From positions 33,969-97,968 of the forward strand of contig MFSH01000023.1 of assembly GCA_001784875.1 (NCBI GenBank): a stretch of DNA of 64,000 nucleotides. Direction: 5' to 3'. Positions 1 through 64,000 of the stretch are shown piece after piece; positions within the stretch are counted from its first letter, which is position 1; the number at the start of each line of letters is the position of its first letter. The translations under genes and the position numbers were made by a program. Below the pieces are notes generated by a model that saw only the letters and a list, made by a program, of their open reading frames with translations, was not told where the DNA came from and ran no database searches. Source of the DNA: Candidatus Moranbacteria bacterium RIFOXYB1_FULL_43_19 (GTDB lineage Bacteria; Patescibacteriota; Minisyncoccia; Moranbacterales; UBA11712).

Positions 1-89
1 TAAAGAATATATAATCTTTAATTAATTGTAAATATGAAAAAACAAAAAGCCTTTTACTCAAGGCCTTTTGTCGTCCCCCCATAAAAGGA

Positions 90-467
90 CTAAACAGCTT
101 TCGGATATTGCGACGAGGAAGAAGAAGACATTGAGACCACTCCCCAGGCTCCCAGAGTCACGGTGATTATTCCGATTATCAGATTATTCCACATCCCCGC
201 GTTTCCGATTGACATCATAAAGAATGGAGTAACAAAAATCCAGGCTCCCAAAAGCACATTAATCCCGTTCAGCCATTTGCCTTCCTCGGACAATCCGATA
301 GCGATCAGCGATACGAGAGCGATTATGACTCCCGTGATAACGTCGTTTAAGCTCAATAATGTTCCGCTGAAGCCGAGAATAAAAGGTGCGACTATGAGCC
401 ACATTCCGGCGAGCACAATCAGCCAGTTAGCTGTTTTTATATTTTGTCTTTCGTTCATTTTTTTCAC
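90..467 (-). CDS. small polytopic membrane protein, SPW-repeat-like (WLIVAPFILGF / AWIFVTPFF motifs after TM helices)
   Basis: 125-aa ORF, 4 predicted TM helices, duplicated W-x-x-V-(A/T)-P-F motif resembling SPW repeat family. Confidence 0.45.
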   Translation of the reverse strand: MKKMNERQNIKTANWLIVLAGMWLIVAPFILGFSGTLLSLNDVITGVIIALVSLIAIGLSEEGKWLNGINVLLGAWIFVTPFFMMSIGNAGMWNNLIIGIITVTLGAWGVVSMSSSSSSQYPKAV

Positions 468-523
468 CTCCCTTCATTTTATATTTGCGCTTATTATAAT
501 CTTTTCCAACCGGCTCATATTTT

Positions 524-1162
524 CTAGTTCATCATCCCCGGAGAAAGATTGTTTTTTTGAAGTTCTTCCCGAAGCATCTTTTTTCCTCGGCTGATCAGCG
601 TTCCGATGGTTCCGATGGGTTTTTCCAAGCGCGAAGCAATTTCCTGATAACTGAATTGTCCATTGTATCTCAAATCAATGGCTTCGCGCTGATTTTTCTG
701 CAGTCTTTCCAGCGCCTCGAAAATCTTGCGACCGTCCAGCTTTCGGGAAACTTCCCGCTCAACATTCTTTTCATCTGCAATTGTATTTTTCAAAAATTCA
801 TTTTCATCGAGAGAAATAGGCGTTCCTGATTTCACATTTTTTCTCCAATGATTAACGGTTTCGTTGTGCGTGATCCGATAGATCCAAGTGGAAAATTTGT
901 TTTTGTTGTTGAAAGAACCGATGTTGACGTATGTTTTCAAAAAAACTGTTTGCAATATGTCCTCTACGGATTCTTTAGTGAGGCCGCTGATGCGTTTCAC
1001 GTAGCGGGTCAGTTTTTCTTCGTACCTTTCTACCAGAAGGGAGTAGCATTCTTTGTTCACTTTCACGAACTCGATGATTTCCTCATCAGTCCGCTTTCCG
1101 CAGAATTCCGAAAGCTCGCAGGGGCAGATCCTTTCTTCTTTTTTTGAGAGTTGTGTTTTCAT
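524..1162 (-). CDS. RNA polymerase sigma-70 family ECF sigma factor with short N-terminal Cys-containing extension
   Basis: Region 2 (LQTVFLKTYVNIGSF..FSTWIYRITHN) and region 4 HTH (REAIDLRYNGQFSYQEIASRLEKPIGTIGTLISRGKKML); N-terminus ICPCELSEFC precedes region 2. Confidence 0.8.
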   Translation of the reverse strand: MKTQLSKKEERICPCELSEFCGKRTDEEIIEFVKVNKECYSLLVERYEEKLTRYVKRISGLTKESVEDILQTVFLKTYVNIGSFNNKNKFSTWIYRITHNETVNHWRKNVKSGTPISLDENEFLKNTIADEKNVEREVSRKLDGRKIFEALERLQKNQREAIDLRYNGQFSYQEIASRLEKPIGTIGTLISRGKKMLREELQKNNLSPGMMN

Positions 1163-1283
1163 GGTCTTTAAAAAATTAAATTTGAATTCTGTCCTTATTA
1201 TATAAAAGGAACATTAAGACAAGATTAAGAAAAAGAGAGTGAAATCCTTGATTTTTTGAGAAAAAAGGGTATAAAATAAAAGT

Positions 1284-1958
1284 ATGAGAATCCTCATAGT
1301 CGAAGACCAGGAAAATCTGGCCAAACTCGTGAAAAAAGGCCTTGAATCGGAAGGCTTTGCCGTTGATTATGTTTTGGAAGGTGATGTTGGCCTAAATCGA
1401 ATTTTAATGCACCGCAATGATTATGACCTGGTGATTCTCGATTGGATGCTTCCCAAAAAAAATGGCGACGAAGTTTGCCGGGAAATAAGGAGTCAGAAAA
1501 TCAGCCTTCCGATTCTGATGCTGACGGCCCGTGACAGTGCCAAAGACATCACGAATGGCCTGGATGCAGGTGCGGATGACTATCTTTCCAAGCCTTTTTC
1601 CTTTGAGGTGCTCCTTGCGAGAATCAGGGCAATACTGCGGCGTCCCAAAACCGCCCTTCCTCTCGAGCTCCAGGCTGGAGAAATTATCCTTGATCCGGCC
1701 AGAAAACAAGTCGCAAAGAAGGGAAAAGAAATAAAATTAACCTTAAAAGAATTCAGCCTTTTGGAATATCTTTTGCGAAATAAAGGAGTGACCGTCACGC
1801 GTGAACAAATACTTTCGAATATCTGGGACTTTGCCTTCGATTCATTCGCCAACGTGGTGGATGTCCATATCACGAATTTGCGGAAAAAAATTGGCGATAA
1901 AGAGGCGAAAATAATCCAAACCGTGAGGGGCATTGGGTACAGGATGAACGATAATTAG
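1284..1958 (+). CDS. OmpR-family two-component response regulator (receiver + winged-helix)
   Basis: MRILIVEDQ..DLVILDWMLP (phospho-acceptor Asp), KPF motif, C-terminal LTLKEFSLLEYL..VVDVHI..LRKKI winged helix. Confidence 0.9.
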   Translation: MRILIVEDQENLAKLVKKGLESEGFAVDYVLEGDVGLNRILMHRNDYDLVILDWMLPKKNGDEVCREIRSQKISLPILMLTARDSAKDITNGLDAGADDYLSKPFSFEVLLARIRAILRRPKTALPLELQAGEIILDPARKQVAKKGKEIKLTLKEFSLLEYLLRNKGVTVTREQILSNIWDFAFDSFANVVDVHITNLRKKIGDKEAKIIQTVRGIGYRMNDN

Positions 1959-1978
1959 GCGATATTCCTTTCAATATA

Positions 1979-2009
1979 AAAACGCCCTGGAGAAACAGGG
2001 CGCTTTTTG
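1979..2009. terminator. bidirectional rho-independent terminator between convergent RR and HK genes
   Basis: CGCCCTG-gagaaa-CAGGGCG hairpin flanked by A-run upstream and T-run downstream. Confidence 0.6.
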
Positions 2010-2021
2010 AAACTCAAGTTC

Positions 2022-4937
2022 TTAGTTGAGCGGAATTGAAAAATAGAAAGTTGTTCCTTTTTCTTCCGCGGAGTCGAACCAGACTTTGGAGCCGGTGAGG
2101 TCGGCAATTGATTTCACCATATAGAGCCCCAGCCCCGCTCCTTCAGAACTCATTTCCTTGGCATTTTCAGCCCGGAAAGTTTTCTCAAAAATCTTTCCTT
2201 TTTGCTTTTCCGGTATGCCGCAGCCCGTATCGCGAACTTCCAACAATACAGCCCCTTTTTCTTTTCTTAGCTCGATGGAAATTTCTCCGCCGGCAGGGGT
2301 ATATCTGATGGCGTTGGAAAGCAAATTATCAAATACTATTTCAAAGCTGTTGGCATTGAAAAACGTCCCAGGAATATTTTCCTGGATTTTTTTTTCAATT
2401 TTTAGTTTCTTTTCCAGAATTATCGGTTCGAACTCTTTCAGCTTGGTTTGAATGACGGAAAGAATATCTAACGGTTCTGTTTCCACGGAAAAAGTTCCCA
2501 TCTCCAGTCGTGAGACATTAAGAAGGTTGTTCACAAGGAGTGCCATCCGCTTTGTTGTCTTATTTATCTCCTCGAGGTATTCCTTCTGGGCGGGTTCCGT
2601 TTTTCCGGCAGTTCCGCGAAGCAATAGTTCTGAAGAAAGAGCGATTGAGGAAAGTGGCGTGCGAAGCTGGTGGGAGGCGAGAGATATAAAATCTTCTTTG
2701 TTTTTTTCCAGCATTTTCTTTTCGGTGATGTCCCGCAAGATCTGAAGTTTGACAGGTGTGCCTTCTGGAGCGGTCATCGGCGTTTCGATAATATCAAATG
2801 TTCTATTCAAATTTTCAAAAAAACATTCCCACCGGACCGATTTTCCGGAGAACACTTCTTTATTCACGCACCAGGGACAGGGCGATTTTCGGCCGTGCAG
2901 GTATTCGAAACACTTTTGTCTTTCAATATTTTGCCCGAAATATTTTTTGAGAGCCGGATTTATGTATGAAATATTATACTCGCGGTTGACGATATATACT
3001 CCATCTTCCATTTTGTTAAGGATTTGTTTTAGCTTCTCTTTTTCATGGTATAGGGCCGCTTCGGCATTCTTGAGTTTTGTGATCTCAGCAGAATAAACAT
3101 TGACATAGGAATCCTTGGCGACTGGAGCAATCGTAATCAGAAACTTTTTATCACCGGCATCCACTTCGATAATCTTCTTGGAGATTTCGCTGATTGCTTC
3201 TTTCACTGCTTTTTCCCATTCTTTTGGTACGGAATCTCCTTTACCAATCTCAAATTTATCAAGAATAATTGTCGAAGCCGGATTTGCATAGATAATTTTT
3301 CCTTCAGACGAAATCCTCATGACTGGATTGGGATTTTCAAGCGGAAACTTGGCAAGGTCGGCTATCTTTTTTTCCGCCATTTTTCTGACAGTAATATCGT
3401 GTACCATTCCGGCAGAGCGAATAATTTTACCGGATTCATCTCGAAAATGTTCGCATTTTTCCTGGACATAGCGAATTTCGCCGCTGGGGCGCAAGACGCG
3501 ATGTTCAATTGCATAAGTGTCGCGGCCATCTCGGATGGAGTTAGAATAAGCTTCATCAACAATTTTGCGATCGTCGGGATGAATCGCCTTGAGAAAAGCC
3601 TCATATGTTGCACCGAACTCTTGCGGTTTGAGACCAAAAATCCGATAAACTTCGTCAGACCAGGTCAATTTGTTCTGGGAAATATCGAGTTCCCAGTTGC
3701 CGAGATGGGCGATTGCTTGAGATCGTTTAAGTCCCTCTTCACTTTCCTTTAGTGCCATCTCCACTTTTTTTCGTTCAGTAATATCCCGAGCAACATGGAC
3801 ACTGCCAAGTAGTTGTCCCTCTCCATTTTTTAGCGGGGTTGTGCTGACAAGAAAATCACCTCCCAAATTAGGCTCGTGCACTTCGCTGATATGTTCTTTG
3901 CCATCGAGCAGACTTTGGGCATGCGGGCACAGTTCGATGGGTCGGTCGCACTTATGGACTGCTTGATAGCATTTCATTCCTATGCAAGCTTCAGCTGTGG
4001 TGCCGAGGCGTTCCGCCATAGCCTTGTTCGCTCGGACTATGCCGTGGTTTTCGTCGAGTATCGCAATAAGGTCCGGAACACTGTTGAAAGTGCGCTCCCA
4101 TCCGTTCTTGGCATCCTGTAAAACTTTTTTGTTTTCGTTCAGCTCCCGAAACATCGAATGGTAGGGTCTCATGAGGCCGAATTCAACCAATGCGAGGTAA
4201 CTTACATAAAAAGCAAGAACCCGCAAGAGGTGGCCGAGTTCATTCGGGAAGCTGTAGACTCCGACATAGAACGCGAAAGTAATTGTCGAAACAAAAAAGA
4301 GCGCGAGCGTGAAAGTTATCAGATGCAGAACGCGTTTTTCCAGGCGGTCTCTGCGTCTCCAGAAAAAATAGAGCGAAAAAATATACGCAGTCGCAACGAT
4401 ATATTCACTGACTTTCTTAAAAGGGGTGAGTCCGGATCCTTCCGCGTAAGCGACGGGAAATATCTTCCAGTAAAAGATCATTGTCAAGAAAAGCGCAAAG
4501 GCGGTCAAATATGCCCAAACAATGGTTTGTGACCTTATTTTCTTCTCTAATAAAAAAGGGGCGATAAGAAAGGTAGTTGCCATAATATATTGATTGGCCA
4601 GCCAAAGTTGAGTGGCAACATTCGAGTCGTTCAATGTTCCGGCCACTACTCCCATACCCCGGTAGGTAAGAGCGTGAATCAGGCTGATCATTCCCGATGT
4701 CAAAAAAGCCATCCCAAAAAAAAGATAGTAATTGTTTTTCACGAATTTTCTGGCATTCCAGGTCAGAAGAAAAATCGCCAGGCTGATAGCCGATCCGAAA
4801 AATTCAGCCAAAACGTGAAAGAGAAGGTAGTTGAAATTGGCCACGATATACAAAACGACCAGAATAAGGCCGATTTGCAATATGCCGACTCTTAAACGTG
4901 TCACAGGAAATTTCGTTATGAAGTTATTGCCTGCCAT
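2022..4937 (-). CDS. multi-PAS sensor histidine kinase with polytopic N-terminal membrane domain
   Basis: C-terminal HisKA H-box (SHQLRTPLSSI) and HATPase_c (DTGCGIPEKQ..GAGLGLYMVK); at least 3 PAS-like segments, two with Cys clusters; ORF extends to 5093, but the MAGNNF start at 4937 avoids overlap with lgt. Confidence 0.85.
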   Translation of the reverse strand: MAGNNFITKFPVTRLRVGILQIGLILVVLYIVANFNYLLFHVLAEFFGSAISLAIFLLTWNARKFVKNNYYLFFGMAFLTSGMISLIHALTYRGMGVVAGTLNDSNVATQLWLANQYIMATTFLIAPFLLEKKIRSQTIVWAYLTAFALFLTMIFYWKIFPVAYAEGSGLTPFKKVSEYIVATAYIFSLYFFWRRRDRLEKRVLHLITFTLALFFVSTITFAFYVGVYSFPNELGHLLRVLAFYVSYLALVEFGLMRPYHSMFRELNENKKVLQDAKNGWERTFNSVPDLIAILDENHGIVRANKAMAERLGTTAEACIGMKCYQAVHKCDRPIELCPHAQSLLDGKEHISEVHEPNLGGDFLVSTTPLKNGEGQLLGSVHVARDITERKKVEMALKESEEGLKRSQAIAHLGNWELDISQNKLTWSDEVYRIFGLKPQEFGATYEAFLKAIHPDDRKIVDEAYSNSIRDGRDTYAIEHRVLRPSGEIRYVQEKCEHFRDESGKIIRSAGMVHDITVRKMAEKKIADLAKFPLENPNPVMRISSEGKIIYANPASTIILDKFEIGKGDSVPKEWEKAVKEAISEISKKIIEVDAGDKKFLITIAPVAKDSYVNVYSAEITKLKNAEAALYHEKEKLKQILNKMEDGVYIVNREYNISYINPALKKYFGQNIERQKCFEYLHGRKSPCPWCVNKEVFSGKSVRWECFFENLNRTFDIIETPMTAPEGTPVKLQILRDITEKKMLEKNKEDFISLASHQLRTPLSSIALSSELLLRGTAGKTEPAQKEYLEEINKTTKRMALLVNNLLNVSRLEMGTFSVETEPLDILSVIQTKLKEFEPIILEKKLKIEKKIQENIPGTFFNANSFEIVFDNLLSNAIRYTPAGGEISIELRKEKGAVLLEVRDTGCGIPEKQKGKIFEKTFRAENAKEMSSEGAGLGLYMVKSIADLTGSKVWFDSAEEKGTTFYFSIPLN

Positions 4938-5046
4938 AAGTTTATACAAGAATGAAAGGCGTTTTATTGTTGAACGAAGCAGGTGCTGGCAATAAAGCGT
5001 TTCATGCCGATTTATTTGTATAGCACAAGGTGTATATTTAGTGAAG

Positions 5047-5874
5047 TCAAGGCCGAAAACCGGAAAATTTTTTGTGAAAAAATAAGGTTGCACCGATTAT
5101 AAGCAGAAAAACAGAAAGCCATTGCCCAAATGTGAGCGACCAAAAAATCCAGCCTTTGTCCGGTTCGCGGAAAAATTCGGCGATGAATCTTGCAATTCCA
5201 TATCCCATCAAATAAAACGAAGTTAGATAGCCGATAGGAAATTTATACTTTCGTAAACTCCATAAAACCGCAAAGAGCAAAATCCCCTCCAAAAAGGCTT
5301 CGTAAAGTTGCGAAGGATGGCGAAGCTGGCCGGAAAAATCCATAGGAAAATACATTCCCCAAAACTTATTCGTAACCCGTCCGTATAATTCCCCATTTAT
5401 GAAATTTCCTAGGCGTCCAAAAGTGAAGGCGAGCGGTACAGCGGGAGCGAACAAATCACTGAATTCTAAAAGATTAATTTTTCGCGTCCGGCAGAAAAGA
5501 TAAAAAGCGAGAGTTAGCCCCAAAAGTCCCCCAAAATAACTCATGCCGTAAATCCCGATGTATTGCCAGTGGTTTCCGATATCAAACGGGAGAAATATTT
5601 GCGAAAGGTGATTTTTGAAATAACTCCAATCGTAAATGAAAACATCTCCCAGTCGCGCGCCCAGCAGAAGTCCGACAATTGCCCACGGGAAAAAATCCTG
5701 GACCGTTTCAAAAGAAATTCCCAAATTTTCGGAACGTATGCGATAACGAATTAAATAATAAGCTATCGCAAAAGAGACCACGTACATAATCCCGTACCAG
5801 GAAACTGGGATTGGTCCGATGGTGAAAGCGATCGGGTTTAGATGCGCGGGAATATTTTGCCAGGCTTGGAGCAT
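5047..5874 (-). CDS. lgt: prolipoprotein diacylglyceryl transferase
   Basis: Lgt signature GRLGNFINGELYG, conserved HPSQLYE, N-terminal IGPIPVSWYGIMY; start taken at MLQAW (ORF runs to 5964). Confidence 0.85.
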   Translation of the reverse strand: MLQAWQNIPAHLNPIAFTIGPIPVSWYGIMYVVSFAIAYYLIRYRIRSENLGISFETVQDFFPWAIVGLLLGARLGDVFIYDWSYFKNHLSQIFLPFDIGNHWQYIGIYGMSYFGGLLGLTLAFYLFCRTRKINLLEFSDLFAPAVPLAFTFGRLGNFINGELYGRVTNKFWGMYFPMDFSGQLRHPSQLYEAFLEGILLFAVLWSLRKYKFPIGYLTSFYLMGYGIARFIAEFFREPDKGWIFWSLTFGQWLSVFLLIIGATLFFHKKFSGFRP

Positions 5875-6046
5875 ATATTTAGTATAGAGTATAAAGTATA
5901 GTGTATAAAGTATCATGTATTTTTTCTTGAAAAAAAGAGCGGTTTGGTGATAGGATAGAAGCAAGTTTATCTATAGGAAAAATTTGGAGGGAGGGATCCG
6001 CAGAACTTTTTTGGCTTAAATTAAATAATAAAATCGATTTTAGGCT

Positions 6047-7045
6047 ATGAATAAGCTAAAAAATACCCTCAAAAAATGGAACTCCATATTTTGCAGTGGA
6101 ATGACCTGTAAGTCCAACATCGGGAGGGATATCGTTGTTCTTTTCCTGTTGATTCTGGTTGCTGCAGTTTTTCTCTATTCAACTGTATATACTCCCATGC
6201 AAGCGGAAAGAAAACCGGCAGTCCAAGCGGGAATTTCCGGCGGTCCCGAGAGTGTCGTCCCTCAAAAAGAAACTTCAGCGCCAATCATGTCGGAAGATAA
6301 TATCTCGAAAGAGGTTGAAAACATAATCAACACAATTGATTCGAGCAACTGGAAAAAAACCAACAACCAGTTCTGGGGTTTTTCAGTGAAATATCCCGGC
6401 GGTTGGCTCTCTCCCAAGAGCCAAAGAAAACCTGCCGGCTCCAAGTGGGAAGCCCGCTATCAATTCAGAAAAAAGGATGCCGGCGGAAATCCTTTTCTCG
6501 GTTTTGACGTCGCAGTTTATGACGTTCCGAAAACGAAGGAACTTCGGAATACTGAAGAATATCCGGTTCCAAAAAATGATAAACCTGATGCAAATAGCCA
6601 ATGCCAAAACATCGAAGGCCATGCAATTGAAATCGATGACTTTCCGGCCGAAGAGATATACATTCCCCTTGGCGATGATTGTTATAATGCCGCTTTGTTT
6701 TTCAGTATTGTGAAAGACAGGTATATCTATAACATCGTTCCAGTTCTCGAGGCCGGAGCCGAGCGGGGAACGGATCCCAGATTGGCCGTAAACGATAATT
6801 TCCCTGACTATTATGCCGCGGCTTCCACTTTGGTTCTTATTGACATTGTGAGGCCGAAACCCGCGCCGCCCAAGCCAAAAATCACCGCGCCAAAACCGGT
6901 GTCGTATAAAGTTGTGGGCGGCAGATTGGTCTGCGCCAAGAAAAACGACAAACCAAGAAAAAGCCGGCAGAACAAGGGGAAGCATCTTGATATGGAATGC
7001 TGTCTTGACCCCGACGAATATCCGAATCCCTGGTGCACGTATTAA
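6047..7045 (+). CDS. membrane-anchored secreted protein, paralog family member A with C-terminal C..GKHxDxxCCxDPDExPNPxCxY motif
   Basis: N-terminal TM anchor; shares GFDV.VY, YxxNIVP, FPxYY..STL blocks and the C-terminal Cys motif with ORFs 15217..15807 and 22088..23068. Confidence 0.6.
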   Translation: MNKLKNTLKKWNSIFCSGMTCKSNIGRDIVVLFLLILVAAVFLYSTVYTPMQAERKPAVQAGISGGPESVVPQKETSAPIMSEDNISKEVENIINTIDSSNWKKTNNQFWGFSVKYPGGWLSPKSQRKPAGSKWEARYQFRKKDAGGNPFLGFDVAVYDVPKTKELRNTEEYPVPKNDKPDANSQCQNIEGHAIEIDDFPAEEIYIPLGDDCYNAALFFSIVKDRYIYNIVPVLEAGAERGTDPRLAVNDNFPDYYAAASTLVLIDIVRPKPAPPKPKITAPKPVSYKVVGGRLVCAKKNDKPRKSRQNKGKHLDMECCLDPDEYPNPWCTY

Positions 7046-7139
7046 GTCCAGAATTGCCACGCAAAGCATCACAGGCGGACTTTTTATACTTTCTTCAGCA
7101 GTTGCCTCGATAAGTACATGAAACTTTAGCTAAAAAAAT

Positions 7140-8636
7140 ATGCCAGTTCAAAATTCCAAAGAAAATCGCAAAAAATGCCTTTGCCCGAACTGTCCGAGTT
7201 ACCCGCATGAATGCGACGGAGAAGTTTTATATTGCGCGGAGAAGGTGGGGCATAGCCAGTGCGACGTGAACGCCAAGGGCTGTCTATGCCCCGGATGTCT
7301 GGTTTGGAGTGAGAATAATCTCAAGGAAATATATTATTGCACGCGCGACACAATAGAACTAGCTTCCGCCCGAGGCGGATCCGCCTTTGGCGGAAAAGTT
7401 GTGATGCGGAAAAAAAAGCCGGACGAGAGCAATGAATTTTATCAGACAGTTGCGGACATAAAAACAATAGCCGAAACAGGCGAGAGCATTGAAAGGCCGA
7501 TGGGTTCGCTCAAGAAGCCGGGTTGCGGGTTATCTCTGGATAATCTGCATTTTGTCCCGGCGCAAGTGGCGAAAATTCCGCTCGACAGGGAAGAAAAAGT
7601 GAAAACTGGTGTTATTATCGGTCCGGTTGCAAAAAAACCGCTCAAAGTTTCATCTCCTATTATGATTACGGGAATGTCTTTTGGCGCGACCTCAAAAAAT
7701 GTGCATCTTGTTATTTCTCGCGTTGCGAAGGAACTGAAAATTGCTTTCAACTCTGGTGAAGGAGGCATCCTTGAAGAAGAATACGAATCAAAGAAATATC
7801 TAATCGGCCAATACGCTACCGGACGATTTGGAATCAATGAAGATGTGATCAAAAAAGTGGCGGCGGTTGAAATTCGCTTTGGACAAGGCGCCTATCCCGG
7901 GAAGGGAAGTTATCTGCCGGCCAAGAAAATGAGCGAAGAAGTCGCGAATCTGCGGGGACTGAAAACAGGCGAACCGGCCTATTCTCCCGCGCACCATCAT
8001 GATATGGAAACGCCAGGGGAAATTGCAGAGAAAGTGAAATGGCTCCGCGAACTGACGGGAGGAGTTCCCATCGGCGCGAAAATCGGCTGTGGAAATGTTG
8101 AGGAAGATGTGAAAGTTTTGGCCGAGGCCGGAATTGATTATATCGCCATTGACGGATTTGGCGGGGGAACAGGTGCGACGGACGCCTATGTCAAAGACAA
8201 CGTTGGGATTCCGGTTTGGGCGGCGATTCCAAAAGCTAATCAAACTCTTCAAGAACTGGGAGCGAGGAAAAATGTTACCCTCATCGCCGGAGGAAGCTTG
8301 CGGCTCTCGGCGGATTTTGCGAAGTGTCTCGCGCTAGGAGCGGATGCTGTTTATATCGGTACGGCCGCGCTCATTGCCATAAACTGCCAGCAGTATCGCG
8401 TCTGCCATACGGGACTTTGCCCGACGGGCGTGACTACCCATCGGCCGGAACTCGCTTCGCAGCTCAATGTCGAAGAAGGCGTCCGAAAATTATCAAACTT
8501 TATAAAAATATCAACCGAAGAAATTGCAGAATTCACAAGAATAGTCGGAAAAGATAATATAAATAAATTATCAAGCGAAGATTTAGTTTCAATAAAAAGA
8601 GATTTGGCGGAAATCCTCGGGGTAAAATGGATATAA
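7140..8636 (+). CDS. glutamate synthase domain-2-like FMN-binding protein (archaeal-type GltB family) with N-terminal 8-Cys module
   Basis: GSLRLSADFAKCLALGADAVYIGTAALIAINC..C..TGLCPTG matches GltB FMN/Fe-S domain; N-terminus CLCPNCP..C..C..CLCPGC. Confidence 0.75.
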   Translation: MPVQNSKENRKKCLCPNCPSYPHECDGEVLYCAEKVGHSQCDVNAKGCLCPGCLVWSENNLKEIYYCTRDTIELASARGGSAFGGKVVMRKKKPDESNEFYQTVADIKTIAETGESIERPMGSLKKPGCGLSLDNLHFVPAQVAKIPLDREEKVKTGVIIGPVAKKPLKVSSPIMITGMSFGATSKNVHLVISRVAKELKIAFNSGEGGILEEEYESKKYLIGQYATGRFGINEDVIKKVAAVEIRFGQGAYPGKGSYLPAKKMSEEVANLRGLKTGEPAYSPAHHHDMETPGEIAEKVKWLRELTGGVPIGAKIGCGNVEEDVKVLAEAGIDYIAIDGFGGGTGATDAYVKDNVGIPVWAAIPKANQTLQELGARKNVTLIAGGSLRLSADFAKCLALGADAVYIGTAALIAINCQQYRVCHTGLCPTGVTTHRPELASQLNVEEGVRKLSNFIKISTEEIAEFTRIVGKDNINKLSSEDLVSIKRDLAEILGVKWI

Positions 8637-8642
8637 AAAAAT

Positions 8643-8730
8643 CCACTACTATATATAGTTGTGGTCTTTCTACAAAATAAAAAGCAGGATTTATTATCTT
8701 CCATCCTACTACAACTAGTTGCAGTAGGAT
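8643..8730. repeat. pair of palindromes (CCACTACTATATATAGTTGTGG and ATCCTACTACAACTAGTTGCAGTAGGAT)
   Basis: Same two palindrome types recur at 61866..61925 in reversed order. Confidence 0.55.
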
Positions 8731-8756
8731 TTTATTTATCGCTGACGGAGCAAGTA

Positions 8757-8987
8757 TTATTCCGTTGCTCCCCGGAAGCAAAAATACCCGTCTTCCAAAT
8801 TATATTCCGCGTGGACAGGACAGGCGCCGCAAAGACATCCTTCCTTGGAAAGTTTGCAGGCTGTTTTTCCTTTGGCGCAGTAGAGATTTTCTTCCTTTTC
8901 TTCGGGACAGTTTGATTGGGTGAAAGTCGGACACTTTGGGCAAAAACATTTTTCCGCGTTTTCTTTTGTATTAGGAACTCTTGTCAT
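8757..8987 (-). CDS. standalone small Cys-rich protein paralogous to N-terminus of 7140..8636
   Basis: 76 aa; KEN.(E/K)KC.CP.CP..YCA(E/K)...C....(K/E)GCLC..C aligns residue-by-residue with the GltB-like N-terminal module. Confidence 0.6.
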   Translation of the reverse strand: MTRVPNTKENAEKCFCPKCPTFTQSNCPEEKEENLYCAKGKTACKLSKEGCLCGACPVHAEYNLEDGYFCFRGATE

Positions 8988-9002
8988 ATCTTTTGTGAAA
9001 AC

Positions 9003-9227
9003 CTAGAACCCCAAATAGGCTGAAAGAGCAAAGAGGGCATGGACCAACGCCAAAAAAATTGTCAGTTTCGCCAGTCGGAGATGCCATTTGAAAGGAATTT
9101 TTGTGTTGCCCTTGAAATTCAGATAGCCGATTGTCGCAGTTGAAAAAAGAGAAAGCAAAGCCAGCATCCCCAGATAAGCAACAATAGGCAGACCCAATAT
9201 TAGAGTATAGGCGATTTTTAAGATCAT
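9003..9227 (-). CDS. small 2-TM membrane protein
   Basis: 74-aa hydrophobic ORF immediately downstream of cupredoxin gene on same strand. Confidence 0.4.
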   Translation of the reverse strand: MILKIAYTLILGLPIVAYLGMLALLSLFSTATIGYLNFKGNTKIPFKWHLRLAKLTIFLALVHALFALSAYLGF

Positions 9228-9230
9228 GCT

Positions 9231-9707
9231 TTATTCTACGATCAATTTTCCGACCATTCCTTGCTGGCGATGAGTGGGAACGCTGCAATAATATTCAAAC
9301 GTTCCTATCTTGTCAGCGACGAATTCAATCGAATCGCTCTGGCCGGTTTGAACAACTTTCGTTCTGGCGTTGAATTCTTCTATGACCCAGTCGTGCATTC
9401 CCAGAGTGACAGCCAGATTAATTCTTACTCTATCACCTTTTTTCACTTTTATTTCTTTGATAGAAAATTCAAAGGGTTTGGCGGAGACGTCAAAAGATTT
9501 CACGCTTTGGTTGTCAGCCGAAGATTCTTTTGGAGCGTCAGTTGGAGTGCCCTGAGAGAGAGTTGCGGAATCCTTATTTCCGCCCCGGGAGAAAAGGATT
9601 ATTCCAATGATTGCAGCCGCAACTACTGCAATCCAAACCATCGAATTGCCTTTTGCCGGCATTTCATTTTGGTCTTTTTGCTCCTCGCTTGTTTCTTTTT
9701 CTTCCAT
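9231..9707 (-). CDS. membrane-anchored cupredoxin (blue copper protein, plastocyanin/amicyanin-like)
   Basis: Type-1 Cu ligand pattern H (GMHDW)...C-x2-H-x4-M (YYCSVPTHRQQGM); N-terminal TM anchor. Confidence 0.75.
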   Translation of the reverse strand: MEEKETSEEQKDQNEMPAKGNSMVWIAVVAAAIIGIILFSRGGNKDSATLSQGTPTDAPKESSADNQSVKSFDVSAKPFEFSIKEIKVKKGDRVRINLAVTLGMHDWVIEEFNARTKVVQTGQSDSIEFVADKIGTFEYYCSVPTHRQQGMVGKLIVE

Positions 9708-9779
9708 ATTTTTAGCTTGAATATCATGGGTTATAAATATTGATAAATTTCTGTCCTAATACTAAATAATACCATATAT

Positions 9780-11027
9780 TTGTCAAATTATTTCAGAGTT
9801 GCGGCAACCCTGGCTGGTTTAAATAATAAGCATATGGAAGGGTTTCTCTTGGTCTTGCGTAAATATAGTAATATGGAAGAAGAAAATTCAAAAAATAATT
9901 ATGGAAGAAGATCTGGCGTTTTTGTTTGGATTAAGGCTTTTATAGCGGTCGGAATCATTCTTTTTGCCTATCAATGGATCAACAATGCAGGTTGGGCAAG
10001 CAAAAGCATAATTGACTCCGAGCTCACGCTTGGAATTTCTTTTCTAACTGGGGTAGCAGCTTCCTTTTCAACATGCCTCGCCGTTGTCGGAGGAATGGTC
10101 ATTGCTTTTTCAGAAAAGTACGAATCCCGGGACAAAAATTTTTTTGCCGGAGTGATTCGGCCGAATCTATATTTCCACATTGGCCGACTGATAACCTTTT
10201 TTTTCTTGGGAGGAATTCTGGGCTTCGTCGGAGGAACGCTCAATATCAGCGGAAATTTTGTCTCCATGTACACCATTGTCTTCGCTGTTGTGATGGGCTG
10301 GCTGGGTCTCAATATTTTAGGAATCCTTCCTCCAATTTCGGCGCTCGGCTGGCGGATGCCAAAAAGCCTGACAAGACTTTGGGCAAAAATGGAAAATTCA
10401 GAGCACCAGGCAGCGCCGTTTCTTTTGGGCGGGCTCACTTTTTTTCTACCTTGCGGGTTTACCCAGAGCACCCAAGTTCTGGCTCTGGTTTCGGGAAGTT
10501 TTTTCGCCGGCGCGCTGGGACTTTTACTTTTTGCGCTGGGAACGATGCCGGTTCTCATGGCGGTGGGAGTTGCCACTTCCTGGGCGCGAAACAAAAAATT
10601 CGAAACTTTTCAGAAAGCGGCCGGAATTCTTATTATCTTTTTTGCGATATTTTCATTTCAAGCGGGTCTAGCGCTCAAAAGTGTGAAAAAAAATGTGATT
10701 TCTAATCCGGTTTCAAATTCAGAAAAAACGCAACTCTCCAAAGTCTTGCCAAACAATTTAGCTGAAAACCAAACGGTGGAAATGAGTGTTACGAGTCGCG
10801 GTTTTGAGCCGGGCAGCTTAAAAATAAAAAAAGGCACGCCGGTCCGCTGGATTATCAGGGGGGTTTCCGTCAGTGGTTGCACCAACCAGATTATTATCCC
10901 CAGTCTGGATATTGCTAAAAACATCAGTTCCGGTGAGAATATAATCAGTTTTGTTCCTCCGGACGTACGTGAAATTCCTTTCAGCTGTGGAATGGGAATG
11001 GTACGTGGGAAATTTATTCTTGAATAA
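9780..11027 (+). CDS. CcdA/DsbD-like polytopic membrane protein fused to C-terminal cupredoxin-like domain
   Basis: TM Cys residues ([15 protein letters not shown]) typical of DsbD_2/CcdA-like proteins; C-terminal beta-domain ending [15 protein letters not shown]; true start likely internal (MEGF/MEEEN). Confidence 0.6.
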
Positions 11028-11095
11028 ATTTCCCAAAGTTCAAAGTTCAAGATGAAAAAATAAAAATTTTTGGGTCCCGCTCTTCGGGACAGCTT

Positions 11096-13312
11096 ATGCT
11101 TATGAATCGCAAAAAGACGATGGTAACAATTTCCGGAATGACTTGCGCGAGTTGTGCCGTTTCGAACGAAAAAGAACTCTTGAAAACAAAGGGCATTTTG
11201 GACGCGTCGGTGAATTTCGCGGCCAAAAAGGCCTTTGTCGAATACGACGCGGACGAATTGAGCGAAGATGATGTAAAGAAGGTAATCAAAGACAACGGAT
11301 ACCAAATCGTGGAGCACGAAGAACATAGCATAAAACACAAACACGCCATGGTTATGGAAAACGGCGGTCACGAACATGCCAGCGAAGACATCAAAAATAA
11401 TTGGCAGGCATTTCTTTGGTCGGCCGTTTTTAGCCTGCCGCTTGTTTTGGAAATGGTTTATCAAATCCGGGCTGGTAAAAATATCCTTGGCATTGATCAG
11501 GTGATGTGGCTGCATCTCGTTTTGGCAACGTTTGTTGTTTTATTGTTCGGCTGGAGATTTCACCGAATGGCGTTCATGCAAGCCAAAAAATTTCGGGCCA
11601 ATATGGACACCCTGATATCGCTTGGAACGCTTACGGCTTATTTTTTCAGTTTGTGGGCAATTTTCAACGGGCGGGAGAGTTATCTTGAATCAGCTGCGCT
11701 TATAATCACATTCATTCTTCTCGGTAAATATTTTGAAGCCAAAAGCACGGGACAAGCCGGAGAGGCAATGCGCAAACTCTTGGAGCTGGGAGCAAAAAGA
11801 GCCCGCGTGGTTACGGAGGCCGGAGAAAAAGAAGTGCTCGTCGACGAGATAAAAGTTGGCGATGTGATTGTGGTGAAACCGGGCGAAAAAATTCCACTCG
11901 ACGGAATTGTTCTTGAAGGGGAATCCAACGTGGACGAATCTATGCTCACAGGCGAATCATTGCCGGTAGAAAAGAAAAAATTTTCCTCGATTTTTGGGGC
12001 AACGGTCAATCAGGATGGCGTGCTAAAAATAAAAGTGATGCAGATCGGAGAGCAGACAGTACTGGCGCAGATTATCAAAACCGTTGAGCAAGCACAGAGT
12101 TCGAAAGCTCCCATTCAAAAATTGGCTGACAAGATTTCTGGAATTTTTGTGCCAATTGTGATTGTTCTGGCTGCCATATCTTTCATCGGCTGGTATGGTT
12201 TTTCGGCTGATTTCACAAAAGCTCTGATCAATGCGGTGGCGGTTTTGGTGATTGCCTGTCCCTGCGCTTTGGGCCTTGCGACGCCAGCGGCAATCATGGT
12301 TGGAACGGGAAGGGGTGCGAAGCAAGGAATACTTTTCAAAAACGGGGAAAGCTTCGAAAGGGCAAAAGATATATCGATGATTGTGTTTGACAAAACGGGC
12401 ACGCTGACGAAAGGTCGGCCGGAAGTTGAAAGAGTTTTTGTGAATCCCGGCTTTAATTTCTCGAAGGATAAAATTTTAAAGATAGCGGGGAGCTTGGCGA
12501 AGCATTCCGAACACCCTCTTTCGAAGGCCGTAGCTGATTATATACACAAGAAAAATATTGCCCCAGTGGACATGAAAAATATCAAAGAGGAAAGGGGGAA
12601 AGGAATTTCGGCAGTTTGCGAGGAACACGGAACAAAATTGCTTTTGGGGAATAGAAAACTTTTAGAAGATAACAAAATTGACACAACGTGGGCGCAGGAC
12701 ATTCTGGAATCGGAAGAATTTCAATCTGGAACAAAATTATTTGTTGCGCATGGCAATGAAACCGTGGGCGCGATTGCAGTGGCGGATGAATTGCGAAATG
12801 AAGCGAAAGAAGCTCTGGGCAAGCTGAAAAAGATGGGACTGAAGATTGGAATGATGACAGGCGACAGCAAAAAAACGGCTGAACATATTGCCAAGGCCCT
12901 GGAAATAAAAGATGTCCGAGCTGAAGTTTTGCCCTCGGAGAAGGCGAATGAAATAAAAAGACTTCAGAGTATTGGGGAGAAGGTTGTTTTCGTGGGCGAT
13001 GGGATCAATGACGCGCCGAGCCTTGTTCAGGCTGATCTTGGAATTGCCATGGGATCAGCACAGGATATTGCCAAAGAGGCGGGACAGATTATTCTTGTCC
13101 ACAATAATCTCAAGAAAGTTGTTGAGGCCGTTGCAGTATCCAGGCTTACTTTCAAAACTATCCGCCAGAATCTTTTCTGGGCGTTCGGATATAATGTCGT
13201 TGCTATTCCACTCGCCATGGCCGGGTTCCTGAATCCCATTATTGCGGCGGGAGCTATGGCTTTTTCTTCTGTTTCAGTGGTGTTGAACAGTTTGAGGATT
13301 TATCGGAAATGA
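11096..13312 (+). CDS. copA: copper-translocating P1B-type ATPase
   Basis: N-terminal [17 protein letters not shown] motif ([11 protein letters not shown]), DKTGTLT phosphorylation site, GDGINDAP hinge. Confidence 0.9.
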
Positions 13313-13464
13313 AAAAGCAGGAAAGAAACCTTTTTTTATTTCCGACTTTAGAGATTATTTCGAAAACGTGAACTCCGAACCACGATATTGTTTCCGAAGG
13401 TGCCGGAATTTTGATTTATCTTTAATTTTCAGCGATACGTTATTTTCCGCTCGACTCCCCAAAG

Positions 13465-14544
13465 CTATTGTGGTGCGAGGGTGAAAGTATTGAGCAATGC
13501 TCCGTCCGGCCCATGGGTTTCGACCGTGATAGCTTTCCCGTTCACCTTCACAAGGCCAAAGCGGCCCTGTCCTTGGTTCGCGTATTCGGCGACGCCCGCG
13601 ACGGGAAGGTCATGATTGAAAGAATCAGTATTTCCGAAAACGAACTGATAAACTCCTCCGATTTTCCGGCGGCTGACGATATGTTCATGACCGTTGAAAA
13701 CAGCTTTCACGTTGTGCTTTTCCAAAATTCGCCAAAGAGCGTTGCGCTCCGCGGGATCAAAATCCAAGCTCTCAGTCATTTTCGAGCTTACTGGATAAGC
13801 CGGCTCATGAAAAAAGACGAAAGTATTTTCTTTCTTGGTTGCAGCTAAATCCCTTTCCAGCCAATCTCTTTGGGTACTGTTAATCTTGTGTTCATCTGGC
13901 TTGTCGCTGTCCAGAAATACAAAATGGGAATTCTTGAGATCAAGAGAATAGGCAAATTCAGTGAATCCGCTTGGTCCGTTAATCGGGAAACTGAAGGCAT
14001 CCGCCCAGAATTGGTCACACTCATCCATATTCTCCACCCGGTCATGATTTCCTTGAACGGCGTAGGTTTTCTCTGCCAGCGGACCCAGAATATTTTTCCA
14101 GTTAGCATAATCCCGATTATTGTCACTTTTTCCCTTGCAGTTGCTAACGAGATCCCCAGTAGCGATAACAAGATCGGGATTTTTTTCTTTTATCCGAGCT
14201 ACCGCTTTTTGAAAATTGCCCTTCGAATTTCCGGCAGTGAATCTTTGCGTGTCGCCGAGAATGGCGAAAGTGAAGCCATTATCGCCGAAATTTTCTGCAG
14301 TCTTATTTTTATCTCCAGAAAAAGGATTGGAAACAGCCTCTTCAATTTTCTCAGCTTCTTTCTTGATGTCATCCAGTACATCCGCCAAAACTCCCCGAAA
14401 CGATTTGATCTCGGGTGCGAAAGAATTTCCAGCTAGCTGATCTGAAGTTGGCGTTGTCTTTTTCAGAACAACCAAAAAATACACCAGACCGGCCAGGACA
14501 GCGAGAGCAGCAAAGATGGCAATGCCGACTAAGAATTTTTTCAT
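13465..14544 (-). CDS. membrane-anchored calcineurin-like metallophosphoesterase
   Basis: GDTQ, GDLV, GNHD, HEP, GHEH metallophosphatase motifs in order; N-terminal TM helix. Confidence 0.8.
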   Translation of the reverse strand: MKKFLVGIAIFAALAVLAGLVYFLVVLKKTTPTSDQLAGNSFAPEIKSFRGVLADVLDDIKKEAEKIEEAVSNPFSGDKNKTAENFGDNGFTFAILGDTQRFTAGNSKGNFQKAVARIKEKNPDLVIATGDLVSNCKGKSDNNRDYANWKNILGPLAEKTYAVQGNHDRVENMDECDQFWADAFSFPINGPSGFTEFAYSLDLKNSHFVFLDSDKPDEHKINSTQRDWLERDLAATKKENTFVFFHEPAYPVSSKMTESLDFDPAERNALWRILEKHNVKAVFNGHEHIVSRRKIGGVYQFVFGNTDSFNHDLPVAGVAEYANQGQGRFGLVKVNGKAITVETHGPDGALLNTFTLAPQ

Positions 14545-14635
14545 AGAGGCAGTTTTATTATAGCACCAAAAAACGAAAACATAACCAGACGAGCCCAGCT
14601 ATGTTTTTAGTACGCTATTTATAAAGATTATTTTG

Positions 14636-15061
14636 CTATTGGGCCGGAGTGTCACCTCCAGAAAAGGCTAAATATGGCATGAAAATAATCGGAATAAGAA
14701 CGGCCAGCACTCCCCAAACGGCTGATTTCCCAAGTCTTCTGGCAATGTCAATCCAGACCACGAAATTAAGGACGACTCCAGCAATATTAATAATCGGTAC
14801 CAGCCAGAAAATGAGCCACCACATCGGACGCCCCGCAATCTGGAGCATCAGAACGAGATTCAGGATTGGAATCCAAGCAAACCAGGCATTTTCCGTGTTT
14901 GTGCGCTTCGCGATTTTCATAAGCGAAATTGCCATCAGAACATAGATAACAAGAATGAACAGCAATACGAACAAGAACATTCCGCCGGCCAGCAAGGCCA
15001 TCCCGCCCGCGGCGGCAGCCGGCACGTCACTTGAATACTGCATATTGTATGTCGGGTCCAT
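14636..15061 (-). CDS. small polytopic membrane protein of unknown function
   Basis: 141 aa, 3-4 TM helices (WFAWIPILNLVLML, WWLIFWLVPIINIAG). Confidence 0.5.
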   Translation of the reverse strand: MDPTYNMQYSSDVPAAAAGGMALLAGGMFLFVLLFILVIYVLMAISLMKIAKRTNTENAWFAWIPILNLVLMLQIAGRPMWWLIFWLVPIINIAGVVLNFVVWIDIARRLGKSAVWGVLAVLIPIIFMPYLAFSGGDTPAQ

Positions 15062-15216
15062 AAGTCACCTCCCTTCGTTATTTTTGTTTTACCTGTTTTT
15101 ATGATACCAGAAAACAAAAAATAGACCAAAAAGAAAAAAATAAACAGCTAAAAGTAGCGCAAATGGTATCTTTCTTGGTATAATTTACAGGAAAGCTACT
15201 CGTATTTTTCAAGGGC

Positions 15217-15807
15217 ATGCTATCCAGGAGACTCAAAAAGATAAATTTGAGCCCATTCCAAAAAGTCAAATGGGAACCGGAAAAGGCGAAAACAACGGCT
15301 TTAGTCTTGCTCGGCGCTTTTGTCTTTGGAGTTTCTTTTTTGGGGAGTGGAAAAATTCTGTTTGATTTCAACCAAAAGGAAAGGCAGAGTATGCTTGGCA
15401 GCCAGCTAGAAGAATATGGCTTTGGAAATGCCCTGGCGGCCGAGAATCAAGAAAACGAAAATATACTCCATTCCGAAGAATTTTTTTTCCCCGAAGAAAG
15501 ACAGGTTTCCGAAGTGATGTCGGAGGCAGCTGGTTCGGTGAAGATTTTAGCCATCAAAAAAGCAAAAGCGGAAGCAGCTGCCAGAAAACTCGCTGCGGAA
15601 AAAGCTTTGAGACGGAGCGCTCCGATTCTTTCAGGATCAACAAAAAAACTTCCCAACGGGCTTCGGGTTTGCACCGGAAACAGCGATCATCCGCAAAGGG
15701 GAGGAGCGACGCACATGGACGAGGACTGTTGTGCCGACTACAATGAAACTCCCAATCCGCGCTGTTACTATAGCCCAGAAAAGATGGGAATTTTAAAGAA
15801 AAAATGA
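15217..15807 (+). CDS. membrane-anchored secreted protein, paralog family member B (shorter) with C-terminal Cys/His motif
   Basis: C-terminus VCTGNSDHPQRGGATHMDEDCCADYNETPNPRCYY matches motif of 6047..7045 and 22088..23068. Confidence 0.55.
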   Translation: MLSRRLKKINLSPFQKVKWEPEKAKTTALVLLGAFVFGVSFLGSGKILFDFNQKERQSMLGSQLEEYGFGNALAAENQENENILHSEEFFFPEERQVSEVMSEAAGSVKILAIKKAKAEAAARKLAAEKALRRSAPILSGSTKKLPNGLRVCTGNSDHPQRGGATHMDEDCCADYNETPNPRCYYSPEKMGILKKK

Positions 15808-15887
15808 GGCAGATAATTATTTATTTTCCACAAAAAGAGAAAGGGCGGATCCGTGCGGATCCGCCCTGTTTAGATGGGAAAAAATAA

Positions 15888-16190
15888 CTAGGAGGGTTGC
15901 CTGATGTTCAGGGTGAGTGGAGAGAAATCGGCCAGTAGGCTTTGCATCTCTATTGGCGTCAGGAAATGCCCGCAATTGTCGATATTGTTGAATCCGAGGA
16001 CGGTAGTTTTGCTTAATCCGTCCCGGCACGGCACGATTTGTCCCACGGTATACGAATGACCGTTTAATTTCACGACGTTGCCCTTGATTCTCAGTTGCGA
16101 GAGTGGCATTCCGCGATTTTCGGGCATCGCGAGAATATTCACTATGCACTTTGGACATGCATAAACTTCATCCTTGGTCTCTCCGGCCAT
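15888..16190 (-). CDS. hypothetical Cys-containing protein (CPKC...C...C)
   Basis: ORF 15888..16310; likely start MAGETKD; no recognisable family. Confidence 0.3.
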   Translation of the reverse strand: MAGETKDEVYACPKCIVNILAMPENRGMPLSQLRIKGNVVKLNGHSYTVGQIVPCRDGLSKTTVLGFNNIDNCGHFLTPIEMQSLLADFSPLTLNIRQPS

Positions 16191-16334
16191 GGCTCCTCCC
16201 AATTTTTTCCCAAAATTATACCAGCTTCGATGAGCTGGACTTTTTTCTGTCTTAATTTTATAAAAAAATAAAACAGATGGCAACACGCTAGAAAATTTAT
16301 GTCTTGACAAAGAACTCCCGGTAGTTTTCGATTT

Positions 16335-16922
16335 TTATTGTCTCTGGCACAACCCAACTAATTCTGTTTGTTCGATGATATGTCCCGCGATTGCTTTTTC
16401 GATATCGGTTTTTTTGGCAGACGAGTTGAATTTCAGCACTTCGTCCAAAGCATACAGCGTAAAGTGATAATGATGAATTCCGGAAGGCGGGCAAGGGCTT
16501 GTCCAACCTATTTTTCCTCCGCTGTTTGTTCCTTCGGTCCCGCTTGGCGGCTTTGAATTTTCTCTTATTTCTTTGAGCGCCGGGCTCATATTGAAAATAA
16601 TCCAATGGGTGAATCCTCCGGGCCCCGGCGCATCAGGGTCATGAGCGATAAGTGCCAGGCTCAAAGTGTCCTTGGGAACTCCCTCAAGCGCCAGCTGGGG
16701 ATTGATACCTTCGCCATCGCAGGTAAATTTCGGCGGAATGCTTCCGTTGTTTTCGAAAGAGGGGCTGGTAATTTTCATATTGCTTGGCTTAGTTGTTATT
16801 TTTTTTTCAAAGGTCACGGGGGAACTTTGGCTGTCTGAAGCTAAAAATTTATTCGTCAGAAACAAAAAGAATCCCGTGGCTGTTATTGCAATGACGAATA
16901 TAAAATATTTCGAAGTATTCAT
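16335..16922 (-). CDS. YbhB/YbcL family PEBP (Raf kinase inhibitor-like) protein, secreted
   Basis: HDPDAP..GFTHWIIFN and C-terminal HHYHFTLYALD PEBP motifs; N-terminal signal/TM. Confidence 0.8.
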   Translation of the reverse strand: MNTSKYFIFVIAITATGFFLFLTNKFLASDSQSSPVTFEKKITTKPSNMKITSPSFENNGSIPPKFTCDGEGINPQLALEGVPKDTLSLALIAHDPDAPGPGGFTHWIIFNMSPALKEIRENSKPPSGTEGTNSGGKIGWTSPCPPSGIHHYHFTLYALDEVLKFNSSAKKTDIEKAIAGHIIEQTELVGLCQRQ

Positions 16923-16970
16923 GGTATAATTATCTTGGATATAGCTTCATTATATTATATCCAATGCATT

Positions 16971-18281
16971 ATGAAAATACTTATTCTTGACAGTGGCGGA
17001 CGTGGAGATGCGCTGGGATGGTGCTTTAAGCGGGATCCAAGAGTGAAAGAAGTTTTCTGCTTGCCTGGAAACGCAGGAATGGAAAAAAATGGCATTATCG
17101 TGAAGCCGGATGTTCGGGCACCGGGAGAAATTGCCCGTTTTGCTCTGGAGAAAAAAATTGATTTGGCCGTCGGTGGATCGGAAGGGATTTTAAGCGCGGG
17201 AATTGTCGATATTTTTGGAAAACATAAAATTCCCATCGTGGGGCCGAGCAAAGTTGCCACAATTTTAGAGGCAAGCAAGGGCTACACGGATATATTGTGC
17301 AGCGAGGTCGGTGTTCCTGTTCCGGAGTTTGAAATTTTTGAAGATCCGGTAAAAGCAAAGGCATATATAAAATCATTGGCGCATGAGGTCGTGGTGAAAT
17401 GCGACGGGCTGGCTGAAGGAAAAGGAGCAATCGTTTGCGATTCTCAAAAAGAAGCAAGTGAGGCAGTGGACCGGGTGCTTGAAATGCAGCGCATTGGGAA
17501 ATGGGGTGGAAAAAGTGTTGTTATCCAAAAAAGGATTTGTGGACGCGAACTTTCCTTTTTCTGTATTACCGACGGCTATACACTTGTTCCGCTTCCGGTT
17601 GCCCAAGACTATAAGCGGGCATTTGACGGTGACCAGGGGAAAAACACCGGCGGCATGGGTTCCTATTCTCCGCATGAATGGGAGGGGGAAAAACTCACCA
17701 AAATCGTGACGGAGAAAATCGCCGCGCCTCTTCTTAAGGGTTTTCGCGATAAACGGAACATAACCTATCGGGGGTTCATATATTTTGGGCTCATTTTTGA
17801 AGATGAGAATATTGAAAAGCCGGTTCTTCTCGAAATAAATGTTCGTCTTGGTGACCCGGAAGCGGAAGTGATTATGCCTCGACTCAAAACGCCGCTTCTT
17901 GATATCTCGCGAGCTCTTCTTGAGAATAAATTGGGCGATTTGAAAATAGAATTCTTGAGCGATTATTTTTGCGACGTGGTTGCGGCTAGTGGCGAAGTGA
18001 AAAGCGCTGGGAAAGGAAAATACCCTGGCTATCCGGGCCGCTATAAGATCGGCTTTCCGATCAGGGGATATTTTGAAAATGATTTCAGATCCCTCACTTT
18101 TTCAGCCGGGATCACGAAAGACGCCGAAGGGAAATATATGACTTCCGGGGGGAGAGTTGCTCATTTGGTCGGATGGGGAGCAACCCTTGAAAATGCGCGA
18201 AAAATGGTTTATGCTGAAATGGAGAAAACAAGTTTTGAAGGGATGCGCTTTCGAAAAGATATTGGTAATTTTTTGAAATAA
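16971..18281 (+). CDS. purD: phosphoribosylamine--glycine ligase
   Basis: MKILILDSGGRGDALGW N-domain, ATP-grasp core, C-terminal GGRV; start taken at MKILIL. Confidence 0.9.
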   Translation: MKILILDSGGRGDALGWCFKRDPRVKEVFCLPGNAGMEKNGIIVKPDVRAPGEIARFALEKKIDLAVGGSEGILSAGIVDIFGKHKIPIVGPSKVATILEASKGYTDILCSEVGVPVPEFEIFEDPVKAKAYIKSLAHEVVVKCDGLAEGKGAIVCDSQKEASEAVDRVLEMQRIGKWGGKSVVIQKRICGRELSFFCITDGYTLVPLPVAQDYKRAFDGDQGKNTGGMGSYSPHEWEGEKLTKIVTEKIAAPLLKGFRDKRNITYRGFIYFGLIFEDENIEKPVLLEINVRLGDPEAEVIMPRLKTPLLDISRALLENKLGDLKIEFLSDYFCDVVAASGEVKSAGKGKYPGYPGRYKIGFPIRGYFENDFRSLTFSAGITKDAEGKYMTSGGRVAHLVGWGATLENARKMVYAEMEKTSFEGMRFRKDIGNFLK

Positions 18282-18302
18282 TCATCAAGTTGTGATCAGG
18301 CA

Positions 18303-19067
18303 ATGAGATTAATTGGCAGATCATTTTTCGGAGGGATGCTAGCTTTTAATATTCTTTTCCTTTCCGGGTGCCTTTTTAAGGACATTCAAAGGCCGGCGGT
18401 TCTTCGGAGTGCCGATGAATACAATGTGAAAGGCTATCAGGATCGCCAGCCGGAGGATCCCGAGGCAGAAAAAAGGCTTTCGGTCAGCGTTTCCGGAGGA
18501 GGCGGCAACGAGCAGTCCCAAGAATCCCAAACAGACCAGGAAAAAAATAGTCTTAATCCTGATCAACCTTCAGCTATGCAAATCGACCAGAACAAAAATT
18601 ATTCAGCTGTTCTCAAAACTGGTCAAGGCGACATTACCATCGATCTCGACGTAAAAAAAACGCCCAAAACAGTCAATAATTTCGTTTCTCTCGCGCGGGA
18701 CGGATTTTACAGCGGTACGATTTTCCACCGGGTCATCAAAGATTTCATGATCCAGGGCGGTGATCCAAGTGGTGACGGAACAGGCGGCCCGGGATATAAA
18801 TTCGACGATGAAAATCTCGAAGGAAAATATACTCGGGGGACAGTGGCGATGGCTAATTCCGGTCCGAACACGAACGGCAGCCAGTTTTTCATCATTCACA
18901 ATGACTATGATCTTCCCAACCAATATGTCATTTTCGGACATGTTTCGAGCGGAATGGACACTGTCGACAAAATTGCAAGCGCGGAAGTGACTACGTCGAG
19001 CTCAATGGAAAGATCCAAACCGGTGAGCCCGGTGAAAATTGATTCGGTGGAAATTTTGGAAAAATAG
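18303..19067 (+). CDS. ppiB: cyclophilin-type peptidyl-prolyl cis-trans isomerase, lipoprotein-like N-terminus
   Basis: FHRVIKDFMIQGGDP, GTVAMANSGPNTNGSQFFI cyclophilin signatures; LSGC lipobox. Confidence 0.85.
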   Translation: MRLIGRSFFGGMLAFNILFLSGCLFKDIQRPAVLRSADEYNVKGYQDRQPEDPEAEKRLSVSVSGGGGNEQSQESQTDQEKNSLNPDQPSAMQIDQNKNYSAVLKTGQGDITIDLDVKKTPKTVNNFVSLARDGFYSGTIFHRVIKDFMIQGGDPSGDGTGGPGYKFDDENLEGKYTRGTVAMANSGPNTNGSQFFIIHNDYDLPNQYVIFGHVSSGMDTVDKIASAEVTTSSSMERSKPVSPVKIDSVEILEK

Positions 19068-19070
19068 CTT

Positions 19071-19091
19071 TTCCAAGACTTAGTCTTGGAA
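19071..19091. repeat. perfect palindromic hairpin element TTCCAAGAC-TTA-GTCTTGGAA (same element found in-frame inside ileS)
   Basis: Intergenic between ppiB(+) and 19158..19496(-); 19-nt identity to 50724..50742. Confidence 0.7.
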
Positions 19092-19157
19092 AAAAATAAG
19101 CCTTCCCGTGGGAAGGCTTCTAAGTTTTTGTGGCGAAATGCAGGCAGAATAGATCCT

Positions 19158-19496
19158 CTAAGATTCTTGCACCTCGATCGCCTCGAGGGGGTAGAGGTGT
19201 TTCCCGTGTGGGTCGGCATATTCGGGCGGCCAGACGAACCGGATTCGCAGAGGCTGCCCGCTTTTGCTTCTGAACAGATCAGCTACGTGAAAGACGGAAT
19301 GCTCGGTAGACTTGCCCGAATCTTTGGGAACATGGTTCCGGACAACCACACTCTCGATGACGAGGATTTTATTGCGAAGGTGCCTGCTTTCGATGCGGAT
19401 TTTGAGCCGTTGCCCAACCGGGATTTTGAGATGGTGCATGAGCTGCACAAAAGCGCTGGGGCCTTCAAAACGTGTCGCTGCTACTTCATTTTTCAT
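19158..19496 (-). CDS. hypothetical protein
   Basis: 112-aa ORF; 23 nt downstream of 19520..19825 on same strand (probable operon); family not recognised. Confidence 0.4.
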   Translation of the reverse strand: MKNEVAATRFEGPSAFVQLMHHLKIPVGQRLKIRIESRHLRNKILVIESVVVRNHVPKDSGKSTEHSVFHVADLFRSKSGQPLRIRFVWPPEYADPHGKHLYPLEAIEVQES

Positions 19497-19519
19497 GCAG
19501 TCTCTCCCTACGGTCGGAC

Positions 19520-19825
19520 TCAGGTTTTGAAATCGACACGCACTTTTTCGGTGCCGAAATTTTCCTTGAAAAGTTCTTCAAAGGCCTCTTTCAAATTTTT
19601 CGGCTCAAATTGAGGGACGGATCCTTTCGGCCATCTTACTTCGCAGAAAACGCCCTCTTTGGAATCCATAAAACGGAGAGGCTGTTGAAATAGAACAATC
19701 ATCTTCTCCGCTTGGAATCCGCATGCCGTGCGAATCAGTTGTTTTATTTGGTTTTTAATAAACTCCGTTGTTTCGGAATTTGTTCCCTCCATGACGCCAA
19801 AGATAAGGCAAACCAGATATTCCAT
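19520..19825 (-). CDS. hypothetical small alpha/beta protein
   Basis: 101-aa ORF; family not recognised. Confidence 0.4.
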   Translation of the reverse strand: MEYLVCLIFGVMEGTNSETTEFIKNQIKQLIRTACGFQAEKMIVLFQQPLRFMDSKEGVFCEVRWPKGSVPQFEPKNLKEAFEELFKENFGTEKVRVDFKT

Positions 19826-19944
19826 AGCCCCTCACCTCCCATTGAGTATTTTTCTTGTTTCCAACCTAGCACGCCCGACGGGAAGAAATCAAGCACGGAG
19901 CCAATTTGATTTTTCCTCCGAAAATCGGTAGGCTAAAGGCAGAA

Positions 19945-20310
19945 ATGAGAAAAATATATTATCGAAAACTCATTCGCGACAAGATTCCTGAAAAAATGAC
20001 ACGGGTCGGAGCAGCGTATGAATCCAGAAAACTTGGAAAGAAAGAATTCGAGAACGAAATCTTGAAAAAAGTCGGGGAAGAGGCGAGTGGTCTTCTTGCA
20101 GCGAAAAATAAAGAAGAAATTATCGAAGAGCTAGCGGATGTTTTGGACGTGGCCGAAGAAATCCGGCGGCATTGGAAAATCAAACCCTCGTGTCTCGCAA
20201 ATATGCAAAAAGAAAACGCCCGCAAAAAAGGAGGTTTCAAGAAAAAAATCTACCTTGTCTGGTCGGAAGACACGGGATACAGGACGAACGAAAGGAAAAA
20301 TTGGAAATAA
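19945..20310 (+). CDS. MazG-like / PRA-PH-like nucleotide pyrophosphohydrolase (all-alpha NTP-PPase)
   Basis: YRKLIRDKIPE...EELADVLDVAEEI pattern typical of MazG/HisE-like NTP pyrophosphatases; start taken at MRKIYY. Confidence 0.55.
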   Translation: MRKIYYRKLIRDKIPEKMTRVGAAYESRKLGKKEFENEILKKVGEEASGLLAAKNKEEIIEELADVLDVAEEIRRHWKIKPSCLANMQKENARKKGGFKKKIYLVWSEDTGYRTNERKNWK

Positions 20311-20348
20311 TTTCGCTACGATATATCGTATTAAGTTAAAGTAAAATT

Positions 20349-21092
20349 ATGAAACTAACTTTTCTCGGGACAAACGGCTGGTATGACAATAAAATTGGAA
20401 ACACTGTGTGCAGCCTATTGGAAAGCGAAAAGTATTATATTATCTTTGATGCTGGAAATGGAATCTACAAACTACCGAGCTACATAAAATCAAAAAAACA
20501 CATTTTTCTCTTTTTGAGCCATTTGCACCTTGATCATATTTTTGGTTTTCATATTTTTCCCAAGTTCAAACTTAAAAATAAATTCAATGTTTTTTGTCCG
20601 AAAGGATTGAAAAAAGATTTGATGAAAATAATCGACCATCCCTACGCCATGCCATTTCGGGAGATGAAGCTGAAAACAAAAATAGAGGAACTGTCAAAAG
20701 ATTGCCGGGAACTTCCTTTTCCCGTCGAATGTCGAAAACTCTATCATATTGATCCATCTTTCGGATATAGGATAACTTTGGACGGCAAAACTGTGGCCTA
20801 TTGTTCCGATACCGGTGTATCAAAAAATTCAATCCAGCTTGCCCGAAACGCTGATGCGCTGATCCATGAATGCGCCGCCGTGCCCAAATTAGTCTCGGGG
20901 AAATGGGGGCACTCCAATCCGGAAGAAGCAGCCGGAATCGCCAAAAAAGCCGAGTGCAAGAAACTTTTTCTGACTCACTTTTCCGCAAATAAATATATGA
21001 CCTTAAAAGACCGCCGGCGGGCTGAGAAAGTAGCGAGGAAAATTTTCAAGAACACTATTGCGGCAAGAGACGGAATGGCCTTAAATGTTTGA
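20349..21092 (+). CDS. MBL-fold metallo-hydrolase (RNase Z/ElaC-like)
   Basis: LSHLHLDHIFG (HxHxDH) motif, downstream Asp/His ligands. Confidence 0.75.
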   Translation: MKLTFLGTNGWYDNKIGNTVCSLLESEKYYIIFDAGNGIYKLPSYIKSKKHIFLFLSHLHLDHIFGFHIFPKFKLKNKFNVFCPKGLKKDLMKIIDHPYAMPFREMKLKTKIEELSKDCRELPFPVECRKLYHIDPSFGYRITLDGKTVAYCSDTGVSKNSIQLARNADALIHECAAVPKLVSGKWGHSNPEEAAGIAKKAECKKLFLTHFSANKYMTLKDRRRAEKVARKIFKNTIAARDGMALNV

Positions 21093-21265
21093 AGTTATCG
21101 AAATTTGACTTATATTTCCTATAAAGTATTATTCTATATAGCCCCAGACCACAAACTTGATTCTGAAAAATATAAGCTCACTTTCGCAAAATAATTTTTG
21201 TGGTGCGGGGCAAGTTGCTGTGGGGAATTCCACAGTTATTTTTTAAGCAATCATTTCAAAAATTT

Positions 21266-21994
21266 ATGGCAAAAGGAAAAAAGAAACCCAAGTATAAGAG
21301 AATACTGCTGAAGCTCTCCGGCGAAGCGATGCGGGGGAAGAGAGAGTTTGGGATTGATCCGGAATTCATTTCCTATCTCGCGTCCGAAATTGTTTCGGCG
21401 CACAAACTGGGTGTCCAGATTGCCGTTGTCACCGGCGGAGGGAATATCTTTCGCGGGGTGGCCGGGTCGAAACGCGGCATGGACGAAGCAACCGCCCACT
21501 ATATGGGAATGCTGGCGACAATTTTCAACGCCATGGCGCTTCAGGACGCTCTCGAGAAAAAAGGGGCGATAGTCAGAATGCAGACAGCCATTGAAATGAA
21601 GCAGATTGCCGAAAATTTCATCCGCAAAAAAGCCATCCGCCATATGGAAAAAGGCCGCATCGTGGTTTTGGGCGGCGGAACGGGCTTGCCTTTCATCACC
21701 ACTGACACCGGCGCGGCTATGCGGGGGCTCGAACTTGGATGCGACGCGGTTTTCAAAGCCACCAAAGTAGACGGGGTCTATTCGGACGATCCGGTCAAAA
21801 ATCCGCAGGCCAAAAAATACGACAAAATTTCTTTCGGGGAGGCTTTCAAAAACGACAAAATAAAAGTGATGGACAAGGCGGCGGTGGAACTTTGCATGCG
21901 GAACGATTTGAAAATAGTCGTATTCAATACCCACAAAAAAGGCGCTCTCGAGAAGGCGCTTCTCGGCGAAAAAGTGGGAACAGTGATTGAATAA
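21266..21994 (+). CDS. pyrH: UMP kinase
   Basis: KRILLKLSGEAM, VVTGGGNIFRG, TDTGAAMR motifs; start taken at MAKGKKK. Confidence 0.9.
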   Translation: MAKGKKKPKYKRILLKLSGEAMRGKREFGIDPEFISYLASEIVSAHKLGVQIAVVTGGGNIFRGVAGSKRGMDEATAHYMGMLATIFNAMALQDALEKKGAIVRMQTAIEMKQIAENFIRKKAIRHMEKGRIVVLGGGTGLPFITTDTGAAMRGLELGCDAVFKATKVDGVYSDDPVKNPQAKKYDKISFGEAFKNDKIKVMDKAAVELCMRNDLKIVVFNTHKKGALEKALLGEKVGTVIE

Positions 21995-22087
21995 TAAAAA
22001 ATACGCCTGCGCAAGTGGGCGTTTTTTTTCGATATGGTATAATATAAAAAAGTAAAAATATAAAAAATAAATTGGGTTTCTACTGGG

Positions 22088-23068
22088 ATGAAAAAAACAG
22101 CGAAAAAACTTTTTCCGAGTTTCCTGAAACGGGAAAATATCACCGCCCTTTCAATGATTGTCGCCATTGGCGGGATTTCTTTTGTTTTGGCTGTTTTTTT
22201 GGTCCAGTTTTCCCGCTACGAAAATCTGAATGAAGCGAGAAAAAAACGTCATTCAGCCTATGAAGACGAATTGCGTCGCCTGTCTGGTCTCTCCGTTAAC
22301 CTCACTCCAGCTCCTGACCCGACTACTGGCTGGAAGACATACAGCAGCCAAAAATATAATATCTCCCTAAGATATCCTCAAAATTGGCAAGCGCCGCGAG
22401 AAAGCTTTGCCGCCAAAGGAGGAAACTATCTTCTCAAAATTTCTTTCGACGAAAAAGGAATCGTGAGCGCAAACGGCGTGAAGGGCTTTGACGTTTTTGT
22501 TTATAGCGCGGCCAAATTTTCTACTCCAGCCGCGACAGACAACCTGAAAAAGAAAAATGAAAATGTTTCGGCGGAAAACTGCCCCGGATTTGATGACATA
22601 ACATTGGGAGAAAAAGGGTATTCGGCCAAAGAAGTGAACATATCTTTTGACAATCCTTGTTGGGAAGAAACTTTTTTCTACAGCCTTTCGAAAAACGGCT
22701 ATACTTTCAATATCGTTCCCCGACAGGGGGGAAGCGCGAACATTTTTGAAGACAGGCAAAAAATAGATATGTTGCGAAACTTTCCCGAGTTCTACGATGT
22801 CGTTTCCACGCTTGATTTTGCAGAAGTTGAGACAAAAGGTATCGCCCAAGCATCCAAAAAAGTTGTCCAGAAAGTTACCGTGGCTCCGAAAGTGAGATAT
22901 ACTTCCGGCGCTTCTTGCGCCCACAAAAAAGACAAACCTCGCTACAGCAAAAACAAAGGCAAACATATGGATGAGGACTGCTGTCCCGATCCAGATGAGT
23001 GGCCGAATCCGCGTTGTGCTTATTCAGCGAAAGGGCTGGCAATAATGATTTCTCCGCCGAAGAAATAA
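22088..23068 (+). CDS. membrane-anchored secreted protein, paralog family member C with C-terminal Cys/His motif
   Basis: C-terminus SCAHKKDKPRYSKNKGKHMDEDCCPDPDEWPNPRCAY; central region homologous to 6047..7045. Confidence 0.6.
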   Translation: MKKTAKKLFPSFLKRENITALSMIVAIGGISFVLAVFLVQFSRYENLNEARKKRHSAYEDELRRLSGLSVNLTPAPDPTTGWKTYSSQKYNISLRYPQNWQAPRESFAAKGGNYLLKISFDEKGIVSANGVKGFDVFVYSAAKFSTPAATDNLKKKNENVSAENCPGFDDITLGEKGYSAKEVNISFDNPCWEETFFYSLSKNGYTFNIVPRQGGSANIFEDRQKIDMLRNFPEFYDVVSTLDFAEVETKGIAQASKKVVQKVTVAPKVRYTSGASCAHKKDKPRYSKNKGKHMDEDCCPDPDEWPNPRCAYSAKGLAIMISPPKK

Positions 23069-23071
23069 ATT

Positions 23072-23707
23072 ATGGAGAAAAAAAATTATAAATTCAATGT
23101 CAGTATTTTTCTACTTTCAAGCTCTTTATATGTTTCCTTCCAGCTTTTTGCCAACATTCTGTCAACGAAAATAGCTCTTTTGCCATATCTTAATTTGGCG
23201 ATTGATGGCGGGACGCTGATTTATCCGCTGACATTCACTCTTCGTGACTTTGTCCACAAGACGCACGGAAAAAAGGATGCCCGGCAGGTAATCATGATCG
23301 CGGCGGCCTTGAACGCTGTCATGTTCGGGCTTTTTTGGCTGGTTGGAAAAATGGCGCCCGATCCAACTTGGCAACTTCAAGGAGCCTATGAGCAGATTCT
23401 TCTTCCGGTTGGGCGGATAGTGTTGGCGAGCATTGTCGCTCAAGTCATTTCGGAACTTGTCGACACGGAAATTTTCAGCTACGTTTATAGAAAAATAAGC
23501 GACACCTCCGCTGTTTTTGTTTCAAATTCCATAAGCCTTATCATAGATAGTTTCATTTTCTCATTCATTGCTTTTTTTGGAGCTTTGCCCTTCGCGACTG
23601 TCATGCAGATCGTCTTCACAAATATTCTGGTGAAATTTTTGATCAGCGCCTTGAGTGTCCCGACAATAAAACTCATCCCCCGCACAGCGAAGTTCGAAGA
23701 TATTTAA
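23072..23707 (+). CDS. yhhQ: queuosine precursor transporter (YhhQ/VUT family, DUF165)
   Basis: 6-TM protein with PLTFTLRDF and ISELVDT motifs characteristic of YhhQ family. Confidence 0.7.
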   Translation: MEKKNYKFNVSIFLLSSSLYVSFQLFANILSTKIALLPYLNLAIDGGTLIYPLTFTLRDFVHKTHGKKDARQVIMIAAALNAVMFGLFWLVGKMAPDPTWQLQGAYEQILLPVGRIVLASIVAQVISELVDTEIFSYVYRKISDTSAVFVSNSISLIIDSFIFSFIAFFGALPFATVMQIVFTNILVKFLISALSVPTIKLIPRTAKFEDI

Positions 23708-23929
23708 AATTGGGTTGTTCCGGGATCGTTTCGGCGGTTTCAGTTTTCTTTTTGGAAAAAAGATTATTATGAAACATTGCAGTGTGTTATGAATTTGATT
23801 TTTACGGCGGGAAATTTTACAATAATATAAAAAATTGATGATTTTTCCCAAAGCTCGGCTTTTCTCCCCCCGACGTCACGTCGGGGTTCATCAATGCCAA
23901 GCTTTATGCAAAATACTAGAAACAAAAAC

Positions 23930-24586
23930 ATGGATTACCAAAAAGAAATCGCGAGATCATTGCTCGAAATCGGCGCGGTGGGATTCAAACCCAAAGACCC
24001 CCTCACTTTCAAATCCGGACTGATTTCCCCGGTTTATGTTGACAACCGGATTTTTCCGGCGCACCCCGAAAAGTTCAAACTGGTGATCAACGGTTTCGAA
24101 AATCTCGTCAAAGAAAAAAATATTGATTTTGACATGGTCGCCGGAATCGCGGTGGGAGGAATACCCTATAGCGCTGTTTTGGGATACGAGATGCGAAAAC
24201 CTTCTATTTTCATCCGAAAAGAAGCCAAAGGGCACGGCAAAGGGAAGAGAATCGAGGGAGGAGATGTCAGTGGAAAAAAAATTCTGCTTGTCGAAGACTT
24301 GGTTTCAACTGGCGGGAGCAGCCTTTCAGGAGTCGAAGCTTTGCGGGAAGAAGGCGCGACCGTTGACGATTGCCTGGTTATCGTAAGCTATGAATTCAAA
24401 GAAGCGCAGGAGAATTTCGAAAAAGCGAAAGTAAGTTTGCGCGCTCTCACATCTTTTCCGGTCATTTTTCAGGAAGCTGTGGAAATGAAAAAAATAACGA
24501 AAGAAGAAAAGAAGATTGTTGAGGACTGGTATTCCGACCCGTGGAATTGGGCAGAGAAATATGGATTTTTGTCACGTAGCTCATAA
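23930..24586 (+). CDS. pyrE: orotate phosphoribosyltransferase
   Basis: PRPP-binding ILLVEDLVSTGGS; start taken at MDYQKEI. Confidence 0.85.
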   Translation: MDYQKEIARSLLEIGAVGFKPKDPLTFKSGLISPVYVDNRIFPAHPEKFKLVINGFENLVKEKNIDFDMVAGIAVGGIPYSAVLGYEMRKPSIFIRKEAKGHGKGKRIEGGDVSGKKILLVEDLVSTGGSSLSGVEALREEGATVDDCLVIVSYEFKEAQENFEKAKVSLRALTSFPVIFQEAVEMKKITKEEKKIVEDWYSDPWNWAEKYGFLSRSS

Positions 24587-24617
24587 CTCATAACACGTAA
24601 CCCGTAACACAAATTGT

Positions 24618-25415
24618 ATGCCAATCATTGACAAATACAACCAGCGGGCGGACAAAGTGAACTCGCTTGTTTGCGTGGGGCTAGATTCTGATTTTGAAAA
24701 AATTCCGGAGCGGTTCAAAAAAATGGAAAATCCGCAATTTGAATTTAACAAATGGATCATTGACCAGACCCATGAATACGCCGCCGCGTTCAAAGCGAAC
24801 ATCGCATTCTACGACGCGCGGGGCGACCAGGGACTTCGGGAGCTCAAAATGACGCAGGATTATCTTGTCGAAAAATATCCCGACATTTTCCGGGTTTGTG
24901 ATTCAAAAAGAGGGGACATTGGGAACACGAACAATGGATATGTCGAGGAGCTTTTCGATTGGTTGGATTTTGACGCGATTACCCTGCACCCATATTTTGG
25001 AAAAGAATCGCTCATGCCCTTTTTAGACCGCGCTGATAAAGGATGTATAATATTATGCCGATCTTCAAACCCGGGGGCGGGAGAACTCCAGGATTTGCTG
25101 GTTGACGGAAAACCGCTCTGGAAAATTGTTGCCGAAAAAACGCAGGGTGATTGGAACTTCAACAACAATTGCCTGCTTATGGTTGGAGCAACGGTTCCGA
25201 AAGAGGCTGGCGAAGCCCGGAAAATCATTGGCGACATGACAATTCTTATGCCTGGAATCGGAGCCCAGGGCGGCGATGTGGAGGCGGCGGTGAAAGCTGG
25301 CATGAATTCCGAAAAGAAAGGGCTGATCATCAATTCTTCCCGTGGCATAATCTTTGTCGAAAACCCGGCCGAAGAAGCCAAAAAGTTGAGGGACGAGATA
25401 AATAAATACAGGTGA
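24618..25415 (+). CDS. pyrF: orotidine 5'-phosphate decarboxylase
   Basis: VCVGLDSDF and DSKRGDIGNT active-site motifs. Confidence 0.85.
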   Translation: MPIIDKYNQRADKVNSLVCVGLDSDFEKIPERFKKMENPQFEFNKWIIDQTHEYAAAFKANIAFYDARGDQGLRELKMTQDYLVEKYPDIFRVCDSKRGDIGNTNNGYVEELFDWLDFDAITLHPYFGKESLMPFLDRADKGCIILCRSSNPGAGELQDLLVDGKPLWKIVAEKTQGDWNFNNNCLLMVGATVPKEAGEARKIIGDMTILMPGIGAQGGDVEAAVKAGMNSEKKGLIINSSRGIIFVENPAEEAKKLRDEINKYR

Positions 25416-25443
25416 GTTTAGAAATACAAAATAGATGAAATAC

Positions 25444-25473
25444 GAAAAAAGCGGAAACATATCCGCTTTTTTG
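25444..25473. terminator. rho-independent terminator after pyrF
   Basis: AAAAAAGCGGAaacatatTCCGCTTTTTTG. Confidence 0.5.
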
Positions 25474-25624
25474 CTATCCGCTGTATAGAAGATTATTTTT
25501 TCCGGAGCAAGCCCGGTCTTGTTTCATAAAGACGTGGGGCGGGTCAGGAAGGCATTTAGAAGCTTATTCTGATGATATACCCCAAAACAAAAACCCCCGC
25601 GAGGAGGTTATTGATAAAAAGAGA

Positions 25625-25795
25625 TTAGCGGCTATAGACGGAGACAAGGAAAAGCGTGAGGAGAATGACGCAGGTGAGCAACATCAAAACTGCCCCGCCC
25701 ACGATATTCCGGTCTTTGTTATAAAGGCTTGCCAGAAGATACACTAGGCTGAGAATGATAAAAAAGACAAAAACAATAACAACCAATGCCACCAT
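25625..25795 (-). CDS. possible 56-aa small hydrophobic protein (not in ORF track; <60 aa)
   Basis: ATG at 25795, in-frame TAA at 25625; MVALVVIVFVFFIILSLVYLLASLYNK..LMLLTCVILLTLFLV two TM helices. Confidence 0.25.
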   Translation of the reverse strand: MVALVVIVFVFFIILSLVYLLASLYNKDRNIVGGAVLMLLTCVILLTLFLVSVYSR

Positions 25796-25902
25796 ATGAG
25801 TTTTTTATCTCCTTTTGGCATTTCAGCCGGGCAGATTCGAGGTTTGGAATGAACCGCAATTTATTTCTTCCACTTTATCAAAAATCGGGCAAAAAGGCAA
25901 TT

Positions 25903-26466
25903 TTAATTTTTCAATAGCTGGCTAAAATTTTTCCGGAGCTTTGTGATTTTTGGAGAGATATTGGTTTGGCAATATGGTTTTTCCGGATTGTTTGCAAAAT
26001 AATTTTGGTGATAGTCTTCTGCGGGATAAAAATTTTCAAGCCGTTTCACTTCGGTCACGATCTGGTTTTTGAAAATTTTTTCTTTTTCTAATTTTTCAAT
26101 GAATTTTTCCGCTTCATTTTTCTGCTTTTCGTCCGAATAAAGAATTATCGAGCGGTATTGCGTTCCTTCGTCGGTTCCCTGCCGGTTGAAAGTCGTCGGG
26201 TCGTGCATGGCGAAAAAAACAGAGAGTAAATCTTTGAATGCAATTTCTTTCGGATCATAGCCAATCTTCATTACTTCAGCATGGCCGGTTTTTCCGGAAC
26301 AAACTTTTTCATAGGTTGGATTAGGCATGGTGCCTCCAGCATATCCCGAAGTAACTTTGATGACCCCTTTTAATTTTGCAAGGATGGCCTCAAGGCACCA
26401 AAAACAGCCGCCGCCAAAGACAGCTTGGGAAAAATTTTGATTATTCTCCGTCGTCTGGCCCTTCAT
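25903..26466 (-). CDS. msrA: peptide methionine-S-sulfoxide reductase
   Basis: GGGCFWCLEAI active site, GYAGG; start ambiguous (overlaps msrB 3' end). Confidence 0.85.
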   Translation of the reverse strand: MKGQTTENNQNFSQAVFGGGCFWCLEAILAKLKGVIKVTSGYAGGTMPNPTYEKVCSGKTGHAEVMKIGYDPKEIAFKDLLSVFFAMHDPTTFNRQGTDEGTQYRSIILYSDEKQKNEAEKFIEKLEKEKIFKNQIVTEVKRLENFYPAEDYHQNYFANNPEKPYCQTNISPKITKLRKNFSQLLKN

Positions 26467-26860
26467 TTGTTTCGGGCACAAATTTCAAGGCAATTGAATT
26501 GATGCAGTATCTTTTTCCTGTCGGAGGCGGGCCGTCGCCAAATACATGGCCGAGATGCGATCCGCAGCGGGCGCAACGGACTTCTTTCCGGACCATTCCG
26601 CCGGAAGTGTCTTCGAAATATTCCACGTGATCTGGCGCGATAGGCTCAAAATAGCTTGGCCAGCCGGTGCCGGAATCAAACATATCTTTGTGGCGGAAAA
26701 GAACCAAATCGCAAGCGGCGCAATGATAGATTCCGTCCTCGTCTTTTCTCCAGGAACAGGTGAACGGAGCTTCCGTCCCGTATTGACGCATAACCCGGAA
26801 CTGCTCCGGAGTGAGAATTTCCTTCCACTCCTTTTCGGTTTTGTGTATTTTTTTAACCAT
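26441..26860 (-). CDS. msrB: peptide methionine-R-sulfoxide reductase
   Basis: CxxC...CxxC zinc site (CAACDL, CARCGSHLGHVF) and RYCINS catalytic Cys; start at MVKKIH. Confidence 0.85.
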   Translation of the reverse strand: MVKKIHKTEKEWKEILTPEQFRVMRQYGTEAPFTCSWRKDEDGIYHCAACDLVLFRHKDMFDSGTGWPSYFEPIAPDHVEYFEDTSGGMVRKEVRCARCGSHLGHVFGDGPPPTGKRYCINSIALKFVPETNEGPDDGE

Positions 26861-27062
26861 AAAGGTATTTTTTTCAAAAACGGACCCTGCGCGGCCCGTC
26901 CTTGAAATAAATTCGAGGTGATCACCCCAGCACCAATCCCAAATATATATTGTTTGTTTGACTCGCTCCAAACGTGAAGCGGCTTCGCCTGACTTTTTCG
27001 ATTTTATAAAATTTGCGCCGAGGATTGGTGCGGGGTTGCGCTTTGCGATATAATCGCAAAGC

Positions 27063-27257
27063 TTACATTTCGTCCTTCATTTTTTCTTTCATCATTTTCT
27101 TCATTTCCATCATCTCTTCGTCCGATTTTCCCTCCATCATATCCTTATGCATTTCCTTGGCGTGCATCATCATTTTGTCCATGACCTCTTCTTCTGTGGC
27201 GCCTTTGGCGACAAAGTTGTCGCTCATGCCCATGTCCTGGCAAGAAAGCGTTTTCAT
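27063..27257 (-). CDS. DUF1059-like small protein with extremely Met-rich C-terminal tail
   Basis: N-terminal LSCQDMGMSDNFVAKGATEEEVM matches DUF1059 pattern; 17/64 residues are Met (EEMMEMKKMMKEKMKDEM). Confidence 0.6.
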   Translation of the reverse strand: MKTLSCQDMGMSDNFVAKGATEEEVMDKMMMHAKEMHKDMMEGKSDEEMMEMKKMMKEKMKDEM

Positions 27258-27493
27258 AGTTTTTAAATTAAAGGTTATATTAACTAATACTTGATATTAA
27301 GCAATTTATTTCATATTTGAAAGCTATCCTCCCATCCGCTCCACGAGATAGATTGCTCCAGCCTTATCGTCGGAAATAATTCCAAGTGAAAATTCCTGTC
27401 TAGCCTGCTATTCTGATCAAAACTATCATTCTTGATCCTATAAAAATATTTTTTCATGATTCTACTGATCAAAATTTATTATGCAGCTTTTTT

Positions 27494-28075
27494 TCAGATC
27501 ATGAAAAAAATACGGGCTAGCCAGTCACCGAATAAATTCAAAACAAGGACGTGAGTGACGAATCCGATGGAGACGGCAAGAGCGAATTTTTTGAAACTGA
27601 TTCCGGAGAGCCCGAAAGCTCCGCTTATGATGTCGATAGGGAAAATCGGGAAGATGTAAAGGAACAGAAGGAAATTTTCACGCCGGGAAATAAGATCCTC
27701 GTATTTCTTCAGTTTTTCTCCGCCGAATAATCTTTCCGCGATGGCGCGTCCGAATTTTCGGGAAAGCCAGAAAACAAGAAAAGATCCCAAAACATTTCCC
27801 GTATAAGTATACAAAGAACCATAAAAAGCGCCGAAAATGAAACCGGCAGAAATGGCGGGAATGAATCCGGGGAGCGGAGCCAGAACTACTTCGATTATGA
27901 TCGCGATGATGATGGCGAAAGGCGCAAAAATGCCAAAACTTCTGATAAGCTGCTCGAAACTTTCCCGGTCGCTTAATATGCCGAATTTATCCCTGAAGAT
28001 GATTAGAAAAACGATAAACAGCAAAAACGCCAAAACAATTGATATATCATACTTGTGTTTCGCGAAGAATTTCAT
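27494..28075 (-). CDS. DedA/SNARE-associated (TVP38/TMEM64) family membrane protein
   Basis: PLPGF..ISAGFIFG and GNVLGSFLVFWLSRKFGR DedA motifs. Confidence 0.75.
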   Translation of the reverse strand: MKFFAKHKYDISIVLAFLLFIVFLIIFRDKFGILSDRESFEQLIRSFGIFAPFAIIIAIIIEVVLAPLPGFIPAISAGFIFGAFYGSLYTYTGNVLGSFLVFWLSRKFGRAIAERLFGGEKLKKYEDLISRRENFLLFLYIFPIFPIDIISGAFGLSGISFKKFALAVSIGFVTHVLVLNLFGDWLARIFFMI

Positions 28076-28109
28076 GATACTATGTTAGTATTAATTTCAA
28101 TCAGAAACA

Positions 28110-28853
28110 ATGACACACGAAAAAAACGTTATTTCCGCCGCAATCCTCTTCGTGTTGATACTTATCGGAGCCGGCTTTTATTCTTCGAAAAAAGAATCTT
28201 CTCCAGCTGCGGGCTTAACTGATTTCAAAAATAGTGTCGGAGAAAAGGCTGAAAAATCCGAGCCAGCGCTTCCGGAAAAAATCATGCTCGAAGTCCCGTT
28301 CACTTCTCAATCGCCCCTGGGGAATTGGCAGGACGTCCGGGAACAAAACGGATGTGAGGAGGCTGCTCTTCTTATGGTGATTGCCTGGGCCAGGGGCGAA
28401 AGCATTTCTCCCGAAGCGGCTGCCAGGGAAATACAAAACATGTCAGACTACCACCTCAAAGCGCATGGGCATTTTCATGATTTGTCGAACGCCGACACTC
28501 TCCAGCTGCTCAACGAATATTTCCAATATTTCAAAGCGCGTCTTGTCGAAGACATCGGGACTGAAGACATAAAAAAAGAACTGGCCGCCGGCAAACTGGT
28601 GATCGTTCCGATAAACGGGGCAACAATAGGGAATCCAAATTATGAACCTCCTGGGCCGACCAACCACAAGATCGTGATCATCGGGTATGATGACGCCGCT
28701 CAGGAATTTGTCACTCATGATCCCGGAACCAGCCGGGGGAAGAGTTATCGATATGGATACGAAGTTCTCGAGAAATCTCTGGAAGATTATCCTACCGGGC
28801 TTCACGAAAAATTTCCAGAAAGAAAAACATCAATGATCGTAGTGGAAAAATAA
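28110..28853 (+). CDS. membrane-anchored C39-like (papain-fold, Peptidase_C39_2-like) putative peptidase
   Basis: VPFTSQSP..NGCEEAALLMV (Gln/Cys) and later VTHDPGT (His-Asp); paralog of 30208..30951. Confidence 0.55.
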   Translation: MTHEKNVISAAILFVLILIGAGFYSSKKESSPAAGLTDFKNSVGEKAEKSEPALPEKIMLEVPFTSQSPLGNWQDVREQNGCEEAALLMVIAWARGESISPEAAAREIQNMSDYHLKAHGHFHDLSNADTLQLLNEYFQYFKARLVEDIGTEDIKKELAAGKLVIVPINGATIGNPNYEPPGPTNHKIVIIGYDDAAQEFVTHDPGTSRGKSYRYGYEVLEKSLEDYPTGLHEKFPERKTSMIVVEK

Positions 28854-28878
28854 TATTTCTTAACAGAATAACGCTTGC

Positions 28879-30195
28879 ATGAAAAGAATGCTCAAAATTG
28901 TTCCGAAAGGGAGTGTTGTGCTTGCGGCAACAAGTTTTGCCTCGTATGTTTTGGGGCTGGCGCGGGACCATTTTTTTGCCCAGACGTTCGGAGCGTCACG
29001 AGCTCTTGACGCCTACAACGCGGCATTTCTTTTTCCCGACCTATTGTTCAATATTCTCATCGCGAGCGGGATTGCCGCGGCTTTTGTTCCGATTCTAACC
29101 AGCCTCCTGCGGTCCGACAAAGCCAAAGCGGAAGAATATGTCAATTCAGTCATCACTTCCGCCACTGGGACGATGCTTACGATGGCGATGCTCATCGTCA
29201 TTTTCGCGGGACCTGTCAGCGCAGTTATCGCGCCTGGCTTTGATCTTCAGGACAGGCAGCTCACAGTGAAAATTCTCCGTGTTCTCGCTTTTTCTCCCAT
29301 TTTTTTCGCGGCTTCGAATGCGCTCGGTGCGATGCTGATCACAAAAAGAAGATTTCTTTTCTACGGCCTTTCGCCGGTTCTCTATAATCTCGGGATAATC
29401 GCCGGCACGCTGCTTCTTGCTCCCCGTTTTGGGATAATGGGCGTGGCAGTCGGGACACTTTTTGGAGCGGCCTTGCATCTTTTGGTGAGAATAGCCGACG
29501 TCTGGCGGAGCGGCTTCCGTTTCAAAGCAGTTCTTGCCTTTCGCACTCCCGAATTTCGCAAAACTATCAGTCTTATGATTCCGAAAATGTTCGGGCACCC
29601 GATTGAACTGGCGACTTTTTGGGGTTTCACGGCCATTGCTTCCGCCTTGGCGGCTGGTTCGGTGGCGGTGATCAGTTTTGCCCGCAACTTTCAGAGTGTT
29701 CCCATCAGTCTCATCGGCATAACCATCGCGACGACCAGTTTTCCTCTTTTGGCAGGGGCGGCCAGCGAAAAAACGAGGGAAATTTTTTGGAAGATACTCA
29801 AAAGATCATCGCTTTTGATTTTTTCCGGAAGCTTTCTGGCTGCCATAGCGATTTATATTATTCGCGTGCCTCTCATCAGAATATTCCTTGGCGGCGGAGA
29901 ATTTCAATCCAACGACGTAGATCGGACTGCCGCCGCGCTGGGGATGTTTTGCTTGAGCATTCCGACCGAAGCCCTCGTCCATCTATTAGCAAGAGCTTTC
30001 TACGCGACAAAAAACACGACCATTCCAGTCGCGGTGAGCGTCTTGGGAATCATCATTGCCATTCCCGGGGGATATTTTTTGAGCCAGTCTTGGGGAATTG
30101 TCGCCCTGCCTTTCGCTTTTTTTCTCGGCAGCGCGGCGGAACTTCTGATCCTTGGAATACTTCTGCCGCTTCGCGTGCGAAAGATTTTTGCCTGA
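28879..30195 (+). CDS. murJ: lipid II flippase MurJ (MviN)
   Basis: 14-TM MOP superfamily; N-terminal SFASYVLGLARDHFFAQTFGASRALDAYNAAFLFPDLLFNI typical MurJ. Confidence 0.85.
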   Translation: MKRMLKIVPKGSVVLAATSFASYVLGLARDHFFAQTFGASRALDAYNAAFLFPDLLFNILIASGIAAAFVPILTSLLRSDKAKAEEYVNSVITSATGTMLTMAMLIVIFAGPVSAVIAPGFDLQDRQLTVKILRVLAFSPIFFAASNALGAMLITKRRFLFYGLSPVLYNLGIIAGTLLLAPRFGIMGVAVGTLFGAALHLLVRIADVWRSGFRFKAVLAFRTPEFRKTISLMIPKMFGHPIELATFWGFTAIASALAAGSVAVISFARNFQSVPISLIGITIATTSFPLLAGAASEKTREIFWKILKRSSLLIFSGSFLAAIAIYIIRVPLIRIFLGGGEFQSNDVDRTAAALGMFCLSIPTEALVHLLARAFYATKNTTIPVAVSVLGIIIAIPGGYFLSQSWGIVALPFAFFLGSAAELLILGILLPLRVRKIFA

Positions 30196-30207
30196 TGTAA
30201 AAAATTC

Positions 30208-30951
30208 TCAGCCGATGATGATCATAACTTTTCTTCCTGTGTCCACATTTCCTCCGTTCCAGTCGTGAACGGCGTTCAGCAGCACCTCCGGTTTATAAAC
30301 ATAATCAGCGCCTTTCCTGGTTCCCGGATCGTTGGTGATCAAGTTGCCGCTTTTCGTGTAGCCTTTTACGACCAGCATATGGTATAGCGGGCCGGGCTGG
30401 CGGTAGTTGGGGTTTCCAATCTCTCTTCCGGCCAGGGGCAATATCACGGCCTTTCCTTCCGCCAAGGCCTTTTTTATTTCTTCGGAGTTGGGATCAGAAA
30501 TAGTTTTCACGTTCGCGAGTCCGAAATAATCCCGCAGAATGAGAGCCGTTTCTTCAATGTTCGTATCTTCATAATAGCCGAATTTTGTTTCTTCGAAATT
30601 TTTGATGGCGAGCATTTTTGCGTCCGCATCATCGGGGCCCGCGATGACCTTGCCTTTGACATAGCTGGCCGCCATCAGGACAGAAGCCTCTTCGCAAAAT
30701 TGCTGGTAAGGCAAATCCCAATTTTGGTGCGGAGCTTGGGAAGTGAATGGAATGGCAAGATTCACTTCAGCAGGCAGAGCTGCCTCCGGTTCGGACGGAG
30801 CCTGGTTTTGAGCCTGGGATGAAGCGGTGGAATTATAGGATTGAGCCGGAGGCATAGGAATTGCCTCTGGCTTTTTTTTAGACATCACAAAAAATATTCC
30901 AGCCAAAAACGGGAACGCGATCAGGATCAAAGTTATTCGGAGTCTTCGCAT
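30208..30951 (-). CDS. secreted C39-like putative peptidase, paralog of 28110..28853
   Basis: IPFTSQAPHQNW..QQFCEEASVLMA and ITNDPGT; same length (247 aa), convergent with murJ. Confidence 0.55.
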   Translation of the reverse strand: MRRLRITLILIAFPFLAGIFFVMSKKKPEAIPMPPAQSYNSTASSQAQNQAPSEPEAALPAEVNLAIPFTSQAPHQNWDLPYQQFCEEASVLMAASYVKGKVIAGPDDADAKMLAIKNFEETKFGYYEDTNIEETALILRDYFGLANVKTISDPNSEEIKKALAEGKAVILPLAGREIGNPNYRQPGPLYHMLVVKGYTKSGNLITNDPGTRKGADYVYKPEVLLNAVHDWNGGNVDTGRKVMIIIG

Positions 30952-31077
30952 GAGATTGATATGTTATCAAAACTCCTGTAATTCATCAACCCAGCCACTC
31001 TCTCAACCACAAAAGCGGCATTTATACAGTTAATACTATTTTATTTCCTTTTATTATTCAATCATATTACGAAACCG

Positions 31078-31643
31078 CTAAATATTTTCACTCCTACCTT
31101 TGATCACTTTGCGAGCCCTGTTTGATTTCTCCAAAATTTTTCTTTCCTCCTCGCCGGCAGTGTCGCTGACTGATCTTCTCTTTTTTTCGTCCTGAAAGCC
31201 CTTGATCATTCTGACGAGCTCCACGGGATGCTTTTTCCCCATATTTCCCGAAAACACGGCCTTGATCATCCGCTCTTTTATTCTCCCGCCCGTGACGGCT
31301 ACCAAAACCGAGGGAATGATGTCTTTTGGGGAAAATATATATGCGGCATTGACTTTTTTTTGAGCCGCCAAAGAGTTTAATTTTTTTCAAGATTTTTCAA
31401 AAATTTGGCTTTTAAATATTCTTTCTCGTCTTTGAGCGACGATCCGGAGCCATAAACCAGGCCGTGTCCCGCCCTCAAGAAAAAACCTTCGCGGTCGGAA
31501 TAGGGCTCCAGCTTGACGTCAAAACCGCCCGCCTTGGCCAACATGCCTTTGCGGGCAAAATAAAAAGTCCCGTTTTTCCGTCCTAAAACGATTATGAGAG
31601 CGTTTTCCTTTTCAAATTGCGGCAGGGGCTGGGGGATCTTCAT
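31078..31643 (-). CDS. split ORF (two frames; 88 aa + 97 aa) joinable by a -1 shift on an A7 run; possible programmed frameshift or indel; product unknown (tentatively eRF1-fold/host-attachment-like)
   Basis: Upstream ORF ends GAA AAA AAT TAA; -1 re-reading on A7 gives ..EKK LNS LAA QKK.. continuous with downstream ORF, which otherwise needs a TTG start. Confidence 0.45.
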
Positions 31644-31728
31644 ACAGATATACTACAAAATGGAACAGTATTTCTTTGTATGAAATCCTAAGGTTCGACT
31701 TTAGGAAAGATTAGACTTTAGGAAAAAT

Positions 31729-32679
31729 TTGGCAAGCACAGATATTATCGCTTGGATCACGGGCGGCTACGGGAAATATTTTCTGTCCCCATGGTGTATT
31801 GTTATTGTATGGATGTATAAGCTTTCAACCATTCAGATGAATGAGGAAAATCAAAAAAATCAAGGTCAGTCGGCTGACAAGGGAAATTCCGGGATAAAAA
31901 ATTACGGGTGGCTCGCCGCGGCTGTAATAATCGCCGCAATTCTTGGCGGTTATTTCATTTTTCGCAATGACATCCGGAACATGGATCAACTGCCGGACAA
32001 TGTCACGCTCAAAAATGAAACGACGGGCGAGACGGAAACAATCATTTTTGAAAATCCGAAAAAATCCGCGCATTACGAAGGCAATACCCCTTCTCACGGC
32101 GATAAACTTGCCGGAGTTCCGATCAACGTGGTGATTGATTTTAATTTTGATCTCGCGTCTCCTTCGGCGATATCGGTCAAAATGAACGGAAAAGAATACG
32201 GAATCGGAGAAACGATAATTGACACGAACAAATTGTCTATGCGAAAAAAAATGGATCCCGATTCTCCGGACGGTCTCTATGACGTGGCCCATAACGCCTG
32301 TTGGCCTGACGGATCATGCCATGACGGGAAATTCCAGTTTGCGATCGACAGGTCAGGCGCCGGAGATTTTGCGGATCTTCGCGGGCAAAAAGAGGTGATG
32401 ATAAAAATGAAAAATATCGCTTTCGAACCGGGAGAAATCATCATCAGCCCGGGGACCGTCGTGACTTGGGTGCAGGAAGACGACGCGGAGCATTTCGTGA
32501 ACACGGAAACACATCCGGCCCATACCTATTTTCCGGCACAAAATTCCCGCGGTCTCAAGCTCGGCGACACTTTCTCGACGACATTTGAAAAGCCGGGAAT
32601 ATATCCCTACCATTGCAGCGCCCACGCGAGTGTCATGACCGGAACGATTCTGGTGATCTCCCCCGAAGTCGAAGTTTAG
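31729..32679 (+). CDS. membrane-anchored protein with C-terminal cupredoxin (plastocyanin/azurin-like) domain
   Basis: Type-1 Cu ligands H (ETHPAH)...YHCSAHASVM (C-x2-H-x3-M); N-terminal TM; start may be internal (MNEEN at 31837). Confidence 0.7.
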   Translation: MASTDIIAWITGGYGKYFLSPWCIVIVWMYKLSTIQMNEENQKNQGQSADKGNSGIKNYGWLAAAVIIAAILGGYFIFRNDIRNMDQLPDNVTLKNETTGETETIIFENPKKSAHYEGNTPSHGDKLAGVPINVVIDFNFDLASPSAISVKMNGKEYGIGETIIDTNKLSMRKKMDPDSPDGLYDVAHNACWPDGSCHDGKFQFAIDRSGAGDFADLRGQKEVMIKMKNIAFEPGEIIISPGTVVTWVQEDDAEHFVNTETHPAHTYFPAQNSRGLKLGDTFSTTFEKPGIYPYHCSAHASVMTGTILVISPEVEV

Positions 32680-32880
32680 GAATGTTTTTTATTTTTTTAA
32701 AGTCCTTAAAAAAAGCCTCTATTTCGTTTATTCCATCACTCCTCAAATTTTGGGCGAGGGCGGAAGTGAAAAAACCGCCCTTTCGAGCGGTTTTCGAGAT
32801 ACTGTCTGAAAAGTAAAGGAACCCCAAACCACAAATTGGGTGTGATTTTTGCATAAAATTAGATAATTTTTTTAGGCTGG

Positions 32881-33282
32881 TCACATCGCCGCAGCGGGCT
32901 CGAGCATGCCGACGCGGTTTCCTTCAGTATCGGAAAAAGATATATAAAGCCCGACGCCGGGTATATCCATCTGCTCGCCGAGTATTTTTCCGCCGGCTTC
33001 CTCAACTTTTTTGATATGCTCCTTCAAACTGTCCACGCTTATCACCACCGAGGGATATTGCGACACTTTGTCATCAGTTCTTTGATAAAAGCCGCCATTG
33101 ATGGCGCCAGGCTTTTGCAGCATGCCTTTCTTGTCGGTCTCGGCGGTCGTCGCAAGAACATATTCTCCCATTTCGGGGCCGAGTTGTTGGATTTTCCATC
33201 CGAATGTCTTGGCATAAAAATCGGACATGCGCTTTTTGTCATCGGCCGGCATTTCAAAATGGACAACTGGATTCATTTTCAT
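32881..33282 (-). CDS. VOC family (glyoxalase/bleomycin-resistance fold) protein
   Basis: VHFEMPADD..FYAKTFGW N-terminus and paired beta-alpha-beta-beta-beta modules, 133 aa. Confidence 0.7.
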   Translation of the reverse strand: MKMNPVVHFEMPADDKKRMSDFYAKTFGWKIQQLGPEMGEYVLATTAETDKKGMLQKPGAINGGFYQRTDDKVSQYPSVVISVDSLKEHIKKVEEAGGKILGEQMDIPGVGLYISFSDTEGNRVGMLEPAAAM

Positions 33283-33354
33283 GGTATTTTATTTAGAAAT
33301 TAAAAATAATCTTGATTTTAGGCCCTGAGCAGAAAAAATATTCGCTTTATACAT

Positions 33355-33732
33355 TTATTTTTCAACGATAGCCTTGAAACCGCCGTAGGCCATCCGTTTC
33401 ATTTCAAAAGGCATCGGCATATCCTTCATCTTCGGGTCATTCATCAGCGGGTCTTGCATCACTTTGGCGTTTACTTGGTCGCGATGCTTGCGCGATTTGA
33501 AAGTGATGAAAGAGAATACAACCGTCTCGTCTGGTTTTGCCTTGGTTATCCTCGGAAAAGTCAGAAACTTCATTCCCATTGATTTGGGATTAAGATCTTC
33601 GCCGACCGCCTCAATATACTCGAGCGCGCCGTATTTTTTCCACACCTTTGCCCCCATTTGGGCCATTTTGAGATAGCTTGCGATATTTTTCTTCGGGATC
33701 GGAAGCACAAACCCGTCAACATACTTGGCCAT
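33355..33732 (-). CDS. DUF1428 family protein
   Basis: MAKYVDGFVLPIPKKNIASY start typical of DUF1428; ORF track N-terminal extension rejected. Confidence 0.6.
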   Translation of the reverse strand: MAKYVDGFVLPIPKKNIASYLKMAQMGAKVWKKYGALEYIEAVGEDLNPKSMGMKFLTFPRITKAKPDETVVFSFITFKSRKHRDQVNAKVMQDPLMNDPKMKDMPMPFEMKRMAYGGFKAIVEK

Positions 33733-33832
33733 AGTTCTGTTCTTAAAAATTATCCTCATGTCGATTAATACAAAAAACCAAGCGGGATATTTCAGTTTAC
33801 CCGAAATGAGGAAAATATGTTTCAAGCCCCGG

Positions 33833-35050
33833 TTACTTTGCCAATATCCTATTAATCGCGTCCTCGTCTCGGCAGCCGTAAGCGTTGTCGGGGGAATAAT
33901 ATCTTTTTTTGGGGCCGTAGCAGCCGCCATTGTCCTTGTCCAGGACGCCGAAATATGGCATCAGAAATCCCATATTCTGCGAAGTGAATTTTCGGTGGAG
34001 CTTCTGGAGCGTCTCGGCTCTTTTTTGGGGGCTCATGCGGGCGAAAATGTCGAGGTCGTCGGATTTGATTCCGGTCCAGTCAAGATGAAGAAGGACATTT
34101 TTTGCATTTGCGGAAAAATTCTTGTGCCAAAGCAGCGCCCAGCAGGAACCTTTCTTGGAAAGACAGGGGCCATTTTCGACATTTCCGTTTTCGTCAATGC
34201 CGACGCCACCCTCGATGTAGTCGAAAATTTTCAAATATTTCGGGTCAGTGATCGATCCGGTCTGGGCGCCAATCACCACGTCGACTCCTTTTTTCTTGGC
34301 ATAAGCGCGGATTTTTTTCACGATTTGGGGCGCGTATTTCCGATTTGAACTTTCCTGCATATATATTTGTCCAAAAGTGAAGCTTTGGATTCCCGTATCA
34401 ATCGCCCGCCGGGTGATGTATTTTAGGTAATCGCGGTATTCAGCGCTGGAAAAAGTCGGGACGCAAGTGTGTTCACCCCAGTGATTCAGCGTATCCCGGT
34501 GGCACATTTTGCGGAAGCGAAAGTAGTGGCCACTTGAGGCGTTTTGATAATTGTCGTTCGTGTCCAAAGCTTCGGCGATAAACATGCCGTAGACAACATC
34601 TTCCCTGGTAATTCGATTCATCACATTGTTGATCACTTCAAAGCGCGGCGGTTGGCGCCAGGTTTCAATGGCCCGGTGGAAATAGTAGCAGTTCGAGCGG
34701 TTGATGAGGCCAATGAACTGGTCGCTGTCGGGATTATATTGTGAAAGAAGCCCGTCGGCGACGCAGCCTTCTTTCTTGACGCGGTTCATCGAAACGGGCG
34801 GAGGAGGCGGCTTTTCTTCACCGATTCCGGGAAGAGGCGGAATAGAAATTTCTTCAGGGGCTGGAGTAGGAAATTTCTCTTCGGGAATAGGGATCGGCTT
34901 GGCAGGAACTGGTTTTTCCGCTTTTTGCCTTGCCCAAAAAAGCCCACCGAAAACAATTCCAGCCATGACAAATGCGGACAAAAAAAACCAAACCTTTTTC
35001 CTTTTCCCCCTGATTTTAAAGATGAACATGAGCTTGCGCTTGGAGCGCAA
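33833..35050 (-). CDS. membrane-anchored secreted hypothetical protein with Pro-rich linker
   Basis: N-terminal TM, PxPxPEEK..PPPPPV linker, ~300-aa globular domain with several Cys; no family recognised. Confidence 0.5.
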   Translation of the reverse strand: MRSKRKLMFIFKIRGKRKKVWFFLSAFVMAGIVFGGLFWARQKAEKPVPAKPIPIPEEKFPTPAPEEISIPPLPGIGEEKPPPPPVSMNRVKKEGCVADGLLSQYNPDSDQFIGLINRSNCYYFHRAIETWRQPPRFEVINNVMNRITREDVVYGMFIAEALDTNDNYQNASSGHYFRFRKMCHRDTLNHWGEHTCVPTFSSAEYRDYLKYITRRAIDTGIQSFTFGQIYMQESSNRKYAPQIVKKIRAYAKKKGVDVVIGAQTGSITDPKYLKIFDYIEGGVGIDENGNVENGPCLSKKGSCWALLWHKNFSANAKNVLLHLDWTGIKSDDLDIFARMSPQKRAETLQKLHRKFTSQNMGFLMPYFGVLDKDNGGCYGPKKRYYSPDNAYGCRDEDAINRILAK

Positions 35051-35354
35051 CTGCTATTACGCTTTAGCGCCGTGACTTTTTATATCTCTCAAGCAGATTG
35101 AGATTTGATTTTATCATATAAAGGGAGATAAAAAAAGAGAAAAAATTTCAAGGCGATCTTTCCTAAAATTAGACTTTGAAAGCGCGAAGCACGAACCGTG
35201 AGAAAAGAATTACGTAGCATGCTACGTAACACCGCCTTAAACAAAAACCGCTGGCAAGGGAGCATTTTCATAGTTTTGAAGGTTAATTGTTACACATATT
35301 ACTACCCGGAAATCTATCCTAAGATCGGATCTTAGGATAGATCTTAGGATAGAA

Positions 35355-37190
35355 TTATCTTCTTTTCCGTCCGGCTTGGACGCGCTCGTTTTCGGTGAGA
35401 AATTGTTTGCGCAGCCTCACGCTTTCGGGGGTGATTTCGAGATATTCGTCTTCGTCCATGATTTCCAGTCCCCGCTCAATCGTGAGCTTCAGAGGGGGAG
35501 TGAGATTGATGGCTTCATCGGCGCCGGACGCGCGCATATTGGTGAGCTGTTTTCCCTTGATCGGGTTCACGGCCATATCGTGGCCCTTGGAAACGTTCCC
35601 AATAACCATCCCTTCGTATACTTCGGTGGTTGGATCGATATACAGGCTTCCGCGTTCCTGAAGGTTGGCCAGCGAAAAGCCCAGCGCTTTTCCAGTGGCC
35701 ATTGAAACCATAGATCCGGTTTCCCGTTTAGCGATTTCGCCGGTGAAGGGGCGGAATTCAAGGAAACGGCTGGAAAAGATTCCTTCCCCCCGGGTATCAA
35801 TCATGAACTGCCCGCGATAACCCAAAATGCCTCGGGTGGGAATTTCAAAAATCATCCTGACCTGGCTTCCGCGCTGTTCCATTTGCGTCATCAATCCTTT
35901 TCTTTTTCCGAGTGTTTCAATGATCACCCCCGATGATTTTTCGGGCACGTCAATCGTCACTTCTTCAAAAGGCTCAAGCTTTTTCCCGTCTTCTTCTTTA
36001 ATAATCACTTGGGGCTGGGAAATCTGGAGCTCATATCCTTCGCGGCGCATATTCTCAAGAAGAATGGCGATATGAAGTTCGCCTCGGCCGAAGACTTTAT
36101 AATATTCTGGTCCGCCAGCCGGCCCGCCAGAAATGCTTTGCGCAGCAATGCGGGCTGGTGGATTAAAATCAATTTTGAGGCCGACATTCACTTCGAGTTC
36201 CTTTTTGAGGCGCTCTTTGATTTGCTTCGTCGTCACGAATTTTCCTTCGCGCCCGGCAAAAGGCGAGTCATTGACCAAAAAATTAAGAGAAATTGTCGGC
36301 TCATCAATTTTGATGGCCGGAAGCGGCGCTTGTTCTTCGTTTTCACAAATTGTTTCGCCGATATCAATGTCCGGGAGGCCCGCGACCATCACTATGTCTC
36401 CAGCCAGAGCTTCCGAAACTTCTTTTTTGGCAAGCCCTTCAAAAGTGAACATTTTGATTATTTTCCCTTTACGGGTTTCTCCGTTAGGTTTCCGAACAAA
36501 AGCTTCGCCATTTTTGATAGTTCCTTCTTGCACTCGGCCGATGGCCAATCTCCCGAGAAAATTATCATAAGCAAGACTAAAAGGCTGGAAGCGAAAAGGG
36601 GCACTGGTATTTTGGGAGGCGGGCGGAACTTTTTTAAGAATAGTATCAAGAAGAGGAGAGAGATCTTTCGATTCGTCGTCCAAATGAATTTTGGCAATGC
36701 CATCCCGGCCGATAGAGTAGACCGTTTCAAAATCAAGCTGTTCGTCTGTCGCACCCAGATCAAGAAAAAGTTCAAAAACTTTTTCCTGGGCCATTTCTGG
36801 CTCAGCCGCCGGCTTGTCGATTTTGTTGATGACAACAATGGGTTTCAGCCCCAGCTCAAGAGATTTTTTGAGAACGAACCGAGTTTGAGGCATGGGTCCT
36901 TCCTGGGCGTCAACGACCAAAAGGACGCTGTCAATTGAGCGGAGAACCCGCTCCACTTCAGAACCAAAATCAGCGTGTCCGGGCGTGTCCACGATGTTGA
37001 TTTTCGTTCCTTTGTAAAATACAGAAGTATTTTTGGAATAAATTGTGATGCCGCGCTCTTTTTCAAGGGCGTCAGAGTCCATGGTCGCGGCTTCATCTTT
37101 TTCCATTCCGGTCTGGCGCATGATGGCGTCGGTGATGGTCGTCTTTCCATGGTCCACATGGGCAATAATGGCGATGTTTCTGATTTCCAT
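35355..37190 (-). CDS. typA: translational GTPase TypA/BipA
   Basis: [27 protein letters not shown]-motifs, EF-G-like domain order; start taken at MEIRNIA. Confidence 0.9.
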
Positions 37191-37214
37191 TTGGCTAAAA
37201 AACAAAATCTGCTA

Positions 37215-37392
37215 AAGAGCCTGTTTTCAAAGTCCGTATTCTGCCGCAATCTCATAATTTCGGCTGCAAACAACTTATCGCTTGTCGGCGTATGCTCTGC
37301 ATATGCCTCCTCGCGCTTCATTGTTTTCGCTCGAAATTATAAAATTTCGCGACGAAAGAGACTTCAAAAACAGGCTCTAAGGAGCAGAAAGT
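37215..37392. repeat. ~178-bp element bounded by 22-nt inverted repeats (MITE-like or structured leader) between cspA and typA
   Basis: GCTAAAGAGCCTGTTTTCAAAGTC ... GACTTCAAAAACAGGCTCTAAGGAGC. Confidence 0.35.
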
Positions 37393-37434
37393 GATTATTT
37401 ACTGCAATTATAATACGTTATTTATATACCCAAA

Positions 37435-37466
37435 ATTCAGTCTTGTCAAAAAACAACCCCGACGTC
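37435..37466 (-). terminator. rho-independent terminator after cspA
   Basis: minus strand CCCCGACacgacGTCGGGG followed by TTGTTTTTTG. Confidence 0.55.
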
Positions 37467-37489
37467 GTGTCGGGGCTGCTTCAATTTGA

Positions 37490-37690
37490 CTAGACTCGTT
37501 TCACTTGAGTCGCGTTTGGCCCCTTCGGGCTTTCGCTGACTTCAAACTCAACTTTGTCGCCTTCTTTCAGATCATTGAACTCAACACCTTGGAGTTCGTT
37601 GGAGTGGAAGAAAAGATCCTTGTCACTGCCTTCCTGGGCAATGAATCCGAATCCGCGGTCAGTCAACCGCTTGATAGTTCCTTGTGCCAT
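37490..37690 (-). CDS. cspA: cold-shock protein (CspA family)
   Basis: GTIKRLTDRGFGFI RNP1-like motif, 66 aa. Confidence 0.9.
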   Translation of the reverse strand: MAQGTIKRLTDRGFGFIAQEGSDKDLFFHSNELQGVEFNDLKEGDKVEFEVSESPKGPNATQVKRV

Positions 37691-37916
37691 TCTTGTGTAT
37701 AGATTATTTAAATGGGTCGCGATGCAAATTTAAGAGTTCGACTACGCTACAATTGCTCGCTCCATAACGCCATAAGCATAACATTTTGGGGGATTTTGTC
37801 AACAAAAGAGCTTTGTCCCCTGTCCCACGCGGGAATTTTGTGGAATAATAGAAGTAATGGAGCGTAAAAAAATTTCGCTGGTTATTCTTGAAATGGGGTT
37901 TTGAAAAAAACAAAAA

Positions 37917-39236
37917 ATGAAAAATACAATCAAGCTTTTTAGCATCATTATTTTTTCAGCTACTTTTCCCTGGCACTGCTTTGCGATTGACAGCTGGCCG
38001 GGAGGGGCGGGGACGACAATTGCGACATTGTCCGAGCCAAGCGGGATAGTTTGGCACGAGGGAAGGCAATCGATTTTCGTGGTTGAGGATAGTGGGACTC
38101 TCAAAGAAATTAACTCAACGGGAACTACGCTAAATACCTGGCCGTTGGCCGGCAATCCTGATCTTGAAGGAATCACTCTTGCGGAAAATGACCGTTATCT
38201 CTATATCGGCGTCGAAAATCCGGATAGTATCGCGGAATTTGATCTGGGAGCTGAATCACTTACTGGAAAATCATGGGATCTCACGTCCTGGATGGCAAGC
38301 GCGGACCCTAATCAGGGACTTGAAGGCCTTACTTACCGGGATGGGTATTTTTATGCCGGTCTGCAGGAGAACGGAAAAATATATGTTTTCGACTTGAATC
38401 TTTCCGTGGGCGGCGACGTCGATTATGTCGAAACCATCACGCCCTATGCAAGCTATTCCGACATTTCCGGTATAGACTATAATTCAGATACCGGGATTAC
38501 TTATGCCATATTTGATTCAGCGAACGCGCTGCTGGAACTCAACGCGGCCGACGGGATAGTCGAACACTATTCTCTTCCGGACAGTGCCCAGCAGGAAGGT
38601 ATCGCGATTAAAACGAATTGTCTATCCCGCACAGCCGATGTGTACATCGCCAATGACGACAGTGGACAAGTGGTGAAATACGCAAGTTACCCGATCACTT
38701 GCCTTGATGCCGACTCGGACGGCGTTTCCTATGCGACGGATTGCAACGATTATGACGCGGCTGTTTCGTCCAATCAAACCTACTACCGAGACGTGGACAG
38801 CGACGGACTGGGGGACGCATATACAACTTCACAAGTTTGTTCCCTCGCCGCGCCAGAGGGTTATGTTGCAAACTCGAGCGATCCGGCCGATATTTTTTCG
38901 AGCGGCAGCAAGATGTATGCCAACGGAAACTATCATGACTTTTTCACAATCGATCCGACAACGGTTGAATATACAGACCTCAACTTTTTCGGCGACGACT
39001 GGCGTGAAATCATCGCCGTTGGGCTCGTTTCAAAAAGAGCTTACATAACTTTTGCCCGGGTACGGGGGAGCGAGGTCGCAGTGACGAAAAGAGTGCGAGT
39101 GAAAATAAAAAGAAAGCATAAAACGGTCCAGATAGTTCCGAATTCCGCTAAAAATAAATTCACCACCCGCTTCAGTCGGGGCAAAAAATACACCTGGAAG
39201 GCGAAAAGCTCGGGTTCGTTTAAGCGGTCGAAATAA
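37917..39236 (+). CDS. secreted beta-propeller protein (YjiK/SdiA-regulated-like) with Asp-rich Ca-binding type repeats
   Basis: Signal peptide; LSEPSGIV, DLEGIT, GLEGLTY motifs; C-terminal DADSDGVSY..DVDSDGLGDAY (DxDxDG) repeats. Confidence 0.5.
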   Translation: MKNTIKLFSIIIFSATFPWHCFAIDSWPGGAGTTIATLSEPSGIVWHEGRQSIFVVEDSGTLKEINSTGTTLNTWPLAGNPDLEGITLAENDRYLYIGVENPDSIAEFDLGAESLTGKSWDLTSWMASADPNQGLEGLTYRDGYFYAGLQENGKIYVFDLNLSVGGDVDYVETITPYASYSDISGIDYNSDTGITYAIFDSANALLELNAADGIVEHYSLPDSAQQEGIAIKTNCLSRTADVYIANDDSGQVVKYASYPITCLDADSDGVSYATDCNDYDAAVSSNQTYYRDVDSDGLGDAYTTSQVCSLAAPEGYVANSSDPADIFSSGSKMYANGNYHDFFTIDPTTVEYTDLNFFGDDWREIIAVGLVSKRAYITFARVRGSEVAVTKRVRVKIKRKHKTVQIVPNSAKNKFTTRFSRGKKYTWKAKSSGSFKRSK

Positions 39237-39291
39237 ACCGTTTTTCCAAGATAAGTCCTGTTTGGGATAAATCATATTTTCACTTCCGCTT

Positions 39292-39320
39292 AAAAAACCG
39301 CTAATTCAAGGCGGTTTTTG
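39292..39320. terminator. bidirectional rho-independent terminator
   Basis: AAAAAACCGCtaattcaagGCGGTTTTTG. Confidence 0.55.
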
Positions 39321-39663
39321 AAAACAAACTTGCTTTTCACTCTGCCCGACGAGAAAGTGGCCGCTTTCCGGATTGAAGGCTAGCTCCTTTTCCATTTTCC
39401 GCCGTAATGATTTTGAGGCATTTTCTGCGCCTCATCTTCGATTCCGGGATTAAGAAGTGCCAAAACCTAGCCTTGTATATCTTCGCTCCCGCGGCAATAT
39501 TCGAACCGGATCGGTCACTCGATAAAAAATACAAGAGGGTATGTTTGAAAAATTCCTTATAGATAGTGAAAAGGGTCAATTTTTTCTTGATAAAAATGTG
39601 ATGCAAATAATAATTTTAAAAGGCCGGAGGATCTCCGACCTTTTTGCTATCTCTGTTGCTGCT

Positions 39664-39921
39664 TCATTTCGGCAAATTCTCTTCCCCCCATTCCTCAATC
39701 AGTTTCTTCGCCTCCTCCGCTTGGCTATGTGATTCAACGAGAATGGTTAGGATTTGATATCCCCTCGCGCTCCATCCGTAATCTTTATTGACGCGAAGAT
39801 TGTTATGCGCTAAGAAAGCCTCGAATTCGTGTTTGCGCGGATCGTTGTGCCGCGGTATAAGATTTACTTTCAGTTCCCAGCATGCAGCGCTGTGTTGGGT
39901 TATTTCGACTTTAGCAGGCAT
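39664..39921 (-). CDS. hypothetical protein (85 aa)
   Basis: 9 nt downstream of 39931..40467, probable operon; family not recognised. Confidence 0.4.
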   Translation of the reverse strand: MPAKVEITQHSAACWELKVNLIPRHNDPRKHEFEAFLAHNNLRVNKDYGWSARGYQILTILVESHSQAEEAKKLIEEWGEENLPK

Positions 39922-39930
39922 ATTAGTCTC

Positions 39931-40467
39931 CTAGAAACTGACCGTCAATCGGCTTCTGTCAACCGCTTCAAGCTTTTCCAGATGCTCCAGAGCGTCAAAC
40001 AGGTCTTTCCCGACGCACAGGCCGCCGCGATACCATTTCAAATCACTCCTCCGATAAGTGTATCCCCTCTCTTTGAGAAGATTTTTGACCAAGACTTCGC
40101 GCAGGTTTCCGAAAGGAATTTCGTTTCCTGTTCCGACCCAGACAGCCAATCGCATTTTCTTTTTCAGTGTGTCGGAAAAATCGGGAATTTTATTTCCTTT
40201 GCCTCGCTTGGGCAGGTATTTTTTGTATGCCGGACGCAGCTTGGCCAACAGTCGCAAGGCTTTTTTATACGCCTTGTCTTCTTCGCCTTCCACGATTTTG
40301 ACTCTTGCCTCCAGAGGCCCCATCTCCTTTTCAGCGCAGGTGCTTTCAGGTTTGCCAACAAATTTGTTCGCTATTCGTTCACAAGCCATGACAAGGCTCC
40401 AGGTGAACCTGTCCATGATGCACTCGTTATGGATCCGAAGGCCCAATAGGTTCTTTATATTTTCCAT
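39931..40467 (-). CDS. hypothetical protein (178 aa)
   Basis: ORF with Lys/Arg-rich centre; no recognisable domain. Confidence 0.4.
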   Translation of the reverse strand: MENIKNLLGLRIHNECIMDRFTWSLVMACERIANKFVGKPESTCAEKEMGPLEARVKIVEGEEDKAYKKALRLLAKLRPAYKKYLPKRGKGNKIPDFSDTLKKKMRLAVWVGTGNEIPFGNLREVLVKNLLKERGYTYRRSDLKWYRGGLCVGKDLFDALEHLEKLEAVDRSRLTVSF

Positions 40468-40548
40468 CGCCCCCTCCTTGAAATGATTGCGATAGTGAAA
40501 AATAGCACGCCAAGTGCTATGTGTAAAGTTGCTCCCGGGACAGGTATC

Positions 40549-40860
40549 CTACGTCTTTGACTTCGGACTACTTTTTCGCCCCAGTGTAAAATCCTTCGCC
40601 AAGGCTACCGATACTAAACGCTTATAGGTGAAAGCCTTTCCCGAACCTGTTTTTAAGTAAAGCTCAAAATCTCTCGCTTGTTTTTCTGTTTCGAAAGCAC
40701 AATACCAAACTAGCTTCCAAGGTATATGAGGTTTTGTAGATTTAACTTTTCCAGAATTATGAAGATGAATTCTTCCTCTTAAATTATTTGTTGAACCAAA
40801 ATAAAATATATGAGATTTTGAGCTTAGCAAAATATAAGTATTATACATAACAAAAACCAA
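40549..40860 (-). CDS. GIY-YIG nuclease family protein (YhbQ/UPF0213-like)
   Basis: YNTYILLS...HIFYFGSTNNLRGRIHLHNSG..E matches GIY-YIG catalytic core. Confidence 0.7.
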   Translation of the reverse strand: MVFVMYNTYILLSSKSHIFYFGSTNNLRGRIHLHNSGKVKSTKPHIPWKLVWYCAFETEKQARDFELYLKTGSGKAFTYKRLVSVALAKDFTLGRKSSPKSKT

Positions 40861-41100
40861 GGCTTATATGGAATATTATACCACTTTGGCATGCAATTCC
40901 GTAGCCTTGGCGAAGGATTGCTCTCAAGATGGAACGATTATCGAACTTTGGATATTAAGAAATACTATCCAAATATTGATTTTTGCTTGAAGGAGGCGCG
41001 GAAAATAAATTGTATCGTTTGACACAAAAATATTTATTTTAAAATAAAAAATAGCGGCCCATCGCAAGGATGGGCCGTTTTTGCTTCGGGGGAAACCGTA

Positions 41101-42219
41101 TCATCCCGGAGATATTTTCTGGAATAACCCTTTCTTCCAGCGCTGCGCAGTTCTTAAATTTAGATTCAAGATTCTGACAGCCTTCGACTGATGATAACCT
41201 TTCACGAAAAGGAGCCAAAGAAATTTTATTTCCATTGGCTCGAGATACAAGAATATCCTGAGCGAAAGCTCCACTGGGTCGATTTCCTCGCCCGGGAATT
41301 TCTCCGCGGCCATTTGGAAATTATTGTTTGCCGCGAGCTCCCGTATTTTTTCCACATCGGTTTCATAGGCACGGTTCAGCCCCATCATCCATGATTTTCT
41401 TTCCGTCTCAAGGAAAGAAAGATTGGGAACACTGCCTTTTTTCAAGGCTTCCGAGGCTGCGTTAACGATTTTGAGCCTCAGAATGGCTTGGGCATGAAAC
41501 TGAGAAACTCTCGGCGGCGTGAACCCCATTTCCTTCGCGATCTCCCTCATGGTGCGGTCTTCGTAGTAAAACCTTTTCAAAACAATTTGTTCTTGATTGG
41601 GAAGAACACTGAGAAAGATTGGAGCCGAGACTCTGGCGCTGTTTCGGTGCACCTTTTCCATCGTTTCATCTTGCGTAGCCGGATAACCCCTGAGCTCATC
41701 AATGTTCACAAATCCGGTCGACTCAATGTTGGCCAATTCGTGGTATGCCTCGAAAGAAATCCCGAGATGCTCGATGAGTTCATCTTCTGAGGGCGAGCGT
41801 CCGAGAATTTTTGTCAGCTGACTGCGAGCCTTGCCCAAGATCTTCATCTTGTTACGGAATGATCTGGGTATGGCATCCATGTAGCGAAGTTCGTTCAGTA
41901 TGGCCATCTTCACTCGGAACGTGGCATACGTCCAAAATTTGCCCTGTCTTGAAGGGTCAAACTTGCTCATCGCACCAACCAAGCCCAGCAGTCCCGCCCC
42001 GACCAAATCGTCGGCGTGGACATCCGCCGGAAGCTTATAGGCCATTTGCCCGGCTATCTTTCGGACTTTTTGCAAATACCGGTTGAGGAAAATTTCCTCC
42101 TTCCTCTTCTCAGGAATTTCTGAGGCAAGGATTTCTTCAGGCGACCATTTCTCAAGCGCGCCTGCGAGCAATTGGGCCGATGCTTCGACATTAGTGTTCT
42201 TTTCAGGCATTTCGGTCAC
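41101..42219 (-). CDS. sigma-70 family sigma factor (group 3, FliA/SigB-like) with ~100-aa C-terminal extension
   Basis: Region 2 (DLVGAGLLGLVGAMSKFD..FWTYATFRVKMAILNELR), region 3, region 4 HTH (QIVLKRFYYEDRTMREIAKEMGFTPPRVSQFHAQAILRL); extra C-terminal segment with a second HTH-like stretch. Confidence 0.8.
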   Translation of the reverse strand: MTEMPEKNTNVEASAQLLAGALEKWSPEEILASEIPEKRKEEIFLNRYLQKVRKIAGQMAYKLPADVHADDLVGAGLLGLVGAMSKFDPSRQGKFWTYATFRVKMAILNELRYMDAIPRSFRNKMKILGKARSQLTKILGRSPSEDELIEHLGISFEAYHELANIESTGFVNIDELRGYPATQDETMEKVHRNSARVSAPIFLSVLPNQEQIVLKRFYYEDRTMREIAKEMGFTPPRVSQFHAQAILRLKIVNAASEALKKGSVPNLSFLETERKSWMMGLNRAYETDVEKIRELAANNNFQMAAEKFPGEEIDPVELSLRIFLYLEPMEIKFLWLLFVKGYHQSKAVRILNLNLRTAQRWKKGLFQKISPG

Positions 42220-42440
42220 CCTCCTATATTTTTTGGTTTGAAAAGAGCGGGGATATAATTTGATAAATCTCCTCCCGACTAAAAAATAGATTAAGGTAAG
42301 ATAGTTTTTTTTGCAAATATCAATCGTCTTTCAAGCAAAAGACGGAGTTCGAATACCGGCCGGATACCAAAAAAAGCTTTGTATAAAGCTTCGAAAAAAT
42401 GGCTGATTTCTCACTTTCGAACCGCCCATATTTGGCTTTC

Positions 42441-42478
42441 AAAATGCAAAAATACCACTTAATTTGGCGGTATTTTGT
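42441..42478 (-). terminator. rho-independent terminator downstream of tRNA-Asn
   Basis: minus strand AAAATACCgccaaattaagtGGTATTTT then UGCAUUUUG. Confidence 0.5.
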
Positions 42479-42484
42479 CGGTGC

Positions 42485-42773
42485 TCCCGGGGTCGGATTC
42501 GAACCGACAACCAATTGATTACACTTATCCTAATGTTTCCAGAAGGGGTGGACTATATCATTGCCTTATCAAAATAATTTTGATTTAGGCATTTTGGTAT
42601 CTAGTCTCTACGGTGCCCCTGATGTTACATCGGGGTTCCCACGGTATTAGCATACCCCTCAAAAAGAGCGATTTAGCTTTCACCGTTATCCCAAAATTTT
42701 TCGACCTAAGTTTCCTTAGGAAGCTGCGTTTAATGTTCACAGTCAACTGCTCTACCATTGAGCTACCCGGGAA
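42485..42773 (-). tRNA. tRNA-Asn(GUU) interrupted by a group I intron in the anticodon loop (exons 42773..42740 and 42522..42485; no encoded CCA)
   Basis: Exons give U1CCCGGG-UA-GCUCAAUGGUAGAGC-A-GUUGA-CUGU|UAA-UCAAU-UGGUU-GUCGGUUCGAAUCCGAC-CCCGGGA-G73; canonical Asn loop CUGUUAA, U1-A72, G73; 5' exon ends in U, intron ends in G. Confidence 0.7.
42523..42739 (-). ncRNA. group I self-splicing intron (~217 nt, no ORF)
   Basis: P7 pairing GACUA...UAGUC; R-like GAGACUAGAUACC and S-like GAUAUAGUCC elements; GGGUAUGCUAAUACC A-rich block; IGS GCAG pairs with exon CUGU (U.G at splice site); terminal G. Confidence 0.6.
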
Positions 42774-43020
42774 TAAAATTTTTTATGTGCTCGTCTAGCC
42801 ATTTTCTTCCCTGGCCAGACTTCAAAAAATTCTCTCTTTTTATTGCATCAGATTTTTCAGAAAATTCTTCCAAGTGAACCATAGTAAAGGGTTTATTATA
42901 GCGTGTCCACTTATTGCAACCTCGATTGTGTTCCCCTAATCTTTTGAGAGCTTTTTTTGAAGTATAACCAATATATCTTTTTTCGTTTTTTGAACTCTTT
43001 AGAACGTAAACCGTATACAT
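42763..43020 (-). CDS. GIY-YIG nuclease family protein (YhbQ-like); 3' end overlaps tRNA-Asn 5' end
   Basis: MYTVYVLKSSKNEKRYIGYTS...RLGEHN GIY-YIG core; stop codon TAG lies within tRNA positions 8-10. Confidence 0.7.
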   Translation of the reverse strand: MYTVYVLKSSKNEKRYIGYTSKKALKRLGEHNRGCNKWTRYNKPFTMVHLEEFSEKSDAIKRENFLKSGQGRKWLDEHIKNFIPG

Positions 43021-43035
43021 AACTATTTACAGTCC

Positions 43036-43136
43036 CCGCCGGAGGCGGGTCAGCCTCTGGCTGAAACTGCTCAACGATAATCAATCCGGGAATATTCGAT
43101 TGTTTCCGCCGGAGGCGGATCAGCCTTTGGCTGAAA
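43036..43136. repeat. two 31-nt direct repeats (2 mismatches) with 39-nt spacer, each containing CCGCCGGAGGCGG palindrome
   Basis: CCGCCGGAGGCGGGTCAGCCTCTGGCTGAAA at 43036 and CCGCCGGAGGCGGATCAGCCTTTGGCTGAAA at 43106. Confidence 0.6.
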
Positions 43137-43200
43137 ATACTCTTGTATTCTACGGCAAAAGTTTCCCTTTGGCAAGAATATGGGATAAAATATATATAAC

Positions 43201-44472
43201 ATGGAAAAATACGATCCGCAAAAGCGGTTTCTCGAAAATCAAAGAATCGAGGGAAAAAAGCCGGACAAAAAAAATCCGGAAGAGCAAGGGGGAATATCCC
43301 GCCGGGATTTTCTGAAATTCGGAGCGCTTGTGCTGGGCGGGGGAGCGGCGGTGTTGGCGGAAAAGAAATATGGCTGGTTGGGGAAAGCCTTGGGATATGG
43401 GAAAAGTTTGGCAGAAAGGGAAAAGATTGAGGAAAAAACCGAAACCGAAGTTGAGTTTTCTCACAAAGAAAGTGACATCTATCCGGAAAATCTTCAGGCT
43501 GTATCAAACGTACTGGAACTTCGAGACTGGAATCCGGTAAAAATTGACCGCGAGACTGCTCTTGGAACGGAAGGATTTTGGTGCCGGGCCTATGAAGGAA
43601 AAAACCCAAAGCTTGAGAAAAGCCTTGAGGACGGATATCTGGCCATGCATCCCTGGATACCGCAGCTTCGAAAAATATTTGAAGATGAATTTCGTGGCGC
43701 TTTTTCGGGCGAAGTAGTTCCTGAAGAAGCCATCAATCTTTTTTATCTCGCTCTCCCCGAATCGCATTGGAATTGGAAAAAAGATTCGCCCAAAGGTGCG
43801 GCTGGACCCTATCAATTTATGCCGGCAACTGCCCGCAACTATGGGCTTAGAGTCGAAACAGGTTTCAAGAGAGACAAAAAAGGGAAAAAAATTCCAACCG
43901 GAAAAATTGACGAAAGGCTGGATGTTTTCAAAAGCGCTCGCGCTGCTGCCAGATGTCTCAAAGATCTTTTTGCGCGGACCGGTGACATAAACCTTGCTCT
44001 CTCCGGGTATAATGGGGGATTCATTTGGAAGTATCTCAAGGAACCGGAAAAACCGAGCTACGAAGGATTTCTGAAATTCATTGAGAACAAAATCAATCAT
44101 TACAAACGAGAATTGCCGAGAAACAATTTTTGGCGGCATGAAGTTGAAAGGGGATGGTCTTTTGAAGGAATTGCCAAATTTTTCAAAATGGATCCCAAAA
44201 TTCTGTTCGCGGTGAACCGAGACCGGGTTTTTGCGAAAAAAGAAAAGAACGGAACAGTGTATGTGATGAGAGAAAACGTGAAAACTTTACTCATTCCAGC
44301 CCAGGCCGAAAACCAGAAGCGCCATATCTACCGATGCCTTGTCGCAGGCTTTGTGGAAAATCTCAATTATCCTCCCAAATACAATGCAATAGCAAAAATT
44401 ATTAGCAAGAGAGAATTTCAAAAAAAGATGGAAGAGAGGATGAGGGGACGTACGGCTTTCGCAAGACGATAA
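43201..44472 (+). CDS. lytic transglycosylase (SLT domain) with twin-arginine signal peptide
   Basis: SRRDFLKFGALVLGGGAAVLA Tat motif; GAAGPYQFMPATARNYGL SLT catalytic-region motif. Confidence 0.65.
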   Translation: MEKYDPQKRFLENQRIEGKKPDKKNPEEQGGISRRDFLKFGALVLGGGAAVLAEKKYGWLGKALGYGKSLAEREKIEEKTETEVEFSHKESDIYPENLQAVSNVLELRDWNPVKIDRETALGTEGFWCRAYEGKNPKLEKSLEDGYLAMHPWIPQLRKIFEDEFRGAFSGEVVPEEAINLFYLALPESHWNWKKDSPKGAAGPYQFMPATARNYGLRVETGFKRDKKGKKIPTGKIDERLDVFKSARAAARCLKDLFARTGDINLALSGYNGGFIWKYLKEPEKPSYEGFLKFIENKINHYKRELPRNNFWRHEVERGWSFEGIAKFFKMDPKILFAVNRDRVFAKKEKNGTVYVMRENVKTLLIPAQAENQKRHIYRCLVAGFVENLNYPPKYNAIAKIISKREFQKKMEERMRGRTAFARR

Positions 44473-44555
44473 CTTCGGAAATTTGACGAATGGACTTTTT
44501 CCCAAAAATGTGCTAAACTATTATATACTCGTAAAAAGCTGATTTCCGAGTATAA

Positions 44556-45857
44556 ATGAACATAAAAATCAGACTAAAATCGTCTTTTTTGCCTCTTCTT
44601 GTCATGGCAGTGCTTCTGTCCGGGGGAGGCTTTTTTGTTTCTCCCCAAAAAGCCGAAGCGGCCAAAAAAACCAAATGGCAAAAGCTTCTGGAGCAAAACA
44701 ACGTGTCCGAATCCCTCTGGGCAAAATACAAGCCCAAAATCAGCCGGAGCGAATATCTCAAAGCGACAAGAGGAAAATCCGTGAAGGCGGCCAAAAAGTC
44801 AAAAGTGACAAAATGGCAAAAATTGCTTGAAAAAAATGGGATTGATCCAACAATTTGGCAAAAGTATCTCCCGAAGGTTTCAAAAGGGGAATATAACAAG
44901 GTAAAAAAGGCGCTCAAAAGGCTGGGGCAAATTTCCGGATCGCTCGGGCCGGATATGAAAGTGGGTCTTTTCAAATTGAACACCGAAAATCACAAAACGA
45001 TAACCGTGAACAACACGACCGGCTTCAGAATAAAAGACAAAAGCGGGAACGTTTTGCGGGAAATTCTCGGAGGCCAAAATGCAGCCATCCGGGCGGTTTA
45101 TTCAGGAGACTATTTCACTATTCGGGGAGATGACGGAGAATACGGGGCTCTCACAAGCGGAGACTATCTGATTCTTGAGCCGGTGGGCGGGAACGGAATT
45201 TTTGAAATTGACGATTGCGAAGTGAACACCAGCGCTGACAAAAAATCAAATCCCTTCGGATGCTATAAATCCGGGGAAGTGAAATACGACGAATACCGCG
45301 GAAAGCTGGAGCTTTCTTTCAATGACGACGGCGAAGCCTGGGTCATCAATGTCCTTCCGATGGAGCAATATACCTGGGGGACAGGGGAAATCGGCGATTC
45401 AAAGACGGAATATTATAAACTTTTTTCAATCATTTTCCGAACCTACGGATATTACCATAACGAAAAGCGCACCAAGCACTCGGGCGAAAATTTTTCCCTC
45501 AATGACACCTCGAACGACCAGATTTATAAAGGTTATAAAATCGAAGAAAGGTTCCCAAAGATGAAACAGGCGACGGAAGAAACGCGGGGAAAAATTGTCG
45601 CTTACAAAGGAAAAACGGCGCTGACACCATATTGCTCATACACCAACGGGCGCACGCGCGATTATCCCGGTGATGATTTTCCTTATCTGAAATCGGTGAA
45701 AGACCACAAGAACGGGACGCAAGACAATCCCGGCGACGGAAACCACATGTATGGGCTTTCGGCCCACGGCGCAGTCGGCTGGGTCGGTGACGGAAAAAAA
45801 TATGATTGGGTTCTGAAATATTATTATTCGGGAGTGGATATCAAAGGAGCGTATTGA
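44556..45857 (+). CDS. SpoIID/LytB-domain protein with N-terminal tandem ~35-aa repeats
   Basis: PMEQYTWGT..E, FRTYGYYH, C-terminal NHMYGLSAHGAVGW resemble SpoIID domain; repeats KTKWQKLLEQN..WAKYKPKISRSEY / VTKWQKLLEKN..WQKYLPKVSKGEY. Confidence 0.65.
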   Translation: MNIKIRLKSSFLPLLVMAVLLSGGGFFVSPQKAEAAKKTKWQKLLEQNNVSESLWAKYKPKISRSEYLKATRGKSVKAAKKSKVTKWQKLLEKNGIDPTIWQKYLPKVSKGEYNKVKKALKRLGQISGSLGPDMKVGLFKLNTENHKTITVNNTTGFRIKDKSGNVLREILGGQNAAIRAVYSGDYFTIRGDDGEYGALTSGDYLILEPVGGNGIFEIDDCEVNTSADKKSNPFGCYKSGEVKYDEYRGKLELSFNDDGEAWVINVLPMEQYTWGTGEIGDSKTEYYKLFSIIFRTYGYYHNEKRTKHSGENFSLNDTSNDQIYKGYKIEERFPKMKQATEETRGKIVAYKGKTALTPYCSYTNGRTRDYPGDDFPYLKSVKDHKNGTQDNPGDGNHMYGLSAHGAVGWVGDGKKYDWVLKYYYSGVDIKGAY

Positions 45858-45862
45858 TTTCA

Positions 45863-45900
45863 TATCTAGTATCTAGTATCTGGTATCTAGTATCTGGTAT
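45863..45900. repeat. heptanucleotide tandem repeat (TATCTAG/TATCTGG) x5
   Basis: tatctag tatctag tatctgg tatctag tatctgg directly after SpoIID-like gene stop. Confidence 0.6.
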
Positions 45901-45954
45901 ATTGTATAAAAAAATTTCCTTTCGGAAATTTTTTTCGTAAAACCTTTTGAAGCC

Positions 45955-47256
45955 TTAATAATTCGCTCCATTCAGGAGCGCCTTTTGAAAGTTCACTTTT
46001 CCGCCGCTTGAAACTTTTCCAGTGAGGCTGGCGTTGGTGTCAACAGAATTTTTTACAATCTCAATCACTTGTGTGCCGGAGAGATTGGGATACTTTGAAA
46101 AAAGGAGTCCGGCTTCGGCGCTCACGAAAGCGGTGGAGAGGGAGCTGCCCTCGGCTTCATCGTATCTGCTTTTTGACATGGAAAGCCCAATAAGGAAGGA
46201 GCCATCTGTTCCACCGGGCGCGGCAACATCAACCGAAGTCGCGCCAAAATCGGAATAGTCAGCCAGATTCCCGTTTTGGTCCGTCGCGCTGACGCAGATA
46301 ATATTGGCGAGATCAAAATCGCAAGGATACATCTTGTCGTCGGCGTTTCCGCTGTCGTGGTTCAGGCTTTCGTTTCCGGAAGCGGCGACAAAAACTCCGG
46401 GATATGAGGAAATGGCATCCTTGAGAGCCAAGTCCAGTCCGTCATCGCCATAGCCTCCCCAGCTGGCGTTCACGACCAGGACGCCTTTGGCTTTGGCATA
46501 ATTCAGGGCTTCAATTGCCTGGGAGGTAGTAAAGTCAAAGCGAAGGGGCATAATGCGGAGGTGATTAAAAAAACTTCCTCCGGAAACCCCTCGTTTATTG
46601 TTTGTCTGGGCGGCGATGATTCCGGAAACAAAACTTCCGTGGCCATCGCTGTCGGTCGGCTTTTTTTTCGGATTTTCAAAGTTCTTTCCTTTGGCGGAAC
46701 CTTTGGTCAGATTTTTTTTGAGGTCTTTGTGCTTCAGGTTCGCACCGCTGTCGATGACGGCCACAGCCACATTGCGCTGGCTTTTCGATTCGAGATCCCA
46801 GGCCGAAGTGGCGCTCACGCCGCCGGCGCTTTGGGTGCTGTCAAAGAGCCACCACTCCCGGGAAAAATAGGCGTCTTTGGAAACCATGGCAAGCGGCTTA
46901 TATTTGAAATTTGGCTGAACAAGTTCGATGTTCGAGTCCTTTTCGAATTCTTTCACCAACTTCCGAGCCGTTTTTTTGGAAAGGCTTTTAGCGAGATAGA
47001 AATATTCATTTTCGCCTCCCCCCAAGGGGGAAAGATAGACATCATATTTTTTTGCGATGGATCCAAGACAATTTGAGCAATCAATTTTCACGACAACTTC
47101 GTGTTCTTTGAATTCCCAGCCACTGCTCGTTTCCGGGACGACGCTTTTTTTCACATTTGTCTTTGCTTTGACTGGCACAAAATAAAATTGCCCGACGGCA
47201 AAGAGCAAAATTAAGAGAAGCAAGCTTGTTTTTTCAGCGAAGTTATTTTTCCGCAT
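45955..47256 (-). CDS. secreted subtilisin-like serine protease (peptidase S8)
   Basis: Catalytic triad contexts VAVIDSGAN (Asp), HGSFVSGIIAA (His), GSSLSTAFVSAEAGLL (Ser); signal peptide. Confidence 0.85.
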   Translation of the reverse strand: MRKNNFAEKTSLLLLILLFAVGQFYFVPVKAKTNVKKSVVPETSSGWEFKEHEVVVKIDCSNCLGSIAKKYDVYLSPLGGGENEYFYLAKSLSKKTARKLVKEFEKDSNIELVQPNFKYKPLAMVSKDAYFSREWWLFDSTQSAGGVSATSAWDLESKSQRNVAVAVIDSGANLKHKDLKKNLTKGSAKGKNFENPKKKPTDSDGHGSFVSGIIAAQTNNKRGVSGGSFFNHLRIMPLRFDFTTSQAIEALNYAKAKGVLVVNASWGGYGDDGLDLALKDAISSYPGVFVAASGNESLNHDSGNADDKMYPCDFDLANIICVSATDQNGNLADYSDFGATSVDVAAPGGTDGSFLIGLSMSKSRYDEAEGSSLSTAFVSAEAGLLFSKYPNLSGTQVIEIVKNSVDTNASLTGKVSSGGKVNFQKALLNGANY

Positions 47257-47446
47257 GCATACATTTTACACGACAGGAACAAATATCACAAGAAGACCAA
47301 GCTTGTCTTTCGCGTATCCCGGTAGTACAATTTTGTGACACTAATTAGACGGTTGAAGAATAATTCCTGAAAGATTGTACTACTGGGTATAATAAGGTAT
47401 AGTTAAAACAGAAGTATAAGTCTTATATTGAAGAAAAAACATTGAT

Positions 47447-48595
47447 ATGCGCATAGGAATCGACGCGAGAGCCATCTTGAATCCTGAAAAATCCGCCCCG
47501 AGCGGGGTGGCGCATTATGTTTGGCATCTCGTGAAAAATATTCTGGAAATTGACTCGAAGAACCAGTACATCCTCTTTTTTGATTTCAAGGTCCGGGACA
47601 AGGATGTCAAAAAATTCACCCGACCGAATGTCAAGATAAAATTTTTCCCCTTTTCCGACTATAAAAAATATATGCCGGGAGCCTATAGCGAAATTCTGGG
47701 GCTGGCTACCTATTCCCGGGAAAAGATGGATTTGCTCCACGTGACGTCGCCGCTTTACCGCGTTCCGGCGTCCTACCGGGGAAAGATTGTGACAACTTTC
47801 TATGATTTTGCGCCTTATCGCGTCCCGGATTTGTTTCCGCGTCTTTCCGCGGCCAAAACCAAGGCCCTCTACAAGTTCATGGCCAAAAAGTCTGACCGGA
47901 TAATTGCCGTTTCCGAGTCGACCAAAAAAGACGCCAAGGAGCTGCTTGGCTATCCGGAAAAAGATATTTACGTGGTTTTGAACGGCATCGACAAAAGATT
48001 TTTCGAAGATTGTTCCGTGCCGGCGGAGAAAATAAAGAAAGACTACAAGATAAATGGCAAGTATATACTTTTTCTGGGAACGCTTGAGCCGAGAAAAAAT
48101 CTGACGCGTGTCCTCGAGGGATTTGCCCGGTTCAAGAATTCATATCAGGGTAAATTTGATTATCAGCTTGTCGTAGCCGGGAAGCGAGGCTGGCTTTTTA
48201 AGGAATATTTCCAGCAGGCCGAAGATCTGGGAATCAAAGAGGACGTTGTTTTCACCGGATATGTCGGCGGAGATGACCTCAAGCCCCTCTATTGCCACGC
48301 GGAGTTTTTCGTGATGCCGTCCCTTTATGAAGGTTTCGGCCAGACAATTGTCGAAGCCATGGCTTGCGGCGCGCCGTGCCTTGTTTCGCGCGTCGCTTCC
48401 ATTCCGGAAGTGGCGGGAGACGCGGCGCTCTATGTCGATCCGCATGATACGGAAGGAATTGGAAAGGCAATGGAGCGCTTGGCTGGAGATAGGGATTTGA
48501 GATTTGAACTCGCGAAAAAGGGCAGGCAGCAAGCCAAAAAATTCAGCTGGTCCAAGTGCGCCCGGGAAACGCTCGAGATTTATAGAAAAATATAA
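47447..48595 (+). CDS. glycosyltransferase family 4 (GT-B, RfaG-like)
   Basis: C-terminal E-x7-E region FVMPSLYEGFGQTIVEAMACGAPCLVS. Confidence 0.85.
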   Translation: MRIGIDARAILNPEKSAPSGVAHYVWHLVKNILEIDSKNQYILFFDFKVRDKDVKKFTRPNVKIKFFPFSDYKKYMPGAYSEILGLATYSREKMDLLHVTSPLYRVPASYRGKIVTTFYDFAPYRVPDLFPRLSAAKTKALYKFMAKKSDRIIAVSESTKKDAKELLGYPEKDIYVVLNGIDKRFFEDCSVPAEKIKKDYKINGKYILFLGTLEPRKNLTRVLEGFARFKNSYQGKFDYQLVVAGKRGWLFKEYFQQAEDLGIKEDVVFTGYVGGDDLKPLYCHAEFFVMPSLYEGFGQTIVEAMACGAPCLVSRVASIPEVAGDAALYVDPHDTEGIGKAMERLAGDRDLRFELAKKGRQQAKKFSWSKCARETLEIYRKI

Positions 48596-48700
48596 AACTA
48601 AAATGTAAAATCGAGAAGCTACAATTAAAATCCAAAAACTAAATGGAAAAATTTTAGTTTTCAGTTGCAGTTTTTGCTTTTTAGATTTTCGCTTTTAACC

Positions 48701-51631
48701 ATGTTCAATCCAGTCAATCCCAAACAAAGCCTTCCTGAAATGGAAGAAAAAATTCTCAAGTTTTGGGAAGAAAATAGAATTTTTGAGAAATCCCTGGAAC
48801 TTCGCCGAGACGCGGAGCTTTATTCTTTTTACGACGGGCCGCCTTTTGCCACCGGCCTTCCTCATCATGGGCATCTTCTGGCCTCAACCTCGAAAGACGT
48901 CGTGCCGCGATATTGGACTATGAAAGGCTTCCGGGTCCCGCGCCGGTGGGGATGGGACACCCACGGCCTTCCCATTGAAAACATCATTGAAAAAAAGTTC
49001 AGCTATAAAGGCAAAAGGGACATTGAAAAAAATATCGGGCGCTTCAACGCGGAGGCCAAAAAAACCGTTCTCCAGTTTGCAGACGAGTGGAAAAAAACAG
49101 TCCGCCGGATCGGCCGCTGGGTGGATTTCGACAATTCCTACAAAACAATGGATAGCTCTTTCATGGAATCGGTCTGGTGGGGATTTTCAGAGCTCCATAA
49201 AAAAAATTTGGTTTACAAAGACTCGAGAATATCCCTTTATTGCCCGCGCTGTTCGACGCCCCTTTCCAATTTTGAGGTGGCGATGGATTCAAGCTATAAA
49301 GAAGTCAAAGACGCTTCGGTATATTTCAAGTTAAAAGTGAAAGGCGAAAAATATCCGGACACTTTTTTCCTTGTTTGGACGACTACGCCCTGGACGCTTT
49401 TGGCGAACGTCGCCATCGCCGTGAATCCGAAAGAGAAATATGCAGTTGCGCGGCAGGGGAAAGAAAAATATATTTTGGCCAAAGACCGCCTTGAAGCGCT
49501 TGGAGAAGGTTTTGAAATCGAAAATGAAATAGCCGGCAAAGATTTGGAGGGAATCGAATACGAGCCTATATTTGCGCACACCATAAAAAATGGATACCGC
49601 GTGGTGACCGGCAATTTTGTGAGTCTTGAAGACGGGACGGGAATCGTCCATATCGCTCCGGCTTTCGGCGAAGACGATTTCCGGGTGAGAAAAGAAAACA
49701 ACCTGCCCATCATTGAAAACGTGGATGATGAAGGAAAATTCATCGAAGGCGATTGGGTGGGCGAAAATGTCTGGGAATCGAATTTCAAAATTTTAAAGGA
49801 TATATCCGAGAGAGGGTTTGTTTTCAAGAAAGAAAATGTGGGCCATTCGTATCCTTTTTGCCACCGTTGCGACACCAAGCTCATCTACATGTCCCAGCCG
49901 GCCTGGTTCATCAAAGTTTCAGAGCTGAAAGAAAAACTTTTGGCGGAAAATGAAAAGATCAGCTGGCACCCCAAGCATCTCAAAGAAGGAAGGTTTGGGA
50001 ACGGTCTTGAGACAGCGCCCGACTGGAATATTTCCCGCTCAAGATATTGGGGAAACCCGATGCCGATTTGGCAATGCGACAACAAAAAAGCCAAAAGCTT
50101 GGAATGCGATAATATTAGGATAATTGGGTCTTTCAGGGAACTGGAAAAATTGTCCGGAAAAAAACTGGAGGATTATCATCGGCCGATGATTGACGAAATA
50201 ACTTTTCCTTGCGAAAAATGCGGCGGAACAATGAAAAGGATTCCCGATGTTTTCGACTGCTGGGTGGAATCTGGTTCGATGCCTTTTGCCGAATTCCACT
50301 ATCCCTTCGAAAACAAGGAAGAATTTGAAAAAAGGTTTCCCGCCCAATTCATTTCCGAGTATATTGCCCAGACGCGGGGGTGGTTCTATACTCTCCATGT
50401 TCTTTCTGTGGGATTGTTTGGGAAGCCAAGTTTTCTCAACGCCGTGACAACGGGGACCATCACCGGCGCGGATGGGAAAAAGCTATCCAAGTCTCTTGGG
50501 AATTTCACTGACCCTAACATGCTCGTCAACCGCTTCGGGGCAGACGCTTTTCGCTTTTATCTCATGAGTTCGCCTCTTATGGAAGGGGAAAATCTGAGTT
50601 TTTCAGACGATGAGCTAAAAGATATCTTCAAGGGGATGTTTCGGATGCTTTGGAATACATATTCCTTTTTTGCCCTCTATGCGAATATTGACAAATTTGA
50701 ACCAAGACTAAGTCTTGGGGTGTCCCCAAGACTTAGTCTTGGAAATTTGCTGGATAAATGGGTAATTTCTGAATTGAATAGCCTGATAAAAAATGTGAAT
50801 CGGCATATGGAATCCTACGAACTTTCGAGAGCGGCAAGATTATTCCCGGTCTTCATTGATAATCTTTCTAACTGGTATATTCGCCGGAGCCGTAAAAGAT
50901 TTTGGAAACCGGCCTCTCCGGCAGGCGGGAGCGAGAGTGATGAGGATAAAAAACAGGCTTACGAAACCTTGCATTACATACTAACAGAGCTGTCAAAGCT
51001 GATGGCGCCGTTCACGCCTTTTGTAGCGGAGGAAATTTATAAGAATCTTTCCGGAGAAGAATCTGTGCATCTGGTTGATTTTCCAGCTGCAGATGAAAAA
51101 ATGGTTGATGATGAACTCAACAAGCAAATGCAACTTGTGCGGCGTTTCGTAAAAATGGGGCTGGCCGCTCGGGCGAAAGCCGGAATCAAAGTACGCCAGC
51201 CCCTCAAAGAGTTGATGGTCAACGAAATTATCGATGACAATCTGCTGGATCTTCTGAAGGAAGAAGTGAACGTGAAAAAAATCGGCTTTTACGGATCGAT
51301 TGAAAAAGATCCGGGAATATACATCGAACAGGAAGGGAATTCGATGGCCGGCCTCAATATTGTCATAACAGATGAGCTGCGCCTCGAGGGAGAGGCCCGG
51401 GAACTCATCCGGCGCATCCAAGAGCTTCGGAAAAAAGCGGGATATGAAGTTGACAACCGGATCACCATTTTCTACCAGGGAGGAGAGAAAATTTTTGAAA
51501 AATTTGGGGACATAATTGCCCGTGAGACTCTAGCCACTGGCGCGATTGAAAGCGAGGGAACTGATTCTGACATCGAAGAATTTTTTGAGCTGGAAACAGC
51601 GCCGGTAAAAATTTGGCTGAAGAGGATATAA
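48701..51631 (+). CDS. ileS: isoleucine--tRNA ligase
   Basis: HIGH (PHHGHLL), KMSKS (KLSKSLGN), editing domain, Zn-finger CxxC pairs; contains in-frame palindromic insert. Confidence 0.92.
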   Translation: MFNPVNPKQSLPEMEEKILKFWEENRIFEKSLELRRDAELYSFYDGPPFATGLPHHGHLLASTSKDVVPRYWTMKGFRVPRRWGWDTHGLPIENIIEKKFSYKGKRDIEKNIGRFNAEAKKTVLQFADEWKKTVRRIGRWVDFDNSYKTMDSSFMESVWWGFSELHKKNLVYKDSRISLYCPRCSTPLSNFEVAMDSSYKEVKDASVYFKLKVKGEKYPDTFFLVWTTTPWTLLANVAIAVNPKEKYAVARQGKEKYILAKDRLEALGEGFEIENEIAGKDLEGIEYEPIFAHTIKNGYRVVTGNFVSLEDGTGIVHIAPAFGEDDFRVRKENNLPIIENVDDEGKFIEGDWVGENVWESNFKILKDISERGFVFKKENVGHSYPFCHRCDTKLIYMSQPAWFIKVSELKEKLLAENEKISWHPKHLKEGRFGNGLETAPDWNISRSRYWGNPMPIWQCDNKKAKSLECDNIRIIGSFRELEKLSGKKLEDYHRPMIDEITFPCEKCGGTMKRIPDVFDCWVESGSMPFAEFHYPFENKEEFEKRFPAQFISEYIAQTRGWFYTLHVLSVGLFGKPSFLNAVTTGTITGADGKKLSKSLGNFTDPNMLVNRFGADAFRFYLMSSPLMEGENLSFSDDELKDIFKGMFRMLWNTYSFFALYANIDKFEPRLSLGVSPRLSLGNLLDKWVISELNSLIKNVNRHMESYELSRAARLFPVFIDNLSNWYIRRSRKRFWKPASPAGGSESDEDKKQAYETLHYILTELSKLMAPFTPFVAEEIYKNLSGEESVHLVDFPAADEKMVDDELNKQMQLVRRFVKMGLAARAKAGIKVRQPLKELMVNEIIDDNLLDLLKEEVNVKKIGFYGSIEKDPGIYIEQEGNSMAGLNIVITDELRLEGEARELIRRIQELRKKAGYEVDNRITIFYQGGEKIFEKFGDIIARETLATGAIESEGTDSDIEEFFELETAPVKIWLKRI
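50702..50742. repeat. two inverted copies of 17-nt palindrome CCAAGACT(A/T)AGTCTTGG inside ileS, in frame (encodes PRLSLG-VS-PRLSLG)
   Basis: ccaagactaagtcttgg ggtgtcc ccaagacttagtcttgg; second copy identical over 19 nt to intergenic hairpin at 19071..19091. Confidence 0.75.
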
Positions 51632-51825
51632 GAATTGAGATTTGAGAAGCGAAAAGCGAGATTTTTCGGGAAGTAATTTTTTTGTATACTTCACTCCCGC
51701 GCTAAATACTGATGATAAAATTGCCTGCCAACCAGCCGAAGTGCGAAAAATTTGCCATTACTTGGTTCGGGGCAAGCCCGCAAAGCGTAGCTTCATTCAA
51801 AATTCCATAAAAAAAGGAGAGCCAA

Positions 51826-52170
51826 ATGGACTCGAGAAAGATATTTGCGTGGCGATTGCCGTTCGGGGATAAATGCGATCCCCAATGCGAGAATGACTTG
51901 CATAACGCTTACTGCATGGTTTTCCCCGTGATTGCCGTAATTCTGGTCTTATCTTTGGTCGGTTTTCTGCGCAAAGTTTTCATCTTCGGATTTCTTGTGC
52001 GCCATTCGGTGGGTTATCAGGGCGCCATGATATTTTCTATCATTGCGTTTCTGGCGGTTTTCATTGCAACGTTGAGACATCAGAAAAAAATAATCGTTCG
52101 TCTCTGGTGCCGGCGATGTCCGGGGTTGGAAAAGAAACCGGTCAGCGATGGCTTTATGCTCATCATCTAA
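51826..52170 (+). CDS. hypothetical small membrane protein
   Basis: 114-aa ORF with 2-3 hydrophobic helices; weak. Confidence 0.3.
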   Translation: MDSRKIFAWRLPFGDKCDPQCENDLHNAYCMVFPVIAVILVLSLVGFLRKVFIFGFLVRHSVGYQGAMIFSIIAFLAVFIATLRHQKKIIVRLWCRRCPGLEKKPVSDGFMLII

Positions 52171-52199
52171 CCCGGCGTTGCCGGTGAGGAGGAGGTACT

Positions 52200-52397
52200 T
52201 TGAAACCAAGCAAAAAAGAAATTTTGGTTTCCTGTTCGTGCGCATCTTTTCCCGCAGCAGGATATGGATTGGCTTGTTTCTTTTTCAAGTTTAGCTTTCA
52301 AGGAAAGCTATTGCTGACACTGGCCGGTTTATTTCTAGGAGCGGTTGTCCTGGGATTTGTAATTTGGATTAGTGGGAGAAAAAAAATTCCGCCTTGA
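52200..52397 (+). CDS. hypothetical small membrane protein
   Basis: 65-aa ORF with one TM; weak. Confidence 0.25.
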   Translation: MKPSKKEILVSCSCASFPAAGYGLACFFFKFSFQGKLLLTLAGLFLGAVVLGFVIWISGRKKIPP

Positions 52398-52544
52398 TTC
52401 GGGTCGCATTCGCGGCCCTTTTTTTATGCTATAATCAAACTATGCCCGGTAGTGAAATTTTGACTAGCCTTTGGCTATAACAAAAAAACTAAAGGGCAAA
52501 TCTATCTAGAATATTTTAATTTCAGTTTTGGCCCTAGTTTTTCT

Positions 52545-53273
52545 ATGGTCAAAGTTCTGCTACCGGGTATGCAAAAATACACGGCCATAATTTTGGCTTC
52601 GCGCAAGGCGAACGAAGTGAACCGGCTATATATAATGTATACCCTCGAGCAGGGGCTTGTGAAAGCGGTGGCCAAGGGCGTTCGAAAGCCAAACGCAAAG
52701 TTGGCCGGGCATCTTGAGCCGGTGACACTTTCAGAGGTTTATGTCGCCCGCTCAAAGGGAATGGGGCAAATCACAAGCGCCATCACGCTTGAAACTCTTG
52801 AAAATATCAAAAAAGATTTTGGCAAACTCTCTGAAGCTTTGAAAATATTCCGTTTTTTTCTCAAAAATTTCAGTGAAGGGGAAAAAGATGAGAGAATTTT
52901 CAAACTTTTGTGCGGATTTTTGGAATTTTTGGCAGGCAAGGAAGCTAAAGTGGAAATTTTGACCGAAGCTTTTTGGTGGAAGCTTTTCGACGTTTTGGGA
53001 AACCGGCCGGAAGTGGTGAAATGCGCCGGTTGCAGTGGAAAGTTACGGGCAGATTCGAAAAAATATTTTAGCATTTCCAAAGGCGGGGCAGTCTGCTTGG
53101 ACTGCAGGCAAAATTTTGAAGGGCTGACTGCGATCAGCGACAATCAGATCAAGCTTCTTCGCGTTTTTTTGGGGAATTCTCTTGAAAAAACGGCGAAAGT
53201 TAAAATAAGCGAAAAAGAAGTCGAAAAACTGGCCAAAATCAGGGGAAATTATATAAAATACCATTTTTCCTAA
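52545..53273 (+). CDS. recO: DNA repair protein RecO
   Basis: N-terminal OB-fold region, C-terminal Zn finger CAGCSGK...GGAVCLDC; start may be MQKY (52569). Confidence 0.75.
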   Translation: MVKVLLPGMQKYTAIILASRKANEVNRLYIMYTLEQGLVKAVAKGVRKPNAKLAGHLEPVTLSEVYVARSKGMGQITSAITLETLENIKKDFGKLSEALKIFRFFLKNFSEGEKDERIFKLLCGFLEFLAGKEAKVEILTEAFWWKLFDVLGNRPEVVKCAGCSGKLRADSKKYFSISKGGAVCLDCRQNFEGLTAISDNQIKLLRVFLGNSLEKTAKVKISEKEVEKLAKIRGNYIKYHFS

Positions 53274-53419
53274 AATTTTTTTGCCCCTTTGCCCTTTTTG
53301 CTGTAAAATTAGGTCAAACTCCGCACTGTGATTTTGCGGCTTAGGGTTGGTCAATTCTAAATAATTTGTCACATTCGTTCTGAATTTATTTTCGCAGAAC
53401 GTCCTGTGGCGCAGGGCAA

Positions 53420-55357
53420 TTGTCTCTCAAGGAAATTGAAGGGAAAATTTATAAAAGAGAGGGAGAAACTCCGCAAGATAAAAAAGCGACTGGAAATTCT
53501 CCAAGCCTGACCGAAAAAAACGAAAGTCCTTTCGCGCCGACTTTTTTCAAAACGGAAGAGGCGAAAAAGAACGGCGTCTGGATCAAGGAAGACGAAGAGA
53601 AAAAAGCCAAAAAAAAGAAAGTCGTGAAAATTGCCGCAATTTCAGCTTCGGTGTTGGTTTTGCTTTCCGGGCTAGTCTGGGGCGCTCTTTATATAAGAAA
53701 AAGTTCTTTTTCGGAAGATAAAGTGACAATTTCCATTTCCGGGCCGGAAGAAATTCAAAGCGGGGACATGGTGACTCTTGAGATAAATTATAAAAATGAA
53801 AACCGGGCGAGCCTCAAGGACGCCGTGATTGATATAAGTTATTCCGAAAATTTCAAGCCGCTCGACAACCTCAACCTGGAATCGGGAGGACCAAATTCGA
53901 GCCGCCACAATGTAGGGACAATAGAAGGAAAATCGGATGGAAAGTTTGAGTTGCGGGGAAAATTTTTTGGCACAAAAGGCCTTTTAACCTACATAAACGT
54001 CAAACTTCAATATAGTTCTTCAAATTTCAGTTCCCAGTTCGAAGCCGAAGCAAAACACGGAATGACAATTTCCTCAAGTCCGCTTGAAATTGAAGTCATT
54101 GGTCCCCAAAGCGTTTCTTCCGGGGGAGCAGTTACCTTTTTGGTGAAATATCGAAACGCCGGCCAGCAGGTTTTCCGGGACCTCAAGATGAAAGCTGATC
54201 TGCCGGCCGATTTTACGGTGACAACTTCGGAGCCGTTGCCGGCTTCGGGAGGAAATATCTGGTATGTAGGGGATTTGGAAGGACAAGGAAGCGGGGAATT
54301 GAAAATTTCAGGAGTGCTCGCGGGGCAGCCCCAGGAAACAAAGCAATTCAAATTTGCTCTTGGGGAGATTGGCAGTGACGATTTTATCGCCTATAACGAA
54401 ACGTCAAAAAGCATCAAAGTGATAGGCGTGGCGGTGGCTCTCACCCAGACAATCAATGACAAAAAAGACGCTCTTCTCGTGAATACGGGCGACAATTTGA
54501 ATTTTAAAATCAAATTCAGAAACGTAAGCGACACGGCGCTCAAAGACTTGATTCTCACCGAAGAAATATCCAGCCCGGCCCTTGACTATGGTTCATATCG
54601 GGATTCTTCGGGTTCGCAAGGGGCGCTCGATTCAAACAAAGGAATCATATCCTGGAAAGCGCCTGGCCTTGAAAAATTGAGAGCGCTGAACCCCGGGGAA
54701 GAAGGGGAGCTCAGTTTTTCGGTGAAAATAAAAGACAAGGTCCCCGTTTCAAGCGCGAAAGACAAGAATTTTTCCTTTACGGCCATTTGCCGGATCGAAA
54801 GCCCCGATATTCCCACGCCCGAAGGAGAAAACAAAATAGTTTCCGGAAATGGAATTGCGGTGAAACTCAATTCGAAAATAATTGTTCGGGAAGAAGGATA
54901 CTACAATGACGCGGAAATTTCCAATACCGGTCCTCTTCCTCCCAAGGTAGGAGAAGAGACGACCTTCGCGATCCATCTCAAGGCGGAAAATATTTCCAAC
55001 GACATAACAGACGCGAAAATTGTGGTGACGCTGGCTCCAAATGTTTCCTGGAAAGATAATTTTTTGCCAAAAGACGCAAATATTGATTATAATGACCGGA
55101 CAGATGAGGTGGTCTGGAACATCGGGTCTCTTCCGGCAGGCGTGGGAACGATTACTGATCCTAAAGAAACTATTTTCCAGATTGGCCTCAATCCCTCGGC
55201 AAATTTTGTCGGCCAGTATCCCAAACTTCTCAAAAGCACGGTTTTTTCAGCAAAGGACAGCTTCACCGGGCAAAATCTGGAAGCGAAACTGGGCGAAAAA
55301 GATACCAATCTTACTGAAGACTTGAGCGTAGGCAGCTCGGGGATGGTTACGCAATAA
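53420..55357 (+). CDS. large membrane-anchored surface protein with repeated beta-rich (DUF11-like) domains
   Basis: Single N-terminal TM (VVKIAAISASVLVLLSGLVWGALYI) then ~550-aa extracytoplasmic region of repeated Ig-like segments. Confidence 0.5.
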   Translation: MSLKEIEGKIYKREGETPQDKKATGNSPSLTEKNESPFAPTFFKTEEAKKNGVWIKEDEEKKAKKKKVVKIAAISASVLVLLSGLVWGALYIRKSSFSEDKVTISISGPEEIQSGDMVTLEINYKNENRASLKDAVIDISYSENFKPLDNLNLESGGPNSSRHNVGTIEGKSDGKFELRGKFFGTKGLLTYINVKLQYSSSNFSSQFEAEAKHGMTISSSPLEIEVIGPQSVSSGGAVTFLVKYRNAGQQVFRDLKMKADLPADFTVTTSEPLPASGGNIWYVGDLEGQGSGELKISGVLAGQPQETKQFKFALGEIGSDDFIAYNETSKSIKVIGVAVALTQTINDKKDALLVNTGDNLNFKIKFRNVSDTALKDLILTEEISSPALDYGSYRDSSGSQGALDSNKGIISWKAPGLEKLRALNPGEEGELSFSVKIKDKVPVSSAKDKNFSFTAICRIESPDIPTPEGENKIVSGNGIAVKLNSKIIVREEGYYNDAEISNTGPLPPKVGEETTFAIHLKAENISNDITDAKIVVTLAPNVSWKDNFLPKDANIDYNDRTDEVVWNIGSLPAGVGTITDPKETIFQIGLNPSANFVGQYPKLLKSTVFSAKDSFTGQNLEAKLGEKDTNLTEDLSVGSSGMVTQ

Positions 55358-55500
55358 GTTTGAAATCCTAAATTCTAATATCTAAATCCTAAACAATACT
55401 AAAATTCAAATAACCAAAATTCAAAACTTTTGAAAATTTGAATTTGGAGAGTTTGAATTTGTTTAGAGTTTGGCGCTTGGAATTTAGGATTTTTATGGTT

Positions 55501-56718
55501 ATGTTCAAAATTGTTAAAAGAGAAAATGAGCTGAGGGCAGGAAAGCTGCAAACGATGCATGGAACGGTCAATACTCCGTTTTTTTTGCCTATTGCCACCA
55601 AAGGAGCAGTGAAAAATTTGACCTCCGAAGAGCTTCGGGAGGCCGGCGCGGAAATTATCTTAGGCAATACCTATCACCTTTGGCTCCGGCCGGGAATTGA
55701 TGTAATCAAAAAAGCAGCCTGCCCGCAACGCTCTCGCTTGCAAGGCGGGCGGGGCGGATTGCACCGTTTCATGAACTGGAACGGGCCGATTCTGACTGAC
55801 TCTGGCGGTTATCAGGTTTTTTCACTTGGCCCTGTTAAATTCCGCCAGGGGCGGACCTTCGCCAAAGGCGAAGGATTTAACAGGGTAAACCTATCTGAAG
55901 AGGGAGTTGAATTTCGCGATCCGGTGAATGGAAAAAAATATTTCATGACGCCGGAAAAATCAATCGAAATCCAGCTTGCTCTCGGGAGCGATATTATCAT
56001 GGTTCTTGATGAGTGTCCGCCGTACCCATGTTCAAAAGATTATGCGAAGAAATCGCTGGAGAGAACGACGAGATGGGCGGAGCGTTGCTTTCGATATTTT
56101 CATGAGCAAATAAATAAAAATAAAAAGAAATATAAGAAATGCAGACCTCTGTTATTTTGTATTGTTCAAGGTTCTGTATTTAAGGATCTCCGCAAAAAAT
56201 CGGCGAATCAACTGTTGAATATGGATTTCTCCGCCCTAGGCGGACCAGCCTCGGGCTGGGACGGCTATGCCATCGGCGGAGTTGCGGTTGGCGAGCCGCG
56301 GGAAAAAATGAAAAAGATCCTGCAGTGGGTTTTGCCGATGCTTTCGGAAGACAAGCCGAGATACCTCATGGGGCTGGGAAAGCCGGAAGAAATTGTCCAC
56401 GCCGTAAAGAATGGAATTGATATGTTCGATTGCGTCATTCCAACGCGCAACGCCCGGCACGGGTCATTTTTTGTCCGGGAAAGCAGAAGAAAGAGCATCA
56501 ACGGAAATAATTTTTATCGAACAATCAACATAACCAACGAGAAATTCAAAAAAGATTTTTTCCCAGTTGGAAAAAATTGTGATTGCTACACTTGCCGGAA
56601 TTTTACCCGGAGCTATCTGCGGCATCTTTTTTCTGTTGGCGAACCTCTGGCGGGGCGCCTGGCGACAATCCACAACTTAAAATTTTATCTGGATCTCATG
56701 AAAATATTGCGAAAATGA
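55501..56718 (+). CDS. tgt: queuine tRNA-ribosyltransferase
   Basis: TPFFLPIATKGAV, LTDSGGYQVFSL catalytic Asp region, Zn site CDCYTC..H; start taken at MFKIVK. Confidence 0.88.
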   Translation: MFKIVKRENELRAGKLQTMHGTVNTPFFLPIATKGAVKNLTSEELREAGAEIILGNTYHLWLRPGIDVIKKAACPQRSRLQGGRGGLHRFMNWNGPILTDSGGYQVFSLGPVKFRQGRTFAKGEGFNRVNLSEEGVEFRDPVNGKKYFMTPEKSIEIQLALGSDIIMVLDECPPYPCSKDYAKKSLERTTRWAERCFRYFHEQINKNKKKYKKCRPLLFCIVQGSVFKDLRKKSANQLLNMDFSALGGPASGWDGYAIGGVAVGEPREKMKKILQWVLPMLSEDKPRYLMGLGKPEEIVHAVKNGIDMFDCVIPTRNARHGSFFVRESRRKSINGNNFYRTINITNEKFKKDFFPVGKNCDCYTCRNFTRSYLRHLFSVGEPLAGRLATIHNLKFYLDLMKILRK

Positions 56719-58010
56719 GAAAAAAAATCGAACTCATTGCTCCCGGAGGGAGCCTTGAAAAAATTGAATATGCCTATCATTTTGGGGCTGACGCGGTCTA
56801 TGCGGGGCTGCCGAATTTTTCTTTGCGGTCGAGGATCAATGAATTCAACGAGAGAAGATTGGTGAAAGCAGCGAAGTTGGCGCGAATCCTTGGCAAAAAA
56901 ATATATTTCACAATCAATGTCTACGCCCACGAGCGGCACCTGGAAGTTCTCAAAAAACATTTGAAATTTATAAAAAAGATAAAGCCGGACGCGGTGATCG
57001 TCAGCGATCCAGGCATAATCAATCTGGTCAGAAATTTTTCGCCGAAGATAAAAATTCATCTTTCCACTCAAGCCAACACAACCAATTCTGAAGCGGTAAA
57101 ATTTTGGCAAAAACTAGGAGTATCGCGAATAATCCTCGCGCGGGAAGTGACGCTTGAAGAAATAAGGGGAATAAGAAAAGCGTGTCCGAAAATAGAATTG
57201 GAATATTTTGTCCATGGCGCGATGTGCATGAGCTATTCGGGAAGATGCCTGCTTTCCCGATGGATGCGAAACCGGAGCGCTAATCTGGGGGACTGCGCAC
57301 AACCGTGCCGGTGGCCGTATCACGTAACACGAAACACAAAACACGTAACACAAGAAAATAAGGAAGAAATTATTTTATCAGAGGATGAACATGGGACTTA
57401 TTTTCTAAATTCCAAGGATCTTTGTTTGATAGAGTATTTAGACAATTTGGCCAAAGCGGGAGTGAATTCTTTTAAAATCGAAGGGCGGACGAAGAGCGCC
57501 TATTATGTTGCTTGCGTGGCAAAATCCTATAAAAAAGTATTGGACGCAATAAAATTCGGAAAAAGCCAAATGGAAATCAAAAAAGTTTCTGCTTTGGAAA
57601 GAAAAGAGCTGGAAAAATTGGTAAACCGCGGATACTCAACCGGATTTTTGTTCGGAAAAGACAAATGGGAAAATGATTTTGAAAAATCCCACCAGGAAAG
57701 CAAATGGCAATTTGTGGGGGAGATTATTGGCATAGAACCGACTCATATCGCTGCACAAAGCGGGTTTTGCTCGCGAAGCGTTGCGGGCGGGGAAAATTGG
57801 GCAAAAGTTAAAATACATAACGTTCTGAAAAAAAAAGAAAGAGTAGAAATAATCATGCCAGACAAGATATATGGAGACGAAATTTTGGAAATTAGAAACA
57901 GCAATGGCGAAAAAGTTAAATCGGCCCACGGCGGGGGAAAACAGGCTTATTTTGTCCGGCTCAGCCGTTTTTATCCCGAAAAATCGATGCTAAGAAAATA
58001 TCAGGGTTAA
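56715..58010 (+). CDS. peptidase U32 family protein (RlhA/TrhP-like putative RNA hydroxylase)
   Basis: U32 signature region E..FVHGAMCMSYSGRCLLS; 4-nt ATGA overlap with tgt stop. Confidence 0.8.
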   Translation: MRKKIELIAPGGSLEKIEYAYHFGADAVYAGLPNFSLRSRINEFNERRLVKAAKLARILGKKIYFTINVYAHERHLEVLKKHLKFIKKIKPDAVIVSDPGIINLVRNFSPKIKIHLSTQANTTNSEAVKFWQKLGVSRIILAREVTLEEIRGIRKACPKIELEYFVHGAMCMSYSGRCLLSRWMRNRSANLGDCAQPCRWPYHVTRNTKHVTQENKEEIILSEDEHGTYFLNSKDLCLIEYLDNLAKAGVNSFKIEGRTKSAYYVACVAKSYKKVLDAIKFGKSQMEIKKVSALERKELEKLVNRGYSTGFLFGKDKWENDFEKSHQESKWQFVGEIIGIEPTHIAAQSGFCSRSVAGGENWAKVKIHNVLKKKERVEIIMPDKIYGDEILEIRNSNGEKVKSAHGGGKQAYFVRLSRFYPEKSMLRKYQG

Positions 58011-58210
58011 AGTGAAAAAATTAAAATAGAGCGCCTTTGTGGAAATATTTTTGTTTTTGGAGACTGCCCAGTTGTTATTTCCGGAAATGCCTTGTTGACA
58101 ACTGCAAAATAGTGTATAATATCTGCAGATATAAAAAATAAAATTAACCCTGTTAAATAACCAGCCATAGGCTGATTGCCGCTTCGTGGCATTTAATAGG
58201 GCAAAAAAGC

Positions 58211-58876
58211 ATGGCTAGGAGGATAAAAACAAAAAATAGATCAGTAAGCACGAAAACTATTTTCAGCAAACAATTTCCTGCACAAGGGATAAAAGCAAGA
58301 AAAGATCTCCGCTTCAACATTTCTCTGGTGTTTCTTATCGCAATGCTTTCGATTTCTGTTTATCTTCTGCTTTTTTCCATGACTGAAAATGGAAAAGCAT
58401 TTAGAGACAGCTCTAGCCTTTCGCCAAAAACCGCAACGGTCAGTCCGGTAAAGGCAGTTTCGCCAGGGGAAAAAAAGCTCTTAGATGACTCTGCTCTTGA
58501 TTTCAAGTTGTCAGTTCCTTCCCAGCTTGGCCAGTGGATGTACCGAATTGGAAATGTCAAAGGATTGACAGATGATTCTCTTTCCAACCAGTTCGTAAAA
58601 ATATACGTCGCTCAAAGGACTGCCGGCAGTTCAACCAGCTTTGACGATTGCTACAAAGATGTTCTAACGTTAAGAAAATTTTCTGCGGAAGAGTGGGACG
58701 AGATTGAAAAAGGCTGCAGCAAAGGGAACCTTTTGTATTGTGAGGAAGCTGGAACAAAAATAAATGAAAAAGACGGGTCGGTTTGGGCGTATACAAAATC
58801 AGATAATTGCTCGAAAGAAACAAAGGCAAATTGCGCATCCATCGAAAAAATCATCGGAAGCTTCGAATTCAAATAG
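58211..58876 (+). CDS. hypothetical membrane-anchored protein
   Basis: N-terminal TM then ~170-aa soluble domain with 6 Cys. Confidence 0.4.
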   Translation: MARRIKTKNRSVSTKTIFSKQFPAQGIKARKDLRFNISLVFLIAMLSISVYLLLFSMTENGKAFRDSSSLSPKTATVSPVKAVSPGEKKLLDDSALDFKLSVPSQLGQWMYRIGNVKGLTDDSLSNQFVKIYVAQRTAGSSTSFDDCYKDVLTLRKFSAEEWDEIEKGCSKGNLLYCEEAGTKINEKDGSVWAYTKSDNCSKETKANCASIEKIIGSFEFK

Positions 58877-58959
58877 TTTTCTTGCAAGAGATTTTTTCCG
58901 GTGGCGATTTGAACTTTGAACCGGGAAACGGGCTCTCGAATAAAAGATATTTTAGATTT

Positions 58960-59703
58960 ATGATTTCTATTCGCCGTCCTCGGATAGAACAATTCAGAAA
59001 TCTTTTTTTGCTTGTTTTTCTTGTTCTGGTTGTGACAATCATATCCACGCCTCTTCTCGTGAAAAGAGGCTTTTCTTTTTTTGAGGAAGAAACTTGGGAG
59101 GCGATTTTGCTTCTGGCTCAAGTCTCTCTTGCCTGGAACATCTTCCGGCTTTATGAAAAAGCGGTTGCGACAAGAGAGGAAGAAATAAAAAAGCTCGAAG
59201 GTGAATACCAGAAAAGAGAGAAAGAGCTTCTGGAAGCTTTCACCTATTTAGGGAAAATAAATGTCCAGATATCTCTCATCAAGGATTTCATGAAGAAAAT
59301 AAAAACTCCGAAGGATCGAGGCGAAATGAAGAAGTATCTGGACGACATTTTGCATATGGCAATCACTATCAGTCGGAAGGATTGGATGACCGTAAGGATA
59401 ATAAACACGGAAAACATGCAGACGGTTGCCGAGCACCGGGCAAATTCTTCGAAATCGAAAGAAAATAATTTCAAAATAGGCAATCGGGAAATGATGGAAA
59501 TGGCCCGAAACAAAGATCTTTGCAGCAAGCGGAATCTCTGCGTTTTGCCATCTGCTGGGTCAAAGCCCTACGAAGAAAAAGCTTTTCTTGTTTTCGAGGA
59601 AAAAAAGACGGTTGATCGGGAAATCCTTGATTTTTTGAAGGCGGCTGTCAACCAGTGCGAAGTAATCCATACTCTTTACGTGTTGGGGCATGGAAAAAAA
59701 TAG
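58960..59703 (+). CDS. hypothetical membrane protein with coiled-coil segment
   Basis: Start taken at MISIRRP; 2 TM helices then EEEIKKLEGEYQKREKELLEAF coiled coil. Confidence 0.4.
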   Translation: MISIRRPRIEQFRNLFLLVFLVLVVTIISTPLLVKRGFSFFEEETWEAILLLAQVSLAWNIFRLYEKAVATREEEIKKLEGEYQKREKELLEAFTYLGKINVQISLIKDFMKKIKTPKDRGEMKKYLDDILHMAITISRKDWMTVRIINTENMQTVAEHRANSSKSKENNFKIGNREMMEMARNKDLCSKRNLCVLPSAGSKPYEEKAFLVFEEKKTVDREILDFLKAAVNQCEVIHTLYVLGHGKK

Positions 59704-59842
59704 TCCGGAGATTTTGAAGCGCGTATTTTTACCGGCGCTGGTTCGCTGGTTTTTTTTGTGTTATTCTTGACTAAGAAAATATTTTCTGTTATTTTGTATT
59801 ATCTCAGAATTACGCATAAAAATAATTAATATTCAAAAATAT

Positions 59843-61246
59843 ATGAGCGCAAAAAAAGAAAATCTCATGGAAAAAATTGTATCACTTTCGAAACGGAGGG
59901 GGATTATTTTTCCGGGCTCTGAAATATACGGCGGCCTTGCCAACACCTGGGACTACGGTCCGGTCGGAGTGGAGCTCAAAAACAACGTCAAAAAAATATG
60001 GTGGAAATATTTTGTCCAGGAGCGTGAAGACATCGTGGGTCTTGATGCGGCTATTCTCATGAATCCAAAGACCTGGGAAGCGTCGGGCCATGTAGCTGGA
60101 TTTTCCGACCCATTGGTAGACTGCAAAAAATGCAAAACTCGCCATCGGGGAGACAAACTGCTCGAAGAAAAATTCGGTGTGGACAAGATAGCCGGCATCA
60201 AACTCGAAGACGTGCAGCCCCGGCTCATAAAAGAAAAAATCAAATGTCCTGATTGCGGCGCAGTGGATTGGACGGAAGCCAAGCGGTTCAACCTCATGTT
60301 CAAGACTCACCAGGGCGTGACGGAAGACTCGGGCTCTCTTGTCTATCTTCGACCGGAAACGGCTCAGGGGATTTTCGTCAATTTCAAAAATGTTCTCGAC
60401 ACAACTCACATGAAGCTTCCATTCGGAATCGCCCAGATTGGGAAAGCCTTCCGGAACGAAATCACTCCCGGAAATTTCACTTTCCGGACCCGCGAATTCG
60501 AGCAGATGGAAATTGAATATTTCGTCGCCGAAAAAGACTGGAAGAAAAAATACGAGGAATTTAAAGAAGCCTGCTGGAAGTTTTTCACCGGGTATGGATT
60601 GAATCCCAAGAAACTTCGCTGGCGGCAGCACGCGTCGGATGAGCTTTCCCATTATTCAAAAGAAACATACGATATCGAATATCAGTTTCCGTGGGGCTGG
60701 GGAGAACTTGAAGGTTTTGCCTACCGCACCGATTTTGATTTGGCCCAGCACGAAAAATTTTCCGGCCAGAAACTGCGATATCGCGAACCGGAAACAGGAA
60801 AGGAATTTGTTCCCCATTGCATTGAGCCTTCTTTCGGGCTTGACCGGACGGCTCTCACTTTTCTTCTCGACGCCTATACCGAGGAAGAAGTAAGAGGCGC
60901 GAGCGGAGAAAAAGAAACGCGGGTAGTTTTGAAATTCCACAAAGATATTGCGCCGATCAAGGTAGCTATTTTGCCGCTTTCCAAAAAGGAGGAACTGACG
61001 AAACCGGCCCGCGATATTTTCAATTCTTTGAAATCCCACTGGATGGTTCAATATGACGAAACCCAATCGATCGGAAAAAGATACCGCCGGCAGGACGAAA
61101 TCGGAACGCCCTTTTGCGTGACGGTGGATTTTGAGACCCTCGATGACAAAGCGGTCACCGTGCGCGACCGGGACACGATGAAGCAGGAGAGGGTATCTGT
61201 CGATAAGTTAAATAAATATCTAAAAGATAAATTAGAAGCGTGCTGA
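59843..61246 (+). CDS. glyQS: glycine--tRNA ligase (alpha2 dimeric type)
   Basis: RRGIIFPGSEIYGGLANTWDYGPVGVELK N-terminus, class II motifs, C-terminal anticodon-binding domain. Confidence 0.9.
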   Translation: MSAKKENLMEKIVSLSKRRGIIFPGSEIYGGLANTWDYGPVGVELKNNVKKIWWKYFVQEREDIVGLDAAILMNPKTWEASGHVAGFSDPLVDCKKCKTRHRGDKLLEEKFGVDKIAGIKLEDVQPRLIKEKIKCPDCGAVDWTEAKRFNLMFKTHQGVTEDSGSLVYLRPETAQGIFVNFKNVLDTTHMKLPFGIAQIGKAFRNEITPGNFTFRTREFEQMEIEYFVAEKDWKKKYEEFKEACWKFFTGYGLNPKKLRWRQHASDELSHYSKETYDIEYQFPWGWGELEGFAYRTDFDLAQHEKFSGQKLRYREPETGKEFVPHCIEPSFGLDRTALTFLLDAYTEEEVRGASGEKETRVVLKFHKDIAPIKVAILPLSKKEELTKPARDIFNSLKSHWMVQYDETQSIGKRYRRQDEIGTPFCVTVDFETLDDKAVTVRDRDTMKQERVSVDKLNKYLKDKLEAC

Positions 61247-61386
61247 TATTTTTTTGGTCTCGTCTAAATTTCCAATTTCCAAATCCCAATTTCCAAATAA
61301 ATTCCAAATTTTTGGTTTGATATGTTTTGTTTCTTTTAAAATCATCGAGCGTTTTTAGGGAATGAAATAAGAAAGAGGAGGTTATT

Positions 61387-61815
61387 ATGCTGGAAGTGGA
61401 GGAAATTAAGCTAGATTCAAACTCGCTAATTCTTTGTTTGTCCGGCGGCAGGAAGGTGTTACTGGAGATAACTGAAAATTCCAGGAAAATCCGGGAGGGC
61501 GATAAAGTGTTCATGTGGCCCAACTGGCGAATGGGATTTGATTCCGAAAAAGAAGTGCAAATCTTCATCAGTAGGGGAGAAATCCGTGTTTTTGAAGGGG
61601 AAATCGACTGGAAGATGCGGAGATGCGTCCACGAGGACGGGTTCGCCCATTGCTGCTTTTGCCGGGGCCCGATTTACGCGTCTCCTCCGCATTCAAATCC
61701 CACGGTAGTTATCGAAGAGGGCAGTGGGGAAATCATCCTACATATCATGTGTGGAGATTGCTTCTGCAGGCAGACCAGCGGCGAGAGGCTCCCGGACCGA
61801 ATCTGCAAGCTTTAA
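61387..61815 (+). CDS. hypothetical Cys/His-rich protein (C-x-H..HCCFC..CGDCFC)
   Basis: 142-aa ORF; possible Zn-binding; no family recognised. Confidence 0.45.
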   Translation: MLEVEEIKLDSNSLILCLSGGRKVLLEITENSRKIREGDKVFMWPNWRMGFDSEKEVQIFISRGEIRVFEGEIDWKMRRCVHEDGFAHCCFCRGPIYASPPHSNPTVVIEEGSGEIILHIMCGDCFCRQTSGERLPDRICKL

Positions 61816-61865
61816 GTCTTTCGGGGAACTACGGTTCCCCATCCCTAAAAGTGCTTGAAAAGTTC

Positions 61866-61925
61866 ACTACAATTAGTTGTAGTTAAAAATAAGAAATAAT
61901 TTTTATTACTATATATAGTAGTAAA
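61866..61925. repeat. pair of palindromes (CACTACAATTAGTTGTAGT and TTACTATATATAGTAGTAA) upstream of pepA
   Basis: Cores CTACAA(C/T)TAGTTG(C/T)AG and ACTATATATAGT shared with 8643..8730. Confidence 0.55.
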
Positions 61926-61950
61926 AAAATTCATACTAAGATAATTTCCA

Positions 61951-63351
61951 ATGAAAATAGAAGTTGCCGAAAAAAAAGAAGCTGGGAAAGATTTTGTGAA
62001 AATTGCCTTCGGTCCGAAAATTGCCGAAAGCCGTTTTGTTGTTGGGAAAAATGAAGAAAAAACGCTGATTATCAAGTCGCCAGAGAAAAAGGATATTAAT
62101 CGCCGAAAGTTCATTTTGCTTTGCCGCCAGATCATTCAGGAAGCGAAAAAACACCAGATGAAAAAAATCGTAATTGATTTTTCGGATCTCAATTTCAAAT
62201 CAGCCAGTAAAAACCTGGAAGAAATTGCCGAAATCATGGCGGAAAATTTTGAAATGGCAAATTATGAATTCGTGAAATACAAGACCAGGCCTAAAGAGGG
62301 CTGGAATTTTTTGGAAGAAGTGAAAATTATCGCTGAAAAGAAAGACGTGAAAAATATCGAAAAAGGAATTCTCAAAGGTCAAATTATTGGGAAAGAAACA
62401 AATGCTTGCCGGGAAATTTCCAATATGCCGGGCGGGGACATGACGCCGCAGATTTTGGCCCAGGAAATAAAGAAAGCGATTTCCGGCACGCCGATAAAAA
62501 TGAAAGTTCTCGAAGAGGCAGAAATGGAAAAACTGGGAATGGGCGGGATTTTGGGAGTTTCGCGCGGGTCGGCGGAAAAGCCGAAATTCATCGTTCTCGA
62601 ATATATGATGTCACAGAAAGAAAAACCAATTGTGTTCATTGGAAAAGGGATTACCTTCGACACGGGCGGACTTAACGTCAAGCCGGAAAATTATATGAGT
62701 GACATGCATCTGGACATGACCGGCGGGGCGGCGGTAGCCCATGCAATGATCGCGGCAGCGAAGCTGGGGATAAAGAAAAAAATCGTCGGCTTCATTCCAG
62801 CGGTGGAAAACATGCCATCGGGGCAAAGCTACCGCCCAGGGGATATCCTAAAGACTGTCTCTGGAAAAACAATCGAAGTGGCTAACACTGACGCGGAAGG
62901 CAGAATAACTCTGGCGGACGCGCACGGTTACGCGGAAAGATACGAGCCGCGGCTGGTTGTCAATATCGCGACTCTCACCGGAGCGGCTGGCGTAGCCCTT
63001 GGAGAAAGAGCTTCGGCTTTGTTTTCAAAAAACAAAAAATTGGGTGACAAGATTTTTGAACTGGCTGAAGAATCGGGAGATCCAGTCTGGCCGATGCCTC
63101 TTTGGGAAGAATATAAAAATGATATCAAAGGAAATTTTGGCGATGTAGCCAATCTTCGTTCGGCAGGGGATCCGAGATACGGTGGCGCAATTCACGCGGC
63201 GATGTTTCTTTTGGAATTCGCGGAAAAATTTTCCCAGTGGGCTCATCTCGATATTGGCTCCCGCGACATAGTGAATCCGGACGAACTTCTCTCAAAAGGC
63301 GCGTCGGGAGTGGGAGTGAGGCTGTTGGTGAAGATTTTGGAGAGGATATAG
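61951..63351 (+). CDS. pepA: leucyl aminopeptidase (M17)
   Basis: NTDAEGRITLADA M17 signature, GKGITFDTGG, metal ligands. Confidence 0.88.
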   Translation: MKIEVAEKKEAGKDFVKIAFGPKIAESRFVVGKNEEKTLIIKSPEKKDINRRKFILLCRQIIQEAKKHQMKKIVIDFSDLNFKSASKNLEEIAEIMAENFEMANYEFVKYKTRPKEGWNFLEEVKIIAEKKDVKNIEKGILKGQIIGKETNACREISNMPGGDMTPQILAQEIKKAISGTPIKMKVLEEAEMEKLGMGGILGVSRGSAEKPKFIVLEYMMSQKEKPIVFIGKGITFDTGGLNVKPENYMSDMHLDMTGGAAVAHAMIAAAKLGIKKKIVGFIPAVENMPSGQSYRPGDILKTVSGKTIEVANTDAEGRITLADAHGYAERYEPRLVVNIATLTGAAGVALGERASALFSKNKKLGDKIFELAEESGDPVWPMPLWEEYKNDIKGNFGDVANLRSAGDPRYGGAIHAAMFLLEFAEKFSQWAHLDIGSRDIVNPDELLSKGASGVGVRLLVKILERI

Positions 63352-63497
63352 TTGTTTCGCCGAACAACTCGCGAAAAATATAATTTCTCGAGTAGGCTAC
63401 CGCTCTCCGGGCGGCTCACGCGATACTCTCAAAATTATATTTTCGCTCGTCTTTTGAATTCGTATATTCGTATTTGATTCGTAATTCGTAGAGATAT

Positions 63498-64000
63498 CAT
63501 GCATTTCAAAAAAACAATTCTCAAAAACGGGCTTCGGGTGGTGACGGCACCAATGAAAGATACCCAAACGGTGACGGTGATTGTTTCGGCTGGGGTTGGC
63601 TCGAAATATGAAACTAAAAACATAAACGGAATTTCCCATTTTCTCGAACACCTGTTTTTCAAGGGGACGAAAAAGCGGCCCAAGACAAAAGACATATCTT
63701 CAGCGCTCGACGCGGTCGGCGGAGAATACAACGCTTTTACCGGGAAGGAGCAAACCGCCTATTTCGCCAAAGTGGATGCCAGGCATTTTGATTTGGCGCT
63801 CGATGTGATTTCGGACATTTATCTCAATTCAAAATTTGAAGAAAAGGAGATAGAAAAAGAGAGGGGTGTGATTCTCCAGGAGATCAACATGTATGAAGAT
63901 ACTCCCGTTATTCAGGTCGGAGATGTTTTCGAAGAGCTTCTTTATGGCGACCAGCCGGCCGGATGGGAAATCATCGGAACAAAAGAAAACATCAAAAATT
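63498..64000 (+). CDS. M16 family (pitrilysin-like) zinc peptidase, 5' partial (runs off window)
   Basis: MHFKKTILKNGLRVV..GISHFLEHLFFKGT (HxxEH inverted zincin motif); ORF open to window end. Confidence 0.7.

Follow-up and report, generated by a model that had tools for sequence, protein, structure and literature searches.

Three proteins encoded within a 64,000-nucleotide stretch of the genome of Candidatus Moranbacteria RIFOXYB1_FULL_43_19 (the window) end in the same Cys/His module of ~45 residues, a previously undescribed, unnamed and lineage-specific domain. One of the three belongs to a subfamily (B-type) whose genes lie almost always right behind the gene for a copper-export pump, and the module may therefore represent a new copper-binding module. 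Each protein (A, B and C) consists of a single N-terminal transmembrane (TM) helix and the shared C-terminal module, joined by segments of different kinds. The reading frames and their anchors are as the first-pass annotation had described them (332, 196 and 326 aa, all on the forward strand):

6047..7045, + strand: paralog A (A-type; ORF call), 332 aa, with TM anchor, PsbP-like ectodomain, Pro/Lys linker and Cys4-His domain
6131..6187, + strand: single TM helix of A, residues 29-47, with a Lys-rich N-terminal flank (hydropathy scan)
6341..6832, + strand: ectodomain of A, residues ~99-262, homologous to the predicted PsbP/Mog1/DcrB-like domain of C, with a conserved Cys pair (BLASTP of A against C; fold from the model of C)
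6911..7042, + strand: C-terminal domain of A, VCAKKNDKPRKSRQNKGKHLDMECCLDPDEYPNPWCTY (motif scan, alignments)
15217..15807, + strand: paralog B (B-type), 196 aa, with Lys-rich N-terminus, TM helix, Ala/Lys/Glu-rich spacer and C-terminal domain (ORF, homologs, gene context)
15295..15351, + strand: single TM helix of B, residues 27-45 (hydropathy; conserved in the B-type alignment)
15649..15804, + strand: C-terminal domain of B, LPNGLRVCTGNSDHPQRGGATHMDEDCCADYNETPNPRCYYSPEKMGILKKK (motif scan, B-type alignment, BLASTP)
22088..23068, + strand: paralog C (C-type), 326 aa, with TM anchor and helical stalk, PsbP-like ectodomain, linker, and C-terminal domain with the tail ...YSAKGLAIMISPPKK (ORF, homologs, synteny)
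22148..22216, + strand: TM helix of C, residues 21-39 by hydropathy (hydropathy, AF2)
22322..22822, + strand: beta-rich ectodomain of C, residues ~79-245, predicted PsbP/Mog1/DcrB-like fold, pLDDT mostly >90 (AF2 model)
22895..23065, + strand: C-terminal domain of C (alignments, conservation, domain-only AF2 model)

The three proteins share the terminal motif C-x13-16-H-x-D-x-x-C-C-x-D-x-x-E-x-P-x-P-x-C-x-Y, and a regular-expression search of the six-frame translation of the window for its H-x-D-x-x-C-C, CC..P-N-P and PNP-x-C-x-Y signatures returned three sites only, namely the ends of A, B and C. A spacer of 15-17 residues had been proposed between the first Cys and the His; the measured lengths are 16 in A, 15 in C and 13 in B. 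The earlier statement that the proteins end at the Tyr of the motif holds for A, which terminates in ...NPWCTY with no tail beyond the final Tyr, but not for B and C, which continue for 11-14 more residues (a short run of hydrophobic residues, only ~5-6 long in C-type tails, and then Lys). The tails differ by subtype (KYGKYL, GLALMLKGPKKK, MGILKKK), and ~7% of A-type proteins have none. Alignments showed that four Cys, one His, two Asp, one Glu and one Tyr are invariant within the module (C277, H293, D295, C298, C299, D301, E304, C310 and Y312, in C numbering), the first half of which is basic and the second half acidic and Pro-rich. The residue following the His varies across members (M/L/V/I/R/T/Q) and is hence not a Met ligand.

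A profile of the domain matched 323 clusters (50% identity) at E<=1e-3 and 247 at E<=1e-10 among 1.84 billion (1.84e9) protein representatives, with E-values down to 1e-27; the ~323 clusters define the extent of the domain. Among the 150 matches listed, 149 were genuine, and in all 149 the module lies at the very C-terminus. Named matches are labelled almost exclusively as Moranbacteria, Parcubacteria or Patescibacteria. The module is carried on otherwise unrelated ectodomains, DUF4012 among them, is preceded by a flexible Pro/Lys/Ala linker, and occurs on several otherwise different proteins per genome.

Searches against known families agree with the earlier view of a real, unnamed 4-Cys/His family. 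Neither A nor B had any Pfam match even at E<=10, and those of C were sub-threshold and confined to the N-terminal/ectodomain region (PsbP_2, E=0.057), with none in the module. NCBIfam, PHROGs and PADLOC gave no match for A, B or C, and no relative of the module was found in the PDB by sequence profile or by fold. No Pfam match to known copper modules was obtained (HMA MxCxxC, cupredoxin, CopC, CopL/DUF1541, CopG/DUF411, PCuAC, Sco), and the arrangement C-x13-16-H-x-D-x2-CC-x10-C fits none of their signatures. Likewise, as regards ZAS domains and zinc ribbons, the module contains no CxxC or HxxxCxxC and had no fold match.

Relationships among the paralogs were examined by pairwise BLASTP. A and C align over 237 aa (31% identity, E=3e-34), which bears out the internal blocks (GFDV.VY, Y..NIVP, FP.[FY]Y...STL) and paired Cys that they had been proposed to share, while matches of B to C (E=8e-12) and to A (E=4e-8) are confined to the C-terminal ~45 residues. 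Over 69 homologs, the 20-residue core of the module is 92% identical, and their ectodomains average 43%. At third codon positions, the paralogs are no more alike than random (identity 0.45-0.54), with synonymous sites saturated, indicating protein-level selection rather than gene conversion. A and C match hypothetical proteins of the same genome at 100% (A2359_03445, with 373 homologs, and A2359_03540, with 122 homologs, respectively). The public gene model for B (P0192) is shortened to 138 aa and lacks the TM helix; the 196-aa frame is backed by 23 homologs of 186-221 aa that cover 93-100% of the query. In many genomes, full-length orthologs of each paralog occur at 41-80% identity. A, B and C are paralogs of long standing, with separate sets of orthologs, and not the recent local expansion that three copies in 17 kb had suggested. 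Synteny is conserved for C-type genes, which sit among pyrimidine genes in the order pyrH - C - Vut_1 - pyrE, and B-type linkage to copA is also conserved; the context of A-type genes varies between genomes and is unrelated to metals.

Hydropathy analysis placed a single TM helix at the N-terminus in 342 of 350 members. The N-terminal flank is more positive than the C-terminal flank in 231 members, versus 72 with the opposite bias, and up to ~15 Lys/Arg precede the helix in B-type proteins. Members are therefore predicted to be type-II single-pass proteins (N-in, C-out) with the module on the outer face of the cytoplasmic membrane, that is, membrane-tethered ectoproteins instead of the released exoproteins initially envisaged. 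No lipobox (L-x-x-C) was matched in the N-termini of A, B and C, which have a hydrophobic helix of 19-23 residues there instead. A cyclophilin encoded at 18303..19067 does carry a lipobox (LSGC).

In the AF2 model of C, the TM segment forms part of a continuous helix (residues 18-65), and the modelled ectodomain, shared by homology with A, is an alpha/beta sandwich superimposable on PsbP-family structures, consistent with a PsbP/Mog1p-like fold. Folds of the PsbP/DcrB/LpqN type are typical of secreted or periplasmic proteins. Sequence matches of the A and C ectodomain fall below Pfam thresholds (PsbP_2 gathering score, 27 bits; C, 13.9 bits; homolog P0207, 19.4 bits), and PsbP, Mog1p, DcrB and LpqN-like proteins differ in that none has a C-terminal Cys4-His module. 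For the module itself, a domain-only model was of irregular shape (pLDDT 73.8), and pLDDT was <50 over most of the module and linker in the full-length model, as expected of a fold that requires a ligand.

The genomic context of B-type genes points to copper. B has the minimal architecture (TM helix, spacer and module), is the shortest carrier and belongs to the copA-associated subfamily. In the window, A and B flank a cop cluster:

9231..9707, - strand: membrane-anchored plastocyanin/azurin-type cupredoxin (Pfam Copper-bind, Cupredoxin_1)
9780..11027, + strand: DsbD_2 (CcdA-like) membrane protein of the cop cluster, fused to a cupredoxin-like domain, SGC...SCGMGM (Pfam, hydropathy)
11096..13312, + strand: copA, Cu(I) P1B-type ATPase with an N-terminal GMTCASC and a membrane CPC motif (translation, context)

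Of 21 readable contexts of B/D-type genes, 15 had the gene directly behind copA in the same orientation, ~40-290 bp away (L026, L028, L029, L033, L034, the P0383 and P0374 contigs, L035, L036, L039, L041, L042, L043, L048 and L049). A further three had it within a few kb of copA (the window, L040 and L038), and in another three B had no cop cluster nearby (the P0384 contig, L046 and L050). The gene downstream of B-type varies (PPIase or PBP/purD) while copA stays upstream. Two opposite-strand genes stand between copA and B in the window, so B must have its own promoter there. In another context (L010), the cop cluster adjoins a C-type gene instead of a B-type gene. The DsbD_2 gene is found in the B cluster of most genomes; its product has seven hydrophobic segments, predicted to place the C-terminal domain outside the membrane, and orthologs possess an additional N-terminal HMA domain. 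An outward-facing Cys/Met cupredoxin-like domain on a thiol-reductant conduit would make extracytoplasmic thiol chemistry part of the locus.

Together, these results lead us to favor, tentatively, a metal site of thiolate and imidazole ligands that is tethered to the membrane on its extracytoplasmic side, with Cu(I) as the most likely metal. The Zn- or Cu-binding knot first proposed is still the preferred reading, and the link of B-type genes to copA in most genomes supports it indirectly; the metal site itself, like the identity of the metal and a hand-off from CopA, is what we infer from this linkage and from the residues. The invariant C, H, D, CC, D, E and C are classical metal ligands. 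The vicinal CC pair, together with the His and/or the outer Cys pair, may ligate the metal; alternatively, the outer pair could close into a disulfide clamp of the kind seen in Cox17-type sites. In Cox17, an adjacent Cys pair holds Cu(I) and the other Cys are in structural disulfides. Cox17 resembles the module as a small domain of four or more Cys with an adjacent pair next to a disulfide-clamped scaffold, although it is eukaryotic, soluble and a helical CHCH (twin Cx9C) protein, whereas the module lacks both a helical hairpin and sequence similarity to it. Cox17 serves as a copper donor to Sco1 (PMC7558416). [quoted passage not shown] However, CopG has a thioredoxin-like fold of ~120 aa with CxCC and two Met, in contrast to an irregular module of ~45 residues with C...H-x-D-x-x-CC...C and no fold or sequence match.

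With respect to gene position, there is a likeness to CopL (DUF1541; Staphylococcus aureus copBL/copXL, Bacillus subtilis YdhK), a membrane-tethered, surface-exposed lipoprotein of monoderms, encoded directly beside a copper-exporting P1B ATPase and proposed to bind extracellular copper and prevent its re-uptake (PMC10233261). B-type genes occupy the same place relative to copA, although CopL is a lipoprotein with DUF1541 domains, whereas A, B and C are TM-anchored, with a Cys4-His motif and no Pfam match, including to DUF1541. CupA of Streptococcus pneumoniae, a cop operon product that works with CopA, likewise has an N-terminal TM anchor and a small Cu(I) domain containing Cys (PMC7558416), but that domain is a cupredoxin facing the cytoplasm, while the module, which is no cupredoxin, is predicted to lie outside. 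At this locus, it is the DsbD_2 protein that carries a cupredoxin-like domain (CxMxM). Several points weigh against the Cu(I) reading. The copA-B adjacency may go back to one arrangement in a common ancestor, and in three contexts B is kept with no cop cluster nearby; in the window, two opposite-strand genes part B from copA. A-type contexts have nothing to do with metals, and pyrimidine genes surround C-type genes. As for the residues, Asp and Glu, both invariant, are hard ligands that are atypical for Cu(I), the variable position after the His supplies no Met ligand, and four Cys in an extracytoplasmic mini-domain fit a two-disulfide knot equally well.

The last point leads to the main rival, possible but in our view doubtful, in which two disulfides lock the module into a docking knot that would pin the C-terminus to an invariant component of the cell itself (a wall polymer such as peptidoglycan, an S-layer or pilus protein, or a partner in the membrane that all members share) and have no role with metals. 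An extracytoplasmic position (predicted), an even number of Cys (four), the further conserved Cys pair in the ectodomain and a consistent placement at the extreme C-terminus, behind a flexible linker and on unrelated ectodomains including DUF4012, all accord with this. Its extreme conservation is what a contact surface for an unchanging partner would show, anionic wall polymers are conceivable ligands of the basic first half and the Lys-rich tail, and the disulfide-forming enzyme VKOR is encoded in one Moranbacteria genome (L032). A marginal match of the module to the N-terminal disulfide-rich region of maize kiwellin (6ti2, E=0.044) points the same way: this ripening-related, Cys-rich N-terminus (6ti2_E) has in common with it the pattern C-x6-P-x2-S-x7-D-x-D-CC-x-D-x4-P-x3-C, including the CC-x10-C spacing, although no fold match stands behind the likeness. 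Nonetheless, docking would leave the invariant His, Asp and Glu and the copA linkage of B-type genes unexplained, and no partner gene is conserved beside A- or C-type genes in the contexts read.

A redox-active site appears unlikely. Under this reading, the CC pair (and the outer pair) would alternate between the dithiol and the disulfide form, and the module would work like CopG as a small oxidoreductase, of the thiol-disulfide or the Cu(I)/Cu(II) kind, that draws on the DsbD_2 protein; the position of the CC beside His and acidic residues, the DsbD_2 reductant conduit in the B cluster of most genomes and the precedent of CopG (PMC7558416) would suit it. Yet the module has neither a thioredoxin-like fold nor a CxxC, its irregular model matches no oxidoreductase, and A- and C-type genes are unlinked to DsbD_2. 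Less probable again is the sorting or processing signal that had been raised at the outset, a C-terminal tag cut or modified by a dedicated enzyme in the manner of LPXTG/sortase, PEP-CTERM/exosortase or a RiPP-like thioether maturase. Such tags were first recognized by this kind of occurrence, at the extreme C-terminus of several different proteins per genome, and the C-type tail does pair a short hydrophobic stretch with Lys. However, these proteins are already anchored N-terminally, where the sole hydrophobic segment lies in 342/350, and they lack the C-terminal TM helix that, with a basic cluster, follows the motif in signals such as LPXTG, PEP-CTERM, GlyGly-CTERM and PGF-CTERM; the tail differs between subtypes and is missing in A and ~7% of A-type; and NCBIfam sorting-domain models gave no match. 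Neither a sortase-like nor a radical-SAM gene is consistently adjacent in the contexts read, and a sortase-like gene is adjacent in none of them.

An inverted topology (N-out, C-in), which would make the module an intracellular Cys3His/Cys4 zinc finger tethered like CupA, is very improbable. Its Cys4-His composition is typical of zinc fingers and CupA is indeed an N-terminally anchored metal-binding domain that faces the cytoplasm (PMC7558416), but the positive-inside rule favors N-in, particularly given the ~15 Lys/Arg of some B-type N-termini, the PsbP/DcrB-like fold with its conserved Cys pair would have to be cytoplasmic too, and there are no CxxC pairs and no zinc-finger fold match. Finally, chance similarity or decaying fragments of one ancestral gene, for which nothing was found in favor, is ruled out by intact ORFs, full-length orthologs at 41-80% identity, E-values to 1e-27 and purifying selection.

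Returning to the Cu(I) site, a fuller scheme can be proposed, albeit with somewhat more reserve than the site itself: the HxDxxCC module would be an undescribed metal-binding fold of one CPR lineage (Moranbacteria), and B-type proteins would act as extracellular, membrane-tethered acceptors or sequestering partners for Cu(I) expelled by CopA, in a role analogous to that of CopL in staphylococci or CusF in Escherichia coli. The neighboring DsbD_2-cupredoxin fusion may supply reducing power that keeps B-type proteins reduced, and A- and C-type proteins would reuse the same module, mounted on a PsbP/DcrB-like ectodomain, for other tasks in the envelope. If true, an ultra-small monoderm would have found a new way to deal with copper after its efflux.

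All three ORFs proposed in the first-pass annotation as a membrane-anchored family were found on the plus strand of the window, and each carries the claimed N-terminal anchor, a single hydrophobic helix that follows a Lys/Arg-rich stretch (helix positions from hydropathy):

6047..7045, plus strand, ORF A, 332 aa, TM helix at residues 29-47
15217..15807, plus strand, ORF B, 196 aa, TM helix at residues 27-45
22088..23068, plus strand, ORF C, 326 aa, TM helix at residues 21-39

All six reading frames of the 64-kb window were searched by regex for H-x-D-x-x-C-C, CC...P-N-P and P-N-P-x-C-x-[YFW], and these signatures turned up only at the 3′ ends of A, B and C, in agreement with the shared C-terminal Cys/His motif described previously. 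A and C align over 237 residues (BLASTP, E=3e-34, 31% identity), a span that covers the internal blocks said to be common to both, together with an aligned internal Cys pair. B aligns with C (E=8e-12) and with A (E=4e-8) over the last ~45 residues only, a Cys4-His domain referred to here as the module. The Cys-to-His spacer, given earlier as 15-17 residues, measures 16 (A), 13 (B) and 15 (C), and the motif said to close each ORF is present at all three ends, although its final Tyr is the last residue in A only. The public gene model of B (P0192, 138 aa) takes an internal Met, residue 59, as its start and so lacks the Lys-rich N-terminus and TM helix; it is due for correction, as the 196-aa ORF is backed by homologs of 186-221 aa with 93-100% query coverage.

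A and C are 100% identical to hypothetical proteins A2359_03445 and A2359_03540, respectively, of Candidatus Moranbacteria bacterium RIFOXYB1_FULL_43_19. Homolog searches returned 122 proteins for C, 373 for A and 23 for B, none with a precomputed Pfam domain and all named "hypothetical protein", from Moranbacteria, Parcubacteria-group or Patescibacteria MAGs. A profile of the module (62 positions), a kind of check suggested in the first-pass annotation, was run against 1.84 billion cluster representatives; 323 clusters reached E<=1e-3, 247 of them E<=1e-10, in carriers of 70-584 aa. Among the 150 matches listed, the module lay at the very C-terminus in 149 genuine hits; P0144 (3767 aa, cadherin/RTX repeats) was rejected as a repeat-driven false positive. 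Scanning one genome per GTDB species identified 28 loci, which with few exceptions bear a Moranbacteria or Parcubacteria label. Four are labelled otherwise: Bdellovibrionales (L011, L013) and Bathyarchaeia (L024, L030). Because L011 shares neighbor gene families with the Parcubacteria-group locus L014, and L024 with the window, the labels of these two probably reflect mis-assignment or mis-binning, while L013 and L030 had no neighbor families in common with labelled loci. Named family members come almost entirely from one CPR lineage, and several genomes have at least two within a few kb (including a tandem pair in L027).

The module follows the consensus [G-R/K-x-V]-C-x2-3-[ND]-[DH/K]-P-x2-S-x3-5-K-x-H-[MLVI]-D-[EM]-[ED]-C-C-x-D-[PY]-[DN]-E-x-P-x-P-x-C-x-Y, with a basic first half and an acidic, Pro-rich second half. 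One Cys, the His, an Asp, the vicinal CC, a further Asp, the Glu, the last Cys and the Tyr are invariant across subtypes, which are clearly separable:

A-type: KH[LM]DMECCLDPDEYPNPxCxY, with or without ..KYGKYL(K)
B-type: HxDEDCCADYNE[TY]PNPRCYY.P..M.ILK
C-type: KGKHMDEDCCPDPDEWP[NK]PxCxY, then S..GLALMLKGPxKKK
Further types: at least two beyond A-, B- and C-type

In an alignment of 70 long members, mean identity to C was 92% in the 20-residue core and 75% over the 38-residue domain, compared with 43% in the ectodomain and 31% in the linker. Where A, B and C share a residue, identity at the third codon position was 0.45-0.54, no more than chance predicts for two-fold degenerate codons. What is conserved is therefore the protein, which rules out gene conversion and a DNA/RNA element as the cause.

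The family is unnamed, as had been claimed: nothing relevant to the module was found in Pfam (E<=10), NCBIfam, PHROGs or PADLOC. A profile search of the PDB gave one marginal match, maize kiwellin 6ti2_E (E=0.044), which has a CC-x10-C pattern like that of the module but lacks its His. The domain-only AF2 model (49 sequences, pLDDT 73.8, core ~83) has an irregular structure that contains a few beta-bridges and a single short helix. A full-text literature search for core motif strings (e.g., HMDEDCC) returned no paper, and a keyword search on conserved cysteines in Patescibacteria returned nothing relevant. In sequence and in fold the module family is new; its general type, a small Cys/His module mounted on a tethered ectoprotein and perhaps handling copper, is already known.

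Carrier proteins differ widely. The full-length AF2 model of C (70 homologs) shows a long helix at residues 18-65 (TM plus stalk) and a confident beta-rich domain at residues ~80-245, with pLDDT <50 over most of the linker and the module. B and many other members consist of a TM helix, a spacer and the module, without the beta-rich domain, and in one member DUF4012 takes its place; hence, the module is the constant functional head of the family. Exactly one TM helix is present in 342 of the 350 members that have any, the N-terminal flank is more positive than the C-terminal flank in 231 members (versus 72 with the reverse), and B-type N-termini carry long Lys runs, on which grounds an N-in, C-out topology is predicted.

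Gene context differs among subtypes. The B-type gene of the window lies downstream of a cop cluster:

9231..9707, minus strand, cupredoxin gene
9780..11027, plus strand, DsbD_2-cupredoxin gene
11096..13312, plus strand, copA, Cu(I) P1B-type ATPase gene

Across genomes, B-type genes and related ~200-aa "D-type" genes lie directly 3′ of copA and in its orientation, at a distance of ~40-290 bp (loci L026, L028, L029, L033, L034, L035, L036, L039, L041, L042, L043, L048 and L049, and the P0383 and P0374 contigs). B-type genes were immediately downstream of copA in 15 of 21 readable contexts and within a few kb in three more; the remaining three (P0384 contig, L046, L050) had no cop cluster nearby. 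Two minus-strand genes (Metallophos, DUF5684) separate copA from B in the window, L038 is arranged similarly, and the gap is 0.8 kb in L040. Upstream of copA there is usually an [HMA-]DsbD_2-cupredoxin gene and often csoR, and the 3′ neighbor of B-type genes alternates between a lipoprotein cyclophilin and PBP/purD. The copA-B adjacency may derive from one ancestral arrangement. In L010 the cop cluster adjoins a C-type gene instead, and in the window A lies 2.2 kb upstream of the cluster's cupredoxin gene.

The DsbD_2 (CcdA-like)-cupredoxin protein of the window has seven hydrophobic segments and a C-terminal Cys/Met-bearing cupredoxin-like domain (SGC...SCGMGM), and orthologs (L034 3510..4883; L028 1038..2450) carry an added N-terminal HMA domain; the arrangement suggests an unusual copper/thiol protein of three parts within the cop cluster. 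Given the seven segments, its cupredoxin-like domain should face outward, and outward-facing thiol chemistry is thus already present at the cop locus. The cyclophilin-type PPIase, with a lipobox (LSGC), is encoded at 18303..19067, 2.5 kb downstream of B; in many genomes it lies directly 3′ of the B-type gene (L028 5389..6141; L034 8010..8759), with which it could be co-transcribed. The module's four invariant or near-invariant prolines are of note beside such a neighbor. A strong, GC-rich palindromic hairpin (15842..15867; 11-bp stem, 8 GC pairs) begins 35 nt past the B stop codon; its T-run is on the minus strand, and it may act as a terminator, perhaps in both directions.

C-type genes occupy a conserved housekeeping order, pyrH - C - Vut_1 - pyrE. 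In the window, Vut_1, a queuosine-precursor-type transporter gene, starts after a gap of 3 nt behind the C stop codon (23068/23072), and this gap and the conserved order together suggest that C is co-transcribed with nucleotide-salvage genes. A-type contexts are not conserved: those in L031 and L032 had nothing in common, and the genes next to other subtypes either have housekeeping roles or encode unrelated envelope proteins. In L032, on a 922-kb Moranbacteria contig, a homolog of VKOR, a protein of disulfide-bond formation, lies 2 kb from the A-type gene (11240..11626); none was found within the 64-kb window, a span uninformative on this point. Other Cys-rich proteins were also observed. DUF2769 occurs twice in the window: one copy forms the N-terminal part of a fusion with a glutamate-synthase-like FMN domain protein (7140..8636, plus strand), and the other makes up a separate 76-aa ORF just downstream (8757..8987, minus strand). 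Another Cys-rich family with an N-terminal anchor and no annotation (cluster c8; 398 aa, 33833..35029, minus strand) has relatives adjoining Cys4-His family members in L011, L014, L023 and L024. Directly downstream of a family member, an anchored protein of cluster c58 (L020 6192..6914; L027) bears a different Cys-rich tail (...CYISTNGQPNLNRPPYFCPYENNEDCYYR).

Tentatively, and with rather less than even confidence, we favor a reading in which the module is an extracytoplasmic thiolate/imidazole metal site, with Cu(I) as the leading candidate, and the B-type protein is a partner of CopA. The metal-binding step is one that we infer; the B-type protein would act as a membrane-tethered acceptor or sequestering partner of the pump. 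Against a Cu(I) site stand the A- and C-type genes, which lack a metal context, and the module's invariant Asp and Glu, which are not classical Cu(I) ligands. Adjacent cysteines do form part of the copper site of Cox17. They also serve in that of CopG (PMC7558416). The proposed B-type role resembles functionally that of CopL, a surface lipoprotein adjoining a Cu ATPase and proposed to bind extracellular copper (PMC10233261).

The main rival, possible if on the doubtful side, is a docking knot closed by two disulfides, by which these ectoproteins would be fastened to an invariant component of the envelope. A redox-active variant, which overlaps with the metal-site reading, seems unlikely. The C-terminal sorting or processing signal raised in the first-pass annotation is quite improbable, being at odds with the architecture and predicted topology: there is no C-terminal TM helix, the tail is variable or absent, and no processing enzyme is encoded adjacently. 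A cytoplasmic Zn-finger conflicts with the same two features and is highly improbable. Pseudogene fragments and a recent local expansion are both rejected, given that the subtypes have orthologs of their own, that C-type synteny is conserved and that B-type genes are linked to copA. Chance similarity is likewise excluded.

Unannotated envelope proteins dominate CPR genomes, where new hypothetical families are common, and to our knowledge very little is known about metal handling and surface organization in these tiny monoderm cells. Among them, this family stands out by its unusually sharp conservation, its multiple paralogs and its copper-efflux link. The module is under far stronger constraint than its carrier proteins and occurs in several copies per genome, with no relative in curated families or solved structures, and its link to a copper-efflux pump is concrete, genomic and directly testable. 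A Pfam/NCBIfam entry is merited under either the metal-site or the docking-knot reading. If Cu(I) binding is true, the module would stand as a new fold beside the extracytoplasmic copper-handling modules CusF, CopC, CopL, CopG and PCuAC, and several hundred protein clusters would be annotated at once; if the docking knot is true, the module would point to a conserved system of attachment in the Moranbacteria envelope.

Follow-up and report, generated by a model that had tools for sequence, protein, structure and literature searches.

Within the 64-kb window, by which we mean the whole stretch of DNA that was analysed, two convergent genes each encode a DUF2769 module. In one it is fused to the N-terminus of a GltB-like FMN/[3Fe-4S] domain, and in the other it makes up a small protein of its own; these were the only two DUF2769 copies found in the window. 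Upstream of the free copy lie a gene for a 74-aa protein and a gene for a cupredoxin. The features of the locus, in window coordinates, are as follows.

7140..8636, plus strand: fusion gene for DUF2769 and a GltB-like FMN/[3Fe-4S] TIM barrel, 498 aa (ORF list; Pfam PF10967 and PF01645).
7176..7343, plus strand: DUF2769 module in cis, aa 13-68 (Pfam match; Cys conservation; hhalign of the halves).
7536..8549, plus strand: Glu_synthase (PF01645) FMN-binding domain, aa 133-470 (Pfam E 1e-113; aligns to the GltS large chains 7MFM, 1LLW and 1EA0).
8385..8423, plus strand: C-x5-C-x4-C-P motif (C416, C422, C427), equivalent to the GltS [3Fe-4S] ligands (sequence and GltS alignment).
8637..8756, no strand: convergent intergenic spacer, in which a long imperfect hairpin (about 8638-8733) precedes a T-run (RNA fold -25.5 kcal/mol, z -2.4).
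8757..8987, minus strand: free 76-aa DUF2769 gene, with the module at aa 14-70 (nt 8778..8948) (ORF, Pfam, BLASTP, synteny, selection).
9003..9227, minus strand: gene for a protein of 74 aa that is predicted to have two transmembrane helices and carries H49 and H63, spaced H-x13-H (ORF).
9231..9707, minus strand: gene for a membrane-anchored type-1 cupredoxin of 158 aa (Pfam Copper-bind and Cupredoxin_1).
9759..9786, minus strand: promoter-like site TTGACA-16-TAGTAT upstream of the cupredoxin gene (consensus match, 10/12).

We compared the two DUF2769 copies by BLASTP and Pfam. The first 80 aa of the fusion aligned with the whole 76-aa protein at 32/75 identities (43%; E 6e-18), which bears out the position-by-position likeness noticed in an earlier, sequence-only reading of this DNA. 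That reading had also guessed at a DUF2769-like domain, and rightly so, as both ORFs scored above the gathering cut-off of PF10967 (22.8 bits): the fusion reached 42.6 bits over aa 13-68 and the small ORF 56.4 bits over aa 14-70. Its description of an 8-Cys module holds for the 77 free homologues, in which exactly eight Cys residues are invariant, but not for the window itself, where each copy has 10. The core residues of the fusion (C13, C15, C18, C32, C48, C50, C53, and C67) form two C-x-C-x2-C-P...[YF]-C repeats. Among 84 fusion proteins, seven of these Cys were invariant and C13 was present in 83, while the two additional Cys of the window copy were kept in 79/84 and 75/84. The pattern C-x-C-x2-C ... 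C ... C-x-C-x2-C ... C is complete in both window copies, and hhalign relates the first half of the module to the second (probability 96%, E 4e-9).

The structure of DUF2769 was modelled with confidence (pLDDT 89) and consisted entirely of short helices, with no beta-hairpins; a fold search with this model returned no match among solved structures. The sequence-only reading had allowed for a generic rubredoxin or zinc ribbon, and we found neither, since there was no such Pfam or fold match and no pair of CxxC knuckles. The module likewise matched no Fe-S family in Pfam, Fer4 included, and CxxCxxCxxxCP ferredoxin motifs were absent from its sequence. The family is rare: a profile search found 782 clusters among 1.84 billion representatives. 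Queried with the 76-aa ORF, a word-indexed search of proteins returned only 6 close relatives, and it was through profile searches that the family became visible. The family description holds no pairing of a free with a fused copy and no link to the 74-aa protein or to a cupredoxin. The literature that we found on DUF2769 consisted of passing mentions, and proteomics of Methanosarcina mazei has turned up one small DUF2769 protein (PMC12704099).

The small ORF has a match of 100% identity in a deposited protein of Candidatus Moranbacteria bacterium RIFOXYB1_FULL_43_19. Among its orthologues, pS was 0.6 to 0.9, with synonymous sites near saturation, and pN was 0.15 to 0.35. Where dN/dS could be computed for free copies, it ranged from 0.08 to 0.31, and it was about 0.1 in comparisons with the window copy; the free DUF2769 gene is under purifying selection. 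Homology, synteny, and dN/dS together rule out a chance ORF. At locus L002, the 76-aa gene was missed by the public gene caller, which called a 39-aa ORF there instead. Free copies were 44 to 93% identical to free copies elsewhere and 24 to 48% identical to the module of the neighboring fusion. Each free copy is thus nearer to the free copies of other genomes than to the module beside it, which excludes a recent local duplication; the standalone ORF, previously taken for a duplicate of the fused module, belongs instead to an old line of paralogues that has been maintained apart. Purifying selection on lineages distinct from the cis modules argues for a nonredundant role of the free copy.

In the fusion protein, PF01645 matched with 380 bits over aa 133-470, corresponding to profile positions 30 to 367 of 369. 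Both PF10967 and PF01645 were present in all of the fusion homologues listed, at least 120 proteins from Moranbacteria, other CPR bacteria, Methanobacteriaceae, Methanoperedens, and ANME-1. Two proteins, P0026 and P0031, had been candidates for homologues without DUF2769, and they appear to be gene calls cut short; the contig of P0031, 150 kb long, holds at locus L012 a full-length ORF with the module. In an AlphaFold model of the full fusion, for which 21 sequences were aligned, pLDDT stayed below 50 over residues 1-129, and the model did not place the N-terminal DUF2769 relative to the [3Fe-4S] site. Between the fusion gene and the free DUF2769 gene, the 120-bp spacer carries the hairpin listed above, which is possibly a bidirectional terminator; the evidence for this is weak because the consensus terminator scan made no call at 8638-8733.

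To place the enzyme, we compared it with glutamate synthase (GltS). The GltB FMN/[3Fe-4S] domain (7MFM, 1LLW/1OFD, and 1EA0) is a homologous TIM barrel (E 7e-39 to 1.6e-33), and C416, C422, and C427 followed by Pro, the ligands of the predicted cluster, occurred in 84/84 fusion proteins. Beyond this, the two proteins differ in architecture, as the fusion has 498 aa, lacks the glutaminase, central, and GXGXG domains, and carries DUF2769 at its N-terminus; two extra Cys that are invariant in the subfamily, C317 and C396, also set it apart from GltB. We take GltS residues E903, Q969, K972, Q978, and R992 to be substrate-site residues, as in the structures of Fd-GltS with 2-oxoglutarate. The equivalents of E903, Q969, and R992 are kept in the fusion (E207, Q249, and R272). 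Conversely, Lys972 is replaced by Tyr (Y252) in all 84 fusion proteins, and the position of Gln978 (Y258) is held by Tyr in 77, Phe in 5, and Leu in 2, and never by Gln; Glu975 is Lys (K255) in the fusion. Glutamine amidotransferase, central, and GXGXG domains were found neither in the fusion nor among the nine annotated neighbor clusters described below, and the contexts that we read contained no genes for subunits A or B of N-methylglutamate synthase. No NCBIfam equivalog matched at its cut-off, the fusion scoring 143 bits against the 1,047 required by the GltB model. Public sources label the fusion "glutamate synthase" or, at JGI, "methylamine---glutamate N-methyltransferase subunit C". Judging from these sequences, with Tyr in place of Lys972 and Gln978, the fusion enzyme is probably not a glutamate synthase.

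We then surveyed the pairing of the two genes in 80 species-level fusion loci from GTDB genomes, found with an alignment of the full-length fusion. Of the 80 loci, 36 had a free DUF2769 gene no more than 8 kb from the fusion, and in 30 it was directly adjacent (600 bp or less). The neighborhood of fusion and free copy occurred in archaea and bacteria alike. Conservation of the small ORF, and of its synteny with the fusion, thus extends over CPR bacteria and archaea, a point on which the sequence-only reading had made its case depend. The other 44 loci, mostly Methanobacteriaceae, had no free copy within 8 kb, so that, as far as the cis neighborhood goes, the free protein is not obligatory; some free copies lie among housekeeping genes. 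The set was retained although the gene order varied between loci. The convergent arrangement is that of the window and its Moranbacteria relatives. In L006 and L014, the order is 74-aa gene, DUF2769, fusion, in an operon amid ribosomal and housekeeping genes. One contig carries the cupredoxin, 74-aa, DUF2769, and fusion genes in this order and direction, with gaps of 3 to 16 bp; its 74-aa gene is a putative homologue, assigned by size and by its place between the cupredoxin and DUF2769. In a single case, from a metagenome-assembled genome, the fusion was split: a 67-aa DUF2769 gene was followed after 20 bp by a 413-aa GltB-like gene, whose start fell exactly at the conserved MRKK linker. The existence of this form supports the earlier proposal that the module works both in cis and as a separate partner. 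Because the pairing recurs in many methanogenic archaea and CPR bacteria, the free DUF2769 protein and the fusion enzyme probably work together. DUF2769 and its fusion are already catalogued; their conserved pairing and the four-gene module appear to be undescribed.

Judging by gene spacing, the free DUF2769 gene of the window is the last of an operon that starts with the cupredoxin gene and continues with the 74-aa gene, which ends 15 bp upstream of it. The same three-gene order was repeated in relatives. This operon was absent from the sequence-only reading. A promoter-like site precedes the cupredoxin gene, in a region where the total of such sites was not above shuffled expectation. The cupredoxin scored 41 and 35 bits with its two Pfam families, both over the cut-offs, and showed the ligand pattern H...C-x4-H-x4-M (GMH...YYCSVPTHRQQGM, read from the translation). 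The 74-aa protein had no match in Pfam or NCBIfam. Its homologues adjoin the fusion or a free DUF2769 gene in 12 distinct loci, and in these both His residues are invariant; they lie in and near helix 2. Together with the cupredoxin, the 74-aa protein was almost confined to bacterial loci. An H-x13-H spacing on one transmembrane helix is that which ligates two stacked b hemes in di-heme cytochromes. The 74-aa protein resembles the di-heme b cytochromes (cytochrome b of bc1, the ferric-reductase/Nox domain, and MsrQ) in having this spacing in or near one helix, but differs from them in its two helices, its length of 74 aa, and its lack of a family match. By analogy, a gene lodged between those for cytoplasmic redox proteins and an extracytoplasmic cupredoxin fits a di-heme-type role. 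As it has only two helices, the protein would have to dimerize for such a role. CPR bacteria generally lack the capacity to make heme, a point that counts against a di-heme protein.

Other redox enzymes were found near DUF2769. The module was fused to GSDH in another protein, lay directly upstream of FMN_dh in one context, near FMN_red in two cases, and directly downstream of a thiamine pyrophosphate (TPP) enzyme in one. In one more context, its neighbor was an FNR-type NAD_binding_1 protein, and a cupredoxin gene followed two genes beyond. In 28 Methanobacteriaceae loci, the gene directly preceding the fusion encoded a TPP enzyme with an N-terminal rubredoxin. Across 84 loci, we annotated nine recurrent neighbor clusters, eight by Pfam (DUF5591-PUA, rubredoxin-TPP, geranylgeranyl reductase, PAS kinase, CopA, cupredoxin, metallophosphatase, and DUF5684) and one by eye, the 74-aa protein without a family match.

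Taken together, these observations incline us, with modest confidence, to the view that DUF2769 is a dedicated metal-centre electron-transfer partner of the GltB-like FMN/[3Fe-4S] oxidoreductase, where both the metal and the redox role are inferred from the Cys pattern and from the redox enzymes that DUF2769 accompanies. According to this model, the small helical domain, with its two C-x-C-x2-C-P repeats, would most likely hold two 4-Cys metal centres. Fe-S clusters are our preferred guess for these, because each repeat has three close and one remote Cys and a Cys-Pro pair. The fused copy would wire the [3Fe-4S]/FMN centre to the protein exterior, and the free copy, anciently diverged, may shuttle electrons that the enzyme exchanges with other partners. 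For Moranbacteria and other CPR bacteria, these further partners would be the H-x13-H membrane protein and the extracytoplasmic blue-copper protein, so that the four genes could form a short electron path from the oxidation of a substrate in the cytoplasm to the outside of the membrane. We infer the direction of flow, the substrate, and the type of metal as well. The sequence-only reading had proposed the free protein as a possible electron donor to the enzyme; with a blue-copper protein among the partners, flow from the enzyme to an acceptor would seem the more natural direction.

The most serious competitor, to which we give clearly less credence, is that DUF2769 is a structural interaction domain with two ZnCys4 sites and no redox role, the free copy being an adaptor or regulator that might, for example, compete with the cis domain or anchor the enzyme on the 74-aa membrane protein. 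Small Cys-rich archaeal proteins are very often zinc proteins. Eight invariant Cys in about 60 aa would suit two Cys4 sites, the module is not similar to any Fe-S family, and conserved synteny is equally compatible with a structural partner. Against this, the Cys are spaced three plus one (C-x-C-x2-C-P ... C) rather than as paired CxxC...CxxC knuckles, and the all-helix model matches no solved zinc fold. Moreover, the neighbors are almost always redox enzymes or carriers of unrelated folds (FMN, PQQ, TPP, FNR-like, and cupredoxin), for which an electron carrier would be expected rather than an adaptor specific to one family.

We regard as improbable a second alternative, in which the free protein is a Cu(I) chaperone or a metallothionein-like sink and came to lie beside the GltB-like gene through a shared copper-resistance cluster. 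Cu(I) thiolate proteins typically contain C-x-C and C-x2-C motifs, and the gene spacing in the window suggests cotranscription of the free copy with the cupredoxin. Copper genes do adjoin this operon, in the form of a DsbD_2-cupredoxin protein and a CopA P-type ATPase; one relative has a CsoR-type repressor, copper or HMA genes lie near DUF2769 in L088 and L090, and three archaeal loci have CopA-like genes close to the fusion. Yet most adjacent pairs have no copper gene (CopA-like in 6/84 loci, cupredoxin in 5/84), the housekeeping surroundings of the L006 and L014 operon do not suit a resistance cluster, and the fusion of the module to an FMN enzyme in every listed homologue would be left unexplained. 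Finally, the strong PF01645 match, the conserved FMN and [3Fe-4S] features, and the names used by some sources would agree with an archaeal-type glutamate synthase or N-methylglutamate synthase subunit C, in which DUF2769 is the electron-input domain for glutamate synthesis, but the missing domains, the substitutions at Lys972, Gln978, and Glu975, and the equivalog score make this very hard to credit.

Returning to DUF2769 as an electron-transfer partner, a more extended form of this model can be drawn, which we offer as speculation and think rather unlikely to hold as a whole. Here, in Moranbacteria and related CPR bacteria, a cytoplasmic FMN/[3Fe-4S] dehydrogenase would pass electrons to a Cys8 Fe-S carrier of new fold and unrecognized class, then to a wire formed by a dimer of the two-helix protein with two hemes (or another metal), and finally to an extracellular blue-copper protein. 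Such a conduit would be an outlet for reducing equivalents in otherwise fermentative, respiration-poor CPR bacteria, and in methanogens and ANME archaea DUF2769 would act as the carrier for flavoenzymes and TPP enzymes as well. Free-standing GltB-like FMN/[3Fe-4S] proteins are widespread among methanogens, methane-oxidizing archaea, and CPR bacteria. The consistent fusion, the retained free copy, the split form, and the other flavin, PQQ, and TPP partners turn two unknowns into one testable system. Should DUF2769 prove to be an Fe-S carrier, small electron-transfer proteins would gain a new fold class. Its association in CPR bacteria with a blue-copper protein and a mini membrane protein with two His would suggest an unrecognized transmembrane electron route in organisms that are not known to have respiratory chains. 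If DUF2769 binds only zinc, it would be an ordinary conserved accessory subunit.

Among known systems, the main analogy for DUF2769 as an electron-input or -output module is the architecture of archaeal-type GltS-like proteins such as Methanocaldococcus jannaschii MJ1351, annotated in UniProt with an N-terminal 2x[4Fe-4S] ferredoxin domain before the FMN domain. Both architectures place a small Cys-rich domain ahead of the same FMN domain; they differ in that DUF2769 has no CxxCxxCxxxCP motif or Fer4 match and a predicted fold that is all helical. A broader comparison can be made with the rubredoxins and ferredoxins. DUF2769 has no similarity in sequence or fold to either, but like them it occurs both free and fused to enzymes; it is also found split from its enzyme and next to redox enzymes of several classes. 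The TPP enzyme of the Methanobacteriaceae loci offers a parallel, as its rubredoxin, a known electron-transfer module, occupies a position equivalent to that of DUF2769 in the fusion.

The sequence-only reading had noted that the N-terminus of a GltB-like protein resembles a small ORF on the opposite strand, and had guessed at a DUF2769-like domain. Pfam found DUF2769 (PF10967; cut-off, 22.8 bits) in both ORFs, and BLASTP aligned the N-terminus of the large protein with the small one; the observation and the guess are therefore confirmed. The domain scored 42.6 bits at residues 13 to 68 of the fusion protein and 56.4 bits in the small protein, where it is the sole domain; the two copies were 43% identical over 75 columns (E 6e-18). 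Residues 133 to 470 of the fusion matched the Glu_synthase FMN domain (PF01645, 380 bits). The two genes are convergent, with a 120-bp spacer:

7140..8636, plus strand, fusion gene, 498 aa, DUF2769 then Glu_synthase FMN domain
8757..8987, minus strand, free DUF2769 gene, 76 aa, DUF2769 alone

No third DUF2769 copy was found within the 64-kb window, and no tRNA, tmRNA or Rfam family at its gathering threshold was found across positions 1..64000. A database entry for a hypothetical protein of Candidatus Moranbacteria bacterium RIFOXYB1_FULL_43_19 matches the small protein with 100% identity, which places the window in a CPR/Patescibacteria genome. The ORF immediately upstream of the fusion (6047..7045, plus strand) encodes 332 aa, with an N-terminal hydrophobic segment, a Cys-rich C-terminal tail (...MECCLDPDEYPNPWCTY) and no Pfam or NCBIfam match; relatives have a HAD hydrolase, TrmB or Lgt gene at the equivalent site instead.

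The description of an eight-cysteine module holds for the family core, but each window copy has ten cysteines. Across a diverse set of 77 free homologues, exactly eight (C14, C16, C19, C37, C51, C53, C56, and C70 in small-ORF numbering) were invariant. In 84 fusion proteins, seven core cysteines were present in 84/84 and C13 in 83/84, and the two cysteines outside the core in 79/84 and 75/84. DUF2769 is an internal repeat of C-x-C-x2-C-P...[Y/F]-C; the profile of its first half matched that of its second half with a probability of 96% (E 4e-9), which may be inflated because the profiles are Cys dominated. An AlphaFold2 model of the free protein from the 77-sequence alignment was confident (mean pLDDT, 89; pTM, 0.73) and contained short helices only. 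Foldseek against the PDB found no counterpart among solved structures (best E, 9.6), and sequence and profile searches of the PDB gave an E no better than 0.88. The module is therefore no generic rubredoxin or zinc ribbon, an identity that the sequence-only reading had set against its own proposal.

PF10967 and PF01645 occurred together in all 120 homologues listed (60 to 83% identity); two that seemed to lack DUF2769 appear to be truncated gene calls, not true exceptions. When one genome was scanned for each GTDB species, 147 fusion loci were confirmed. The best 80 of these, which were kept, come mainly from Methanobacteriaceae, Methanoperedens, ANME-1/Methanophagales, and Methanomicrobiales, and about 14 are bacterial (Moraniibacteriota, Paceibacterota, other Patescibacteria, and a few others). 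The Moranbacteria fusion was 56 to 66% identical to archaeal fusions (Methanobacteriaceae, Methanoperedens, and ANME-1; loci L008 to L087), which is high for a bacterium-archaeon pair and suggests that the locus moved horizontally between the domains, possibly with a PAS kinase.

The window also encodes a MASE3-PAS-PAS histidine kinase (2022..5093, minus strand), together with a response regulator (1284..1958, plus strand) and a sigma-70 factor (524..1162, minus strand). The first PAS domain of the kinase (about residues 329 to 449) is Cys/His rich (C..C..VH.C......CPH) and is 55% identical over 121 aa to the PAS of kinases encoded directly downstream of Methanobacteriaceae fusions. Homologous PAS kinases lie near the fusion in 17/84 loci, from both bacteria and archaea, and the kinase may be a redox or metal sensor dedicated to the fusion locus.

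ORFs were called at every locus and screened with custom-built HMMs. Of the 80 species-level loci (best 80 of 147), 36 had a free DUF2769 ORF in their flanks (8 kb or less), and in 30 of those 36 it lay within 600 bp of the fusion; the free copy is thus a conserved neighbor of the fusion and no accident of a single locus. The family is rare (782 clusters at 50% identity among 1.84 billion representatives), and chance adjacency is therefore negligible. Free copies are 76 to 86 aa long in CPR bacteria (Patescibacteria) and 98 to 111 aa in archaea, where the Cys pattern is identical but ~25 aa are inserted between the repeats. The archaeal gene mostly comes immediately before the fusion on the same strand (Methanoperedens, ANME-1, and Methanomicrobia); in several Methanobacterium loci it is directly downstream. 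One locus (L064) has a tandem pair of free genes downstream of the fusion (9541..9855 and 9908..10201, plus strand), and another (L008) has an additional upstream 159-aa ORF (7806..8285, plus strand) in which DUF2769 carries a long insert.

Every free copy was closer to the free copies of other genomes (44 to 93%) than to the module within its neighboring fusion (24 to 48%). These identities rule out a recent local duplicate and indicate two old lineages, paralogues kept side by side. Moranbacteria-type 76-aa orthologues had a pS of 0.6 to 0.9 and a pN of 0.15 to 0.35, a clear signature of purifying selection, which rules out a chance ORF. Proteomics has detected a DUF2769 small protein in Methanosarcina mazei (PMC12704099), and DUF2769 was an archaeal protein cluster that an automated domain classifier missed (bioRxiv 10.64898/2026.04.01.715805). 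In loci L002 and L003, we found an intact 76-aa DUF2769 ORF (7476..7706, minus strand; E 5e-27) where the public gene call is a 39-aa ORF in L002 (7493..7612) and nothing in L003. Since the small gene is under-annotated in databases, co-occurrence counts from called genes would come out too low.

In locus L088, a 67-aa DUF2769 gene (4001..4204, plus strand) ends 20 bp before a 413-aa GltB-like gene (4225..5466, plus strand). The second gene has a GAGG box of its own, is read in another frame, and starts where the fusions have their conserved MRKK linker. This pair is a split version of the fusion, from a single MAG in which an assembly error is possible; its neighbors encode two HMA proteins, a P-type ATPase, and an Fe/Mn superoxide dismutase. 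In a 428-aa protein (P0290), DUF2769 forms the C-terminus of a glucose/sorbosone dehydrogenase (GSDH, PF07995). GSDH genes adjoin the fusion in two CPR loci (L004, 8069..9226; L006, 4185..5384), and two free DUF2769 proteins carry the JGI label "aldose sugar dehydrogenase." DUF2769 is also found directly upstream of an FMN_dh gene (L004), near FMN_red genes (L091 and L092), beside an FNR-type NAD_binding_1 protein with a cupredoxin two genes on (L090), and, as a free gene, directly downstream of a TPP enzyme without rubredoxin (L093); one free gene lies among housekeeping genes (L089). In 28 Methanobacteriaceae loci (neighbor-gene cluster c2), the gene immediately upstream of the fusion, on the same strand at a median gap of 64 bp, encodes a TPP enzyme with an N-terminal rubredoxin, as in L037:

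6143..7900, plus strand, rubredoxin-TPP enzyme, 585 aa

Rubredoxin and DUF2769 thus seem to be interchangeable beside TPP enzymes. Across all these contexts, a small Cys-rich module recurs, in cis or in trans, with oxidoreductases whose folds are unrelated.

We lean towards reading DUF2769 as a metal-centre partner dedicated to the GltB-like enzyme. Each repeat would contribute three close cysteines, one remote cysteine, and a Cys-Pro pair, a putative ligand set whose spacing appears nearer to cubane Fe-S ligation than to zinc knuckles. That DUF2769 is instead a structural zinc domain or adaptor is rather unlikely, given this spacing, the non-ribbon predicted fold, and the broad range of redox partners.

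The free gene is the last of a minus-strand operon in the window:

9707..9231, minus strand, cupredoxin gene, first gene
9227..9003, minus strand, 74-aa protein gene, middle gene, 3-bp gap to cupredoxin
8987..8757, minus strand, free DUF2769 gene, last gene, 15-bp gap to the 74-aa gene

The cupredoxin ligands, as read from the sequence, are H...C-x4-H-x4-M. The same trio faces the fusion in other Moranbacteria; in L002, public annotation lacks the small gene, yet the ORF is intact. In L006 and L014, the genes for the 74-aa protein, DUF2769, and a fusion 62 to 65% identical follow one another in one direction at gaps of 10 to 20 bp, surrounded by ribosomal-protein genes and no copper genes. The 74-aa gene directly precedes the fusion in L004 and L030, and one more contig has cupredoxin, 74-aa, DUF2769, and fusion genes, all co-directional (gaps of 15, 3, and 16 bp). 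A four-gene unit thus exists in several gene orders, of which the window has the convergent one.

The 74-aa protein had no match in Pfam or NCBIfam, and its family was present in 8 of the 80 GTDB loci (best 80 of 147), one archaeal and the rest bacterial. Twelve distinct homologues aligned with a gap-free conserved core, two hydrophobic helices, and a basic loop (PFKWH). Two invariant histidines on the second helix, H49 and H63, are 14 positions apart (H-x13-H), the spacing of di-heme transmembrane b cytochromes; by analogy, there could in principle be room in a homodimer for two hemes across the membrane. Heme synthesis is often missing in CPR bacteria.

Diverging from the cupredoxin operon is a copper cluster:

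9780..11027, plus strand, DsbD_2 membrane domain fused to cupredoxin
11096..13312, plus strand, CopA-type Cu P-type ATPase with HMA domain

One relative also encodes a CsoR-type repressor, and CopA-like genes lie near the fusion in three archaeal loci (L018, L073, and L077). This clustering with the cupredoxin, and the copper/HMA genes in L088, L090, and the three archaeal loci, would suit a free DUF2769 that acts as a copper chaperone or sink. We nevertheless consider such a role very unlikely, as most pairs have no copper genes nearby and the universal fusion to an FMN enzyme would be left unexplained.

The FMN domain of the fusion aligned to GltS large subunits (7MFM, 1LLW, and 1EA0; E 7e-39 to 1.6e-33). 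The GltS [3Fe-4S] motif C-x5-C-x4-C-P was found at C416, C422, and C427, invariant in 84/84 homologues.

Equivalent residues of GltS and the fusion, from the 1LLW alignment, with conservation over 84 fusions
GltS E903, fusion E207, 84/84
GltS Q969, fusion Q249, 78/84
GltS R992, fusion R272, 84/84
GltS K972, fusion Y252, Tyr in 84/84
GltS E975, fusion K255, Lys in 84/84
GltS Q978, fusion Y258, 77 Tyr, 5 Phe, 2 Leu

We take K972 and Q978 to be catalytic residues in the Fd-GltS structures. C317 and C396 are invariant in the fusion subfamily and not found in GltS, and the signature motif is GAYPGKGS[YF] in the subfamily versus GAKPGEGGQ in GltS. Y252, K255, Y258, C317, and C396 may mark a different substrate site or a catalytic cysteine. 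Pfam detected no amidotransferase, central, or GXGXG domain in the fusion protein, and no NCBIfam equivalog reached its cut-off. From the missing domains, the altered residues, and the lack of an equivalog, the fusion is probably a GltB-fold FMN/[3Fe-4S] oxidoreductase with a substrate other than 2-iminoglutarate. Homologues named "glutamate synthase" or "methylamine---glutamate N-methyltransferase subunit C" seem to be over-annotated, and a true glutamate or N-methylglutamate synthase is highly improbable with required domains missing and substrate-site residues altered.

Beside the observed identities, conservation, synteny, fusion/fission pattern, and partner spectrum, we propose a mechanism for the metal-centre partner. 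The cis DUF2769 would link the [3Fe-4S]/FMN pair of the enzyme to the protein surface, and the free copy would act as a shuttle that brings electrons to the enzyme or takes them away. The CPR chain might have two further links, first the 74-aa membrane protein and then the membrane-anchored type-1 cupredoxin. Because the potentials of blue-copper proteins are high, electrons would most naturally leave the enzyme, which would then be a dehydrogenase with an external sink, not a reductase fed by DUF2769. The full transmembrane conduit of enzyme, DUF2769, 74-aa protein, and cupredoxin is speculative and, on balance, doubtful.

Pfam and NCBI annotation already contain DUF2769 and the DUF2769-Glu_synthase architecture, which means that identifying the domain adds nothing new; in the literature consulted, DUF2769 receives passing mention only. 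The conserved free-plus-fused pairing, the split form, the redox-partner spectrum, the four-gene unit with a two-His mini membrane protein and cupredoxin, and the evidence against the enzyme being GOGAT (glutamate synthase) appear undescribed in that literature. In its partners, oxidoreductases of unrelated folds reached in cis or in trans, DUF2769 resembles ferredoxins, rubredoxins, and flavodoxins, and the system belongs with a known kind, the small Cys-rich partner modules of flavoenzymes.

Follow-up and report, generated by a model that had tools for sequence, protein, structure and literature searches.

The cupredoxin metal-binding domains of S. pneumoniae CupA and CopA (PDB 4f2e, 2mry and 4f2f) are the closest known counterparts of one of the copper domains described here. 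In S. pneumoniae, CupA is held on the cytoplasmic face by a single transmembrane (TM) anchor and feeds CopA, which has a cupredoxin metal-binding domain of its own, and the regulator is CopY; according to a review, CupA is confined to a few streptococci (PMC7558416). The B. subtilis-type operon follows the order csoR-copZ-copA, that is, a CsoR-like repressor, a copper-binding protein (soluble CopZ) and a P1B-1 ATPase. CcdA-type electron carriers are characterised by cysteines in TM1 and TM4.

Here, we analysed a window of 64 kb (the whole stretch of DNA studied, to which all coordinates refer) from an ultra-small CPR bacterium of the Moranbacteria. Two of its proteins discussed below, B and E, show 100% identity to proteins from Candidatus Moranbacteria bacterium RIFOXYB1_FULL_43_19. 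All open reading frames were found at the coordinates given below; they have significant domain matches, except that of protein A, which has no Pfam match. An earlier note on this DNA had described a single copper module, which instead consists of two units side by side, C-copA and B-A-DUF2769; the label of copper handling suits C and CopA. In our best reading of the whole, which we hold with moderate confidence, Cu(I) export and handling by C-CopA lies beside a minimal transmembrane electron conduit with a blue-copper terminus, formed by A and B. What the analysis establishes is which domains are present, how well their ligands are conserved and which genes are linked; both mechanisms, with the topology, haem binding, the course of Cu and electrons and the acceptor, are inferred. 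The two systems would be independent and adjacent by chance in the Moranbacteria genome, and a third cuproprotein, E, would be unlinked to them.

CopA (11096..13312, + strand) has 738 aa and carries a single HMA domain at its N-terminus. It matches Pfam E1-E2_ATPase (3e-59), Hydrolase (6e-35) and HMA (6e-12), as well as NCBIfam ATPase-IB1_Cu (1e-177; 592 bits against a cutoff of 397). A motif scan located GMTCASC at 11135, TGE at 11948, CPC at 12257, DKTGT at 12389, YNVVAIP at 13190 and MAFSS at 13256. With every P1B-1 motif present in addition to the CxxC of the HMA domain, CopA is by its motifs a Cu(I)/Ag(I) ATPase of this type, in agreement with the copA that the earlier note had recognised from CPC and HMA, and it would pump Cu(I) out of the cell. 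A terminator-like hairpin (13392-13408) lies 3' of copA.

Protein C (9834..11027, + strand) joins seven predicted TM helices of the DsbD_2 family (Pfam 1.4e-32; 113.6 bits against a cutoff of 24.9) to a C-terminal cupredoxin domain (10752..11018; Cupredoxin_1, 3e-08). An alternative TTG start at 9780 gives a protein of 415 aa, to which the residue numbers refer. As had been noticed before, C is a polytopic protein with intramembrane cysteines and a C-terminal SCGMGM. There are two such cysteines, C99 in TM1 (10074-10076) and C225 in TM4 (10452-10454), which coincide with breaks in the helices of the AF2 model and are 100% conserved in 120 homologues and in 68 aligned sequences. In the cupredoxin domain, C367 (10878), C403 (10986), M405 (10992) and M407 (10998) align with the binuclear Cu(I) site of CupA, and the domain also matches CupA by fold; all four residues are invariant in the 120 homologues. 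There is no His at either ligand position, with a Cys at the upstream position and C-G-M-G-M in the loop; therefore, this is not a blue-copper domain, and the three such domains counted previously are reduced to two, those of B and E. Its cupredoxin fold and Cys...Cys-x-Met-x-Met ligand set make it a CupA-type domain with predicted Cu(I) binding at a Cys2Met2 site, so that the possibility of a non-metal Ig fold, which had been named as a refutation, falls away. Lys/Arg counts in the loops and the AF2 helices give an N-in/C-out arrangement with the cupredoxin predicted outside, an orientation that derives solely from the positive-inside rule and a model with a pLDDT of 72 (about 88 in the cupredoxin part). 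"Periplasmic", the word used earlier for the suggested copper redox handling, is loose for this organism.

We propose that C relays Cu(I) between thiolates and either delivers or accepts it at the outer face. There, C would act as a buffer for exported Cu(I) and might also supply it to the external cuproproteins of the cell. In most orthologues, the relay would start at a cytoplasmic HMA domain: an N-terminal CxxC/HMA is present in 93 of 120 homologues (77%), and the precomputed Pfam column lists HMA for most. The C protein of this window is without it. The LysE superfamily consists mostly of exporters, metals included (PMC4608589).

Since the membrane domain of C belongs to DsbD_2 and carries cysteines in TM1 and TM4, electron rather than Cu(I) transfer is a serious alternative, to which we give a limited chance. 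C would then be a CcdA/DsbD-like thiol-disulfide carrier whose TM cysteine pair moves reducing equivalents outward and keeps both cysteines of its own external CupA-type site reduced, and this site could bind Cu(I) exported by CopA or act as an external Cu(II) reductase. The sequence signature of CcdA/DsbD is indeed there, with a profile match and with TM1 and TM4 each carrying a single conserved Cys that looks essential; the two are arranged as an inverted repeat and lie in helix breaks, as in CcdA. External thiolate sites need protection from oxidation, and CupA reduces Cu(II) via its S1 cysteines in vitro (PMC7558416). ScsB/DsbD-type proteins have also been tied to copper tolerance (PMC7785015; PMC4608589), and ScsB in particular to copper stress, in likeness to the copper-associated C. 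However, C differs from CcdA, DsbD and ScsB in having neither a thioredoxin-like periplasmic domain nor such a partner, and no thioredoxin-like gene was seen in the C-copA operon or in the orthologous loci inspected. The C family is instead fused to metal-binding domains (HMA and CupA-type), and the frequent cytoplasmic CxxC/HMA speaks for metal. The TM1 motif of C is without flanking prolines, the family profile matched no solved CcdA or DsbD by sequence, and TM1 of a Clostridial orthologue contains an HCxxxC motif resembling a soft-metal site. We retain the Cu(I) relay as the preferred reading of C.

The link between C and copA is widespread. Among 72 related loci, 63 have copA after C, directly downstream in 51 and within 3 kb in 12 more. 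These loci come mostly from CPR genomes, plus a Clostridial one in which an HMA-DsbD_2-cupredoxin gene lies 5' of copA. In the GTDB species-genome collection, the motif pair FFLPCGFT / FSC[WG]MGMV retrieved C relatives from at least 583 stretches, and CPR accounts for nearly all of the 80 best. About 21 loci, as well as the P0131 relative, have a CsoR-like gene directly upstream of C. The suggested search for csoR and copZ found neither in the 64-kb window, although csoR is often upstream in relatives.

In contrast, B and A belong to another gene set. Protein B (9231-9707, - strand) is divergently adjacent to C, with a promoter-like site at 9786-9759 on the - strand. A (9003..9227, - strand) starts 3 nt beyond the B stop codon, and a stand-alone DUF2769 gene (8757..8987, - strand), the third of the operon, starts 15 nt after the A stop. 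Four relatives (L085, L088, L169 and L170) hold the set Metallophos, B, A, DUF2769, GluS and LGT, except that A precedes B in L169 and LGT was not seen in the stretches of L088 or L170. C-copA is absent from the 5-6 kb shown around B-A-DUF2769 in these four loci. Conversely, C-copA occurs on its own in relatives, often with csoR; an A-family gene was found in 0 of 80 C loci, and stand-alone ORFs matching the B HMM in only a few. Because the B-A-DUF2769 order is kept without C-copA nearby, the four genes are not one module.

A single copper-resistance island made of all four genes is quite unlikely. On that account, B would resemble CopI as a copper-resistance cupredoxin outside the cytoplasm, binding or oxidising copper alongside C and CopA, and A would be a small copper-binding or assembly membrane protein outside any electron chain, its His residues ligating copper. 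Apart from the divergent adjacency in the window, csoR-C-copA lies ~2.5 kb from B in the P0131 relative, and this proximity makes a copper-resistance role of B possible; in the genome of L008 and L088, the two units are ~14 kb apart on one contig, and the C-terminus of B resembles NCBIfam CopI weakly (E 2.5e-08; 34 bits against a cutoff of 280). Set against this are the separate occurrence of the units, the recurrence of B homologues beside NOX-like or FNR-like genes, and the canonical His2CysMet type-1 site of B, which is typical of an electron carrier.

That site is well defined. B matches Pfam Copper-bind (2e-10; 41 bits against a cutoff of 21), and its four ligands, H105 (9393), C141 (9285), H146 (9270) and M151 (9255), are 100% conserved in 120 homologues. 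With its His...Cys-xn-His-xn-Met pattern conserved in orthologues, B is by sequence an N-terminally anchored type-1 (blue) copper protein, as first described, except that the loop is C141-x4-H146-x4-M151 and not C-x2-H-x4-M. Its relatives recur beside reductase genes. NOX-like FRD-FAD-NAD genes directly follow B-type genes in L102, L109, L114 and L174, with stop and start codons overlapping or nearly abutting, and L152 has a B-type gene with a split FRD plus a DH. In L173, an A homologue is followed by an FNR-like dehydrogenase, adjoining a B homologue, and this dehydrogenase can be aligned over its full length with the dehydrogenase half of NOX (E 4e-15); A here takes the place of an FRD beside the dehydrogenase and cupredoxin genes. 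A, FRD or DH lies within 1.5 kb of B in 15 of 76 loci (only about 20%), and A adjoins B only in Moranbacteria-like genomes and L173.

Protein A is the tiny neighbour of B already noticed for its two TM helices, with 74 aa. Its family comprises 237 clusters, nearly all of 72-75 aa, and one member, P0362, is a fused tandem dimer. G20 (9168) and G34 (9126) lie in TM1, and H49 (9081) and H63 (9039) in TM2; conservation reaches 100% for H49, 95% for H63, 99% for G20 and 94% for P14. The two His residues are thus arranged as His-x13-His on a single membrane-spanning helix, the spacing of His101/His115 in NOX2 (PMC3591440). Weak Ferric_reduct matches at profile positions 10-59 appear in 20 of 64 members (best 1.4e-05, about 15 bits against the Pfam cutoff of 28, which 0 of 64 members reach), and 5 of 64 weakly match Ni_hydr_CYTB / cytochrome b561. 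hhalign sets H49/H63 on the FRD His pair at a non-significant probability of 1.7%, and no PDB relative was found for A. The similarity of A to FRD/di-haem cytochrome b is below every curated threshold, and A has two TM helices and two His residues where FRD proteins have six TM helices and four His, so that A would need to dimerise.

We propose that A dimerises and carries electrons across the membrane as a minimal haem-b type protein. Two copies would form a four-helix bundle with one haem b ligated by the His49 pair and another by the His63 pair, the equivalent of half a ferric-reductase domain. Against this, haem synthesis is not known from CPR bacteria. Together, B and A are probably a minimal wire that carries electrons out of the cell: electrons from a cytoplasmic donor would pass through A to external B, which would then reduce an extracellular acceptor. 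The stand-alone DUF2769 protein (76 aa, 10 Cys, no TM helix; Pfam DUF2769 4.6e-15) is a candidate for the cytoplasmic redox partner, and its gene follows B or A in five of the five relatives examined, the four loci above and the P0131 genome. Another possible electron source is a GltB-like FMN oxidoreductase with an N-terminal DUF2769 (7140..8636, + strand; Glu_synthase 1.3e-113, DUF2769 9.5e-11), which is convergent with the operon and is the same neighbour in the four loci. Where the earlier note had left the partner of B unnamed, a donor can now be proposed, which would be A or, in other lineages of CPR, a ferric-reductase/NOX-like protein.

The acceptor side leads to a different proposal. 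The link replacing complex III in Patescibacteria has been called unidentified, and transfer from pcy to NirK has been proposed for this group (PMC12931201). B, and perhaps E, might thus be a plastocyanin-like donor to a NirK encoded elsewhere in the genome, with A unrelated to that function. In the PDB, B is matched best by three-domain NirK, in its N-terminal cupredoxin domain (6tfd, 6e-15; 2dv6, 3.5e-14), and several B homologues carry the JGI annotation nitrite reductase. We consider this unlikely: nirK is absent beside B in every locus examined, and the tight B-A-DUF2769 operon is left unexplained. The earlier statement that no respiratory chain is in view holds for the window and for 10 kb beyond either end, and a search for an acceptor or nitrite-reductase partner yielded no NirK, oxidase or multicopper oxidase within about 84 kb. 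Since the NirK proposal covers the acceptor side only, it is compatible with A or an FRD protein as donor, and we keep the A-B wire as the favoured reading.

The further anchored cupredoxin reported from 31729 is protein E (31837..32679, + strand; Copper-bind 5e-10), whose ORF is open from a TTG at 31729. It fuses an anchored CopC-like domain to a plastocyanin-like type-1 domain. The latter has the ligands H255, C296, H299 and M303, which are invariant in 120 homologues, and its conserved His...Cys-x2-His-x3-Met pattern identifies it by motif as a type-1 site, with the loop spacing originally read. The N-terminal domain is CopC-like by predicted fold and profile; H115, H123, C191, C197 and H198 are invariant, and H115 and H198 are positioned like CopC ligands. 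E is a separate anchored CopC-plastocyanin fusion, widespread in CPR. Electron transfer, as suggested earlier, is plausible for B and E with their invariant type-1 ligands, and the refutation by unconserved ligands that the earlier note had named does not apply to these two proteins.

Taken together, the C-copA unit resembles the B. subtilis-type operon in the order of CsoR-like repressor, copper-binding protein and P1B-1 ATPase in many C loci, and its proposed hand-off of exported Cu(I) to an extracytoplasmic binding protein is like that from CopA to CusF in E. coli. It differs in that a polytopic protein with metal sites on both membrane sides replaces CopZ, and in that this window has no csoR and no HMA domain on C. 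Compared with S. pneumoniae, the CupA-type domain of C ends a 7-TM DsbD_2 protein and has a predicted external position, CopA carries an HMA domain of the classical kind, relatives have CsoR as their regulator, and the fused family extends far beyond the reported streptococcal range of CupA. A shares with FRD proteins (SpNOX, MsrQ/YedZ and yeast Fre1) the H-x13-H spacing of FRD TM3; we found no paper in which a cupredoxin is the acceptor of an FRD protein. Plastocyanin, pseudoazurin and the NirK N-terminal cupredoxin share their His-Cys-His-Met site and cupredoxin fold with B and with the C-terminal domain of E, and the C-x4-H-x4-M loop of B is like that of rusticyanin. Unlike plastocyanin, pseudoazurin and the NirK domain, B and E are anchored in the membrane by an N-terminal helix, in a host without a visible quinone/bc1 chain. 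The N-terminal domain of E has its closest known relatives in CopC and in the CopC-like domain of YcnJ from B. subtilis (9c14 and 5icu), and E has no CopD partner. Whereas the mature N-terminal His of CopC follows a signal-peptide cleavage site and forms the Cu(II) site together with a D-x-H further down, H115 of E follows a conserved, uncleaved-looking NPKKSA stretch about 40 residues past the anchor. The domain of E also differs from CopC in its extra invariant Cys pair (CWPDGSCH) and in its fusion to a type-1 cupredoxin.

B, an anchored type-1 blue-copper protein, and A, a 74-aa protein with two TM helices, form a unit distinct from that of the polytopic protein C and the Cu(I)-exporting ATPase CopA. 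The earlier note had placed three blue-copper domains in one module; there are two such domains, C's being a CupA-type Cu(I) site, and two units. The locus is nevertheless a genuine finding, of more interest than a routine copA annotation. Between 5 and 15 kb of the window, ORFs and domain matches gave, in order, LGT (-), a 332-aa protein (+), a GltB-like FMN protein with a Cys-rich N-terminal DUF2769 domain (7140-8636, +), a stand-alone DUF2769 protein (8757-8987, -), A, read as an ORF (9003-9227, -), B (9231-9707, -), C (9780 or 9834 to 11027, +), CopA, recognized also by its motifs (11096-13312, +), a metallophosphoesterase (-) and a DUF5684 protein (-). E, an anchored CopC-plastocyanin fusion identified by ORF and domain match (31729 or 31837 to 32679), stands alone in the window and shows 55-68% identity across classes of CPR (Patescibacteria). 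All domain matches were far past chance level. Candidatus Moranbacteria bacterium RIFOXYB1_FULL_43_19 has proteins that match B and E at 100% identity, and the nearest homologues of every protein studied come from CPR.

The remainder of the window and 10 kb past each end hold housekeeping genes, and the respiratory or nitrite-reductase partner that the earlier note had proposed to look for is absent from this range, in which no respiratory complex, NirK or oxidase was found. Nor did csoR or copZ turn up: HMMs for csoR, copZ/HMA, the ferric-reductase domain (FRD) and FNR-like proteins, built from related loci and run on all window ORFs, matched only the HMA of CopA itself, and no CopY-box or CsoR-like palindrome was found in the window. 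tRNA and Rfam scans of the window gave no match. Elsewhere in the window, the MsrA (PMSR) and MsrB (SelR) genes adjoin with overlapping ORFs (25903-26971, -); in other bacteria, the FRD protein MsrQ is the electron donor for external methionine sulfoxide repair. The gene of the lipid II flippase MurJ lies between two Peptidase_C39_2 (papain-like) proteins, on opposite strands (28110-30951). The TGT and Peptidase_U32 ORFs (55438-58010) overlap by ~135 nt if the first start codon of each is taken, whereas gene callers choose shorter forms of 405 and 431 aa.

B carries the type-1 copper loop C141-x4-H146-x4-M151 with H105 upstream, and all four ligands, whose conservation had been in question, are invariant in 120 homologues. 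Among solved structures, the cupredoxin domains that form part of three-domain NirK are nearest to it. The genes of B, A and the small DUF2769 protein follow one another on the (-) strand with gaps of 3 and 15 nt. Three related loci (L085, L088 and L170) show the order metallophosphoesterase, B, A, DUF2769, convergent GltB-like protein with DUF2769, and LGT (the last not seen in the L088 or L170 stretches), with no C-copA in the 5-6 kb shown; in L169, A precedes B in an otherwise identical neighbourhood, again without C-copA. Given this shared order, the window has the arrangement of L085 with C-copA placed between B and the metallophosphoesterase gene. The stand-alone DUF2769 protein (76 aa, 10 Cys, two CxCxxC motifs) and the GltB-like protein are syntenic with the cupredoxin operon in four relatives; we know of no function for DUF2769.

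Other relatives vary the theme. In the P0131 genome, B is followed by DUF2769 and then by a Gluconate_2-dh3/GMC oxidoreductase pair, and csoR-C-copA lies two genes away, beyond the metallophosphoesterase gene. In known membrane-bound flavoprotein dehydrogenases, Gluconate_2-dh3 and GMC oxidoreductase are the two subunits besides the cytochrome; by analogy, the cupredoxin of this relative might replace the cytochrome c subunit of such an enzyme. A rubrerythrin gene follows the B homologue in the P0159 relative. The Daviesbacteria locus L172 encodes a second Cupredoxin_1 protein nearby (5410-5829), which is not a type-1 site, as its copper loop, YKYHDHLNPSLFG, has no Cys.

The genes beside B homologues speak for a redox role. 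In three metagenome loci with B-type cupredoxins (L102, L109 and L114), the gene after B starts at or before the B stop codon and encodes a NOX-like protein of 443-449 aa with Ferric_reduct, FAD_binding_8 and NAD_binding_1 domains. B is likewise followed by a NOX-like gene in L174 (4470-5783) and, truncated, in L120, while L097 has the FRD only and L152 has FRD and dehydrogenase as separate genes. In L173, an A-family gene (HMM E 1.9e-28) lies ~20 nt upstream of the gene for an FNR-like protein of 227 aa, and both genes converge on a B homologue. Over its whole length, the FNR-like protein aligns with the dehydrogenase half of the NOX-like protein of L174 (E 4e-15). Set against the NOX-like genes beside B, this arrangement places A in the position of the FRD membrane domain. 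Overall, A, an FRD or a dehydrogenase was present within 1.5 kb in 15 of 76 usable B loci. We found no literature linking FRD/NOX proteins with cupredoxins. L173 also encodes, ~2 kb from this cluster, an ArsP_1 permease, a 145-aa protein and then a DsbD_2 protein of 233 aa that stands alone (1-2102).

A full HMMER scan of 1.84 billion representatives gave 237 clusters of the A family, nearly all of 72-75 aa, in which H49 is invariant and H63 (95%), G20 (99%), P14 (94%) and Gly or Ala at position 34 (74%) are conserved. The positive loop (K39, K43, K47 and R51) predicts an N-out, loop-in, C-out topology, which would put G34 and H49 towards the inner side of the membrane and G20 and H63 towards the outer side. 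One homologue (P0362) is a tandem fusion of two A copies, consistent with a dimer as the working unit. The H-x13-H spacing matches the Gly/His pattern of cytochrome b helices A-D. It equals that of the haem ligands His101/His115 in TM3 of NOX2 (PMC3591440). When 64 members were scanned one by one, 20 matched Pfam Ferric_reduct (best E 1.4e-05, profile positions 10-59) and five matched prokaryotic cytochrome b561, all below curated cutoffs, and any other family was matched by at most three. The A profile gave only noise against PDB sequences, and hhalign of A with CPR FRD proteins was not significant, yet aligned H49/H63 with the His pair of FRD. Homology of A to FRD is thus suggested, and the claim extends as far as weak per-member Pfam matches and a common motif.

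With domain identities, invariant ligands, operon structure and recurrent gene linkage established, we hypothesize that A dimerizes and binds two b-haems. The inner haem would be reduced by a cytoplasmic donor, for which the window offers the 10-Cys DUF2769 protein and/or the adjacent FMN enzyme as candidates; in other lineages, the donor would be an FNR-like or NOX dehydrogenase acting on NAD(P)H. The outer haem would then pass the electron to B, and B to an external acceptor outside our view, perhaps an enzyme (NirK or a multicopper oxidase), a host-derived oxidant or, as with yeast Fre1, Cu(II)/Fe(III).

The second unit consists of C and CopA, the latter with the complete P1B-1 signature set GMTCASC, TGE, CPC, DKTGT, YNVVAIP and MAFSS. 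AF2 helices and loop charges predict that C has seven TM helices, an inner N-terminus and an outer C-terminus; in the 397-aa AF2 model, where they are numbered C81 and C207, C99 and C225 sit at breaks in TM1 and TM4. Its C-terminal domain, for which a non-metal Ig fold had been considered, is a CupA-type Cu(I) cupredoxin, and the predicted topology would put this site outside the cell. The start of C is ambiguous (9780-9836), with gene callers in different assemblies giving 415, 397 or 311 aa; TTG 9780 leaves 72 nt to the B start codon and ATG 9834 leaves 126 nt.

A scan of one genome per species for FFLPCGFT or FSC[WG]MGMV recovered relatives of C in at least 583 stretches; the best 80 were nearly all from Patescibacteria, of many classes, and none of these 80 loci had an A-family gene. 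Among the 72 C loci with room downstream, copA directly follows C on the same strand in 51 and lies within 3 kb in 12 more. A CsoR-like gene stands directly upstream of C, giving csoR-C-copA, in ~21 loci in addition to the P0131 relative. An N-terminal CxxC, mostly called HMA in the precomputed Pfam column, occurs in 93 of 120 C homologues and is missing from the window's C and its closest relatives. The family is not limited to CPR, since the cultured Clostridial species Acetoanaerobium noterae has a gene of the same architecture, HMA-DsbD_2-cupredoxin(CWMGM), immediately 5' of copA (ORFs read directly from an unannotated record). This gene was the one full-length homologue in a plasmid collection searched for C, which otherwise yielded only isolated cupredoxin matches. 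In the literature searched, no paper described the fusion seen in C. GC content at 10-14 kb (0.45) equals that of the surroundings and thus gives no compositional signal of horizontal transfer of C-copA.

The Peribacteria loci differ in two respects. In eleven of them (L024-L026, L030, L031, L038, L041, L047, L055, L058 and L075), the gene 5' of C encodes, instead of CsoR, an anchored Met/His/Cys-rich protein of 130-150 aa (for example MPMDHDM...HCDGC...GHCL), probably another copper-binding protein. In addition, CopA ORFs reach 1100-1300 aa (L025 11154-15035, L030 9813-13673, L031 9843-13739, L035 3494-7465 and L047 4417-8379), with three or four stretches in each that match the B-cupredoxin HMM, which suggests fused cupredoxin-type metal-binding domains as in S. 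pneumoniae CopA.

We favour a role for C in Cu(I) relay or export, or as captor of Cu(I) exported by CopA; in favour of this role are the fusions to HMA and the bias of the LysE superfamily towards export (PMC4608589). A thiolate chain would link the cytoplasmic HMA of those homologues that have one with the Cys pair in mid-membrane and, beyond it, the external Cys2Met2 site, cooperating with CopA under copper control. DsbD_2 membership and the cysteine pattern in TM1/TM4 would also fit an electron relay holding outer thiols reduced, a serious if less likely alternative; the C profile matched no CcdA or DsbD among PDB sequences. We rejected a CcdA function in cytochrome c maturation, since genes for cytochrome c or Ccs proteins are absent and every fusion and neighbour relates to copper, and the database label of C, 'sulfite exporter TauE/SafE', which rests on distant clan similarity. 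C and CopA may also supply copper to the external cuproproteins B and E, which would give a meaning to the loose association of the two units seen in Moranbacteria. E may trap Cu(II) and engage in electron exchange with it.

Taken together, we tentatively propose, as a possible if less than probable reading, that A represents an undescribed family of homodimeric, minimal di-haem TM cytochromes, in effect one third of an FRD, which with a cytoplasmic donor (DUF2769/FMN, or the FNR-like protein of L173) forms a split NADPH-oxidase-like conduit straight to an extracellular blue-copper protein, and that the C family holds an external CupA-type Cu(I) site on a thiolate relay serving CopA in CPR and Clostridia. 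CPR make up a large part of bacterial diversity and are usually seen as fermenters without electron transport; to our knowledge, they have neither quinones nor complex III. Many encode anchored cupredoxins, and a survey of Patescibacteria proposed that single-domain 'plastocyanins' feed NirK and called the link replacing complex III not identified (PMC12931201). The gene linkage reported here offers a concrete donor: a NOX-like FRD-FAD-NAD protein, a split FRD plus dehydrogenase, or a two-TM His-x13-His protein. If true, the conduit would be the missing link by which CPR feed external cupredoxins and dispose of reducing equivalents, and A, should it be a haem-binding dimer, would rank with the smallest transmembrane electron wires in nature.

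B and A are a candidate for a minimal, NOX-like electron route ending in a blue-copper protein, as yet uncharacterised. The literature presents the CupA-type Cu(I) site as a peculiarity of streptococci (PMC7558416); here it forms the conserved, predicted extracytoplasmic end of a membrane protein beside copA in many CPR genomes and one Clostridial genome. This recurrence, together with the spread of relatives across the species-genome collection, points to the C family as a common accessory to copper export that has been mislabelled. C is a new, uncharacterised form of the CupA paradigm that includes a fused DsbD_2 membrane domain and is recurrently found beside copA: whereas streptococcal CupA acts at the inner face of the membrane (PMC7558416), the site of C is predicted to lie outside.
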